Positions 1 through 47,710 are shown, counted from the first letter of the stretch. The stretch is DNA of 47,710 bases from Nitrospiraceae bacterium (GCA_037442105.1 JBBIQV010000022.1:1-47710), one strand, 5' to 3'. Program-made: numbers and translations. The notes: generated by a model from the sequence alone, not told the origin.

Positions 1-4
1 CTAG

Positions 5-607
5 ATGGGAAACCGTCGGGTCGTACTCGACGAAATCCATCGCCTTCTCAATCCGGCCGAGTTCTTGAAAATCGCGGCGGATCACTATCCGCATGTCAAA
101 GTGTTGGCCACAGGGTCTTCGACTCTGAGCGCCACCACCAAATTCCGCGACACTCTTACCGGACGCAAGGTGGAGCTATGGCTGACTCCGATGATTCTGG
201 AGGATCTGCGCGCCTTTGAGCAACCGAAGTTGGATCATCGGTTTCTCCACGGCGGCCTGCCGCCGTTCTTTCTAGCATCTACGGTTCCAGAACGGGATTT
301 CCAAGAGTGGATGGACGCCTATTGGGCAAAGGACGTTCAAAGCTTGTTCCGCCTGGACCGCCGGGCCTCATTTGAACGGTTTGCCGAGCTGTTGATGACA
401 CGAAGCGGAGGGATGTTCGAGGCGACCGCCTTTTCCCGTCCTTGTGAAGTCAGCCGGCAAACCATTACCAACTATCTCCGTGTACTGGAGGCCACCTACC
501 TTGCTCACATCCTGCGTCCATTTTCCGCTCACCGGGCGACGGAAATCGTATCGGCGCCGAAGGTCTATGCTGACGTGGACCGCCCTTATTTAACGAGACG
601 CAGGTGA
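5..607 (+). pseudogene. AAA+ ATPase (AAA_14 + DUF4143 family), truncated at both ends
   Basis: Has Walker B 'VVLDEIH', 'ATGSS', 'LTGR', 'HGGLP' and 'PKVY' motifs. An in-frame TAG at 2-4 precedes the ATG, so Walker A is absent from this frame. The ORF ends shortly after PKVY instead of continuing with the usual DxG motif and C-terminal domain. Confidence 0.7.
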
Positions 608-680
608 CAATCCTGAGCTTGCCGGCGCTGCTTAAACGCGTGGGGGCCGGCTAACCTAACCACCGCCTCGCGAGAGCCTT

Positions 681-3329
681 CTATTCATACCGCAACCCCT
701 CCACCAGCGACTGCTTCGCCGCCCGGCTGGCCGGCCAATAAGCGGCGCAGAGCGCGGCCAGCAGAGCCAATGCCACCGCCTCGCCAAGGACGCTCACCGG
801 GAACGTGGGCTGAATCGTCCAGCCGAACGATTGCTTGTTAATGACCGTGATCAGCAAGACGGCCAACACCACCCCGCCGGCGACTCCAAGCAGGGCTCCC
901 AACGCCCCGAGATAAACCGCTTCCCACAGCACGAGTTGCTTCACCTGGCCCTCGCTGGCGCCGATGGCCCGCAGCGTCGCGAATTCGCGCCTCCGCTCCA
1001 TGACCGACGTTACCAGGGTGTTGACGATCCCGAGCACCGCGATCACGACCGCGATGACTTCCAGCGCATAGGTCAACGCGAACGTGCGATCGAAAATCTC
1101 CAGAATTTCTTGCCGCAGTTCGCCGTTGCTGATGACGGCCGGCGGCACCTCGGCGAGGCCTGTTCTCGGTAAGGCATGGGCGAGCGTTTTTCGGAGCGAC
1201 TGCACGTCCGCACCAGGCTGCGCATACACGGGAAAGACCGTGACGCCGGCGTCTCCCCACAGTTGCCGGTACAAACCGCGATCCATCACGATTTTTCCTC
1301 CATCCGTCGCGTAGTCGTAGAAGACGCCGAGGACGGCGAATCTCCGTTCCCCCGAAGGCGTGATGATCGTGAGGGCCTCCCCCTCCCGCACTCCCAACCG
1401 GTCGGCCAATACTTCGGACACGGCCACGCCGTCCGATTCCACGACGCGGCGCAACACGGCGGGCGAATCTCCGGAACGAAACAAGTAGCGGCTTCGTTCC
1501 GCGTGCAGGATGAGATTTCGCGAGACGAGCGAGAAGGCATGGCCGTCGATCTCCACGCGCAAGTCGCGATAGGTATCGACGGCCGCCACACCATCAAGGG
1601 AGGCGATCGCCTTCTCCCATTCGGCCGGAAGCGTCCGGCCCAAACTGCCGGATTGTTGGCCTCGGAGCCATGTGCTGGGCGCGACGACGAGATCCGCCAT
1701 GACCGTCTCGCTTACCCAGATTTCCACCGTGTGCCGGAAACTGCGGATCATCACAACCACGCCCACCATAATCGCCAGACCAACCATCAACGCGGACACG
1801 GTGACGGCATTGCGCCCAGGATTACGCGCGGCATGTTCCAGTGCCATGCGCCGCACGACGCGCCCTAGTTTCAGCGAGTCGCCGGTCCCGTTCTTCCCCC
1901 GCAGCCCTTGAAGGCCCTGAATCAACAGCGGAGCGAAACACGAAAGACCCGCTAAGAGGGCCAGCATGGAAAGATATCCGAACACCGGCAGCGTTCCGAT
2001 CGGACGAACGAAGGCCGATGCGCCCGCCGCGACCAATAGCAAGCCTCCCGCCCACGCAAGCGGCTGGGCACGGAGACGCTGGGCACTTTCATAATCTCCC
2101 GGAGCCAGGGCGCGCACGGCGACCGTCCTGCTCGCATCGAGGCTCGGCCCAAGCGCTCCCACCGCCGAGACGACGATGCCAAGTAAAATTCCTCCTCCAG
2201 AATGGTCAACCCAGGAGATTCCGTTCAATCCGGCATCGTGGTCCGCCGTCAAGGGCACATACAGATCGGAAATGGTCCGGTTGAGGAGCGCCACCAACCC
2301 GTGAGCCAAACCGGCCCCAAGCGCGCTGCCACAGAGCCCACCCACCAGTCCCATGACTGCCGCTTCACACAAGAATATCCAACATACCGATCGCTCCGAC
2401 ATCCCCAAGGCGCGGAAAATTCCGATTTCGCGGCGTCGTTGGGCCACGGCAAATGAGACGGTGTTATAGATGAGAAACATCCCTACCAGAAGCCCGACGG
2501 CGCTGAGCATCGTAATGTTCAATTGAAAGGATCGGACCATGTGCTCGACCTGTGCGGTCCGTTGCGAGGGGCGCCGGACCATCACCGAGGCGGGTACCAT
2601 TACCGCCAGCCCTTGCCGGATCTCCTCGATCGAGCGGTCTCGTTCGGTGATCACGGCAATGCGGTCGAGTCGACCGACCATCCCCAGCAGAGTTTGGGCG
2701 GCAGCGATGTCCATCACCGCCAGACGATCCCAAGCAGACGCCACTCCCGTCTTTTCTTCTATAATCCCGGCCACGCGAGCCTGAACAATCCTCATCCCGA
2801 CTTGAAGCGTCAGCGGACTTCCCACCGTCACGCCCAACTCATCGGCGATCCTGCGCCCAAGGAACATCGCATCCGGCGAGAGGTAGCGATCAAACGGCGA
2901 ATCGTCTCCGGGGTCGCTCGCCACGTGCCACGTGCCCTGCTCCGCTTCGTCCAAGAGATCAAATCCCATCACGACTAACGCTTCGCTCTCATGGACGCCG
3001 GCAACCACCCTTACCCCCTGCTCGATCACCGGCCTGGCTGCGACGACACCCGGCGCACCCCGCACCATCGTGATGATCGATTCATCCAGTCCCAACTCTC
3101 CTCCGACCACTTCCAGGGTGGCAGGTCCGGCCACGGTCAACACCGCGTCTTCAAACCCCCTCAGCACCTCCACGTTCGCCGTCCGCACCGCCACAGACGC
3201 GGAGACCCCCAAGGCAACGCCGGTGATCGTCAAGACTGTTCGGAGCGGCCGTTGAAAGAAATGTGCGCGGGTGATCAACCAGAGCAGACTCAATGGCGCG
3301 AGAGCGAAACGGCGGAGATGTTTCAGCAT
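681..3329 (-). CDS. ABC transporter permease, FtsX/MacB-like (duplicated MacB_PCD + FtsX)
   Basis: Two repeats of periplasmic domain plus TM block, with 'QRRREIGIFRALG' and 'ERRREFATLRAIGAS' motifs. Start could be 3329 (ATG) or 3347. Confidence 0.9.
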   Translation of the reverse strand: MLKHLRRFALAPLSLLWLITRAHFFQRPLRTVLTITGVALGVSASVAVRTANVEVLRGFEDAVLTVAGPATLEVVGGELGLDESIITMVRGAPGVVAARPVIEQGVRVVAGVHESEALVVMGFDLLDEAEQGTWHVASDPGDDSPFDRYLSPDAMFLGRRIADELGVTVGSPLTLQVGMRIVQARVAGIIEEKTGVASAWDRLAVMDIAAAQTLLGMVGRLDRIAVITERDRSIEEIRQGLAVMVPASVMVRRPSQRTAQVEHMVRSFQLNITMLSAVGLLVGMFLIYNTVSFAVAQRRREIGIFRALGMSERSVCWIFLCEAAVMGLVGGLCGSALGAGLAHGLVALLNRTISDLYVPLTADHDAGLNGISWVDHSGGGILLGIVVSAVGALGPSLDASRTVAVRALAPGDYESAQRLRAQPLAWAGGLLLVAAGASAFVRPIGTLPVFGYLSMLALLAGLSCFAPLLIQGLQGLRGKNGTGDSLKLGRVVRRMALEHAARNPGRNAVTVSALMVGLAIMVGVVVMIRSFRHTVEIWVSETVMADLVVAPSTWLRGQQSGSLGRTLPAEWEKAIASLDGVAAVDTYRDLRVEIDGHAFSLVSRNLILHAERSRYLFRSGDSPAVLRRVVESDGVAVSEVLADRLGVREGEALTIITPSGERRFAVLGVFYDYATDGGKIVMDRGLYRQLWGDAGVTVFPVYAQPGADVQSLRKTLAHALPRTGLAEVPPAVISNGELRQEILEIFDRTFALTYALEVIAVVIAVLGIVNTLVTSVMERRREFATLRAIGASEGQVKQLVLWEAVYLGALGALLGVAGGVVLAVLLITVINKQSFGWTIQPTFPVSVLGEAVALALLAALCAAYWPASRAAKQSLVEGLRYE

Positions 3330-3354
3330 GCAGTAGAAGCGGCTCAAATGCGGG

Positions 3355-4281
3355 CTAGAGTTCCCGCAGCTTTCCTCGACAGTCCGCCGGCGAATCGTAG
3401 CCCTTCCTCATCAACTGCGCGGCAAGTTCCCGCTCCAGTCGCTCGAAGGCTCCCAATCCTTCCTCGACCAGCACGGTCCCCACCTGAATCGCCGACGCAC
3501 CGCACAGAAGATGCTCGAAGGCATCCACGCCCGTGACGACCCCGCCGGTCCCGATGATGGGCAGCCGTCCCTGGAAGAGCCGCCAGAACGCCCGCACGTT
3601 GGCAAGGGCGATCGGTTTGATAAGACTTCCACCGAGCCCGCCGAACCCTCCCTTGGGTTTGAGCACCACCGTCTCCCGTTCCGAATCGACGACAAGCCCG
3701 TTGCCGACGGAGTTGATGAGATTCAAAAAATCGACCCCCGTTCGTTCGATCACTCCGGCCATGACCTCGTGGTGGGCCGGATCAAAATACGGGGGCAGCT
3801 TCACGCCCATCGGCAGCGTGATGACCCGGCGCACCCGCTTCAGCAACCGTTCGGAGGCTTCCGGATCATAGCCGACTTGCGGTTTGCCGGGGATATTCGG
3901 GCAGGACAGATTCACCTCAATCAGGTCAGGGCCGCTTTTGTTGATCACATCCGCAATCGTGATGAAGTCGTCTTCGCAGAGACCGGCCACGCTGGCGATG
4001 ACCGGTTTCCCGAATCGGCGAAGGTGGGGAATCAGCTCGGCGTAGGCCCGATAGCCGAGATTGGGCAACCCCATTGAGTTGATCGATCCGCCGGAAAATC
4101 CAAAGTAGCGCGGTTCCGGATTTCCCTGCCGGGGTTCGACGGTCATGGACTTCGTCACGATCGCGCCGGTCTGCGATCGCCCCAACGCCTCCAACTCCTG
4201 CTGCGTAACGCAGAGCGCGCCGGCGGCATTCATGAAGCAACTGGAGAACCGGACGCCTGCAATGGTAGTGGAGAGGTCCAT
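3355..4281 (-). CDS. pyrD: Dihydroorotate dehydrogenase, class 1A-like
   Basis: 'KSMT', 'NSMGLPNLG', 'NLSCPN' (catalytic Cys), 'KLPPY', 'GGLGG' and 'GTGGV' motifs; 308 aa; no membrane anchor. Confidence 0.92.
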   Translation of the reverse strand: MDLSTTIAGVRFSSCFMNAAGALCVTQQELEALGRSQTGAIVTKSMTVEPRQGNPEPRYFGFSGGSINSMGLPNLGYRAYAELIPHLRRFGKPVIASVAGLCEDDFITIADVINKSGPDLIEVNLSCPNIPGKPQVGYDPEASERLLKRVRRVITLPMGVKLPPYFDPAHHEVMAGVIERTGVDFLNLINSVGNGLVVDSERETVVLKPKGGFGGLGGSLIKPIALANVRAFWRLFQGRLPIIGTGGVVTGVDAFEHLLCGASAIQVGTVLVEEGLGAFERLERELAAQLMRKGYDSPADCRGKLREL

Positions 4282-4284
4282 ACA

Positions 4285-4980
4285 CTATCCGGCGAGGCAG
4301 GGCGAGGTGATCGACCGGGTCGTCAGCCGGCCGTCCTGCATCGCCCACACGTAATCAGCCTGCTGAGCCGCCGCGCTGCTGTGCGTCACCAGCAGAACCG
4401 TGTGGCCGAACTGTCGCGGTAACGCGCGTAGCAGGGACACAATCTCGGCGCCTTGCTTGGAATCCAGATTGCCCGTCGGCTCATCCGCCAAGAGGAGTCG
4501 CGGCCGATGCACCAAGGCGCGCGCGATCGCCACCCGTTGCTGCTCACCTCCGGAGAGTTCACCGGGCCTGTGGCTCGCTCTCGGGCGCATCCCCACCGTG
4601 TCCAGCGCCTCCTCAACTCGTTTCCGGACCACGCTCCCGTATTCTCCCTTGAGCAGCAGCGGCAACCCCACGTTCTCCGCAGCCGTCAATCCCGGGATCA
4701 AATGAAAAGCTTGGAAGACCATCCCGATCACATGTCGCCGCAGCGCCGTCCATTCAGCCGACCCGAACCGGCTTGTCGCCTGACCATCGATGGTGATTTC
4801 TCCTGCCGTCGGACGATCGAGGCCTCCAACCAGATTGAGCAACGTGCTTTTTCCGCAGCCGCTCGGCCCGACCAGGGCGCAAAACTCCCCGCGGTTAATC
4901 TCGAGACTGACATCGGCAACGGCGAGAATGAGGGTCTCCTCGCCGACATACTCCTTGGAGACGTGCGTCAGGACCACCAT
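4285..4980 (-). CDS. ABC transporter ATP-binding protein, LolD/MacB-like
   Basis: Walker A GPSGCGKS, signature LSGGEQQR, '[10 protein letters not shown]' and H-loop VTH. ATG at 4980 preferred over 5067. Confidence 0.92.
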
Positions 4981-5087
4981 GAAGACCTTGTTCCCTGCCC
5001 ATAAGACGAAGGAACGTACCCCGCAGCGCGCTCGGCGTGCCATGACCGGCGCCCTCGTATAGCACATCCGTTCAGGCAGTCACAACC

Positions 5088-5116
5088 TTGACAGTTCAGC
5101 AGGATTTCCATAGAAG
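5088..5116 (+). promoter_or_regulatory. Putative sigma70 promoter for comF-fmdB
   Basis: TTGACA (5088-5093), 17-nt spacer, TAGAAG (5111-5116). The -10 match is weak. Confidence 0.35.
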
Positions 5117-5147
5117 AATACGGGTGGAAACAGCCTCGTCACAGACC

Positions 5148-5981
5148 ATGATCGCTCCGTTGGCCGACCGGCAACGGCCGTCCCTTTTTTCCGTTGCGCG
5201 ACGCAGGGCCTGGCGATTCATCCTGCCGGAAGATTGTACGACCTGTGGCAAACCTTTGGCCGACGATCCGGTCCCCTTCTTTTGCCGTCGATGCTGGGGG
5301 CAGATTGTGCCGCTGGAGGAACCGTCTTGCCCCCGCTGCCACGTTCCGTTCGCGTCGAAATACGCCACAAGTCATAGCCCTTCCCACCTATGCGGGGGCT
5401 GCCGGCGCCGGCCCCCGGTGTTCACGGAAGCCTGGTCATTGTATCCCTACATTCCTCCGCTCCAGGAAGCCATCTGCCTCTTCAAGTACAAGGGCAAGCT
5501 CGGATTGATCGATTGGTTGAGCGATCTCATGGTCGCCCGGCTCCCCCGGTCCATCGAGGCCGACCTGATCGTGCCTGTCCCGCTCCATCCGACTCGTCTG
5601 CGAGAGCGGGAATTCAATCAATCCCTCTTCCTGGCCGACCGCCTCAGCCGGCACCTCCGCATTCCGCTGTCGTATGACAACCTTGTACGTGCTGCTCCTA
5701 CGGATGCGCAGACCACGCTCTCTCGGCAAGCGCGTCTCAAAAACCTGCGCAAGGCCTTCGTCGTCACCGGTCCGGCGGAGGTCCAAGAGAAACGGATTCT
5801 GCTCATCGACGACGTCTATACGACCGGCACGACGGTCAACGAATGCGCCAAGGTCCTCCGAAAAGCCGGGTCCGGCCCTATCTATGTGGTCACCCTCGCG
5901 CGTACGCTCGATGCCAACCTCATAAAGGACAGCCGGTTCGACTCCCGCACGGCAGACGAGCCGGCTGGTGTAAGGACATAA
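5148..5981 (+). CDS. comF: ComF family protein (double zinc ribbon + phosphoribosyltransferase fold)
   Basis: Four CxxC pairs (CTTC, CRRC, CPRC, CGGC), 'VPVPLHPTRLREREFNQS' and PRPP loop 'LIDDVYTTGTT'. Confidence 0.88.
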   Translation: MIAPLADRQRPSLFSVARRRAWRFILPEDCTTCGKPLADDPVPFFCRRCWGQIVPLEEPSCPRCHVPFASKYATSHSPSHLCGGCRRRPPVFTEAWSLYPYIPPLQEAICLFKYKGKLGLIDWLSDLMVARLPRSIEADLIVPVPLHPTRLREREFNQSLFLADRLSRHLRIPLSYDNLVRAAPTDAQTTLSRQARLKNLRKAFVVTGPAEVQEKRILLIDDVYTTGTTVNECAKVLRKAGSGPIYVVTLARTLDANLIKDSRFDSRTADEPAGVRT

Positions 5982-5984
5982 CCC

Positions 5985-6329
5985 ATGCCGATCTATGAAT
6001 ACCGTTGTCTCTCGTGTGGAAAACGCAGCAGCATCCTGGTGCTGAACATCAGCGCTCCGCACGCCGTCTCCTGCAGGCACTGCGCAAGTGACAAGCTGGA
6101 GCGGATCATGTCGAGATTTGCCGCGCCGAAGTCCGAAGACGCTCGGCTCGAATCCCTCGCCGACCCGAGCAACTTCGGCGACCTGGATGAAAACGATCCC
6201 CAGAGCATGGCTCGCTTCATGAAGAAAATGGGACGGGAGATGGGAGAAGACTTCGGCGACGATGTCCAAGCGGCGCTCGAAGAAGAGGGAAACGGCCTGC
6301 CCGAATCGAGCGACATCGACGTTGAATAA
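5985..6329 (+). CDS. FmdB-family zinc-ribbon protein
   Basis: 'MPIYEYRCLSCG...CRHCAS..LERIMSRF' followed by an acidic tail. Confidence 0.88.
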   Translation: MPIYEYRCLSCGKRSSILVLNISAPHAVSCRHCASDKLERIMSRFAAPKSEDARLESLADPSNFGDLDENDPQSMARFMKKMGREMGEDFGDDVQAALEEEGNGLPESSDIDVE

Positions 6330-6331
6330 CA

Positions 6332-6381
6332 GGCATTGTCATTACATAATCCTTGACATTGCCGCGCAGCTCTCCTACCAT
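6332..6381 (+). promoter_or_regulatory. sigma70 promoter with overlapping inverted repeat (candidate operator)
   Basis: TTGACA (6353-6358), 17 nt, TACCAT (6376-6381). Inverted repeat GGCATTGTCA-N12-TGACATTGCC (6332-6363, 9/10 match) covers the -35 box. Confidence 0.65.
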
Positions 6382-6449
6382 GCGACCTGAGTTGCCTTCC
6401 CGCGCCACGCCGATGTCGATGGACTCGCAGCGGATCCCTGTGAAACCGC

Positions 6450-6644
6450 ATGGCGAAGAACGTAACCAACAAATTGCTCACGACGGCCGAGGCGTGTCGC
6501 TACCTCAAGATCACGCCGCGCACGCTCTATCGGTATATCCGATCCCATCGCGTGCCTGGCTTCAAGCTGGGCAAAGAATGGCGATTCGTCCGTTCCGATC
6601 TGGAAGCATGGCTCAGGCAACATCCGAGAAGATCCCGGCGCTGA
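6450..6644 (+). CDS. Excisionase-like helix-turn-helix DNA-binding protein (HTH_17)
   Basis: 'LLTTAEACRYLKITPRTLYRYIRSHRVPGFKLGKEWRFVRSDLEAWL' is a typical Xis/MerR-like HTH. Confidence 0.88.
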   Translation: MAKNVTNKLLTTAEACRYLKITPRTLYRYIRSHRVPGFKLGKEWRFVRSDLEAWLRQHPRRSRR

Positions 6645-6663
6645 CCCGTTGAGGAGCAACCCT

Positions 6664-7104
6664 ATGTTCGCTGGTGAATACCTGTGCAAGCTCGATGAGA
6701 AAGGACGCTTCATCGTCCCCTCACCGATCAGGGAACAGATCGAGGACAGCGGCAACACGGTTATGTTTCTGAAGGGATCCGAGCAATCGCTCTGGATCTA
6801 CTCCATGAAGGAATGGGCGCAGGTACTCGAGCGGACGCGCACGACCCTCGATGAGGATCAAAGCCGCTTGTTCATGCACTTTGTGGTCTCTGAGGCCGGC
6901 CCATCGGAGATCGACAAAGCGGGCCGCATCTTGATTCCAGGGCGACTTCGCAAGCTGGTGCCCCTCGATGAAGATCAGGAAATCATCCTCGTCGGCCTCT
7001 ATCATCGCATGGAAGTCTGGCACCCGGCCGAATGGCGCCGCTACCTGGCCAAAACAGAAGACCGGCATGAGCAGAACATGGCCAAGATCATGAATCTGCT
7101 CTAG
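6664..7104 (+). CDS. mraZ: MraZ-like transcriptional regulator (tandem AbrB/SpoVT-type domains)
   Basis: 'MFAGEYLCKLDEKGRFIVP' and 'IDKAGRILIP' (two DxxGR motifs), 'ILVGLYHRMEVW'; RBS GAGGAG at 6651. Not in a dcw context. Confidence 0.8.
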   Translation: MFAGEYLCKLDEKGRFIVPSPIREQIEDSGNTVMFLKGSEQSLWIYSMKEWAQVLERTRTTLDEDQSRLFMHFVVSEAGPSEIDKAGRILIPGRLRKLVPLDEDQEIILVGLYHRMEVWHPAEWRRYLAKTEDRHEQNMAKIMNLL

Positions 7105-7120
7105 CAACCTGCTAGCCCCC

Positions 7121-7717
7121 GTGCCATCCTCACCACGGCCACGCCGCTTATTGAGTTCCCGTCTGCCGGTCAGAGTGACGTCCTATCGGTTGCCGCACCC
7201 ATCGCCATTCATTTCCACCGGCCGTCCTCGAGCAACTCCACCGGCCGCCATTCCTGCGCCGACTTCTCGCCGGTCCGCGGTACGATCCGGCAGCAGCTTT
7301 CCCTTTCGGTCCGGCCATGCAACGGTCGCGGCAGACCGCTTGTCGTTAACCCTGCCCGTCCCCCCCAGCATCAACCATCAATATGCGACGGTGAACGGGC
7401 GACGCTTACTGTCGGCGGTCGGCCGAGCCTACAAAGTACTCGTCGGCCAACAGGTCTCGCTCGCTCTCGCCGGCGCGCCTCAACGCAACCTGCTGTTGAA
7501 GACCGTACGCGGCGAAGAGTTGGCGCTCACGATCCGATTCTACTTCACGAGCAAGCTCCGCCGGGATGTCGATGGCGGGCTCAAGATCGCCCAGGACGCA
7601 CTGTGCGAAGCGCTCGGCATCAACGACAACCGCATCATCGAGACGCATTTGTACAAGGACCTGGATAAGCACTCCCCCCGCATCGAAATCTCTCTGATGA
7701 AGGCTAACCCGGGTTAA
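7121..7717 (+). CDS. rusA: RusA-family Holliday junction resolvase
   Basis: 'LPVPPSINHQY' and 'RRDVDGGLKIAQDAL...INDNRI' (D-x-D...K...D...D catalytic pattern). The N-terminal low-complexity part makes the start uncertain. Confidence 0.82.
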   Translation: MPSSPRPRRLLSSRLPVRVTSYRLPHPSPFISTGRPRATPPAAIPAPTSRRSAVRSGSSFPFRSGHATVAADRLSLTLPVPPSINHQYATVNGRRLLSAVGRAYKVLVGQQVSLALAGAPQRNLLLKTVRGEELALTIRFYFTSKLRRDVDGGLKIAQDALCEALGINDNRIIETHLYKDLDKHSPRIEISLMKANPG

Positions 7718-7833
7718 CTCTTCAGATTGCCGGTGAGAATCTTTCGCTCCGCTTCAAGCCAGTCTTCCACATCATGACCGTCTTGCTGGCCTCGTTGCTC
7801 ATACAGCGCATACGCCAATACAGCACTCTCCAT
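7714..7833 (-). CDS. DUF2934-domain small protein (possibly a remnant)
   Basis: 'LAYALYEQRGQQDGHDVEDWLEAERKI' matches the DUF2934 pattern. Its ATG overlaps the upstream TGA; 39 aa. Confidence 0.65.
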   Translation of the reverse strand: MESAVLAYALYEQRGQQDGHDVEDWLEAERKILTGNLKS

Positions 7834-8810
7834 CACGCACCCTGAACAGCCACAAGAGGAATCGGCACAAACTGACGATTGAGGCAGGTTAAGGGAAACG
7901 CCGGCTGACGTCCAATCCTCCGCAGCGTATTGGTGATCCGCTCGGGCTTGCCCCAATCACTCCAGAGCACTCCTCTCAACTCTATGACGGCAAAGCGATT
8001 GGGTATTCGCTGCAGGAGACCGGATGAGGAGTTGAAGACCGGCATCTGCTCAGAAATGGCGGCGAGTCCTTTTGACTCTTGAGACGTCCCTATCACGTGT
8101 GACCACCGCTCGAAGAGCGGCATCATCTCCGGGAACATTTCCCAACCGAGTTCCCACAGTGTCCCAACCTTCGCCGTCATGACCAAGGTATTCCACAACG
8201 CCCCCGCAGCCAGTGCGGCATCGGCTTCGGAGGCCGACGGTTTCTCCAAAAAGGCGGAGACAGCCTGGACTTCCCGTCCGGAGAAGGTACTCAGATGTTC
8301 GCCGGGCAGAATCCAGCCGTACTCCTGTTCGAGCCCGTCCGGCGTGACGCCCAGAAGGGCCACCCGATCCGGAAGCCATTCAACGGTCCAGACTGCGCGT
8401 TCCACCCAGGCGAGGAATCGATCCTCGGGAAACACAAAATGGTCCGAAGGGAAAATGGTGACGGTCGCCTCGGGATCATGCGCTCTGATATAGGTCAGAG
8501 GCAAAAAGATCCCCGCCGCAGTATCGCAGTGCTTTGGTTGCAGCAACACGGTGCCGACCGCTCTTCCTTCAAGCTGAGCCCAGACTTCTCGCCGATCCGG
8601 GCCGGCAATGACGGTCACGACATGATTCGGTCCGGTCAGCTTGGTCGCCCGATCCAGGGCATGTTGGAACATCGACCTGGTTCCGACGAACGCACAGTAT
8701 TGCTTCGGCTTGTGACGACCCAGCCATCGCTGAATGAATGGCCGGACACGCTCTCCCTCGCCGCCGGCCAAGACGATCGACCAGTGCCTGCTCCGAGCAC
8801 AGTTCTCCAT
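7833..8810 (-). CDS. Sugar-phosphate nucleotidyltransferase (mannose-1-phosphate guanylyltransferase-like)
   Basis: 'IVLAGGEGER..P......PKQY', 'QPKHCDTAAG', 'FPSDHF', 'EYGWI', 'FLEKP' and 'WSDWG' motifs; strong RBS before ATG 8810. Confidence 0.85.
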   Translation of the reverse strand: MENCARSRHWSIVLAGGEGERVRPFIQRWLGRHKPKQYCAFVGTRSMFQHALDRATKLTGPNHVVTVIAGPDRREVWAQLEGRAVGTVLLQPKHCDTAAGIFLPLTYIRAHDPEATVTIFPSDHFVFPEDRFLAWVERAVWTVEWLPDRVALLGVTPDGLEQEYGWILPGEHLSTFSGREVQAVSAFLEKPSASEADAALAAGALWNTLVMTAKVGTLWELGWEMFPEMMPLFERWSHVIGTSQESKGLAAISEQMPVFNSSSGLLQRIPNRFAVIELRGVLWSDWGKPERITNTLRRIGRQPAFPLTCLNRQFVPIPLVAVQGA

Positions 8811-8860
8811 TTCCTCCCTCCCTTCCACCGCCGGATAACGACCGGCTTTCCTCACGGACA

Positions 8861-9088
8861 TCACATGGACAATTTCGGTGAATCGGCCGCCCTTTTGGCT
8901 GCAAAAAGATTCTCATAATTCTTCATGCAGTCCGCACAACAGGTATGTGTAAACCACATCTCCCCGGACAGGAGATGGTACTTGGCACGGTAGGCCCTGA
9001 GAGACATCCATGGCCCCTGTCCGACCTCTGTTCCGTTGTCATCTCGAACTTTCTCGCAAAAACAGCAGACCGGGACGAGTACATACAT
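8861..9088 (-). CDS. Small Cys-rich hypothetical protein (CxxC...W...THxxCxxC, probable Zn binder)
   Basis: 'VCCFCEKVRDD...W...FTHTCCADC' with RBS GAGGAGGGAG. Resembles the Cys-motif C-terminal domains found on signalling proteins. Confidence 0.6.
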   Translation of the reverse strand: MYVLVPVCCFCEKVRDDNGTEVGQGPWMSLRAYRAKYHLLSGEMWFTHTCCADCMKNYENLFAAKRAADSPKLSM

Positions 9089-9415
9089 GACTCCCTCCTC
9101 ACGGATTTCAGTGACGTTCCCTCATCGAAGACGGTTTACCGCCCGGACCCTCTACCTCCTGCCCGATCGCGCAGTTCAACGGGATACGTCAACCCTTGGC
9201 AGCGACGACAACTCACACGCATCTCACCAGTCCTGAGACAGGGAAGCAGGATATGGTCGATATGTATAGCGAAGAACCGTCCGAGAAACTATCGGAAGGC
9301 GTCCGATTTTGGTGTCGAAGATGAGAGAAAAGGCGGGTCGTTGTCCGTACTACAAGAACGGAAACATTCGCTCTACGTCAAGGTGCATCTCCCCCACACC
9401 ATTCAGAAATGGAGG

Positions 9416-10048
9416 TCAGGAGACTAATCCGTGTCGAATCGCATAGCGGGTGATTTCAGCGTTGTTCTTGAGGTTCATTTTTTCAAGAATACGAGCCCGG
9501 TACGTGCTGATCGTGGTGACGCTGAGGTGCAAGGTTTCACTGAGCTCCGACACGGTTTTCCCTGAGGCGATCCCGCACAAGACTTGATACTCCCGATCCG
9601 ACAACCGCTCATGCGGCTCCTGCTCGGCGCCGAGTTTCACCGAAGCGGCCAACTTCTCACCCAGAGCCGGACTCACGTAATGTCCACCGATGAGCACCTT
9701 TTTAATCGCGCGGACCAATTCATCCGGTGCGCCGGCTTTGGTTAAATAGCCGTTGGCCCCCGCTTTGAACATCCGGACCGCATACTGGTCTTCCGAATGC
9801 ATGCTGAGGACAAGAACCGGCAGTTTGGGATATTCCCCTTTTAACTGCTTGAGCACTTCCGGTCCGCTTGCCCCCGGCATACTGATATCCATCACGACGA
9901 CATCCCAGGTCTTGTTCCGGACCAGTTCGAACATCTCGTGCGCATTCCCGCACTCGCCCACTCTCACCGAACCGAATCCCTCAACCAGCATATCTCTGAC
10001 GCCTCGGCGAAAGACGGGATGATCATCGACCACAAGAATTCTCAGCAT
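9416..10048 (-). CDS. NarL/FixJ-family response regulator (REC + LuxR HTH)
   Basis: 'VVDDHP', 'MDISMP' and 'LSDREYQVL...GKTVSE...LSVTTISTYRARILEKM'. Confidence 0.93.
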   Translation of the reverse strand: MLRILVVDDHPVFRRGVRDMLVEGFGSVRVGECGNAHEMFELVRNKTWDVVVMDISMPGASGPEVLKQLKGEYPKLPVLVLSMHSEDQYAVRMFKAGANGYLTKAGAPDELVRAIKKVLIGGHYVSPALGEKLAASVKLGAEQEPHERLSDREYQVLCGIASGKTVSELSETLHLSVTTISTYRARILEKMNLKNNAEITRYAIRHGLVS

Positions 10049-10083
10049 GGCAAGTCCCTACCAGGTGGCAGTGAAGCGGCTCG

Positions 10084-12324
10084 CTACTCGCTATCAGCTA
10101 CTTGCTGCTGACTGATGCCCGGCAAATGGAGCATGACCGTCGTGCCCTTGCCCGGACACCCCTTAATACTCACGTCTCCACCGAACAACTTCGCACGTTC
10201 GCGCATCCCGATGAGTCCGAGTGATTGCGTATCCGACACCTTCTCTTCCGGAATGCCTCGCCCGTTATCCCGCACCATGAGCATGAGAGAGCCGGTTCTC
10301 CCTTCTAAACGGATCGTCACCTCGGTCGCATGGGCGTGGCGGGCGACGTTCGTCAGCGCCTCCTGGCAAATGCGAAACACCGCGGTCGCCCGCTCCGGAT
10401 CGATGTGGAGATCCTCTTCTTCCGAGATAAAGGCGCACGTGATGGCGGTTCGCTTCTGAAAATCCTGCGCTTGCCACTCGATCGCTGCGATAAGTCCCAG
10501 ATCATCTAACACGGGCGGCCGCAGTTCGGTCACAATCCGCTGAACAGCAGAAATTGTCTCGTCGATGAACTCCGTCATCGAATGGATCTTGTCGTTCATC
10601 CGGAATCGGTCAATCAATCCGGCCTCCTGTCCCGTCACAAGGCTCAGCCGCGAAAGGTCCATTTTGATACAGGTCAACGCCACACCCAGTTCGTCGTGCA
10701 GTTCCCGAGCGATCCTTGTTCGCTCTTCTTCTTGGACAACTTCGAGGCGCCGGGACAACTGGCGTGACTGCTCCAGAGTGGTCCGCAACCGTTCTTCCGT
10801 CCGCTTGCGCTCGGTGATGTCGGTAAAGGTGACGACCGCTCCCGTGATCCTCCCTCGCTCCACGATAGGAAAAGACGAATATTCGACAGGAAACGCGGCT
10901 CCGTCTTTCCGCCACATCACTTCATCGCTAACGTGGCTGCCTTGCCCGCTTCGAAACGCCTCGTAGATACGGCATTCCTGGCATGGATAGGGATTGCCAT
11001 TGAGACGGTGATGATGAATGAGCGTGTGCATATCTTTGCCGACTATTTCGTCGGGCTGATACCCGAGCAGCTTCGCCGCAGCCTTGTTGATGAAGGTACA
11101 ACAGCCCCGGAGATCGAGCCCATAGATGCCTTCTCCTGTGGATTCCAGTAACAGCAACCTATCGTTCATCAATTTCCGGCGCTCTTCCTCCGATCGCTTG
11201 CGGTCCGTGATATCCATCGTGATGCCGCACAACGCGTAACACTGCCCCCGCACATTCAGCAAGGGGAACTTCACCACGATGCTGGTATGAGGCCCATCAT
11301 CGTGGAGGGCCACCTCCTCAAACTCCATCGGCCGTCCCGTATCAAGGACCTTCCGGTCGTTGGCGCGGAAAGCGGCGGCCTGCTCCGGAGGAAAAATCTC
11401 CCCATCCGTCTTACCGATGATAGCTCTATTGGCAACATGAAAACTGTCTTCAAACTTGCGATTCACCAGAAGATAGCGCCCTTCAATATCTTTGAGGAAA
11501 ATCATTGATGGGCTGTTGTCCATGATCGCCCGGAACCGTTCTTCGCTTTCGCGCAGCGCCTCTTCCGCCCGCTTGCGCTCAGAGATGTCATCGATCGTCC
11601 CCTCATAATAGAGCACCTTGCCCTGCTCGTCCCGCACGGCGCGTACAGACTCCGAGATCCACAACGTACTGCCGTCCTTGCGATACACCTCATATTCAAA
11701 CCCTTGGACGACACCTCGACCTTCCAACAGGTGCATTAATGCTCTACGGCAATCGGGATCGACGTAGATCTCGTGCGCGATATCTTTGACGCTCGCGATC
11801 AACTCCTGGGGCGATTCGTACCCGTACATGCGCGCCAACGCGGGATTCACGCTGAGGTAACGGCCTTCCGGTGTCGACTGGAAGATTCCTTCTACGGCGT
11901 TCTCAACGATGCTGCGATATTTCTCTTCGGTTCGCCGTACTATCTCTTCCGCCCGCTTGCGCTCGACGGCGTAACGGAGGGCGCGCACCAGGAGCTGGCC
12001 CGTCAACCGTCCTTTGACCAAATAGTCTTGCGCCCCGGCCTGCACCAACTCTATCCCTAATGTTTCATCTTCCATGCCGGTCAGTACCACGATCGGCACG
12101 TCCTTTGCCGCCGCATGCATTCGGACCAGCGTGTCCACTCCATGGCTGTCGGGCAAGGAAAGATCCAGCAACACGACATCGGCACCTGTTTCTTGCAGGC
12201 GCTTCAGGCCTGCTGAGAGCCGGTCAGCGTGGGTCACCCTGCATCGAAAGGCGCCCGCTTCGTCCAAGTATTCCTGGAGCAGCCGGACATCGCCGGGATT
12301 GTCCTCGACCAGGAGGATGCGCAT
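10084..12324 (-). CDS. Hybrid sensor kinase REC-PAS-PAS-PAS-HisKA_3-HATPase
   Basis: N-terminal receiver 'LLVEDN...LLDLSLPD', three PAS/PAC units ending 'DISERK/DITDRK/DITERK', H-box 'RIARELHDELG' and 'QEALTNVARHA...DNGRG'. Confidence 0.93.
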   Translation of the reverse strand: MRILLVEDNPGDVRLLQEYLDEAGAFRCRVTHADRLSAGLKRLQETGADVVLLDLSLPDSHGVDTLVRMHAAAKDVPIVVLTGMEDETLGIELVQAGAQDYLVKGRLTGQLLVRALRYAVERKRAEEIVRRTEEKYRSIVENAVEGIFQSTPEGRYLSVNPALARMYGYESPQELIASVKDIAHEIYVDPDCRRALMHLLEGRGVVQGFEYEVYRKDGSTLWISESVRAVRDEQGKVLYYEGTIDDISERKRAEEALRESEERFRAIMDNSPSMIFLKDIEGRYLLVNRKFEDSFHVANRAIIGKTDGEIFPPEQAAAFRANDRKVLDTGRPMEFEEVALHDDGPHTSIVVKFPLLNVRGQCYALCGITMDITDRKRSEEERRKLMNDRLLLLESTGEGIYGLDLRGCCTFINKAAAKLLGYQPDEIVGKDMHTLIHHHRLNGNPYPCQECRIYEAFRSGQGSHVSDEVMWRKDGAAFPVEYSSFPIVERGRITGAVVTFTDITERKRTEERLRTTLEQSRQLSRRLEVVQEEERTRIARELHDELGVALTCIKMDLSRLSLVTGQEAGLIDRFRMNDKIHSMTEFIDETISAVQRIVTELRPPVLDDLGLIAAIEWQAQDFQKRTAITCAFISEEEDLHIDPERATAVFRICQEALTNVARHAHATEVTIRLEGRTGSLMLMVRDNGRGIPEEKVSDTQSLGLIGMRERAKLFGGDVSIKGCPGKGTTVMLHLPGISQQQVADSE

Positions 12325-12452
12325 GGAAACGATCTCCGCTAACCGTTAACCGTTGTCCGTTCTTCGTCAATTGTCATGCGCCAATTTCGTCATTCGTCAA
12401 TTAAGTTAAAAGGGAGCTATCTCTTCTCGGTGAACAGTTGGCGCTTCATGCT

Positions 12453-12923
12453 TTACCCCTCACGCCTTACATGATTGCCGTTCTTCGGCAGCATGACGAT
12501 CCCGAGCCAAAAGTCTTCGATCGATTTGACGACATCGATGAACTGCTCCAAGTCAACCGGCTTCGTCACGTAACAGTTGGCGTGGAGGTGATAACTCTTC
12601 AGCACGTCTTGCTCATCCTGGGAAGTCGTTAGAATAACCACAGGGATGCGCTTCAATTTGTCATCGGCTTTGATCTCGGCCAGCACCTCGCGGCCGTCTT
12701 TTTTGGGCAGGTTCAGGTCGAGCAGGATCAGATGCGGGCGAGGCGCCTTGGCATACTGTCCCTGCCGGCGCAGAAAAGCCAAGGCCTCGACGCCGTCCTT
12801 GAGCACCGTCAGATGATTGATCACTTTCGCCTCTTTCAAGGCCTCCACGGTCAGGCGGACATCACCGGGATTATCTTCCACCAACAGAATCTCGACCGGT
12901 CTTACAAGATCGGGAACAACCAT
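12453..12923 (-). CDS. Single-domain response regulator, Rcp1-like
   Basis: '[10 protein letters not shown]', '[15 protein letters not shown]', 'IPVVILTTS' and 'ANCYVTKP' are Rcp1-subfamily signatures. Confidence 0.9.
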
Positions 12924-12941
12924 CGGACCTCCTTCTTAAAA

Positions 12942-13092
12942 AATAGCGAATAGCTAGCAGAAAGCAGCGAACAGCGGGTAGCTGGCAGCGAGTAGCCAGT
13001 AGCTGATAGCGAATGCAAGAAGCAAATCCTCCGAGGCTACCGGCTATTTGCTGTGTGCTCATGCTATTCGCTGCCCGCTGCCAGCTATCGGC
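12942..13092. repeat. Heptamer tandem/inverted repeat, (TAGCGAA)n...(TTCGCTA)n family
   Basis: About ten degenerate 7-mers (tagcgaa, tagctag, cagcgaa, cagcggg, tagctgg...) followed by complementary units. Overlaps the 3' end of the histidine kinase. Confidence 0.8.
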
Positions 13093-14225
13093 AACGTAAA
13101 ACAAAACGTCGCCCCCTTGCCGAGATCCGATTCCACCCAAATGCGCCCACCATGGCGTTCGACAATCTTCTTGCAGATCGCCAATCCGATGCCGGTGCCG
13201 GGATATTCCGCGATGTTGTGCAGGCGCTGAAAGACGACGAAGATCCGGCCGGCGTATTGCGGATCGATCCCGATGCCGTTATCGCGGACCGAGAACAGCC
13301 ACTCGCCGGCGCCTCGCTTGGCGGACACATGCACGCAGGGCGGCTGCGCCCCGCGGAACTTGATGGCGTTGCTCAGCAAGTTCTGAAACAGTTGCAGCAG
13401 TTGTCGCTCATCGGCCATGACCGTGGGAAGAGAATCGCGGGTCACTACCGCTCCGCTCTCTTCCACCACGCTCCGCAAGTTGTCGAGCACAGCGTCCAGA
13501 ACAATCTCCACGGAAGTGGGTTCGAAGGCTTGCCCCTGAGTGCCGACCCGCGAATAGGCGAGCAGATCCTGAATCAGCCTCTGCATCCGGTTGGCCCCAT
13601 CCACCGCATAGCCGATAAATTCGTCCGCATCGGCATCGAGTTTCCCTTTATACCGTTTCGCCAGGAGCTGCGTGTAACTGGCCACCATCCGCAACGGCTC
13701 CTGCAAGTCATGCGAGGCGACATAGGCGAACTGCTCCAGCTCGGCGTTGGACCGCGTGAGCTCGACCACCGTTTTCTCCAGGGCCTGCCGCGCCTTGACC
13801 AGCTCGCGGTGCTCGCCGGCGAGCTGCGCTTGGAGCCTTTTGTATTCGGTCATATCGCGCAAGGCTGCGAGGATAAACAGCCCGCTTTCTTGCTCCAGCG
13901 GCCAGAGGCCGATGTCCACCGGGAATTCAGTCCCGTCCTTCCGTTGCGCGTACAGTTCCAGACCGGCTCCCATATGTCGTGAGCGAGGCTGGGAGATGAA
14001 GCTCGCGCGATGCCCAGAATGGGCGCCGCGGAACCGCGCCGGCACAAGCACCTCGATTGTCTGGCCGATAAGTTCCTCGCGACGATACCCGAACCACGCC
14101 TCCGTGGAACTGTTGACGAAGACGATACGGCCCGTCCGGTCGACGATCACCCGGGCCTCCGACACGGCTTCCAGGATCCAGCCTAGCTTCGCCTCCCAAT
14201 CGTTCAAGTTCATCATCGCAGCCAA
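13059..14225 (-). CDS. PAS sensor histidine kinase with Cph1-type kinase core
   Basis: One PAS domain, then '[18 protein letters not shown]', '[10 protein letters not shown]', 'FQRLH' and '[13 protein letters not shown]'. No GAF/PHY photosensory module. Confidence 0.92.
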
Positions 14226-14700
14226 TCCCTTGCCCTTGCGTTCTGCTTCTCTGTGATGGTCGTGTGGGGGGCGTCTGGTTTATGGATATTGTTGAGAGAC
14301 GTTTCGTGGCAAGAACCAGGCAGAAGCAAGGACGGGTGCCAAGGTCGAACGGTATGCCGAATAAGGGCAGAAAGGGACGGATGAATATGAAATAGAACAA
14401 CGGATGCGCTGATGGAACGCGCGCAAAGCCCACATGCCAGTTCTCGGCTAAAACGTGGCTATTCCAGTCGATCGCGGCAAGGCGGCAAAGGATAGCAGGC
14501 TTCATGATCTAAGACAACAGGCAATGAGTTGCGCCCCCTTCGCTCTTCACCACCATGCACCATGGCCCAAGCTATCTCATCCCAAAGGTGTAGAAAAAAT
14601 CCACCTGTTGGGTGATAGCCGTTTTTGTTTTCTGAGCCTAAGAATTACGACGCTAGCGAGCGTCACGAGAAACATCCAGGTCTCAAGGAGGGGTGATGCC

Positions 14701-15630
14701 ATGAAGCGAGATTTTGAGCCGATCGACTTCATCGTAGCCGTCGGAGCTTGTGTCACGGTGCTTGCGGCATATTTCCTGTTTCTGTCCGCGAATGGAACCG
14801 TGAGCGCGGCCTTGTCCCAGCCGGGCTCCACTGCCGAGACCGCGAACATTATCGATGTGATGGAGTGGGTCCAGCCGGCCCTCGGACAAGCCATCGTGGA
14901 CGATCTGTTGGTGGGCCGAGAAGCCTCCCAGCGCATCGCCGGAGTGGCGAGGAAGCTGAACCGCGATACCCTCACGGCTCAGTACCTGCAAGACTCCTGG
15001 ATCGGATTTCCGGATGAATTGAAAAGGCAGGCTGCGGCCTTGACCGAAGACCACGCAGCCCGCGTGCAGTTTGTGATGGGGCAGTCCATCGTCAATTTCA
15101 CGGCGCGGGGTATCAGGACCGACGTCCTCTCGGCGGAAAACCCGAATGGGCCATACAACCGGCGGATGATTGAGATCACGAACACAGCCGGCGCCACAAT
15201 GGACGAGGCCTTTCAGCGGAACCACCAGACCAATTTGGGGAACATGATTGTGGCCGTGGTCCAAAATCACGATCGCTTCGCCGGGCAAGTCCAGGAACAG
15301 GTCGGCCATGCGGTGGTCCAGGCCAGGACGACTCAGGTGCGGTACGCCCAGAAGCTGGGAGATATCCAGGAGCAACTGGCGGCAGCCACGCTGGCGACCT
15401 TTCTTGCCGAGCGAACTCCGCGACATGTCGCGACAGGGCCTTCCCTGCCCTTGTCCCAGCCGCGTTCGTGGCCGGAGGTCCCGTTCGCAATTCTGTTCGC
15501 GTTGTCGGCGATCTTCATCGGGGTCTTCTGCAGCGTCCTGTGGATGTCCAGAAGCGTGGCTGAGCCCTCCGTTGAGGAGCAGCTCCGTCTCGAAGCCGAA
15601 GAAGACCGGATGTATCGCAAGACGGCATGA
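14701..15630 (+). CDS. Hypothetical membrane-anchored helical protein (TM helix near each end)
   Basis: RBS AGGAGGGG before ATG 14701; hydrophobic segments near both termini with a Gln/Ala-rich helical middle. Confidence 0.7.
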   Translation: MKRDFEPIDFIVAVGACVTVLAAYFLFLSANGTVSAALSQPGSTAETANIIDVMEWVQPALGQAIVDDLLVGREASQRIAGVARKLNRDTLTAQYLQDSWIGFPDELKRQAAALTEDHAARVQFVMGQSIVNFTARGIRTDVLSAENPNGPYNRRMIEITNTAGATMDEAFQRNHQTNLGNMIVAVVQNHDRFAGQVQEQVGHAVVQARTTQVRYAQKLGDIQEQLAAATLATFLAERTPRHVATGPSLPLSQPRSWPEVPFAILFALSAIFIGVFCSVLWMSRSVAEPSVEEQLRLEAEEDRMYRKTA

Positions 15631-15664
15631 TCTCGTGCGGTCATCACAGGGGAGTGAGAAAATC

Positions 15665-15841
15665 ATGTCTACCTGGGGTGTGTGGGGATATTGGGGCATC
15701 GTTGTCGGTCTGGCGGCCTTGGTGATGATCTTCTTCGTCGCTGAGGAGATTCTGTCTCGCGCCCCGAAGTCTGAAGGACTAAAGGACGCTTCTTCGGCGC
15801 AGCGTGAACCAGCGCCCGCCAGCACAAGGCGCGCAGCTTAG
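15665..15841 (+). CDS. Small single-TM hypothetical protein
   Basis: RBS GGGGAG; 'MSTWGVWGYWGIVVGLAALVMIFFVAEEIL...RRAA'; 58 aa. Confidence 0.55.
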   Translation: MSTWGVWGYWGIVVGLAALVMIFFVAEEILSRAPKSEGLKDASSAQREPAPASTRRAA

Positions 15842-15873
15842 CCCACATTATTATTCACGACGGTCCGTCGCGG

Positions 15874-15915
15874 CCCCTTCCCAGCCCTCTCCCGTGCTCC
15901 GGGGGAGGGTGAGAG
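15874..15915. repeat. REP-like palindromic element (CCCTCTCCC...GGGGGAGGG type)
   Basis: ccccttcccagccctctcccgtgctccgggggagggtgagag forms a hairpin resembling the widespread CCCTCACCCCNNCCCTCTCCC..GGGAGAGGG repeats. Confidence 0.5.
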
Positions 15916-15944
15916 TGGGGGCGCGAGGTTCGCGGCAAGAGACA

Positions 15945-16529
15945 ATGGCACCACAAAGACTCTGGGCCGAGCTGGTGGATTGTTTCGTCAACGTGTCAAT
16001 TGCGTCGGAGTTAGCCGGCTGGCTGCAGGAGCTGGGGCTTTCTCCGAACGGAACCATCGCGCAACTGTCCGAGCGACTCCATCGACATGCTGCGTCGCTG
16101 GTGCTTCCCGCCGAGACGGCCCCACGCCAAACCATTTTCTACCTCACCCAGTACAGTCCTGACATTTTAGGAGAGATTTGCCAGGAACTGGGTATCCCGA
16201 GCGAGGGATCACGGGAGATGTTGATCAAACGGATCTATCGGGAAGTAGGTATACGCGAGGGTTGGCTGCGTCCAAGTCCTGATGAAATACGCCATCTTTT
16301 CCAGGACGCGCTGTTCCCCATGCTCAGGCACTTTGGGATACTCACGGCCTATCCGGCAGACTCTCCGGGAGACCTCTTCACAAGGTTCGGCGAAGAACAC
16401 GGCTGCTCTTGCGCTCCACTCGCATACGGCAGCGCGCTCATCGCTGTCGTCGTACCGGACTTCCTCCAGGAGGCCCAATCGATGCTTTTTTGCAATGAGC
16501 TCAAGAACAGGGGACTGGATCTGGTGTGA
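15945..16529 (+). CDS. Hypothetical protein with two SAP/HeH-like motifs
   Basis: 'ELAGWLQELGLSPNGTIAQLSERL' and 'ILGEICQELGIPSEGSREMLIKRI' both fit the SAP pattern L..L...GL...G....L..R[LI]. Confidence 0.5.
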   Translation: MAPQRLWAELVDCFVNVSIASELAGWLQELGLSPNGTIAQLSERLHRHAASLVLPAETAPRQTIFYLTQYSPDILGEICQELGIPSEGSREMLIKRIYREVGIREGWLRPSPDEIRHLFQDALFPMLRHFGILTAYPADSPGDLFTRFGEEHGCSCAPLAYGSALIAVVVPDFLQEAQSMLFCNELKNRGLDLV

Positions 16530-16627
16530 CGGCTGACCGTCGTTCGGTTGCCATCGCAGCCTTGCCGCCGACAAACATCCGGACCGGTTGTTCTACTTGT
16601 CCAAGACCACGTAGGTTACCGGCAATT

Positions 16628-18697
16628 TCACAACGCCACCCTGCGGTAAAATATCTTCTTCATCAGTTCAGCCCCCACCATGTAGAGGCCGACAATAATT
16701 CCCAAGGCCAGCAGGAACGAAACCGGCAGCGCGTGAATCCAAACATTGTCCGTAAAGGACTGTACGGCAAGGCAACCGTGATACCGGCCACGATCCACGT
16801 CGCCATCAGCAGATACGTCCCGGGGCGACTCTGAAAAACAGCTCGCCGGGTGCGGATCACCAACACGATCGTTGCGGCTGAGATCACCGATTCGACGAAC
16901 CAACCGGTTCGGAATTCGTCGGTCCCCGCCCTGAGCAAGAACAGCAGGACAACGAAGGTGAGATAATCGAAAATCGAGCTGATGAAGCCGAACGCCATCA
17001 TGAATTGTCGAATGAACGCAATATTCCATCGCCTCGGACGGTCAATCAGTTCCTTATCCACCCTGCAGGTCCTCGCCGGTCAGAATCTGCGAGTTTATCA
17101 ATCCCACCTGTCGGGCCACATGAGCAGCCACAAGACGGTTGTCGCCGGTCAGGATTTTCAACGACACCCCGAGGTTTCTGAGACGGCCAAGGGTCTCGGC
17201 AATACCGACTTTAGGCGGATCCGTGAACGCTAAGAATCCCAGGAAAATCATCCCTGTCTCATCGTCCTTTGAGATGTGGGTTCGAGCCCCCATCTCCCGG
17301 TAGGCAATCCCTAAGACACGAAACCCTTGCTCGCTGAGCCTTTCCAGCCGCCGGACGATCGAGTCCTGCACCGAGGCAATCTCGACGTGCGTTCCCGGAG
17401 CGAGTTCCGCCGATGCGCAGACATCCAGCACATTCAGAAGCGCGCCCTTCGTGAGCATCAGACAAGTCGTTTGAGTAGCAACAAGAATGGACAAGCGCTT
17501 ACGGATGAAGTCATACGGCTCCTCGTCGAGCTTGCGATATTCCGCCAGATCGAACGGGCGATGGGTCCTGATCGCCTCGTCGATGGGGTTCAAAAACCCG
17601 CTTTCATAGCTGGCATTCAGATAGGCGCACAACAACACCCGCTCGCTGGGATTTCCCTTCACATCCAGCGCGCTGTAGAGTCGAACGTGGCCTTCGGTCA
17701 GCGTTCCCGTCTTGTCCGAACAGAAGACCGTCATGCTCCCGAAATTTTCGATGGACGCAAGGCGTTTCACAATCACTTTCCGCGTGGCCATTCGTTTGGC
17801 GCCGTGGGCCAGGTTGATGCTGATGATGGCAGGCAACAACTGCGGCGTCAGGCCGACCGCAAGCGCCAGGGAGAAAAGGAAAGATTCCAAAACAGGCCGA
17901 TTCAGGAAGACGTTGATCGAAAAGATGGCGAGGACCAACACCAACGTCACTTCCAGCAACAGGTATCCGAAGCGGCGCACTCCCCGTTCGAATTCCGTTT
18001 CGGGTGGCCGAAGCTTGAGTCGCTGGGACACCTTGCCGAACTCCGTTTCTGTGCCGATGCGAACGACAACGGCGGTGCCTGTGCCGCTCACCACGTGTGT
18101 CCCCAGAAACAGGCTGTTCGTTCTCCGGCCGAGCGCCGTCTCTTTGGGCAAGATTCCCGGCATCTTTTCGAGAGGGTAGGTTTCGCCTGTGAGCGCCGCC
18201 TCATCGACGAAGAGTTCCTTCGACTCCATCACCAGACAATCGCCGGGAATCGTATCGCCCGCTCTGAGCCGGACAACATCGCCGGGCACGATGTCCTCAA
18301 CGGGAACCTGGTGAGCCACCCCGTCTCGCAACACATCCGCTTGTACGCGCACGACCGAGAGCAACCGCTCGACCGCGCGGGTTGCGCCTCGTTCCTGCCA
18401 GAATCCGAGCAGACCGCTCATGAACACAATCGCCAGAATGATGGCGGTGTCCGTCCGATCCGCCAGGAAGAAAGCGAGCCCGGCGGCAAACAGAAGGATA
18501 AGGATGATCGGATTGGTAAATTGCGAGAGCAGGAGGGCGAGATCTGAGGCCGCCCGGCGAGGCCTGAGCTGGCAGATCGCATAGGATTTCCGACGACGAG
18601 CCGCTTCTCCGCTGCTCAAACCGGTGGGACCCGACTCAACCGACTGGAGAACGCCCGCGACCGGCGAGTTCCAGAAGTGAGCAACAAGGTCTGGCAT
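16628..18697 (-). pseudogene. mgtA: Mg2+-transporting P-type ATPase, internally deleted and frameshifted
   Basis: 'LTGE', 'PQLLP', 'CSDKTGTLT', 'KGA' and 'TGDN' are present. After 'ILTGEDLQ' the sequence jumps out of frame (~17062) to 'VDKELIDRPRRWN', so GDGxND and part of the membrane domain are lost. A second 1-nt frameshift near 16731 leads to the 'LPVSFLLALG...FYRRVAL' C-terminus. Confidence 0.9.
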
Positions 18698-18706
18698 TGC
18701 GAGGTA

Positions 18707-19641
18707 TCACAGGGTCTGGATATACCGTCCCGCCATCCGGTACGCATTGTGAAGATATTGGTCCACCATCCGCTGCGTGTTGAAGAATCCACCGTTCAAC
18801 GCAATGGTATGGCGCATGATGTCGACAAAACGTTCCCGCTCCTTATAGAAACAGGGCATGACCGTGCCGCCCAGCTTGTCGTAGAGCGCCGCGGCATGAC
18901 AGGCACCCATCCGGATCATTTCCTTGCCCTCATGGTCGTGAGGATGGGCTTTGCCGCCAAACACGATTTGAAGCGGTCCCGCCTGCTCGACGATCTTCTT
19001 CAACCGGTCGAGATCGTGAAACACCAAGGGCCCCCGCTTGTACACCACCGCTCGCCTCGCAAAGCCGAGCGTGAAAACATCTCGATCGAGTCCGGCGTTC
19101 GTTTCACGATTGACGTATTCGATCAACGCCCGCTTGGCTTCCATGTGAGCATCCCAGACTTCCTTGCCTGGGATGCCGATGGCATACCATAGAGAGAGTT
19201 GGTCGCGCCGCCAATCAGGCAGATGCCGATCATAGAGAGCCTGAAACGAAGGAGCCGCCCACGTCACGGCATGGACGCCGTTCGTGATGGAATGAATCGG
19301 ATACCCAGGGAAGAGGCTATGCGAGACCTCGCCATGCTTCATGGCCACTCCATTGATGAACCGCGATCCCCGGAGTCCCAGTTCGGTCATGTTCAAGGTC
19401 GGACCGTGCCCACAGGTCGTGAGCCAACCGCAGCGGCGCTCTCCCAAGACGCGTCGAGCAAGATCGGCAGGGAATTGGTCACGGCCACCATCGGCACCTC
19501 CAGATCAGCAGCCGACCGGATCGTGTCCCCCGCCAGCACACCGAGCCCTCCAGCATATGTCGGCATTGATGGATCGAGCCCGATCTCCATGGAGAAATAG
19601 GCGACCAGCGGATTCTTGGTGGTGTCGTCCATACCATTCAT
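18707..19641 (-). pseudogene. glgP: Alpha-glucan (glycogen) phosphorylase remnant with several internal deletions
   Basis: N-terminal 'VAYFSMEIG...[11 protein letters not shown]...AADL', then frameshifted 'NGVAMKHG', 'ITNGVH', 'GFARR..YKR', 'GGKAHPHD' and C-terminal 'FFNTQRMV'. The PLP-binding EASGTSGMK region is missing. Confidence 0.88.
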
Positions 19642-19662
19642 GCGCAGCCGGCCTTATCCCTC

Positions 19663-20139
19663 TCAGCTCAACGTTTCTCGAACCCAGTCGCCAAGGTAAT
19701 GCGTGACCGCAACCACCGTCATCGCGATCACGACGTGTTCGGCTATGACCTTCCATGGCGCAATCCGCTGGGAACGCGCGAGAAAGAAGCTCAACATCGC
19801 CAAGAGCAGCAGCCCCCAAGCGACGCTCATCCCGATGGCCGGACCGAGCGGGAGAAAAAACACCGGGACGGCAAACGTCATCGCGATGAGGAACTTTGCG
19901 AAGAACGTCGCGACCGTGGATTCCCAGACAGTGCTCGGTGGCCCGCTGTTCTTCGATTCCTCCGAGATGTGGATGCCCAAGGCGTCGGATAACGCATCGG
20001 CGACGGCGATCATCAAGATGCCTCCCAAGACTACCGTGCGAGAATGCGTGCCGGAATGTAACCCCACCATCAGACCCAGCGTGGTGATCACACCCGAGGT
20101 TAATCCAAAGCTCAAGCCTGTTTTCAACGACGGCTTCAC
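19663..20139 (-). CDS. VIT1/CCC1-like membrane protein (Fe/Mn transporter family)
   Basis: 'FGLTSGVITTLGLMVG...IAVADALSDALGIHISEES'; about 5 TM segments. Confidence 0.7.
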   Translation of the reverse strand: MKPSLKTGLSFGLTSGVITTLGLMVGLHSGTHSRTVVLGGILMIAVADALSDALGIHISEESKNSGPPSTVWESTVATFFAKFLIAMTFAVPVFFLPLGPAIGMSVAWGLLLLAMLSFFLARSQRIAPWKVIAEHVVIAMTVVAVTHYLGDWVRETLS

Positions 20140-20153
20140 GTTCTTAACTCGCG

Positions 20154-20816
20154 TCAGCAGCTATCTTTCCGGTTTCCCTTCATGCAGGCAGCGAGCCAAT
20201 TCGTCACGGAGTCGAGCAGTTTCGCCACGGCGCGATTGGCCGCGAGGACGCCCCCGTAGGCGTCCTCGCTGTGCGCATCTTCCAGCACTTCGAAGCGGCG
20301 TACGCCGATCACCTTCTGCTCTCGCAGCTCGATCATCTGCATCCGCAGAGCCAGCCGCAAGCGACTCGGCTGCTGAAGAAATTCCTGCTGTAACATCAGC
20401 CCCTGAACATCCAGGCGATAATCCCCGCGAATGGAACTCGGCATTGGGACGACTGCCCGCCAGTTCCTGCTCCTCTCGAGCGCCCGAACCAGGAGGGGCG
20501 CCAACATGCGCGCCGGCGTATCGGCCCATTGATTCACGGAGTAATAACTCACCTCATAGGGCCGCCTGAGATAGACCATTTGAGCTGTGTCGAATCCCGG
20601 CTCCGCTTGCGGGAGACTGACGAGCAGAATCTCGCGAGTGTCCCGTTTCCACTCGGACGGTTCTGCGTCTCCTATCCCCTCTTCTACTTTCAACACATAG
20701 GTGTGGACAGGGCCTTCTGCCGATCGCGGCGAAATACAGCCGGCGAGGGTCGCGGCAAGCCCACATGCCAGCCCCATCTTCAGGAAGCAACCTATCAATT
20801 GTGTCCTGCCGGTCAC
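20154..20816 (-). CDS. ABC-type transport auxiliary lipoprotein (PqiC-like)
   Basis: Lipobox 'LAGC', 'PQAEPGFDTAQMVY' and 'QWADTPARML'; last gene of the MCE operon. Confidence 0.85.
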   Translation of the reverse strand: MTGRTQLIGCFLKMGLACGLAATLAGCISPRSAEGPVHTYVLKVEEGIGDAEPSEWKRDTREILLVSLPQAEPGFDTAQMVYLRRPYEVSYYSVNQWADTPARMLAPLLVRALERSRNWRAVVPMPSSIRGDYRLDVQGLMLQQEFLQQPSRLRLALRMQMIELREQKVIGVRRFEVLEDAHSEDAYGGVLAANRAVAKLLDSVTNWLAACMKGNRKDSC

Positions 20817-21775
20817 TCGCCCGGTCCTTTCCGTCGAGGGGTGCGCCCAAGCACCAGGGCGTTAGGCTCCCGTTCGAGTTCCTGCGCCACCCGATTCAAC
20901 GTCGCCGTGAGTTGCCGCAGATCCGTGACAAGCAGGCCGGTCTCCGCCAACGTCTCCCGCGAAAACTGTTCGACGTTGGGTCTCGTCTCATCCACGACGG
21001 CGCTCACCGCTTTGCCGGTCTTCGCCAGCTCCTCCGTCATGCTCTGCAAGGCCGCCGCACTCCGATCGACGCGATCGAAGAGGGCCGGGAGCTGCTTATC
21101 GACCGTCTCGGTCAGGCGGGCCAGATGTTCCGCCGCTTCCGTTGCGTTCAGCACGCCGCGGTCCAACCGCTCGCTGCGTGCGGCCACGGCATGGGTCACC
21201 TCGGAAAGATCTTTCAGGATTTGCTTCACTGCCGCGCGATTTTCTTCATCCACCACCCCGGTGGCATTCTCGGACAACGTATTCAAATTGGACAAGAGCT
21301 TCGAGAGGCCTTGCTCGGACAGCAGCCGGGATAGCGCCGTATCAACCCGAAGGAACAAGGAGGGTCCGGTCTTGATGACCGGATATTCCTGGCCTGGTTC
21401 GATTTGGAGCGGCGGAGCCTCTCGGCTGCCGCCGTGGAGATTCAACGTCGCCAGCCCGGTCAGCCCTTGGGTCTCAAGCACCGCCACCGTATCCGTCTTA
21501 ATCGGCGTGCCGCGAAGGATGTCCAACGTGAGCCGCACTTCCTCCGGGTTGTCGGGGTTGAGAGCGATCTCCTTTACGCGGCCGACATCCACCCCGCGAT
21601 ACTTCACCGTGGCATCGACGCTGAGCCCGGCAACCGATTCGCGCATGTAGGCATAGTACCGGTCATACAGGCCCCGGTAGTCCCCCTTACCGAGCCATAC
21701 CACAACCCCGGCCAGGATCAGGCCGAGCAACACGATGAACAGCCCGACCAGCGTGTAGTTTACTTTCGGCTCCAT
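20813..21775 (-). CDS. mlaD: MlaD/MCE-family substrate-binding protein
   Basis: N-terminal TM, 'SVAGLSVDATVKYRGVDVGRV', 'QGLTG' and a helical tail. Confidence 0.9.
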   Translation of the reverse strand: MEPKVNYTLVGLFIVLLGLILAGVVVWLGKGDYRGLYDRYYAYMRESVAGLSVDATVKYRGVDVGRVKEIALNPDNPEEVRLTLDILRGTPIKTDTVAVLETQGLTGLATLNLHGGSREAPPLQIEPGQEYPVIKTGPSLFLRVDTALSRLLSEQGLSKLLSNLNTLSENATGVVDEENRAAVKQILKDLSEVTHAVAARSERLDRGVLNATEAAEHLARLTETVDKQLPALFDRVDRSAAALQSMTEELAKTGKAVSAVVDETRPNVEQFSRETLAETGLLVTDLRQLTATLNRVAQELEREPNALVLGRTPRRKGPGE

Positions 21776-21809
21776 CCCTTTCTCCTCTTACGCGTTGCCG
21801 GTCATTCGC

Positions 21810-22610
21810 CTACATGTCGCGCCTCGTGGCTTGCTCCCGTGCCGCCCGACCTCGCGGTCCGTGAAAGTACTCACGCAACATCGGATCGTCCGACCGAGAC
21901 AGTTCGTCCATGGTTCCGAGACCGAGCACGGTTCCGTCGCCCAAGACAGCGACTCGATCGGCGATTTGCCACAACGAGTCCAGATCATGCGTGACCATGA
22001 CGATCGTCAATCCGAGCAAGTGTCGCAACCCTTTCACAAGCTCATCGAAGCCACTCGCGCTCATCGGATCCAGTCCGGCGGTCGGTTCATCGAGGAACAA
22101 GAGTTCGGGATCAAGGGCGATCGCCCGAGCGAGAGCCGCCCGCCGGCGCATGCCGCCGCTGAGCTCGTTCGGGTACTTCGCGACGCTCTCCGCAGGGAAA
22201 CCGGCCAACGCGACTTTGATCTCCACAATCTCGCGGATCAACGCTTTGCTCAAACGGGTATGTTCGATCAGCGGCGCCGCGACATTCTCTGCCACGGTCA
22301 GCGAGCTAAACAGGGCACCGTGCTGGAACATGACGCCGCACCGCCGGCGCAAACCGAGGACTTCCGCCCGAGTCATTCGGCCGACATCGCGCCCGAATAC
22401 TTTGATGGTCCCCGACGTCGGCGTAAGGAGGAGAATGATCTCTCGAAGCAACGTGGATTTCCCGCTCCCGTTCCCACCTGCAATCGCAAACACCTCGCCT
22501 CGACGGACCTCCAGGCTCACATCCTCGTGAACGACGGCGTTGCCGAACCTGGTGCACACATGGCTCACCTCGATCAACGGCGGTTCCGACGGCATCGCGC
22601 TGTAGCCCAT
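21810..22610 (-). CDS. mlaF: MlaF-family ABC ATP-binding protein
   Basis: GGNGSGKS, 'FQHGALFSSLTV', LSGGMRRR and 'DEPTAGLDP'. Confidence 0.9.
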   Translation of the reverse strand: MGYSAMPSEPPLIEVSHVCTRFGNAVVHEDVSLEVRRGEVFAIAGGNGSGKSTLLREIILLLTPTSGTIKVFGRDVGRMTRAEVLGLRRRCGVMFQHGALFSSLTVAENVAAPLIEHTRLSKALIREIVEIKVALAGFPAESVAKYPNELSGGMRRRAALARAIALDPELLFLDEPTAGLDPMSASGFDELVKGLRHLLGLTIVMVTHDLDSLWQIADRVAVLGDGTVLGLGTMDELSRSDDPMLREYFHGPRGRAAREQATRRDM

Positions 22611-22612
22611 GG

Positions 22613-23758
22613 TCACACCCTCCACCAGCTCAGGACCACGGAGAAGAACGCATCGAACATGATGACGAGGAAGATGGCCTGCACCACGCTGATCGTCGTA
22701 TGGCGGCCCACGTCATCGACGCCTCCTCGGATTTGAAAGCCCTGGTAGCAGCCGACCAACACGATGATCGAGGCAAAGACCGGCGCTTTGCCGATGCCGA
22801 TCAGGAGATGCTTCAAGGCCACCGCTTCTTCGAAGCGAGCGATAAACTCGACGAACGTGACGCTCAATTGCGCCGAAGCGATCAGCATCCCTCCAAAGAC
22901 CCCGACCACGTCCGCGAAGACCGTCAACAACGGCAGGGCGATCGAGAGAGCCAGCACCTTCGGCAGCACGAGCACGTCCATCGGGCCCAACCCCAAGGTC
23001 CGGAGCGCGTCCAGTTCCTCCGTCACTTTCATCGTGCCGATCTGCGCCGCGTACGACGAGCCGGAACGACCGGCTACCAGAATCGCAGTCACCAGCGGGG
23101 AAATCTCCCGCAGCAATGAAATCCCGACCAGATCGACCACGAAGATATTGGTGCCGAACTTTCGCAACTGCTCCGCGCCTTGATACGCAATCACCACTCC
23201 CACCAAAAACGAGAGGAGTCCGACGATAGGGATGGCCTGCAGTCCGTCCACCTCCAAACTCCGAAATAATGCGCTCCATCGGATGGACAGCGGAGCAGCG
23301 AACGAGCGGAACAGCGCCAGCGCGCTCTCGCCAAGAAAAGCGAGCGCGCTCCGCCCTTGAGTGACCCGATTCCAAGTCGCCAGTCCGACCAGTTCCAGCC
23401 ACGATGGCCGGCCGGCTCCGGCGATCGGCAGGGCCTTCGCCGAATGCGTCGCGACCATCTTCAACAGTTCGGTGAACTCCGGCTTCAGCCCGCGCAATTC
23501 GACCTGCCGTCCTTGTTTCCGCAGGTCGCTCAAAACCCGCTGCAGCAGCACCGCCCCGCCCGTATCCATCGCCGTGATGCGGGAAGCATCACAGGCCAAT
23601 GTCGTGGCCTTCGGCCAGGAGCGGACCGCAAGGTCTTGTTCCAGGGCCGCAATCCGATGCATGGTCCACGAGCCCGCACAGTCGAACGCATGGTCCCCGC
23701 TTATGGAAAGACGAGCCTCCTGCTGCGCTTCTCCCGGCATCGCGTCACACCCATTCAT
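22613..23758 (-). CDS. mlaE: MlaE-family permease with N-terminal STAS domain
   Basis: STAS 'MDTGGA'; 'LREISPLVTAILVAGRSGSSYAAQIGTMKVTEELDAL'. Confidence 0.92.
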   Translation of the reverse strand: MNGCDAMPGEAQQEARLSISGDHAFDCAGSWTMHRIAALEQDLAVRSWPKATTLACDASRITAMDTGGAVLLQRVLSDLRKQGRQVELRGLKPEFTELLKMVATHSAKALPIAGAGRPSWLELVGLATWNRVTQGRSALAFLGESALALFRSFAAPLSIRWSALFRSLEVDGLQAIPIVGLLSFLVGVVIAYQGAEQLRKFGTNIFVVDLVGISLLREISPLVTAILVAGRSGSSYAAQIGTMKVTEELDALRTLGLGPMDVLVLPKVLALSIALPLLTVFADVVGVFGGMLIASAQLSVTFVEFIARFEEAVALKHLLIGIGKAPVFASIIVLVGCYQGFQIRGGVDDVGRHTTISVVQAIFLVIMFDAFFSVVLSWWRV

Positions 23759-23949
23759 CCTGATCGGCAGTGCAAGGAGGGGACCGGCCTGCAGCCTGTA
23801 GGACGACAGTTACCCTGTAGAGATATTCAGAGGTTCAGCGACGAGGGTAAGACGGCATGAATCATTCGCGTGGAATCATGCTACAGCGTACGAGATCAAC
23901 ACTGTAGCGGAAGGCGACAGGTCGTTCAGAAACGTTCGTGTTGTTTCGA

Positions 23950-24447
23950 TTACAACCTGGCGAGCATCACCGCAACGAACACGACCGCCAGTGCAAGAAA
24001 GAGGGCAAGTCGCGGCAGCCAGGACGACACAATAACCAGCGCGCGATCGACGGGTGTTCTGCCCTCCTGTGGAACCGCGACCATCCGAGCCGTGCGCGGG
24101 CCCAAGACCTTGTCATGCAGCATGGTGAGTATCAGCAAGACGGCCACAAGCCCCAGCTTGAGGCCGAGAACTCGCGGCCAGCTCAAGGGATCGCCGACCG
24201 GGATACCTCGGTAGGAGACCAAGACCGGCCCGGTGCTCAGGAGAATCGCGATCGCGCCCCACGCCACCGTGCGAAAGCGACGCGCTATGGTTCGGAACAA
24301 CTCGGCTCGTTCAGCATCGAAGCCTTCGCGCCTGAAGACCGGCGCCAAAACCAGCGACAGAAAGATCATCCCGCCGATCCACGAAACCGCCGCGAGCACG
24401 TGGAGCCAGGCCACCAGAATCGGCATGCTCGACTCACTCAACCCCAT
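23950..24447 (-). CDS. CopD-like inner-membrane protein
   Basis: 'WLHVLAAVSWIGGMIFLSLVLAP' and 'KLGLV...MLHD'; 4 TM segments. Confidence 0.72.
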   Translation of the reverse strand: MGLSESSMPILVAWLHVLAAVSWIGGMIFLSLVLAPVFRREGFDAERAELFRTIARRFRTVAWGAIAILLSTGPVLVSYRGIPVGDPLSWPRVLGLKLGLVAVLLILTMLHDKVLGPRTARMVAVPQEGRTPVDRALVIVSSWLPRLALFLALAVVFVAVMLARL

Positions 24448-24477
24448 TCACCGATTCATGGCGGTTCGGCGGCATGG

Positions 24478-26076
24478 TCACGTCTTGACCCTGCCGCTTA
24501 ACCCTAACCTCTTGAGGGTGGGCGAAATGTCATGTGGTTGGAGCACGACTTCGATGAGCGAGACTCCGGAACGGCCGCACGCGTCATGCAAAGCGATCGC
24601 GAACTCCTCCGGCGTGCGCACGCGCGTTCCCTCGGCCCCGAGGGCTCTGGCCACCGCCACATAATCCCAGGGATGGATATCCCACCGGGCCGGCGTCCCG
24701 CCCAGCGCCTCCAGGCTGCGATACCCTCCGTTGTTGAGCACAATGACGACCGCGTCAACCCCGTACCGCACCAACGTCCCAAGCTCCATGCCGGTCATCT
24801 GAAACCCGCCGTCCCCTACCAGCGCCACCGGCCTGCGATCAGGCGCAGCCAGACCGGCGCCCAGCGCGGCAGGCACACCGAACCCCATGCTGGTGTAGTA
24901 CCCCGGATTCAGAATCGTCTCGGCGTTCAATGCGACCGCGCCGAACAAACAGTCGCCGGTGTCCGTCGTGAAGATGTAGCGCCGGTCGTCCAAGCGACTC
25001 AATTCCGAGAAGACCGCAGCGACCAAAGACCGGCTGTCCCCTTCGGGCGGTTCCGGCACGTAGTCGTTGCGAAACGCCCGCGGTTTGATCTCAGGACATT
25101 CCAACAAGGCGGTCAGAACCTCGGCGAGTCCGGTGTGTCGATACCGATGCCGGCTGATGATCACCTCGTCGGCCAACACCCGGATCAAGGTCCCTCGAGC
25201 AATCAGGCTTGTGAAGCGTCCGGTCTCGGTGTCCGTCAGCCACACCCCCAACATGAGCAGGCAGTCCGACTCTTCAACCATGCGCCGCGCATAGGGATGG
25301 CCGGCTGCGCCCATATAGGTCCCGATGAAGTTCGGATGATGCTCCGGAAAGACCGCCTTTCCCATGAACGAAGTTGCGACCGGCAGGTTGTACTGCTCGG
25401 CAAGCCGGATAAGCCGATCCCGAAGACCCAGCCGCATGATTTCGATACCGGCCAGAATCACCGGGCTCCGGCTCCGGTTGAGGCGGGCTGAAATCTCCTG
25501 CATCGCCTCCGCCAATGCCGCCTGATCCCGCTCCGGGACAAAGGGCGTCCACGCCTCGGCTTCGTCGATTTCGGCCCACGCCAGGTCTCGCGGAATTTCC
25601 AGATAGCCCGGCCGCTTCTCGCGCCGCACCGCATCGAGCACCCGCGCGATCTCGCGCGACGCGGCCTTCGGATCTTCCAGCGTCGCGCTGGCCGCCGTCA
25701 TCTGCTCGTAGATGCGAAGCTGCGTGTCGAACGCCTTCACCTTGTGATGGATCAGCAAATCCGGGTCCCGGCCGGCCATGTCGGGCGCACCGCTGACGAC
25801 AAGCACAGGCGATTTCTCCGCGTAGGCCTGTGCAATCGGATTGACCATATTCAGCACACCGGCGCCGTACGTGCCCATCGCCACCCCGATGCCCTTCAGT
25901 CGCGCATAGGCATCCGCCGCGAATCCGGCCGAAGGCTCATGAGTGGTCAAGATAGAACGGATAGGACTCTTGCCCAGTGCTTCATACAGCGGCAGTACGT
26001 GATCGCCCGGGATCCCGAACGCATGGGCGGCACCAAGGCCGAACAACCGTTGGAAAAGATAGGAGGCCAGACGCAT
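24478..26076 (-). CDS. ThDP-dependent 2-oxoacid decarboxylase (indolepyruvate/phenylpyruvate decarboxylase-like)
   Basis: 'FGIPGD', 'HEPSAGFAADAYAR', 'LIHH' and ThDP motif 'GDGGFQMTG...NNGGY'. Confidence 0.88.
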   Translation of the reverse strand: MRLASYLFQRLFGLGAAHAFGIPGDHVLPLYEALGKSPIRSILTTHEPSAGFAADAYARLKGIGVAMGTYGAGVLNMVNPIAQAYAEKSPVLVVSGAPDMAGRDPDLLIHHKVKAFDTQLRIYEQMTAASATLEDPKAASREIARVLDAVRREKRPGYLEIPRDLAWAEIDEAEAWTPFVPERDQAALAEAMQEISARLNRSRSPVILAGIEIMRLGLRDRLIRLAEQYNLPVATSFMGKAVFPEHHPNFIGTYMGAAGHPYARRMVEESDCLLMLGVWLTDTETGRFTSLIARGTLIRVLADEVIISRHRYRHTGLAEVLTALLECPEIKPRAFRNDYVPEPPEGDSRSLVAAVFSELSRLDDRRYIFTTDTGDCLFGAVALNAETILNPGYYTSMGFGVPAALGAGLAAPDRRPVALVGDGGFQMTGMELGTLVRYGVDAVVIVLNNGGYRSLEALGGTPARWDIHPWDYVAVARALGAEGTRVRTPEEFAIALHDACGRSGVSLIEVVLQPHDISPTLKRLGLSGRVKT

Positions 26077-26092
26077 CGGTACACGCCAAGCA

Positions 26093-26155
26093 TTCAGTTC
26101 TCAGCCGTCAGTCTTCAGCTCCGTGCTGATAGCTGACTGCTGATGGCTGACCGCT
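26093..26155. repeat. Heptamer repeat, (TCAGCNN)n...(GCTGANN)n variant
   Basis: tcagttc tcagccg tcagtct tcagc ... gctgata gctgact gctgatg gctgacc. The same variant occurs at 37291-37396. Confidence 0.75.
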
Positions 26156-26174
26156 CGTTCTGGTGCATGAAGAA

Positions 26175-27017
26175 TTACCTCGTGGAATCCTGGACACAGC
26201 GAAAGCCGACGTCGAAGTACGCGTTCTTCGGTGAGTAGTAGTTCCGGTTCGTGGTCCGCAGATCGTAGAGCATATTGTACCAGGAGCCACCGCGCAGCAC
26301 TTTGCTCCCGCCGCGAGAGGGACCAGTCGGGTTCCGATCCGGGGTTTTATTGTAATACCCCATGTCGTACCAATCTGCAACCCACTCCCACACATTGCCT
26401 GCCAGATCGTAGATCCCGTAGGGGCTCTTTCCCCCCTCCAGGCTCCCCACCACTACAAGCGTCTCGTACCCGCTCCAAACCGCCCCGAAATTCGCCCGGA
26501 GACGGGTCGGCTCCTCCTGACCCCAAGGAAACAACCGCCCATCGTCCCCCCGCGCCGCCTTCTCCCACTCTGCCTCGGTCGGGAGACGTTTCCCATAATG
26601 GCGGCAGTACGCATCGGCATCGTGCCAGGTGACGCCCACCACCGGCCGTTGCCCGTCGGTCGCCGGATTCACATCTTTCCATTTCGTGGGCTGATCGCGA
26701 CCGGTGGCCTGCATGAATCCGCCGTACCGCGCAGTCGTGACCTCATATTTGTCCATATAAAACGCGTCCAGATACACGCGATGGACCGGCTTCTCATCCG
26801 CATCCCACTTGTCATGCCCCATCGTGAACTCCCCGGCCTGAACCAGGACCATCGGGCCCTCGTCCTTGCCGGTGATCTCGACGGGGACAGTGGGGACCGG
26901 CTCCGGAAGGGACTGGCTCCCGCCGGAAGCGGGTGCCTGTCCCGTTCCGACGGGGATAGACCCCCACGGAATGGGTTCAGCCCCCGTGCCTGTCCCCATG
27001 GCTGAGCACAACGTCAC
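26175..27017 (-). CDS. Exported FGE-sulfatase (SUMF1)-fold protein lacking catalytic Cys
   Basis: 'FTMG', 'YEVT', 'RLPTEAEWEKAARG', 'GNVWEW', 'RGGSW' and 'GFRC'. The frame stays open up to a CTG at 27071 that follows an RBS. Confidence 0.9.
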   Translation of the reverse strand: MTLCSAMGTGTGAEPIPWGSIPVGTGQAPASGGSQSLPEPVPTVPVEITGKDEGPMVLVQAGEFTMGHDKWDADEKPVHRVYLDAFYMDKYEVTTARYGGFMQATGRDQPTKWKDVNPATDGQRPVVGVTWHDADAYCRHYGKRLPTEAEWEKAARGDDGRLFPWGQEEPTRLRANFGAVWSGYETLVVVGSLEGGKSPYGIYDLAGNVWEWVADWYDMGYYNKTPDRNPTGPSRGGSKVLRGGSWYNMLYDLRTTNRNYYSPKNAYFDVGFRCVQDSTR

Positions 27018-27067
27018 CGCCAGCAGAAAGCGTTGTATGATCCGCCGTCGTATAGCGAGACGACTCG

Positions 27068-28255
27068 TCAGATAAAGACCTCCTGGACCGGACCAGCCGG
27101 CGGACCTTCATCAATCGGCCCGCTGCCCGCCACCGTGGTGATGATGCCGGTCGCCGCATCAATTCGCCGAATCCGGTGGTTTCCTGCATCGGCGATATAT
27201 AAGTTGTCGGCGGCGTCCACCGCAATCCCTGCCGGCGCATTCAGCCCGGCTTCCAGGGCCGGTCCTCCATCTCCGGAGAACCCGCGTGTTCCATTCCCGG
27301 CAATCGTCGTGATGACACCGGTCTTCATATCCACGCGCCTGATACGGAGATTGTTGTGGTCGGCAATGAGCAGGTTCCCTTTGCTGTCAAAGGCGATGGC
27401 CGCGGGTGCCTCGAGCTTGGCATCGCGTGCCGGCCCACCGTCACCGCTGAAGCCCATCTCTTCTTCCCCGGCCACGATCGTGACCCAGCCGCTTTTCGTT
27501 TTGGGATCGACCTTCGTCAAATCAGCCCTCTTGACGCGACTCAATGTGGCGTCGGCCCAATAGATGTGACCGTCAGGACCGGCAGCCACCCCGACCGGGT
27601 GCCAAAGATACTTGGGCGCTGCGCCTTTGTCCACCAATCGCGGGTCAGCACCCGCCACCGTCTTGATACGGCCGTCCTGATCCACGGCTCGAACGCACCC
27701 GTGCTGGGTATCCGCAATAAACAAGGTGCCCTTCGAGTCCACTACCACGCCTCGAGGAGCGGAAAGCCCGGCAGCGGTTGCAGGACCGCCATCGCCATAG
27801 AATTCAGTCCTTCCCGTTCCCGCGACCGTCGAAATGATGCCGGCTTGCGCCTCGACCTTTCGGACTCGATGATTCCCTGCATCGGCAATGTACAGATTCC
27901 CTGCCTCATCGAGGGCGATTCCGTGCGGGAAATACAATTTGGCGACACCAGCCTGGCCACCGTCGCCGCCGAAACCCCGCTCACCCAAACCGGCCACCGT
28001 GGTGATGGTGCCGGTCGTCTTGTCCACACGCCGAACCCGGTCATTGCTCGAGTCGGCAATATAGAGGTTGCCGGCGCGATCCACGGCTACCCCTCTGGGG
28101 TTGTTCAGTCGCGCCTCAACCGCCGCCCCCCCGTCTCCGGCAAAAGAGCCGCTGCCCGGCCCGACCGCCATGAGGGACAAGGGACCTGCAAGAACACTTG
28201 CGCCAACCAGTGCACAGGTGATCGTCATCCACCATTTCACTTCGAGTCGGAACAT
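27068..28255 (-). CDS. Exported NHL-repeat beta-propeller protein (teneurin-type NHL)
   Basis: About six repeats of 'GDGGxAxxAxLxxPxG(V/I)AxDxxGNLYIADxxNxRVR'; hydrophobic N-terminus; RBS AAGGAG. Confidence 0.9.
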   Translation of the reverse strand: MFRLEVKWWMTITCALVGASVLAGPLSLMAVGPGSGSFAGDGGAAVEARLNNPRGVAVDRAGNLYIADSSNDRVRRVDKTTGTITTVAGLGERGFGGDGGQAGVAKLYFPHGIALDEAGNLYIADAGNHRVRKVEAQAGIISTVAGTGRTEFYGDGGPATAAGLSAPRGVVVDSKGTLFIADTQHGCVRAVDQDGRIKTVAGADPRLVDKGAAPKYLWHPVGVAAGPDGHIYWADATLSRVKRADLTKVDPKTKSGWVTIVAGEEEMGFSGDGGPARDAKLEAPAAIAFDSKGNLLIADHNNLRIRRVDMKTGVITTIAGNGTRGFSGDGGPALEAGLNAPAGIAVDAADNLYIADAGNHRIRRIDAATGIITTVAGSGPIDEGPPAGPVQEVFI

Positions 28256-28294
28256 GTTGGGACTCCTTTTCGAACAGACGTCAATCGTCAAGGA

Positions 28295-28373
28295 GCAGCG
28301 AATAGCTCATAGCCGGCAGTGAACAGCGTGCAGCTCGGAGCTATTCGCTACTCGCTAATGGCTCTTTGCTGCT
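28295..28373. repeat. Heptamer tandem/inverted repeat hairpin
   Basis: cagcgaa tagctca tagccgg cagtgaa cagcgtg cagct cgg agcta ttcgcta ctcgcta. Confidence 0.8.
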
Positions 28374-28393
28374 TCAACCACCGCAACCGTTTC

Positions 28394-29347
28394 TTATCCG
28401 CCTGTTCCGTCTCGCACGTGAACCGGCACACCTCGTAGATCCCACACCAGCCCCAGCCAGGACAGAACTTTCAAGCCGTAATAGGTGAGATCGATCTCCC
28501 ACCAATAAAAGCCCTGGCGAGTGGAGGATTGATAATAATGGTGGTTGTTGTGCCAACCTTCGCCCAATGTGATCAGCGCCAGCCAGAAATTGTTGCGGCT
28601 GTCGTCGCCGGTCTTGTAGCGTTGGGAGCCGAACATGTGGGAGAGCGAGTTGATAGTGCAGGTGCCGTGCGTCAAGGCGACGGTAGAGATAAAGAATCCC
28701 CAGATCAGCATCTGGGGGCCGTTCGTGCCCAAACCGGGAGCGTAGGTGTGCAGCGCGACGCCGAGGCCGTACATGGCAAAGCCGAGGAGCGTGGGGACTA
28801 CGATGTCATAACGATCCAGAAATCGCAGTTCCGGAAACTTGGCGAAGTCTCCGATGTTTTTGAGATTCGGCGCGAAGTGGATGCGCGACGTGAACCAGCC
28901 GATGTGGGCCCACCAGAAGCCATAATACCGGGGGGAGTGGGGATCGTTCTCCGTATCGGAGACCAAGTGATGCGTCCGGTGATGCCCTCCCCACCAGAGC
29001 GGCCCGCGTTGGGCCGATGACGCGCCCAGCACGGCGAAGGCGAATTGGCACCAGCGTGATGTCTTGAACGAGCGGTGAGAAAAGTAACGGTGGTACCAGC
29101 CGGTGATCGCAAACATGCGAACGAAGTACAGTGCGATGGCCACGGCCACGGCCGTCCAGCTCCACCCGACCCAGATCACGCCCAGGCACATCAGGTGCAC
29201 CGCGATGATCGGAAGGCATCGGAACCAATCGATGCGGTTCGATCCGTCGGGCCGCAAGGCGTCGAGTCCGGCCCAGGAATCGAACCATCGCAAGAAGGAC
29301 AGCCACAGATCTTGGCGTCTGGATAGGCGAAGCGATGGCATTTCCAT
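28394..29347 (-). CDS. Acyl-CoA (delta-9-type) membrane fatty acid desaturase
   Basis: His boxes HRYFSH, HRTHH and HNNHH; 'NSLSH'; RBS GGAGG before ATG 29347. Confidence 0.92.
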   Translation of the reverse strand: MEMPSLRLSRRQDLWLSFLRWFDSWAGLDALRPDGSNRIDWFRCLPIIAVHLMCLGVIWVGWSWTAVAVAIALYFVRMFAITGWYHRYFSHRSFKTSRWCQFAFAVLGASSAQRGPLWWGGHHRTHHLVSDTENDPHSPRYYGFWWAHIGWFTSRIHFAPNLKNIGDFAKFPELRFLDRYDIVVPTLLGFAMYGLGVALHTYAPGLGTNGPQMLIWGFFISTVALTHGTCTINSLSHMFGSQRYKTGDDSRNNFWLALITLGEGWHNNHHYYQSSTRQGFYWWEIDLTYYGLKVLSWLGLVWDLRGVPVHVRDGTGG

Positions 29348-29396
29348 TGTTTCTACCTCCCCTCTCAAGGCCTCCTTGTTGTTGTGCGTGAAGAAT

Positions 29397-30185
29397 TTAT
29401 TCCGGATTCTTGGCTCCCGCCGCGCTCTTCGCACAGCGTACGCCGAGCCACTTGTATCGCGCGTGAGGCGGATACCAATGCCGGTGGGCCACGCGGCTCG
29501 GCCCCACGCCGTCCACCCACGACCCGCCGCGCAACACTTTATCCTTGCCAGACTCCGGACCGGTTGGGTTTGCTTCAGCGCTCTTTTCGTAATAGTGCGC
29601 GTCAAACCAGTCCGCGGTCCATTCCCACACGTTGCCGGCCATGTCGAAGAGCCCATAATCGTTCGGCGCGAAACTTCCCACCGGGAGCGTTCCCTGCCCC
29701 TCGTAATTGGCGCGCTTTCGATCCGGCCTGTCTCCCCAGGGGAAAGCCAATCCTTCTCGCCCGCCGCGCGCAGCCTTTTCCCATTCCGCCTCGGTCGGCA
29801 ACCGCTTGCCTATCCATTCGCAGAATGTTTTCGCCTCGAACCAGGACACGCCGACCACCGGATGTTGCGGAAATTTGTCGCCGCTGTGAAACCGGTCGCT
29901 CCTGTTCCAATAGGCAGGCGCTGAAGCGTCGGTCGCCTGCAAGTACTTGGCATATTGCTCGTTCATTACCTCATATCGGTCGATCCAGAATGCGTCCAGG
30001 ACCACGCGATGACGCGGATGTTCCTCGTCGAAGTCTCCGCCCATCTCAAAGGGGCCGGCCGGGATCAAGGCCATGTCCGCCGTCGTGCTTTCCGGCGAGT
30101 CGGCCGCCAGGGAGCAGTCGTTGGGAACCATCAAGAGACCCCAAATCAATACCCAGGCCGGCCGGCACCATCCTCGTCCTGTCAC
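29397..30185 (-). CDS. Second exported FGE-sulfatase-fold protein lacking catalytic Cys
   Basis: 'FEMG', 'RLPTEAEWEKAARG', 'GNVWEW', 'RGGSW' and 'GVRC'; signal peptide-like N-terminus. Confidence 0.9.
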   Translation of the reverse strand: MTGRGWCRPAWVLIWGLLMVPNDCSLAADSPESTTADMALIPAGPFEMGGDFDEEHPRHRVVLDAFWIDRYEVMNEQYAKYLQATDASAPAYWNRSDRFHSGDKFPQHPVVGVSWFEAKTFCEWIGKRLPTEAEWEKAARGGREGLAFPWGDRPDRKRANYEGQGTLPVGSFAPNDYGLFDMAGNVWEWTADWFDAHYYEKSAEANPTGPESGKDKVLRGGSWVDGVGPSRVAHRHWYPPHARYKWLGVRCAKSAAGAKNPE

Positions 30186-30532
30186 TCAGTTCTCACCTTC
30201 ATCATCGACTCCATCGACGGTCCTGGTGGAGGGGTCCGGCGGGTCACCGAGACGATTTTCCGCTCGCCTCCCTGAACCTGCACCGCCACATCCACCTTCT
30301 CGCCTATGGTGGTGCGCGCCAACTCACTGCTCGCCGAATCGGCGACCACAAACTGGCTCCACCCACCGGGCGTCTGGAGTTCCACCCGCCCCATCCCCTT
30401 GGCAATCCTGGTCACCGTACCGGAAATCGTTTCAGTGGGGGGACCAGCCGGTGCCGCGACCGGTTTTTTCTCGGGCACCTGCGCGCACCCGGCGATCAGG
30501 CACATGAACACTGCAACGCGTGAAAGCTTCAT
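30182..30532 (-). CDS. Lipoprotein with small OB-fold-like beta domain
   Basis: Lipobox 'IAGC'; 'SGTVTRI...TTIGEKVDVAV'; Met-rich C-terminus 'MESMMK'. Confidence 0.6.
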   Translation of the reverse strand: MKLSRVAVFMCLIAGCAQVPEKKPVAAPAGPPTETISGTVTRIAKGMGRVELQTPGGWSQFVVADSASSELARTTIGEKVDVAVQVQGGERKIVSVTRRTPPPGPSMESMMKVRTE

Positions 30533-30604
30533 GGCATCACCTCCATAGTTGTGCTATCGATTAACAATTGTAGCGAAGACAGCTACCATGAGCGACGATC
30601 CGCT

Positions 30605-31429
30605 CTATCGGATATCGGCATAGAGGTAATCCGCCCCGACTGTGAGCCGCTCCAGCCAACGGAGAAACCGCGACACTTCCTCGCCCCGGAAGATGCAGCC
30701 ATGCTGCGGCACCATCGCCTGGATCGTGAGGCCGTTCAATTTCCTGACAAAACCGGCCACGGCTTTGTTCGAACTCATATATCGCTGATGAAACCCCTGC
30801 ATGGACGCGACATGCTCCTGCCAATCGTCGATCACCAGACGGGGCTTCCCATCCTTGTACACGGCGGCTCCGATATCTCCAGAAAACAGAAATCCGCTCA
30901 CGGTGTCGAAGACGGCCATGTTCCCGGGCGAGTGAAGAAAGGGAGCCGTGATGCAGCGCAACTGGCCTCCGGTCTTGAGATTGATCGATACCCCCTCGTC
31001 CGGAACCGGAACATAGGACAACTTGGTCGCCATGAGTTGCGCCATGTCATAAGCCATGTAATGAGGCATGAACCGAGTCCACTGAGCCGGCACGACAACC
31101 TTCATTTTCATGCCGCCGGTTCTCATCCAGTGGGGGAGCGAGGCGCAGATATCGGGATCCTGGTGGCTAAAGAGCAGATGGGTCACTGTCATGGCTGAGG
31201 AGACTTGATTGACTTTTTGCAGAATCGGCAGATACCGATCATACCCGCCCGGTTCGAGCAGAAACCCTTCACCCCCATCCACCACGAGATAGCTGTTGCA
31301 TTCGATCTCCTCTCCCCCTGTGTGTACCCCCACCCAATAAATCTGGTGCTGCGGGTCGTCGAAGAGCGGAACTGCCCTGGAATAGTCGATCACACTGTTG
31401 GTCAAACCGAACAGCCGATTTCCACCCAT
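30605..31429 (-). CDS. Stand-alone MBL-fold di-iron protein, ODP/FDP-like (no flavodoxin domain)
   Basis: 'NSYL', 'SHQDPD', 'LHSPGN', 'FSGDIG' and 'PQHG' motifs. Confidence 0.8.
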   Translation of the reverse strand: MGGNRLFGLTNSVIDYSRAVPLFDDPQHQIYWVGVHTGGEEIECNSYLVVDGGEGFLLEPGGYDRYLPILQKVNQVSSAMTVTHLLFSHQDPDICASLPHWMRTGGMKMKVVVPAQWTRFMPHYMAYDMAQLMATKLSYVPVPDEGVSINLKTGGQLRCITAPFLHSPGNMAVFDTVSGFLFSGDIGAAVYKDGKPRLVIDDWQEHVASMQGFHQRYMSSNKAVAGFVRKLNGLTIQAMVPQHGCIFRGEEVSRFLRWLERLTVGADYLYADIR

Positions 31430-31447
31430 CTTGGACCTCCCCGTTGG

Positions 31448-31912
31448 TCATTCCTTCACGGTTTCACTCATCGATGCTGGACGCCTCCCTGCAAGGGAAA
31501 TGAACTCCATAGGGCTGATCGCCGGCTGATAGAGCACCTGAATCGTGTTGTCATCCGGATCCGCGAGGTAGAAGGAGTAGCTGCCGTCTCGATGCCGCTT
31601 CGGACGATGGACGATCTTGACGCCGTTCTGTTCAATCCATTCGAACATGCGGTCAACATCCTGCGGCGTCTCGACCACAAACCCGAAATGGTCCATCGCT
31701 CGGTTGCGCCCATCGAACCGGTCCGCCATTTCGTCCAGCGGAACTTGGTGCAACGCCAAGTTGTCGGCTCCCGAACTCAGATACACATGATCGGGATCCG
31801 GCTGCCAGACCACCCGCATCCCGAACAGGCACTCGTAAAAGGCGCGCGACTGCCGGACATCGATCACTCGAAGCGCGAGGTGTCGTAACCCTCGAATGAC
31901 TGGTGCGCTCAT
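31448..31912 (-). CDS. VOC (glyoxalase/bleomycin resistance/extradiol dioxygenase) family protein
   Basis: 'LRHLALRV...SRAFY..LFGM', 'DHFGF' and 'SFYLADPDDNTIQ'. Its ATG overlaps the upstream stop. Confidence 0.88.
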   Translation of the reverse strand: MSAPVIRGLRHLALRVIDVRQSRAFYECLFGMRVVWQPDPDHVYLSSGADNLALHQVPLDEMADRFDGRNRAMDHFGFVVETPQDVDRMFEWIEQNGVKIVHRPKRHRDGSYSFYLADPDDNTIQVLYQPAISPMEFISLAGRRPASMSETVKE

Positions 31913-33153
31913 GCGTACACCCCCATGGCTTGAAGCCGCTCCATCACGCTCAGCGGCCTGATGTCGATTCCGGCTTCGGTCGCGGCAATCTTTTGCAGCA
32001 AGTCCGGTCGCGACCCGATGGTCCGGAAGGTGCGATCCCGCAGCCAGAGGAGCGCACGATTCTTCGTTTCCCAGAGCCAGGCATATTCGTCCGCCACTCG
32101 TTGCAGCCGCTCCACGACCGGCCGTCGCATCTCCTCGTACGGACCCAACGCGCTTGCGGAGAAGTCCCCTCGCTTGAAACAACTCTCCAACACCGTTGCC
32201 AGAACCCTGCCGTCCTCCATCGCCTGGAAGCTTCCCTGTGCGACATGGGGATGGCAAGCATGGGCCGCGTCGCCTACCAGAGCCGCTCCATCTGAAACCC
32301 ATGATGCAGCGCGGACTCGGACCGGATTAAGGCGGGACACCCGGGTTTCATCCGTAACATTCTCCAGGGAATCTTCGAGGTCCGGTTCAATCGAGGTGAT
32401 GCGTCTCCCGATCGCGGCGAGTCTTTCTCCCGCCGTCGTTGCGAGGTCTCCGGTCCCGACCATATAGAGAAGGCACAGCCTGGTTGGTGAGTACGGGAAA
32501 CATCCCAGCATCTCCCCCCGTCCCAGGTGGTAGCGAACCTGCCCAAAGCGGCGTCCGGAACAATTCATGGGTCGCCTGACAAGCAGACCGAGGAAGGAGT
32601 TCCGGTATCGTTTGATCCGACTCGTAATGTGCAGCGCCTCCCGAAATCGGGACGCACGGCCATCCGCACCGACGGTCACGGAGGCATAAAACTCCTGTTC
32701 GCGTTGGCCTTCCATGGCTCTGGCCCCGATGACCTGTTTCCCTTTGCGCATGACGGCGGTGAGCCTGGTATCCCAGTGGATACGTACGGTCGGGTGCTCG
32801 CGAAGGGCCTCCAGAAACAACCGTTTGGTCTGAGGAGACAATACAATCAGCGCATAGGGGTAGGGATGGTTCAAAATTCGGTAATCCACGTAGCACAGGG
32901 GTCCTCCACCGATCCGATAGAAATGGAACTGATCGACCTGTGCCAGAGTTCTGACTTTGAGCCGATCGAGGAGGTCCAGTTCCGCAAAAGCCTGCAGCGC
33001 GGCCGGTTGAACCATTTCCGGTCTATGTGTCGGGAGCGCCGGTTCCCGTTGTTGAAGAATCCTGACACGATAGCCCTGTCGCGCCAGTCGAAGACCAAGG
33101 CTGAGGCCTCCGACCCCAGCTCCTACGATCAGCACGTCACTGGAGTAGGCCAT
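31909..33153 (-). CDS. FAD-dependent monooxygenase (class A, UbiH/MhpA-like)
   Basis: 'IVGAGVGG', 'VGADGRAS' and 'LVGDAAH..HP..AQG...AMED'. Confidence 0.88.
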   Translation of the reverse strand: MAYSSDVLIVGAGVGGLSLGLRLARQGYRVRILQQREPALPTHRPEMVQPAALQAFAELDLLDRLKVRTLAQVDQFHFYRIGGGPLCYVDYRILNHPYPYALIVLSPQTKRLFLEALREHPTVRIHWDTRLTAVMRKGKQVIGARAMEGQREQEFYASVTVGADGRASRFREALHITSRIKRYRNSFLGLLVRRPMNCSGRRFGQVRYHLGRGEMLGCFPYSPTRLCLLYMVGTGDLATTAGERLAAIGRRITSIEPDLEDSLENVTDETRVSRLNPVRVRAASWVSDGAALVGDAAHACHPHVAQGSFQAMEDGRVLATVLESCFKRGDFSASALGPYEEMRRPVVERLQRVADEYAWLWETKNRALLWLRDRTFRTIGSRPDLLQKIAATEAGIDIRPLSVMERLQAMGVYA

Positions 33154-33155
33154 CC

Positions 33156-33641
33156 TCAGTTTTCCGCCGCAGCGTCCGTCGCCGTGGCGGCGGGCACCGC
33201 TTCTTTCACCATCAGGGGAAGAAACCGGCAATCCTTTGGAAAGGCCGGCGATGACTCCTCGATTGCTCCGAAGAACGGACAGGATACGGTCTGGATGACC
33301 ACCTGGGCGACGTCTTCTCGGTTGACGTGCGGCAGGTGGACATTGTGAAACATGGTTAAGCGACCATCGCGGAGATCGTAGAGCAGCGCAAGGGTGTTCT
33401 GCCGGCATTGCTGCTCGATCAGCAGCAACGCCTGCAGCAGCATGAGCCGGTCATCCGCTTTGCACGCCCCGTCATCGACAAGGATGACCACCTGCGGCCG
33501 AAGGCGCTTGAGCGCATGGATCCCCTCCATTAAATCCGTCGTCACCGTGGTGGGGAATCCGGTCCTGAGCCCCGCCAGCATGAACCGGAACCAGTTCCCG
33601 GCTTGCTCGTTCCGCGTGATCACCAGGATGCGCCTTCTCAT
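33156..33641 (-). CDS. Hypothetical protein with a degenerate receiver-like N-terminus
   Basis: 'RRILVITRN...EGIHALKRLRPQVVILVDD' resembles a REC fold without the acidic pocket. Lies 2 nt upstream of the monooxygenase. Confidence 0.55.
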   Translation of the reverse strand: MRRRILVITRNEQAGNWFRFMLAGLRTGFPTTVTTDLMEGIHALKRLRPQVVILVDDGACKADDRLMLLQALLLIEQQCRQNTLALLYDLRDGRLTMFHNVHLPHVNREDVAQVVIQTVSCPFFGAIEESSPAFPKDCRFLPLMVKEAVPAATATDAAAEN

Positions 33642-33652
33642 GGCTTAACTCT

Positions 33653-33722
33653 CAGCGAGCAGCTAGTAGCGAACAGCGAGTGGCTCTGAGCTATTCGCTA
33701 TTAGCTGTTTTGGCTATTCGCT
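33653..33722. repeat. Heptamer tandem/inverted repeat hairpin
   Basis: cagcgag cagctag tagcgaa cagcgag tggct ctg agcta ttcgcta ttagctg ... ttcgct; same GGCTCTGAGC centre as the copy at 45037. Confidence 0.85.
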
Positions 33723-34486
33723 CAATGATGTTGATGCGCGCTCGCCGTGGACTCCTGATTCTCCTGCGTGGACGGCGCCTGCGCCGATTCAGGCTTCTCC
33801 AACTCTTCGATCCGCAAGCGCGCATCCTCCACCAACATGGCATGCTCGTCCCCGGCCAGTTCAATAAATTTCCGATAATTCTCGATGGCCTTGTCCTTGG
33901 TATGGACGCCGTCATAGAGAATCGCCCGGTTAAAATAGGCCCGCGGGTAGGCGGGATCGAGGTCGATCGCCTTCTGCCACATCTCCAGCGCCTCTTTAAA
34001 CTTCTGCAGCCCGTAGTAGCAGTTTCCGATGCTGTTGTGGCCGACGGGCGAATTGGGCGACCGTTTGACCACTTCCTGATAGAACTCCAGCGCCTCCTCC
34101 AGCCGATTCTGATCGAAATGCAGGTTGCCGAGGCCCTGGTAGGCCTCCACCAACTCGGAGTCATGCTGGAGCGCCAAGCGATACAGCGATATGGCTTTCT
34201 CGGGTCTGCCTGCTTCGTGATTGATCCGGCCGAGCGCGAGGTAGGCTGCCGCGAAATCGGGCTTCACACGGATGGCCGCCACGAACGCTTCTGTCGCGGC
34301 ACGCAGCCGGCCTTGCTTGATCGCTTCTTGTCCGCGCGCCAGCAGCGCCGCAGCCTCTTCGTTCGCCGCAGGCGACGAGACACCTGGTTGAGCCTCAGCT
34401 CCGACCGCCGGCCATGCAAAGAGCAGGGTGGCTGTGGCGATCACGGAGACCAGGGCAAAGGTGATGATGAGATTCCGCTCAGCCAT
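33722..34486 (-). CDS. Exported tetratricopeptide-repeat protein
   Basis: Signal peptide and about five TPR units ('AYLALG', 'AYQGLG', 'GHNSIG', 'AYFNRA'); RBS GGAGG; ends in HQHH. Confidence 0.88.
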   Translation of the reverse strand: MAERNLIITFALVSVIATATLLFAWPAVGAEAQPGVSSPAANEEAAALLARGQEAIKQGRLRAATEAFVAAIRVKPDFAAAYLALGRINHEAGRPEKAISLYRLALQHDSELVEAYQGLGNLHFDQNRLEEALEFYQEVVKRSPNSPVGHNSIGNCYYGLQKFKEALEMWQKAIDLDPAYPRAYFNRAILYDGVHTKDKAIENYRKFIELAGDEHAMLVEDARLRIEELEKPESAQAPSTQENQESTASAHQHH

Positions 34487-35624
34487 TCCGCACCTCCACC
34501 CGCCGGGCCCGGTTGTTGTTGGGCTCGACGATGATGACATGACCGTTCGGATCAACGGCCACACCGGTCGGGAAAGCCAAGTTGGCCTTTGTCGCGGGTC
34601 CATTGTCGCCCGAGAAACCACGCTGCCCGGTGCCCGCGATCGTCGTCACGATCCCGGTCTTGACATCGACCTTGCGAACACGATCGTTGCCGGCGTCGGC
34701 GATGTACACGTTCCCGGCCGCATCCAACGCCACTCCGGCCGGCTGATTGAGGCAGGCTTCTTTGGCAGGACCGCCGTCACCGCAAAATTGGTTGACTCCC
34801 TTGCCGGCCACAATGGTCACCTTTCGAGTGGCAACCTCGACCTTCTTGATGCGGTTGAGGAATGAATCCGCCACGTAGAGGCTCCCTTTGCCGTCATAGG
34901 TCAACCCCACCGGCGCCACGAAGAGGCCTCGGATCGTCGGCGTTCCGGATGAATCCGTCTTGGCCCCCGGCGTACCTTCACCCACCATGCTGGAAATAAA
35001 CCCGCTCTTCTTATCCACCCGACGAATGCCGCCGTTCTCCGAGTCTGCGATATAGAGATTGCCCTCCTCATCCACGGCAACAGACGTTGGGTAGGACAGG
35101 AGCGCAGCGAGTGCCGGACCATTATCTCCACCGAGCCCTCGAATCCCCTGACCGGCGACCGTGGTGATGATGCCGGTCTTGGCGTCCACTCGGCGGATTC
35201 GATGATTCCGCGCGTCGGCGATAAACAGATTTCCTTCCCGATCCGTGGCCAGGCCCATGGGAAACGCCAGACTCGCCTTGGCGGCCGGTCCACCGTCGCC
35301 GCTGTAGTCGCGGGTTCCGTTCCCCGCCACAGTCGTGATGGTCCCCGATGCCGCGTCCACTTTCCGGACTCGGTTGTTCGTGGAATCTGAGACATAAATG
35401 TTGCCCGCCACATCTACGGCGACCCCGCGCGGATTGCTCAAGCTGGCCGCAAGGGCGGACCCGCCATCGCCTTTGAATTCCGCGGTTCCGTTTCCCGCAA
35501 CCGTGGAGATCACCGATTTCCCGGTCTTGCCGTCGGTTTTCTCGGCGGCGCCGATGGCGCTTGTCCAGGCCATCGTCCCGAAAACAAGACTGAGAGCCGT
35601 CAGAACCTGCGTCGTTCGTTTCAT
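34479..35624 (-). CDS. Exported NHL-repeat beta-propeller protein
   Basis: Six GDGG...P.G.A.D..GN.YIAD..N.R.R repeats; signal peptide; RBS AAGGAGG. Confidence 0.9.
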   Translation of the reverse strand: MKRTTQVLTALSLVFGTMAWTSAIGAAEKTDGKTGKSVISTVAGNGTAEFKGDGGSALAASLSNPRGVAVDVAGNIYVSDSTNNRVRKVDAASGTITTVAGNGTRDYSGDGGPAAKASLAFPMGLATDREGNLFIADARNHRIRRVDAKTGIITTVAGQGIRGLGGDNGPALAALLSYPTSVAVDEEGNLYIADSENGGIRRVDKKSGFISSMVGEGTPGAKTDSSGTPTIRGLFVAPVGLTYDGKGSLYVADSFLNRIKKVEVATRKVTIVAGKGVNQFCGDGGPAKEACLNQPAGVALDAAGNVYIADAGNDRVRKVDVKTGIVTTIAGTGQRGFSGDNGPATKANLAFPTGVAVDPNGHVIIVEPNNNRARRVEVRNG

Positions 35625-35644
35625 GTTGGCCTCCTTCACCTATG

Positions 35645-35712
35645 AGCAAATAGCGAATAGCAAACAGATCTGAGTCAGTCGCTGCTAGCTGCTCGCTACC
35701 AGCTATGAGCTG
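35645..35712. repeat. Heptamer tandem/inverted repeat
   Basis: agcaaa tagcgaa tagcaaa cag ... gctgcta gctgctc gctacca gctatga gctg. Confidence 0.72.
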
Positions 35713-35714
35713 TT

Positions 35715-36185
35715 TCAATGCATATGCGCGAAGCTCACCTTAAACGTGTTCCCCTCCGTGGGCGTCAACGGTGACTGGCCGGCCGAGGTCCGGACCACCA
35801 CCAGCCTTGGCCCCAGCGGCGCATGCACCAGGATCGTGACCTTGACCGTCGCAATCGTACCTTCGCTGTTGACCACCGGCTGGTCTTCGACCACAATCCC
35901 GGTCGATGGTATGAAACGTACCTCCGAGGCTCCCGTCAGGTTCTGCCCCTCAAGCGTCAGCGAGAACACCCAGCCGGCCGGACCCCACTTCGGCGAAACC
36001 GATGATATGTGAGGCGCGCCCTGACCCTCGTCGCCGATGACCGTTGTCTCAAGAAGTCCTCCCGGCTCGTTCTTCCCCTCATCCGCAACAGCCGCCTGGG
36101 CACCGGGTCCCCACACCACCAGTCCAACGACACCCACCAAAATCCAATTCCGCAATGTACCAACCGGAACGCTCATTGTTCCCAT
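35715..36185 (-). CDS. Exported Ig-like (IPT/TIG-like) domain protein
   Basis: Signal peptide; 'PHISSVSP..G..G....LTLEGQNL...APLGPR.VVVRT..G' is an IPT-like pattern; ends in HMH. Confidence 0.65.
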   Translation of the reverse strand: MGTMSVPVGTLRNWILVGVVGLVVWGPGAQAAVADEGKNEPGGLLETTVIGDEGQGAPHISSVSPKWGPAGWVFSLTLEGQNLTGASEVRFIPSTGIVVEDQPVVNSEGTIATVKVTILVHAPLGPRLVVVRTSAGQSPLTPTEGNTFKVSFAHMH

Positions 36186-36190
36186 GGCCT

Positions 36191-36272
36191 CTCACCTCAC
36201 TCTCTTCAATCTCTCCTCACCCCTCACCCTCTTTTACCTCTTACCACTCACCGCTCACCCCTCACCATTCTC
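36191..36272. repeat. Heptamer repeat, (TCACCCC)n variant
   Basis: tcacccc tcaccct ... ttacctc ttaccac tcaccgc tcacccc tcacc. Shorter copies at ~12450-12470 and 42170-42197. Confidence 0.7.
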
Positions 36273-37176
36273 AGTGCGCCCCTTCCTTGCTCGTAACCGC
36301 CTCGATCTTGTCGGCGAGTTTTTCGGCCAACGCGGGCTCGGTAGCGGCCAGAATCTCCAAATGCTCGCGGGCCCGCTTCACATCGCCGGCACCCTGATAG
36401 AGATAGGCTACGGCCAAGTTGTATCGCGCGCCGGCGTGGTTGGGACTCCACGAGAGGACTTTTTGAAAGGCCTCCATCGCCAGCGCGTTGTAATCGGTGA
36501 GATCGGGCGTCGGAAGATCCGCCAATCCGACCATGCTTTTTCGGCCGTACGCCAAACCCAAGTTATAGTATCCCTCCACATTCCGCGGATCGATCTGCGT
36601 GAGTTCGCGGAACTCCCGAATCGCCTCGTCGATATCTCCTTTCTTGTCGGCCAGTACTCCCAAAGCGAATCGTGCCGGCAGATGCTGCGGATCACTTTGG
36701 ACCGTGGCCCGGAACTGACCTACCGCCATGTCATCCAGCTTGCGTTTCTGATACAAAAGCCCAAGCCGAAAGTGCGCCTCTGTATGGTCAGGCTGGAGAG
36801 CGAGCACTTCGATGAACTCATGGATGGCCCGGTCATCATCGCCTTTCTGGTTCGCCACGATGCCCATCGCCACATGCGGATCAGGATCTTTGGGACGCAG
36901 CTCAGCCGCTTTCGCCAGCATGGGCATGGCATCATCCCATCGTTCGCGCTCGCCCAACAGCAGCCCCAGATTGTAGTGCGCTTCGGCGTGATCCGGTTCC
37001 AGCCATACCACGGCCTCAAACAGCTCGATCGCCTTGTCCACCTGCCCCTGCTCGCTTGCCAGAACGCCCCGGGTGAAATAGTCGATCCGGCCCTCGGCAT
37101 CCGGCTCGGCGGCGGCACCATGCCCGACCACAGTCAGCAGCATCAGGCTGACACACACACTAAATAGGATTCTCAC
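36271..37176 (-). CDS. Exported tetratricopeptide-repeat protein
   Basis: GTG start after AAGGAGGGAG; signal peptide; six to seven TPR units ('AHYNLG', 'AHFRLG', 'ARFALG', 'GYYNLG', 'ARYNLA'). Confidence 0.88.
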   Translation of the reverse strand: MRILFSVCVSLMLLTVVGHGAAAEPDAEGRIDYFTRGVLASEQGQVDKAIELFEAVVWLEPDHAEAHYNLGLLLGERERWDDAMPMLAKAAELRPKDPDPHVAMGIVANQKGDDDRAIHEFIEVLALQPDHTEAHFRLGLLYQKRKLDDMAVGQFRATVQSDPQHLPARFALGVLADKKGDIDEAIREFRELTQIDPRNVEGYYNLGLAYGRKSMVGLADLPTPDLTDYNALAMEAFQKVLSWSPNHAGARYNLAVAYLYQGAGDVKRAREHLEILAATEPALAEKLADKIEAVTSKEGAH

Positions 37177-37290
37177 GGCTCCCTCCTTACTTGGCCAGTT
37201 AAAGGGAGGAAGGGAAGCCCAGGAGGCCGTCCAAGCAAACTTCCCTTCCCCCGGAAGAGGTGGCACATTCGCCCCTTCCCATATATGAGT

Positions 37291-37396
37291 AGCCTTCAGC
37301 GCTCAGCTTTCAGCTCTCAGCACTCGGTCGAATGTTATTGTCTGAGTCAGGAACCGCCCGCTTTGGGCTGACCGCTGACTGCTGACTGCTGATTGC
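37291..37396. repeat. Heptamer repeat, (TCAGC)n...(GCTGA)n variant overlapping the radical SAM 3' end
   Basis: tcagcgc tcagctt tcagctc tcagcac ... gctgacc gctgact gctgact gctgatt. Confidence 0.78.
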
Positions 37397-38317
37397 ATGT
37401 TCGACGCGGCTTCCCTGCCGAGTTCCCCTTCGCCGGAACTCTTCATTGATCAAATGGATCACTTGCAATTTCGTCACTCCCCAATGGGGAGCCACCACAT
37501 AAGGCTCGGCGACTTCCCCGGTCACGCGCTGCACGACCACCGAGGCGGGAATCCGTTCCAGGAAATCGCATACGAGTCCGATATACTCGCGCAGCCTCAG
37601 CACTCGGATGGCGGAACGACGATATGAGCGCTCCAGCGCCGTCCCTTTGGTCACATAAAGGTGGTGCAGCTTCAACCCATCGATCGCGAGCTGCGCCAAG
37701 CGGTTGGCCGTCACCAGCATCATGTCCCGCGTCTCACCGGGAAGACCCAGAATCGCATGGGCACAGACACGCAACCCTCGCTGCTGCGCTCGCCGCACCG
37801 CATCCAGAAACTGCGCATAGCTATGACGCCGGTTGAGCCGGCGAAGCGTCACGTCGTGGCTGCTCTGCAGTCCGAGCTCCAGCCAGAGATGGGTCCGGCC
37901 GGCATACTCCTTCAAGAGATCCAGGACCGGATCGGGCACACAGTCCGGCCTTGTGCCGATCGCAAGTCCCACCACGTCGGGATGGTACATGGCTTGGTCG
38001 TACACCTGGCGCAACTGGTCCAACGATCCGTAGGTATTCGTATAGGCCTGGAAGTAGACGATGAACTTATCACCGGCCAGCCGTTCCCGGTAAAACTTCA
38101 TACCCTCTTCAATCTGGCGCGTGACACTGGTGAGTGCGTGGCGCGAATTCGAACTGAAGCTGGCGTTGTTGCAGAAGACGCAACCACCGCGGCCCACGGC
38201 CCCATCGCGGTTGGGACATGTGAATCCCGCATCAATGGCGACCTTAAACACGCGGTAGGGGAATTGATCCCTCAAGTACCGCCCACCGGAATAAAACAGT
38301 TGCGCCGACTCCGCCAT
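37310..38317 (-). CDS. Radical SAM protein, TIGR01212/YhcC family
   Basis: 'DAGFTCPNRDG....GGCVFC', 'YFQAYTNTY', 'IGTRPDC', 'ELGLQS', 'ILGLPGE' and 'KLHHL'. Confidence 0.9.
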   Translation of the reverse strand: MAESAQLFYSGGRYLRDQFPYRVFKVAIDAGFTCPNRDGAVGRGGCVFCNNASFSSNSRHALTSVTRQIEEGMKFYRERLAGDKFIVYFQAYTNTYGSLDQLRQVYDQAMYHPDVVGLAIGTRPDCVPDPVLDLLKEYAGRTHLWLELGLQSSHDVTLRRLNRRHSYAQFLDAVRRAQQRGLRVCAHAILGLPGETRDMMLVTANRLAQLAIDGLKLHHLYVTKGTALERSYRRSAIRVLRLREYIGLVCDFLERIPASVVVQRVTGEVAEPYVVAPHWGVTKLQVIHLINEEFRRRGTRQGSRVEHAISSQQSAVSPKRAVPDSDNNIRPSAES

Positions 38318-38350
38318 GGCCTCACACCCACAAGAGTCTTAACCTGAGTC

Positions 38351-38908
38351 TCACCCTTCTTTGCCTGCCGCACGCACGCACTGCCACGCATACACGGCGA
38401 TCAGCGTGCCTACGGCCGACAGGTACAGCCCACCGAACGGAATGAAGAACCATCGCTCGGCCAGCACGAAGGCGGCGGATTTGCCTTGTACGGGCAACGC
38501 CAGCGCGACCGTCAGCCAGCCAAAGGGATACAACAACCCCAGTATTGTCCAACCCATTAAGAACGCCCGCATACGGTCGCCGACCTGGATATTCGCAATC
38601 ACCGTCACCAGCGCGAGTGTCACCAGCGCCAGCCCGTGCGTGTGGACATGAAACGTATGCAACCGAGCCAGAACTTCCTGCGCAATACCCTCCACGATGT
38701 TCTGGTCCACATCGCTGAGACCGGTCAGTTGGTGCACGGCCGGGTGCTCCTTTGCGGCTTCGGCCGCCGTTGCCAGAATCTGACTGCGAAACCCGCCTTG
38801 CAACGCCCCCGTCAACTCACCCCATCCGAAGAGAAGCAGACAGGCGAGCACCGCAAGGGCAGGCGGAGCTTTCACCGCCGCAACCTCCGCTGCGCTTCGC
38901 TCCCTCAT
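38351..38908 (-). CDS. Four-TM membrane protein with His-rich motif
   Basis: Hydrophobic helices with 'RLHTFHVHTHGLA' at the start of TM2; translationally coupled to the upstream gene. Confidence 0.65.
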   Translation of the reverse strand: MRERSAAEVAAVKAPPALAVLACLLLFGWGELTGALQGGFRSQILATAAEAAKEHPAVHQLTGLSDVDQNIVEGIAQEVLARLHTFHVHTHGLALVTLALVTVIANIQVGDRMRAFLMGWTILGLLYPFGWLTVALALPVQGKSAAFVLAERWFFIPFGGLYLSAVGTLIAVYAWQCVRAAGKEG

Positions 38909-39612
38909 GTTCCGCCTCCCCTAGCCGACATCAAGACCGTTCCAAGCTGTCCGCTCACCAGTTGATCCTGAAAACCCTGGAGGAGACCGGCGAGAAACTC
39001 AGCTCGCAGCGACCGCAGGCCGGCGGCATCACCCCGCTTCACCGCCACCGCCATCCGATCCAGAAGCTGATCCAGAGACTTGATCTGCTGCGGTGCCCGG
39101 AACTTGAGCAGTCGCTCGAACATGTGCGAGAAATAGTCGTGCGCGACCGCCAACACCGCGGCCTTGGTTTCAAGACGCGCATCGGCGGCCTGCATGAGCA
39201 ACTCCAGCCGGTCCAACTTTTCCAGGATCAGGAGAAAGGAGAGCGAGTAGAGTACCCGCTGAAGATGAGGCACGTCTTTCTGATCCAGCGCGCGCGTCGT
39301 ATCGTCTGCCAGTGTCGTTTGGTACGTTGCGTCGAGACGCTGGGCGGTGTGATGCAGCCCGACTTCCTGAATGAGCCGTCCGCGGCTGCTGTCCGGGAAA
39401 TCCTCCCGGATCGCAGCCGCCTTGGCATAAGCCTGCTCCGGCTTTCCACGGTTGATCAGCAGCAGAGTATCGTGCATCCGCTCCAAAAGGACCGGTACAG
39501 GTTGGCTCAGTTCATGAGCCTGCGCCGGCCCTGTAGAGCCCCACAGTACCAATGCGAGAATACCCCACCGCAGAACGGATACGCACATTGTGTCCGTTCC
39601 ACCATCTTTCAT
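38905..39612 (-). CDS. Exported all-helical hypothetical protein; mature form probably starts with His
   Basis: RBS GAGGAGG before ATG 39612; signal peptide ending 'AQA|HELSQ'. Confidence 0.65.
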   Translation of the reverse strand: MKDGGTDTMCVSVLRWGILALVLWGSTGPAQAHELSQPVPVLLERMHDTLLLINRGKPEQAYAKAAAIREDFPDSSRGRLIQEVGLHHTAQRLDATYQTTLADDTTRALDQKDVPHLQRVLYSLSFLLILEKLDRLELLMQAADARLETKAAVLAVAHDYFSHMFERLLKFRAPQQIKSLDQLLDRMAVAVKRGDAAGLRSLRAEFLAGLLQGFQDQLVSGQLGTVLMSARGGGT

Positions 39613-39635
39613 CGTCGGCCTCCTCGTATGAATCA

Positions 39636-39706
39636 CGCGAGAGGCACGAGGCTTGAGGCGAGGAGGCTTTCCCATAAACTCCTCGCCTCGAGCCCTTCGC
39701 CTCTTG
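39636..39706. repeat. Heptamer repeat, (GAGGCNN)n...(CCTCG)n variant
   Basis: gaggcac gaggctt gaggcga ... ctcgcct cgagccc ttcgcct. A further TAGCGAA-type copy lies at ~39913-39967. Confidence 0.65.
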
Positions 39707-39889
39707 TTACGGCGTCTTAAAGAACGTGTCGTACGCCCCGTACACCAGAATGAGACCAATCGCCGTGAACCAGATATAGTCGCTCCCGCTGTATCCCGTC
39801 GTCTTGGCGGCTTCCTCAGCAAAGGACGCGCTCGGCCATAGCGAGCCGGCCAGCATGACTGAAAAAGCCGATTCCTTCATGTGCTTCAT
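39707..39889 (-). CDS. Small protein: signal peptide plus one C-terminal TM helix
   Basis: RBS GAGGAG; 'SASFA|EEAAK...YIWFTAIGLILVYGAYDTFF'; 60 aa. Confidence 0.6.
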   Translation of the reverse strand: MKHMKESAFSVMLAGSLWPSASFAEEAAKTTGYSGSDYIWFTAIGLILVYGAYDTFFKTP

Positions 39890-39968
39890 GTGATCCGCTC
39901 CTCGTGGCAACTAGCTCAAAAGCAGGTAGCGAATAGCTCGGAACGCCTTGCTACCGGCTCCTCGCTGG

Positions 39969-40793
39969 TTACTTCAGCTCGAACGATACCTGAGTATCGC
40001 CGTCCTTGACCTCGATCTCCTTGGTCAGCACGACATGGTCTTCATAGTTCGGACGCTCAAGTTGGGCGTCTTCCGGCTTGATGGCCCCGGCCTTGATCTT
40101 CGCATCAGCTTCCTTGAACGACTTGTCGACTTCCTCCCAGTTCCTCGCTTTCCAGCTCTCGTGCCAGGCCACGACCTTGTACTTGCCCGGAGGCACATCG
40201 CCGATCTTGAAATTCCCGCTGTCGTCGGTCACGGCAAAATACCCATGGTCGAAGGTATACACATAGCCGTTCATATGCACATGGGAGTCGCATTGGAGTT
40301 TATTGAGCCCTCCTGCGCGCAGTTTCCGCTCAATCACTTGGCCCTTTTCCGACAGCGCGACGTTGAATTGGGTCGCATGCTTGTCGTTGAAGGTGTGCGG
40401 ATTGTGCAGAATCGGATCGGTGTTCTTCATGGAAATGTTCTTGTTCTTGACCATCGCCACAACGTGCTGCACAAAGTCGCACTTCTTTTTGGGATCGCCC
40501 ATCTCCAAATCGTATTTCTCCTGCATCGGCCCGCCGCTGGCGCCTTCCAAATAGACAACCGTCCATTGGACGCCTTTGTTCTTCGGATTAACCGCCAGGA
40601 CCGGCAATTCGATCTCGGTCCCGCAATACTCCGCGTTCTTCGCGATACGAATCTTCGGATTCGCCGGAGCATTCCCTGAGAACGTCACTGTCCCGCTGAT
40701 AGACCCGGCTGCCAGGCTCTCCGCCACTCCGGCCGAGAGCCAAGCGACTGTCGCCATGCCGCACAACCCCATGATTCCCAACTTATTCATCAC
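39969..40793 (-). CDS. Exported cupredoxin-like protein with carboxypeptidase-regulatory-like domain
   Basis: Signal peptide; 'NTDPILHNPH' and 'CDSHVHM' (H...C-x2-H-x2-M T1-like ligands); 'AVTDDSGNFKIGDVPPGKYKVVAWHE'. Confidence 0.78.
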   Translation of the reverse strand: MMNKLGIMGLCGMATVAWLSAGVAESLAAGSISGTVTFSGNAPANPKIRIAKNAEYCGTEIELPVLAVNPKNKGVQWTVVYLEGASGGPMQEKYDLEMGDPKKKCDFVQHVVAMVKNKNISMKNTDPILHNPHTFNDKHATQFNVALSEKGQVIERKLRAGGLNKLQCDSHVHMNGYVYTFDHGYFAVTDDSGNFKIGDVPPGKYKVVAWHESWKARNWEEVDKSFKEADAKIKAGAIKPEDAQLERPNYEDHVVLTKEIEVKDGDTQVSFELK

Positions 40794-40859
40794 ACATCCT
40801 CCTTAGGTTAAAGAACACTCTCATCGGTTCTCCCACACCTGAACACATTTCATGGAACC

Positions 40860-41321
40860 CTACCCTCCGGACTCCAGCAACTTCTTCACGCTTTCATCGA
40901 TCGACGGCCCACCTTTGAATTCACGGGAGGGGATGCCCCGCCGCTGCGACGTCACCATGTAAAACTTGCCGTCGGTGCCCACCCGCACGCGCGTGTCCAA
41001 CTCCTGTCCGACCCGCACCCGTCTCTTGAAATGTTTGATCGCCTCATCCGTTTCGATGATCACCTCGATGTTCTGCCCCAGCCGTTCCAGCGCTCCCTCG
41101 ATCACCTTCATCGTGATGCTGATCGGAGGCGCCTCGTAGTTGGTCTTGGTCACAATCCCCATCAGAAAAATGTCGAAGCCTGCGCGCTGGCCGACCGATG
41201 AGTCGCTGGAGGATCCTTTCTTGCTCTCCGAACCAGCCGATGGCTCAGCGGCCCGAACGCTCCCCCCTGTCACACTCATTGCCAGCATCGTTCCCGCCAC
41301 GACAGCCACCAGCCAGTGCAC
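40860..41321 (-). CDS. Exported hypothetical protein, OB-fold-like
   Basis: Signal peptide 'SVRA|AEP'; 'GIVTKTN...RVRVGQELDTRV'. Start uncertain. Confidence 0.55.
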   Translation of the reverse strand: MHWLVAVVAGTMLAMSVTGGSVRAAEPSAGSESKKGSSSDSSVGQRAGFDIFLMGIVTKTNYEAPPISITMKVIEGALERLGQNIEVIIETDEAIKHFKRRVRVGQELDTRVRVGTDGKFYMVTSQRRGIPSREFKGGPSIDESVKKLLESGG

Positions 41322-41355
41322 GCTCGTGCCGACTCCACGAATACTTTGGCAATTG

Positions 41356-41739
41356 TTAGGGCTCAACGACCACCTCCCCGAGCATTCCGCCCTTCCCTGA
41401 AATTGATTGCAGCGACCAGTGGATGACGCACATATAGGGATACGTTCCAGGCTTCTCGAACTTGAACAGATAGTGTTGACCCGGCAGCAACGTCCCCCCA
41501 TCCAGCGGTTTCGCGAGGTTTGGATCATTGAGATCTTTCCCGCTGATGACCTGGTGGACGTCTTGATCGTCATTGATCCACTCGACCACGTCTCCGACTT
41601 TGATCTTGAGGGTATCGGGAGTGAACTGCCGATCCTTCATGGAGACCTTGATCATCTCGGCCGGAGCCGGCCCTGCCGCAAGCCACGACAGTGCCGACAT
41701 CGCCAACACTGCTGCCGCCGCCCGTTGAATTCGATTCAT
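41356..41739 (-). CDS. Cupredoxin (plastocyanin/amicyanin-like blue copper protein)
   Basis: Signal peptide, 'FTPDTLKIKVGDVVEWIN', 'HQV' and 'PGTYPYMCVIH...GMLGEVVV'. Confidence 0.9.
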   Translation of the reverse strand: MNRIQRAAAAVLAMSALSWLAAGPAPAEMIKVSMKDRQFTPDTLKIKVGDVVEWINDDQDVHQVISGKDLNDPNLAKPLDGGTLLPGQHYLFKFEKPGTYPYMCVIHWSLQSISGKGGMLGEVVVEP

Positions 41740-41772
41740 GCCCGCTTTCTCCTTCACAGTATCACCCTACCC

Positions 41773-42174
41773 CTACTTTCCCTCGGACTCGCCTGATGTG
41801 ACGACAACTTCCCCCACCATCCCTCTTACCTTCTGCTGGTCGCTTTCCATCGAGCTATGGATAAAGCACATATACCGGTAAGAGCCGGGCTCCGCGAAGG
41901 TAAAGGCGTAGGCCGAGTTCCACATGATGATGCCCGACATCATAGGGTGCCCCAGATTGGGGTCATAGGGCGTGGCGCCGCTGATGACGTTATGAATCTC
42001 CGTGTCATTGTTCTCCCACTTGACCGTATCACCCGCCTTCACCACAACTCGCTGCGGGGTGAAGGCCCGGTCTTTCATGGTGACCGTCACGGTCTCCGCC
42101 ACGCCCTCTGAAACCCAAAACACCGTCGCCAGCACGCCTAAGAGCAGAGAGCACATTTGCGGGTTTCGCTTCAC
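41773..42174 (-). CDS. Cupredoxin (paralog of 41356-41739)
   Basis: Signal peptide, 'FTPQRVVVKAGDTVKWEN', 'HNV' and 'PGSYRYMCFIH...GMVGEVVV'. Confidence 0.9.
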   Translation of the reverse strand: MKRNPQMCSLLLGVLATVFWVSEGVAETVTVTMKDRAFTPQRVVVKAGDTVKWENNDTEIHNVISGATPYDPNLGHPMMSGIIMWNSAYAFTFAEPGSYRYMCFIHSSMESDQQKVRGMVGEVVVTSGESEGK

Positions 42175-42198
42175 CCCTTACCTTTCACCCCTCACCAA

Positions 42199-42507
42199 TT
42201 ACGGTCCCGTCCCCACCGCTACGGTCTGCACCACATCCTCTTTTGATAGCCGGAGCTCGACCCGCTCAGCCTTCTTGCCGACCCGGTCCAACTGATCAGC
42301 CGCCTCGGCGGAGAGTTTCAACTTCACCGACTGGCCCGGGACAATTTCAACCGTTGCAGTCTTGCCCTTGACATCAACTTCTTTCAGCGTCCCTTGCACG
42401 ATCTTGACCGGCGCCTGCGCAGCCCGCTCCGCCTTCGTCTCGGCCATGGCGACGCTCAAGAAGCCGCCGATCACGATGATGGACAGGATCAACATCAGTT
42501 TCTTCAT
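42199..42507 (-). CDS. Small exported OB-fold-like protein
   Basis: Signal peptide 'AMA|ET'; 'GTLKEVDVKGKTATVEI...RVELRL'; RBS AAGGAG. Confidence 0.65.
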   Translation of the reverse strand: MKKLMLILSIIVIGGFLSVAMAETKAERAAQAPVKIVQGTLKEVDVKGKTATVEIVPGQSVKLKLSAEAADQLDRVGKKAERVELRLSKEDVVQTVAVGTGP

Positions 42508-42572
42508 GGAAGTTTCTCCTTCTTAGAAAGATGGGAGGCTCAGACACATTCTGAGCTCCCCTATCATTTCGC

Positions 42573-42917
42573 TCAGTGAGCCGGAGCCGGAGCCGGCGCC
42601 GCAGCAGCCGCCTCAGCAGGCCGGATCGTGACCGGCAGATTCCGGCGCAGCACCGTGATCACCTTGTCGCCGTCGGCCGTAATGTCCACTCCATCACCGA
42701 CATTGAGCCGCTTTTTCCAAACCGGACTAGCCAGAATGTCTTTGTCCGTCACCGTAAAGGCCTTCGTTCCCCCGTTCCGTAACTCGATCTCGACTGCCCC
42801 GGAGTCCTTGTTGATCTTGGTGACATTCCCGGAATGGACCACGCGATCGGCGAAGGCCACCCCACCAAACAGGATCGTCCAGGAGATCGCGATTAGTAAC
42901 AACCGTGAAATTCTCAT
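42573..42917 (-). CDS. Small exported OB-fold-like protein
   Basis: Signal peptide 'AFA|DR'; 'SGNVTKINKDSGAVEIEL...LNVGDGVDITA'; Ala/Pro tail ending in His; RBS GAGGAGG. Confidence 0.68.
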   Translation of the reverse strand: MRISRLLLIAISWTILFGGVAFADRVVHSGNVTKINKDSGAVEIELRNGGTKAFTVTDKDILASPVWKKRLNVGDGVDITADGDKVITVLRRNLPVTIRPAEAAAAAPAPAPAH

Positions 42918-42940
42918 GACCCCTACCTCCTCTCGACGCC

Positions 42941-42971
42941 GGGAGGGAGGAGCGGGAGCTCCTCACCTCCT
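42941..42971. other. Intercistronic stem-loop downstream of the multicopper oxidase
   Basis: GGAGG-GAGGAGC GGGA GCTCCTC-A-CCTCC, with no U-tract. A second hairpin (GGGAG-GCTCAGA..TCTGAGC-TCCC) lies at ~42533-42560. Confidence 0.45.
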
Positions 42972-42994
42972 CAAGCACCGTTCCAGTTCTACGG

Positions 42995-44197
42995 CTATTC
43001 GCCCGCGAGCTGCTTCTTGATCGCCTTATGAGACAGCGACATGTTCATGCTCTTGGGATCGTCCATATGCTTAAAGCCCGGCAATGGCAACTGCGGGATC
43101 ACCGGGAGATATGGATTGTTCTCGTACTCGACGACCGTCAACAGTCCGCCCGGATAGGCTCCGTCGTTGGTCGCATGTGGCACCCGGTGGCAATGGAAGA
43201 CCCATCGGCCGGGGTTGTTGGCCTTGAACACGATATCCGTCCGCTGGGCGGCGTTCAGGTTCATCGCATCCCTGAACTCCCAAATCCTCGGACAGCGATC
43301 GCACTCGGCGCTGGCCTGTGCGAACGCATGGCCGTGCAGGTGCATCGCATGGCTCCAGTAGCCGAAATTCAGGAACCGGACCCGCACGATGTCGCCTTCC
43401 CGCACGAAGATCATCGGGGTCTCGGGGAACGACTTCCCGTTGATCGTGAAATAATTGAAGTTGGCGATCTTGCGCGGATGGCCCAACTCCATACCGCCGC
43501 TCTCGCCGTCGTCAATGCGGGTATCCACTTCGTCCAGGATCATCACATAGTCGCGATCGATCTTGGCCGCAGGGTCCGCCGCCTGGGAGGCAACCGTCCC
43601 GTTCGCCACCTCGGGCCCCGGATACACGATGAAGGAGCCATAGAGGCCCATGTCCATGTGCGTGGCCGCGTTCACGTGGCAGTGATAGAAGTGGTGGCCT
43701 GACGGCTTCGCCATGAACTCATAGACGAACGTCTCACCCGGCTGGATGGACAACTGGGTGACATTGGGAACCCCGTCCATGTTGACCGGCACCCACTGAC
43801 CGTGCGGGTGGATCGTATGGTCGATCGTGGTGTTGTTCTTGACCGTGATGCGGACGATATCGCCTTCGGTCGCCGTGAGCAGCGGCCCCGGCACCTGGCC
43901 GTTGAACGCCCATTGCGTCACGTACACGTCACCGACGATGTTCCACTTGATCTGCTCGATGGTCAGATAATATTCGACCAACTTGCCGGTCGCCCGGAAC
44001 GACATATTCTCCGCCGCCCAGATGTCGGGCGGATAGGCGAACTTGCTCACCGGGGGATTCTTGATCGAATTCCACCGGTCCGGGTACGGCTGCTTGTGAG
44101 TCTTGACTTCCGGGTCAGCCGCAAACGCGACGCCGGCCGTGAAGGCGCACAGCATCAGCGCTATAATTGCGGTAACCACTGTTCTTTTCCGTTCCAT
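42995..44197 (-). CDS. Two-domain multicopper oxidase with T1 ligand sets in both domains (type A 2dMCO)
   Basis: Domain 1: HTIHPHG and HCHVNAATHMDMGL. Domain 2: HAMHLHG and HCHRVPH...GGL. Sec-type signal 'AFA|AD'. Confidence 0.9.
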   Translation of the reverse strand: MERKRTVVTAIIALMLCAFTAGVAFAADPEVKTHKQPYPDRWNSIKNPPVSKFAYPPDIWAAENMSFRATGKLVEYYLTIEQIKWNIVGDVYVTQWAFNGQVPGPLLTATEGDIVRITVKNNTTIDHTIHPHGQWVPVNMDGVPNVTQLSIQPGETFVYEFMAKPSGHHFYHCHVNAATHMDMGLYGSFIVYPGPEVANGTVASQAADPAAKIDRDYVMILDEVDTRIDDGESGGMELGHPRKIANFNYFTINGKSFPETPMIFVREGDIVRVRFLNFGYWSHAMHLHGHAFAQASAECDRCPRIWEFRDAMNLNAAQRTDIVFKANNPGRWVFHCHRVPHATNDGAYPGGLLTVVEYENNPYLPVIPQLPLPGFKHMDDPKSMNMSLSHKAIKKQLAGE

Positions 44198-44316
44198 TGT
44201 CTTCCCTCCTTCTCCTTTGTCTCCAACTGACCTTCATCTCAACCGCACTGCGTGGGTGGACGATACGCCTCACCACCTCCTTCCCGCCTCACCCCATCGC
44301 CTCTTGCCTATGCCTG

Positions 44317-44913
44317 TCACACCTGCAGCATGCGGTAACTGACCCGCTGCTTCTGCTCGGCGGTCAACCGCATTTCCGCCAACACATAGAGAATCCGTTC
44401 CTCGCAAGAAAGGTGGCTGCGGTAGTGCCGGACGAACGTGCGCAGCTCCGCAGCCAGCGTTCGAAGCCCATTGTCCTGTTCCGGCAGCAGCGAAGGTTCG
44501 CCGCCGGTCTCTTTCTCTCTTGCGGTGAGTTTCTTCATGACGGAAAACGCGTCCGCCTTCAGCATCTGGTGCTCGTCCAACAAGCTCTGGAACTGGTTGC
44601 GTTCTTCACGCTTCCGGTCAAGAGCCTGCCCGAGCGCCGCGATCAGCATCGCTTCCCGCTTGAAGTGGACGCCGATCCGTCTCGTGAAAAATTTGAGGAG
44701 CTCGCACAGCGTGCTGCGATTCGCCTTCGTCAACACACCGCGCCGGGCTGGTCGTGGACCGATCGCGGTTTCAATCATGTCGAGTTGCTCGAGGATCATT
44801 TCGTGCTCCCGCCTGAGCAGAGCGACCGGATCGACCTTGAGGCTGCCCTGCCTATACGCTCGGGCCTTCCTCGATTGGCTACCATTTGTTCGTGAGCGTG
44901 AACGCGCGAGCAA
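44317..44913 (-). CDS. Hemerythrin/HHE cation-binding domain protein
   Basis: 'LRREH', 'HFKRE', 'LLDEH' and 'HLSCEERILY' motifs; probable TTG start after GAGGGAG. Confidence 0.8.
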   Translation of the reverse strand: MLARSRSRTNGSQSRKARAYRQGSLKVDPVALLRREHEMILEQLDMIETAIGPRPARRGVLTKANRSTLCELLKFFTRRIGVHFKREAMLIAALGQALDRKREERNQFQSLLDEHQMLKADAFSVMKKLTAREKETGGEPSLLPEQDNGLRTLAAELRTFVRHYRSHLSCEERILYVLAEMRLTAEQKQRVSYRMLQV

Positions 44914-44935
44914 GGCAGCTCCCTCACACGCGTGC

Positions 44936-45000
44936 ACTGTACAAAAGGAAAGCGAACCCTTCCCTGCGATCAGCCAATCGAGCCTATGATTGATCTCACG
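44936..45000 (-). promoter_or_regulatory. CRP/FNR-family binding site and candidate -10 element
   Basis: Minus strand CGTGA-GATCAA-TCATA (45000-44985; 8/10 match to TGTGA-N6-TCACA) and TACAGT at 44941-44936. The box centre is about 60-64 nt upstream of the inferred start site. Confidence 0.55.
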
Positions 45001-45036
45001 CCTCGGGGTAGGCCTTTGGACCTATGTCTTGGGATC

Positions 45037-45131
45037 AGTGAGTAGCGAATAGCAGGTAGCCAATAGCGAATAGCTGATAGCGAATGGCTCTGAGCTACTC
45101 GCTATTGGCTGTTCGCTATTCGCTATCAGCT
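45037..45131. repeat. Heptamer tandem/inverted repeat hairpin
   Basis: tagcgaa tagcagg tagccaa tagcgaa tagctga tagcgaa tggct ctg agcta ctcgcta ttggctg ttcgcta ttcgcta tcagct. Confidence 0.88.
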
Positions 45132-45841
45132 TAATGGCGGGCGATCCGGGCCAGGCGGTCCGCGTTCAGGAGGGTGATGGTTCTTCCGTCAATGTCGATC
45201 AGCCCTTCCTCTCGAAAGGCGCCGAGTAGGCGGATGACGGTCTCGACCGTGATGCCGGCCATCTCCGCCACTTCTTCACGTTTGAGCGTAATCCCGAGGA
45301 GGACGCCCTCCCCGCCTTTCTTGCCGAACCGCTGGCCCATTTCCAACAGCAGCCCGGCCAACCGCTCGCGCGCGGTCTTGAAGGTAAACTCGTCGAGCTG
45401 GTCCATATTCATCCCGAGCTCATTGCTCAGGAGCTGGATCAGCTTGATCGCCAGCTCAGGATTATGCTGGACAAAGGAGAGATAGCGCTCCTTGTCGATG
45501 ATGCAGATTTGAGATGGCTCCATGGTCTCGCAGGTCACTTCATGGAGCGCGTTCTCTCGAAACGCGTGTTTTTCGATCAGCTCGCCATGGCCGAGGATCC
45601 GGACGATCTGCCGCTGGCCGCGCCTCGAGGAGCGGGTGAGCTTCACTTTGCCCGTACACAGCAGATACAGACCGAGACACACATGCCCTTCATAGAACAC
45701 GGTCTGGTGAGGTTCGTAGGTGAGTGAGCGTTTGATTTTCTGAAATGTGACCAGATCCTCTTTCGAGAGGTCGCATACGACCGCCTTCGCTCGGAGCGCG
45801 CAGGTCTCGCAGTTTTCAATGAGACATAGATTCCGTTTCAT
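45131..45841 (-). CDS. fnr: FNR-like Crp/Fnr transcriptional regulator with N-terminal Cys cluster
   Basis: 'CLIENCETCALRAKAVVC' (C-x2-C-x8-C), a Cys in 'SQICII' at the position of FNR C122, and HTH 'REEVAEMAGITVETVIR'. Confidence 0.82.
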   Translation of the reverse strand: MKRNLCLIENCETCALRAKAVVCDLSKEDLVTFQKIKRSLTYEPHQTVFYEGHVCLGLYLLCTGKVKLTRSSRRGQRQIVRILGHGELIEKHAFRENALHEVTCETMEPSQICIIDKERYLSFVQHNPELAIKLIQLLSNELGMNMDQLDEFTFKTARERLAGLLLEMGQRFGKKGGEGVLLGITLKREEVAEMAGITVETVIRLLGAFREEGLIDIDGRTITLLNADRLARIARH

Positions 45842-46075
45842 GCGCCTCAGTAAACGAGGTGGGAGAAAATAGCAGGTTATTATGCAATCCGGACACCAAC
45901 CTTCCGCATCAGGGGCAGGCGCATCGGGAATCACGAACCTCTTGATTTCCTGAGAGGCTCATCCCTGCCGGCGACGGTGACAGTGCCAAATCGGGGCGCT
46001 GCGCCACGGGGCTGTCCAAAAGACTGTGGCAGCATGCTACACCATCAGCGATTATTACGCTACCCTGACTGATGC

Positions 46076-47203
46076 TCACGCAGTAACGGCGTGGTGGTTT
46101 TCGGGGGGAAGATAGATGCAGAAGGGCTCTTCGCCGAGGTAGTCGCCGGCTTGCCCGAATGCACGAGCCCGGCAGCCACCACAGACCATACGGTACTCAC
46201 AGCGGCCGCACTTGCCGAGGAGTTGCTCCGGATCCCTGAGATCAGTGAACACGGAGGCCGTGTTCCAGATCGTCGAAAACGGCTGAAGTCGGATGTCACC
46301 GGCTTGAACCGGCAGGTACCCGCAGGGGAAGACCTCGCCCTTGTGCGAAATGAAGCAGATGCCGGTGCCGGCCAGGCAACCACGACGGACCTGCGGGGTA
46401 GGTTGAGGCTGAGGTTCAGATTGAGCGAAGAGTTGCCGGAACCTCTGATTCTCTTCCTCAACCTTGACCTTAACCTCAACCTGTTCGCATGCAACGGCAA
46501 GCCGTTGGATGCGGACCCGCTGCGCGTGGGGCGCGCAGGTCGCGCGGATCTCCATTGCGTTGTTCTGCGCGAGATCGTCGATCCAATACAAGACCTCTTC
46601 GTAATCGCGTGGAGTGAGTTGGGCAGTGGGGGCGATGTCCAATCCGCATCCGACCGGCACCAGCAGAAACAGATGCCACGCATCCGCACCGAGTTTCCGG
46701 ACCAGCTCGTACATCTCATCGAGCCGCTCCCGGTTGCGGACGGTCACCGTTGTGTTCACTTGCATCGACATCCCCAGCTCCTTGAGATGGATGAAGCCGT
46801 CCACGGCCTTGTCGAACGCCCCTGGAACCTGGCGAAAGTCGTCATGGGTTGCGGCATCCGGCCCATCGAGGCTGATGGACACCCGCTTGAAGCCGGCCTC
46901 CACAATGTCGCGCGCCACATTCCGTCTGACCAGCGTCCCGTTCGTGGCCAGCGCCATGGGAAGCCCCCGCCAGTTCCCATAGGTCGCCAAGTCGAACAGA
47001 TCGCGGCGCAGTAACGGCTCTCCGCCGGTCAGGACAAGAATCGGCTGCCCGCACTCACGGATCGTATCAATGAGCCTGATCCCTTCAGCCAGTGAGAGTT
47101 CGTCGGGCGATGCACAGGTCTGCGGCACCGCACGGCAATGCGCGCAGCGCAGATTACAGCGCTTCGTAATTTCCCAGTAGACGAGACGGGGTGGCGGGTG
47201 CAT
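46076..47203 (-). CDS. ahbD: Radical SAM/SPASM protein, AhbD (heme b synthase)/NirJ-like
   Basis: 'YWEITKRCNLRCAHC', 'LTGGEPL', 'FLLVPVGCG', 'TCAPH' and SPASM 'GCLAG...PCGY...CGRC...CGGCRARA...EPFC'. Confidence 0.72.
   Translation of the reverse strand: MHPPPRLVYWEITKRCNLRCAHCRAVPQTCASPDELSLAEGIRLIDTIRECGQPILVLTGGEPLLRRDLFDLATYGNWRGLPMALATNGTLVRRNVARDIVEAGFKRVSISLDGPDAATHDDFRQVPGAFDKAVDGFIHLKELGMSMQVNTTVTVRNRERLDEMYELVRKLGADAWHLFLLVPVGCGLDIAPTAQLTPRDYEEVLYWIDDLAQNNAMEIRATCAPHAQRVRIQRLAVACEQVEVKVKVEEENQRFRQLFAQSEPQPQPTPQVRRGCLAGTGICFISHKGEVFPCGYLPVQAGDIRLQPFSTIWNTASVFTDLRDPEQLLGKCGRCEYRMVCGGCRARAFGQAGDYLGEEPFCIYLPPENHHAVTA
46400..46482. repeat. Hexamer (AGGTTG)n inverted-repeat element inside the ahbD-like CDS
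   Basis: Left arm AGGTTG AGGCTG AGGTTC AGATTG AG-CGAAGAG; right arm (reverse complement) AGGTTG AGGTTA AGGTCA AGGTTG AG-GAAGAG. Confidence 0.8.
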
Positions 47204-47212
47204 GATTGTTTA

Positions 47213-47335
47213 AGCGAGTAGCGAATAGCTAATAGCGAGCAGCTTGCAGCAAGAAGTTCAGAGCTACCCGCTATTCGCTATCAGCTATTCGCCGTTCGCT
47301 GCCAGCTATTCGCTCCTGTTCGAGTGCTATTCGCT
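47213..47335. repeat. Heptamer tandem/inverted repeat hairpin
   Basis: agcgag tagcgaa tagctaa tagcgag cagc ... gctaccc gctattc gctatca gctattc ... gctattcgct. Confidence 0.85.
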
Positions 47336-47343
47336 TCTTACCA

Positions 47344-47710
47344 TCAGAACGTAATCCCGACGTACGGCCCGACTTGGAAGTAATCGTTGTTCGTGTTGGT
47401 CATACGGCCCGTCACGTGATAGCGAGCATCCATCCCGACTTTGAAGGCCTTCCAGACTGCATACTCGAATCCTGCACCGAACTGGACGCCGAGATCGAGA
47501 TACTGCGTGCGATTCGAGGGTGGGCTGATCACGTGGAAATCAAGACCGATCGGAATGATCCAGGGACGAAAGGCACTGCCATCCATGAACTTGATCTTCG
47601 GCGCCACGTCGATGGTCATCATGGTGAGTTGGACTTTCTGGGGATCAGCCACAAGCGCATCATTAAGGGTGCGTTGAGCTATGCTCCCTGCTACATTATT
47701 CACTCTGGAT
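47344..47710 (-). CDS. Outer-membrane beta-barrel protein (OmpW/OmpA-like), 5' end outside the window
   Basis: Alternating beta strands 'GVQFGAGFEY', 'VGMDARYH' and C-terminal 'VGPYVGITF' ending in Phe. Confidence 0.75.
   Translation of the reverse strand, partial: SRVNNVAGSIAQRTLNDALVADPQKVQLTMMTIDVAPKIKFMDGSAFRPWIIPIGLDFHVISPPSNRTQYLDLGVQFGAGFEYAVWKAFKVGMDARYHVTGRMTNTNNDYFQVGPYVGITF

Follow-up and report, generated by a model that had tools for sequence, protein, structure and literature searches.

A rare, order-conserved gene island around a two-domain multicopper oxidase in uncultured relatives of Nitrospira

A block of about 21 genes, rare and conserved in order, surrounds an exported two-domain multicopper oxidase (2dMCO) in uncultured relatives of Nitrospira. 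It was analysed on a 47,710-nt contig of a Nitrospiraceae bacterium (GCA_037442105.1 JBBIQV010000022.1:1-47710), hereafter the window. We tentatively read the block, at somewhat less than an even chance, as a mobile island whose oxidase would serve as a low-O2-induced periplasmic electron sink. It would work like NcgA and reduce O2 to water, with its own cupredoxins, probably charged by nitrogen-oxide turnover, replacing cytochromes c and with His1 and HisTM delivering metal. The island is likely to clear O2 and nitrogen-oxide stress from the periplasm at scarce oxygen. A literature search found no description of it.

Gene order, distribution and boundaries

The order and coordinates of 28 reading frames in the initial annotation were borne out, all 28 lying on the minus strand, as were the short or overlapping gaps (-8 to 138 bp from the hemerythrin-like gene through the CopD-like gene). 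Pfam matches were obtained for FNR/CRP, hemerythrin, Cu-oxidase, two cupredoxins, radical SAM, two TPR, TIG, two NHL, FAD monooxygenase, glyoxalase, ODP, two FGE, desaturase, ThDP and CopD, with weak support for hemerythrin, CopD and TIG; the proteins labelled "OB-like" and "pseudo-REC" had no fitting Pfam match. Some 16 export signals had been counted; 13 of the 28 products passed an N-terminal hydropathy test, and three more are signal-like by eye. The features, including two upstream genes, are as follows.

47344..47710, minus: outer-membrane beta-barrel gene, cut by the contig end (PF13505, weak); host core gene, upstream island edge
46076..47203, minus: AhbD/NirJ-like radical SAM/SPASM protein (best model TIGR04545, 423 bits, cut-off 500)
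45131..45841, minus: FNR-type regulator, N-terminal CxxC-x9-C and internal conserved Cys (VTCET)
45007..45026, no strand assigned: palindrome ATAGG-N8-CC(T/C)A, candidate operator, kept in 7/7 spacers
44985..44998, minus: FNR/CRP-like site TGAG-N4-ATCAT(A), kept in 7/7 orthologous spacers
44317..44913, minus: hemerythrin-like di-iron protein (PF01814; TTG start inferred from the Shine-Dalgarno site)
42995..44197, minus: exported 2dMCO, type A ligand set, clade-specific SAECDRCP motif
42573..42917, minus: OB1, small exported orphan, no Pfam match; 38 homolog clusters, all 56-96%
42199..42507, minus: OB2, small exported protein; two paralogs on contig C35
41773..42174, minus: cupredoxin 1 (PF00127, PF13473; His, Cys-x-Ile-His, Gly-Met)
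41356..41739, minus: cupredoxin 2, matching plastocyanins and the pendant cupredoxin of Nmar_1354 (9cck 338-402, E 8e-8)
40860..41321, minus: OB3, exported orphan, no Pfam match; orthologs 66-94%
39969..40790, minus: exported cupredoxin-like protein, invariant H130, H133, C168, H171, H173, M174
39707..39889, minus: 60-aa protein with signal and single TM helix; orthologs 60-82%
38905..39588, minus: His1, exported all-helical orphan, invariant Ala-His-Glu at the predicted mature N-terminus
38351..38908, minus: HisTM, 4-TM orphan, invariant H59, H84, H87, H89
37310..38317, minus: TIGR01212 (YhcC/MnmL-like) radical SAM protein (364 bits, cut-off 180)
36271..37176, minus: exported TPR protein 1 (Pfam; conserved order)
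35715..36185, minus: exported IPT/TIG protein, invariant C-terminal HxH
34479..35624, minus: NHL beta-propeller 1 (Pfam; conserved order)
33722..34486, minus: exported TPR protein 2, last gene of the invariant 17-gene block
33156..33641, minus: cytoplasmic orphan ("pseudo-REC"), invariant H99, C121, C138
31909..33153, minus: FAD-dependent monooxygenase, UbiH/PqsL-like fold family
31448..31912, minus: VOC/glyoxalase protein; paralog on contig C1
30605..31429, minus: ODP-family di-iron protein, variable tail; paralog beside a second FNR on contig C30
30182..30532, minus: OB4, OB1-related lipoprotein-like gene, variable tail
29397..30185, minus: FGE-domain protein 1, variable tail, without catalytic Cys pair
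28394..29347, minus: membrane desaturase, 79% to host paralog
27068..28255, minus: NHL beta-propeller 2, variable tail
26175..26999, minus: FGE-domain protein 2, without catalytic Cys pair; position differs between genomes
24478..26076, minus: indolepyruvate/phenylpyruvate decarboxylase-like ThDP enzyme (TIGR03394, 445 bits, cut-off 555)
23950..24447, minus: CopD/DUF4149-like 4-TM protein; host-locus gene, downstream edge

The view that these genes form one conserved unit was upheld by a synteny check, which found the block kept in several genera: 17 genes, from the AhbD-like radical SAM through TPR protein 2, share the same order in 6/6 spanning contigs, which represent five genera. Roughly the last eight genes vary among relatives. 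The oxidase was found in 8 of 371 family genomes, all eight of which also carry island-type HisTM. No other gene is as well conserved as the oxidase (88-98%, with neighbouring genes mostly at 60-85%), and identity to relatives is mosaic, block by block. The ThDP decarboxylase, OB4, ODP and this desaturase, earlier counted as members, are not constant among the relatives compared. The ThDP enzyme occurs in 2 of the 4 relatives with contigs extending past the tail, the desaturase is only 30-35% identical to those at the same position in four relatives, and many tail genes have host paralogs.

The span first proposed, 23950..45841, omits the AhbD-like gene and takes in genes past VOC (31448) that are variable or of the host locus. 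The AhbD-like protein has 73-78% orthologs in six island genomes and only 38-40% matches in 5/5 island-free genomes, and is an island-specific copy. The upstream beta-barrel gene also occurs in four of five family genomes that lack the island. At the other edge, the CopD-like gene is part of the host locus, outside the island: it follows the outer-membrane gene in G011, a genome without the island, and a host paralog adjoins the core ahbD. These positions and the CopD score of the 165-aa protein (NF033808, 36 of 195 bits) speak against its earlier assignment as the system's copper handler.

The regulator placed at the head of the block does carry conserved Cys residues, three N-terminal and one internal, and falls below curated cut-offs (Fnr 95 of 228 bits, FnrL 92 of 300 bits). 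The CRP/FNR box reported downstream of it is likewise retained, though the spacer itself is poorly conserved. By chance, 0.02 matches to the pattern would be expected in the window; it is absent from 202 of 219 loci, and the 17 that match are all island loci, from which the pattern was derived. The adjacent palindrome has three further intergenic copies in the genome. FNR-family sites cannot separate O2 from NO control, nor activation from repression.

The oxidase and its partners

Pfam and the monomer model gave two cupredoxin domains only in the 400-aa oxidase. By alignment, T1 ligands are present in both domains (H127/C173/H180/L185 and H283/C336/H341/L352), together with eight trinuclear-site His (H130, 132, 172, 174, 286, 288, 335 and 337). 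The enzyme is thus a predicted type A 2dMCO, a class defined by T1 ligands in both domains (PMC13151041), with putative blue-copper sites and axial leucine in each. A 2011 survey recorded type A 2dMCOs in archaea only (PMC3192119). Of the 147 sequences aligned, 57 have the full ligand set, including 34 from an unrelated clade, and the double-T1 feature is therefore not unique to the island.

The best solved relatives, by sequence (E 8e-53) and by fold, are Nitrosomonas blue copper oxidase 3g5w and 2zwn, and the model aligned to 3g5w with TM 0.78 by target length. In the tree of the 147 sequences, the island clade (support 0.998) joined type-A-like enzymes and then type C enzymes, so that the sisters of the oxidase are Nitrospirota enzymes encoded next to bd-like oxidases, and BCO/NcgA from nirK operons. 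A type-A-like sister enzyme closes a bd-like oxidase/cytochrome c operon in G122, and an island-clade enzyme stands likewise at the end of such an operon in G055. The type C relatives lie in operons of 2dMCO, two cytochromes c and nirK, FNR-headed at five loci.

Among the exported neighbours, the cupredoxin-like protein, which we take to be MauL-like, has homologs that adjoin the oxidase in sister clades. The OB proteins lack conserved copper ligands. OB1 is duplicated in three relatives and has no invariant His, Met or Cys; a CusF-type assignment was rejected, the mature OB1 chain having no Met and His28 in 35 of 39 sequences, and OB2 and OB3 no conserved ligand. His1 had no PDB match, and HisTM gave a lead toward Aq_1264_TM/SOI-like proteins. 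The His1-HisTM pair also occurs within a copper-resistance island in two genomes (G250 and G707). In three genomes it lies beside metH, and its metal therefore need not be copper.

On the cytoplasmic side, the hemerythrin-like protein retains the motifs REH, VHFKRE, EH and HLSCEE, which supply four His and two Glu. An O2-carrying hemerythrin has five His ligands, and the O2-binding role first suggested gives way to a tentative RIC/YtfE-type assignment. The 4His/2Glu pattern equals the YtfE set in PMC9268430; no ScdA N-terminal domain was matched by Pfam. The TIGR01212 (MnmL/YtqA) protein is island-specific, with 0/5 island-free genomes above the cut-off. Formylglycine-generating enzymes carry a catalytic Cys pair after RGGS, which is missing from both FGE proteins, and this function was rejected for them. 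The cytoplasmic orphan has seven representatives among 1.84 billion and lies directly upstream of the oxidase in G055. Among the orphans it is the one with the tightest link to the oxidase, and it accompanies the monooxygenase, an association that an electron sink leaves unexplained.

Proposed function and alternatives

For the electron sink, FNR carrying a 4Fe-4S cluster at low O2 would switch on the promoter before the hemerythrin-like gene. The apo-oxidase would be exported and form a trimer, type A 2dMCOs being homotrimers with every copper site filled; copper might be moved by the N-terminal His of His1 and the His-rich helix of HisTM (compare CopC/CopD), with the TPR, IPT and NHL proteins as putative assembly aids. 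The cupredoxins could then dock at the oxidase T1 sites, as does the pendant domain of Nmar_1354, in place of the NcgB/C cytochromes. The RIC-type di-iron protein and the AhbD-like protein, a putative O2-independent haem b synthase, may serve the cytoplasm under these same low-O2/NO conditions. nirK lies elsewhere in the genome in 4/4 island genomes tested and in G000 (contig C39), which favours this reading; NxrA-type fragments in only 2 of 9 island genomes and NxrB in 0/4 searched count against it.

The oxidase could instead be a high-potential enzyme whose direct donor is Mn(II), Fe(II) or iodide; the OB proteins would then be accessory subunits, and the cupredoxins would exchange electrons with the respiratory chain. 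We hold this to be unlikely. Leu185 is invariant in 14/14 clade members; axial leucine points to a potential above that required of an ordinary carrier oxidase, which counts against the electron sink. Ca. Manganitrophus noduliformans has a 49% homolog of HisTM, the G055 oxidase operon includes an AioA/IdrA-type molybdoenzyme and two di-haem peroxidases, and G000 also encodes other large copper oxidases, a Cyc2-like protein and a 24-haem cytochrome. However, known Mn oxidases, MnxG for one, are far larger, the island lacks genes for secretion or for an outer-membrane conduit, none of the oxidase clade clusters listed is labelled Manganitrophus, and no AioA/IdrA-type gene was among the molybdoenzyme matches of G000, G022 and G029. 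The label "manganese oxidase" on P0003 is the source's automatic name, given to distant proteins as well. That a lithotrophic multicopper oxidase would require a periplasmic carrier (PMC9040806) fits the inorganic donors. We give rather low probability to the main job of the oxidase being turnover of NO, hydroxylamine or nitrite, for which Nmar_1354, linking NH2OH oxidation to O2 reduction, would be the model. Kinship to NcgA in the tree points this way, as does the RIC-type first gene of the operon, YtfE being reported as a nitrite reductase (PMC9052748). Against it stand the full trinuclear-site set, a NirK score of 87 of 296 bits (TIGR02376), and the search for amoB, which was found in none of 10 genomes (nine with the island; the control search gave no signal either), so that an internal hydroxylamine source is not evident.

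A broader scheme, quite unlikely in our estimate, is an all-copper periplasmic energy route in Nitrospiraceae: the double-T1, leucine-axial oxidase and orphan subunits would oxidise NO/nitrite, Mn(II), Fe(II) or iodide, electrons would pass through cupredoxins to a bd-like terminal oxidase, His1/HisTM would be a new copper importer, and the island would have spread between genera. It seems improbable that the block serves biosynthesis or lipid modification, with a phenolic or quinone-like mediator, made by the orphan Cys/His protein, FAD monooxygenase, VOC, desaturase and radical SAMs, then being oxidised by the oxidase. Its attraction is the deepest shared arrangement, in G055, of orphan, oxidase, terpene-cyclase-fold protein, desaturase and monooxygenase, besides retention of the tail desaturase via different paralogs and the lack of an identified ubiH for the Nitrospirota quinone pathway (bioRxiv 10.1101/2024.07.27.605408). 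Yet the monooxygenase, whole in 7 of 8 relatives, is a fragment in G023, G022 has no VOC and G567 no orphan, whereas identity of the oxidase remains above 90%; the patchy ThDP enzyme (2/4 informative relatives) argues the same way. Mosaic identity, the independent travel of His1-HisTM and the host paralogs of tail genes would suit a loose low-oxygen fitness island, its independent modules gathered at a single hotspot and sharing a regulator but no mechanism; yet the order of the 17 genes and the presence of HisTM in 8/8 oxidase carriers make this very improbable.

Comparison with known systems

Curated cut-offs and gene content agreed with the initial annotation that the block is not cop/pco, nirK, mnx or mau. 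The cop/pco operons share an exported multicopper oxidase and an N-terminal-His periplasmic protein beside a His-rich membrane protein, but are governed by a copper sensor rather than an FNR-type head; CopA, a three-domain protein in those operons, scored 120 of 479 bits (TIGR01480), CopD fell short as above, and no CopB or CopC Pfam match was found. CopC is a beta-sandwich, unlike the all-helical His1. NirK, which has a type 2 site but no type 3 His, was rejected on its score and because the oxidase keeps the full type 3 His set. Mnx has a large six-domain MnxG with MnxE/F, in contrast to the 400-aa, two-domain island enzyme. For mau, no methylamine dehydrogenase or MauG Pfam or NCBIfam match was found in the block, and the amicyanin model reached 40 of 110 bits.

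The pairing of 2dMCO with cupredoxin, proposed earlier, has a solved precedent in Nmar_1354 (MCO4 of Nitrosopumilus maritimus, 9cck), whose docked cupredoxin places its T1 site 13.5 A from the 2dMCO T1 site. Its fold matches the island oxidase with TM 0.58-0.74, but its cupredoxin is fused, its axial ligand is Met, its host makes hydroxylamine and it is only 23-24% identical to the oxidase.

The top match in sequence and fold is BCO/NcgA (3g5w; ncgABC-nirK of Nitrosomonas europaea and Nitrobacter), which has the same two-domain fold at 37% identity, a nitrifier host, adjoining small one-electron carriers and FNR-headed relatives in Nitrospirota. Limiting O2 raised ncgA 2.6-fold, and a link exists between ncg genes and tolerance of N-oxides (PMC6967387; PMC5080386), in support of the electron sink. 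BCO is type C, with Asp for Cys in domain 2 (HDH) and axial Met, where the island oxidase has HCH with H341 and Leu. Cytochromes c and nirK lie adjacent in ncgABC-nirK, whereas the island has cupredoxins and neither of these, so that the analogy with NcgA is drawn from kinship, at some 40% identity; the island adds at least seven orphan or unassigned partners.

Extent, boundaries and distribution of the island

The window spans contig C22 of the host genome G000 in full. All 28 genes named in the initial annotation were found, on the minus strand and in the order it gave, with intergenic gaps of -8 to 138 bp downstream of the hemerythrin-like gene. The features most referred to are as follows.

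47344-47710: outer-membrane beta-barrel gene (OMP)
46076-47203, minus strand: AhbD-like gene
42995-44197, minus strand: exported two-domain multicopper oxidase (2dMCO)
39969-40790, minus strand: MauL-like, cupredoxin-like protein
38905-39588, minus strand: His1, exported orphan
38351-38908, minus strand: HisTM, orphan with four TM segments
33156-33641, minus strand: Cys/His orphan, cytoplasmic

The oxidase was matched in 8 of 371 family genomes (E < 1e-50), at 89-98% identity to the window copy. HisTM was matched in 11 of the 371, with nine matches at 77-100% and two, in different surroundings, at 51%; the nine comprised the 8 oxidase carriers plus G712, a genome 70% complete, and represented six genera. 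Neither gene was found in G001, which belongs to the same genus as the host genome G000 and is 99% complete, and six further related loci added no carrier genome. Scanning metagenomes yielded a single close oxidase, carried by a contig of 1.6 kb, and 79 distant ones, most of which had no island genes beside them.

Synteny in related genomes was confirmed for 17 genes, whose order was kept in all six contigs spanning them (G000, G022, G023, G029, G567 and G618): AhbD-like, FNR, hemerythrin-like, oxidase, OB1, OB2, one or two cupredoxins, OB3, MauL-like, small TM, His1, HisTM, TIGR01212, TPR1, IPT, NHL1 and TPR2. The AhbD-like/FNR interval holds extra genes in three of these contigs, and G023 has a 1.6-kb gap upstream of TPR1. 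The loci of G474, G629 and G712, although fragmented or incomplete, agree with this order. The Cys/His orphan, the monooxygenase and the VOC protein each occur in 7 of 8 relatives; in the four relatives whose contigs reach past the tail, the ThDP enzyme was found in two, and OB4 and the CopD-like gene in one each. The island is real, rare and conserved, and comprises 17 to 21 genes rather than a fixed 28.

The OMP gene on the upstream side belongs to the host and was present in 4 of 5 genomes without the island. In such genomes the next genes are ODP and a CopD-like gene (G011) or FNR and a PSP1 gene (G033), and the island therefore occupies the interval bounded by OMP and the CopD-like gene. 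The AhbD-like gene is counted as an island member because the five island-free genomes all yield only 38-40% matches; the TIGR01212 gene is island-specific, with none of the five above cut-off. Nearest relatives differ by block: genus g29 for oxidase to MauL-like (OB1 92-96%, OB3 93-94%), and G629 and G712 for His1 to TIGR01212 (89-92%), with the remainder at 72-79%. This mosaic of sequence identity suggests exchange between genera, to which repeated loss is the alternative. GC content is no island marker (0.597 versus 0.586), no Rfam family was detected in the window, and a promoter/terminator scan stayed at chance level (4 versus 5.6 and 18 versus 15.2). Matches to MamA, FosA and EgtB were rejected as repeat or fold matches scoring under cut-off. 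Elsewhere in the window, 20154-23758 encodes an MlaE/F/D-like ABC system with an auxiliary lipoprotein, beside the island in no relative, and at 16628-19641 a P-type ATPase and a glucan phosphorylase each appear broken into several ORFs.

Ligands, kin and neighbourhoods of the oxidase

By sequence and by structure model (pLDDT 79.5), the nearest solved relatives are the Nitrosomonas blue copper oxidase (3g5w) and 2zwn. In the alignment, eight trinuclear-site His are kept, each domain has its type 1 copper (T1) ligands, and Leu occupies the two axial positions. By this aligned ligand set the oxidase is type A, as defined in the accessible part of PMC13151041; the accessible part of PMC3192119 reports type A from archaea only. 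The full set was present in 57 of the 147 sequences analyzed and is thus not unique to the island oxidase.

A midpoint-rooted FastTree phylogeny was built from these 147 sequences, namely homolog clusters P0001-P0120 minus P0014 (apparently frameshifted), plus oxidases from loci; PDB chains were left out. The island clade (support 0.998) joins type-A-like enzymes (0.914) and next type C enzymes (0.915). It holds fourteen clusters at identities of at least 58%, including a Nitrospinota protein. In clade member P0002 (77% identity) the domain-2 Cys and His are replaced by Asp and Phe and the second T1 site is lost, which, judged from the alignment, is a change from type A to type C within the clade. 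The 60%-identity subclade had no matches at all in families f2 (115 genomes) and f4 (5 genomes), and occurred in 1 of 21 genomes of f3.

Type C enzymes lie in operons ordered oxidase-cytochrome c-cytochrome c-nirK, FNR-headed in 5 of 22 loci examined, and in G122 a type-A-like enzyme lies downstream of a bd-like oxidase, cytochromes c and a MauL-like gene. The 63%-identical oxidase of G055 occupies the run orphan-oxidase-cyclase-fold protein-desaturase-monooxygenase, which comes after a bd-like oxidase operon and an AioA/IdrA-type enzyme. Three further Cys/His orphan homologs lie on contigs equal in length to those of clade oxidases, from which we infer that they share contigs. In the Nitrospirales genome G055, L027:2584-9115 (G055:C3) encodes the AioA/IdrA-type molybdoenzyme (TIGR02693, 415 bits, above cut-off), a Rieske subunit and two di-haem peroxidases, with the bd-like oxidase operon downstream; such an arrangement is known from iodate reductase clusters.

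Partner proteins and the His1/HisTM pair

Cupredoxins 1 and 2 keep His, Cys, His and Met, and one island cupredoxin matches the pendant domain of Nmar_1354. In the accessible part of PMC11761707, the distance between the T1 sites of that domain and of the oxidase is 13.5 A, and Nmar_1354 oxidises hydroxylamine with O2. None of the putatively OB-like proteins OB1-3 has a His, Met or Cys that is invariant; OB1 forms an orphan family with 38 clusters, and the MauL-like protein had no PDB match. The hemerythrin-like protein carries 4 His and 2 Glu, the same set as YtfE in the accessible text of PMC9268430. Catalytic FGE enzymes bear a Cys pair motif, the yardstick used here. The pair is absent from both FGE domains of the island.

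The predicted cleavage site of His1 bears an invariant Ala-His-Glu. The His1 model is all-helical and has no specific match: Foldseek returned nothing at E 0.001, and the best VIA hit (Z 10.8) was a generic four-helix bundle. HisTM has four invariant His across 36 aligned sequences of the 69 available, and its profile had no PDB match. Likeness of HisTM to Aq_1264_TM/SOI (Atlas score 0.88) and of His1 to DUF5059 (0.78) is only a lead. The pair recurs downstream of a porin-like gene (so labelled from sequence appearance, with no Pfam match) that likewise starts with Ala-His, in a copper-resistance island (G250, G707) or beside metH (G162, G217, G275); G353 and G413 have HisTM without His1. Three such modules, at L164:11865-13968, L190:11515-13714 and L192:16561-18703, adjoin Cus/Cop genes or metH. 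We read His1/HisTM as a putative portable metal-delivery pair.

Regulation, host metabolism and possible function

FNR has the motif CxxC-x9-C plus one internal Cys. In the spacer 5' of the hemerythrin-like gene, conservation is poor outside two elements, TGAG-N4-ATCATA and the palindrome ATAGG-N8-CC(T/C)A, each present in 7 of 7 genomes. Because G000 has three additional intergenic copies of the palindrome, a second regulator probably acts there. These copies (ATAGG-N8-CCTAT) lie at C51:11622, C57:5672 and C1:54102, two of them preceding a CorC-like transporter and a 4Fe-4S ferredoxin-like gene. Short degenerate repeats of GCGAATAGC type occur at 45030-45130 and 47230-47330 of the window and fill several intergenic spacers. 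At G000 C30:24997-32840, heterodisulfide-reductase-like genes adjoin a second FNR, to which an ODP gene lies in divergent orientation.

Outside the island, nirK was found in all four island genomes tested and in G000. NxrA-type fragments were seen only in G023 and G567 among nine island genomes, and NxrB in none of four, with control genome G002 positive; several near-complete island-free assemblies also lack NxrA, so island genomes may yet carry nxr. AmoB was not found, the control likewise giving no match. In G000, C3:58187-100199 encodes a 1943-aa protein, three copper-oxidase-domain proteins, type II secretion genes, a Cyc2-like protein and a 24-haem cytochrome, a candidate extracellular metal oxidation locus by labels from sequence appearance. 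The host FAD monooxygenase at C35:27348-28628 (34% to the island copy) is a candidate for the hydroxylase missing from methyl-plastoquinone synthesis.

We tentatively favour, at somewhat under even chances, a periplasmic oxidase that is induced at low oxygen and works like NcgA, the type C oxidase of ncgABC-nirK operons. It would drain electrons from cupredoxins to O2, and this drain would limit O2 and N-oxide stress. The accessible text of PMC6967387 gives ncgA as 2.6-fold higher under O2 limitation and the role of the ncg genes as not fully elucidated; that of PMC5080386 links ncgABC to NOx handling. Counting against an NcgA-like oxidase are the leucine axial positions, the uncertain nxr and the unexplained cytoplasmic orphan, which is the most faithful neighbour of the oxidase; moreover, the NcgA operon includes nirK and cytochrome c, whereas the island block has neither. 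Direct oxidation of metal or iodide by the oxidase is rather unlikely and its direct turnover of N-oxides unlikely; synthesis of a mediator by the island genes is improbable, and a merely loose island very improbable. Should the oxidase turn over NO, nitrite or metals, a missing reaction would be added to low-oxygen nitrogen or metal cycling.

No description of the cluster was found in the openly searchable literature, nor in the accessible parts of PMC9040806 (with the leading rows per term of supplementary file 7), the quinone preprint, PMC12342949 or PMC11033732. PMC12342949 compares genomes of the order and dates from 2025; its main text, as accessible, contains 'copper' 0 times, and its supplementary gene tables may list these genes. 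The island defines the orphan families OB1, OB3, His1, HisTM and the Cys/His orphan. In one expressible unit it combines a bacterial oxidase whose ligand set is type A, the redox partners that this oxidase probably uses, and a candidate pair for copper delivery. It bears on the role of nitrifier two-domain copper oxidases. Set beside known systems, the island is a new form of the 2dMCO-plus-carrier module and brings in several protein families that are new.
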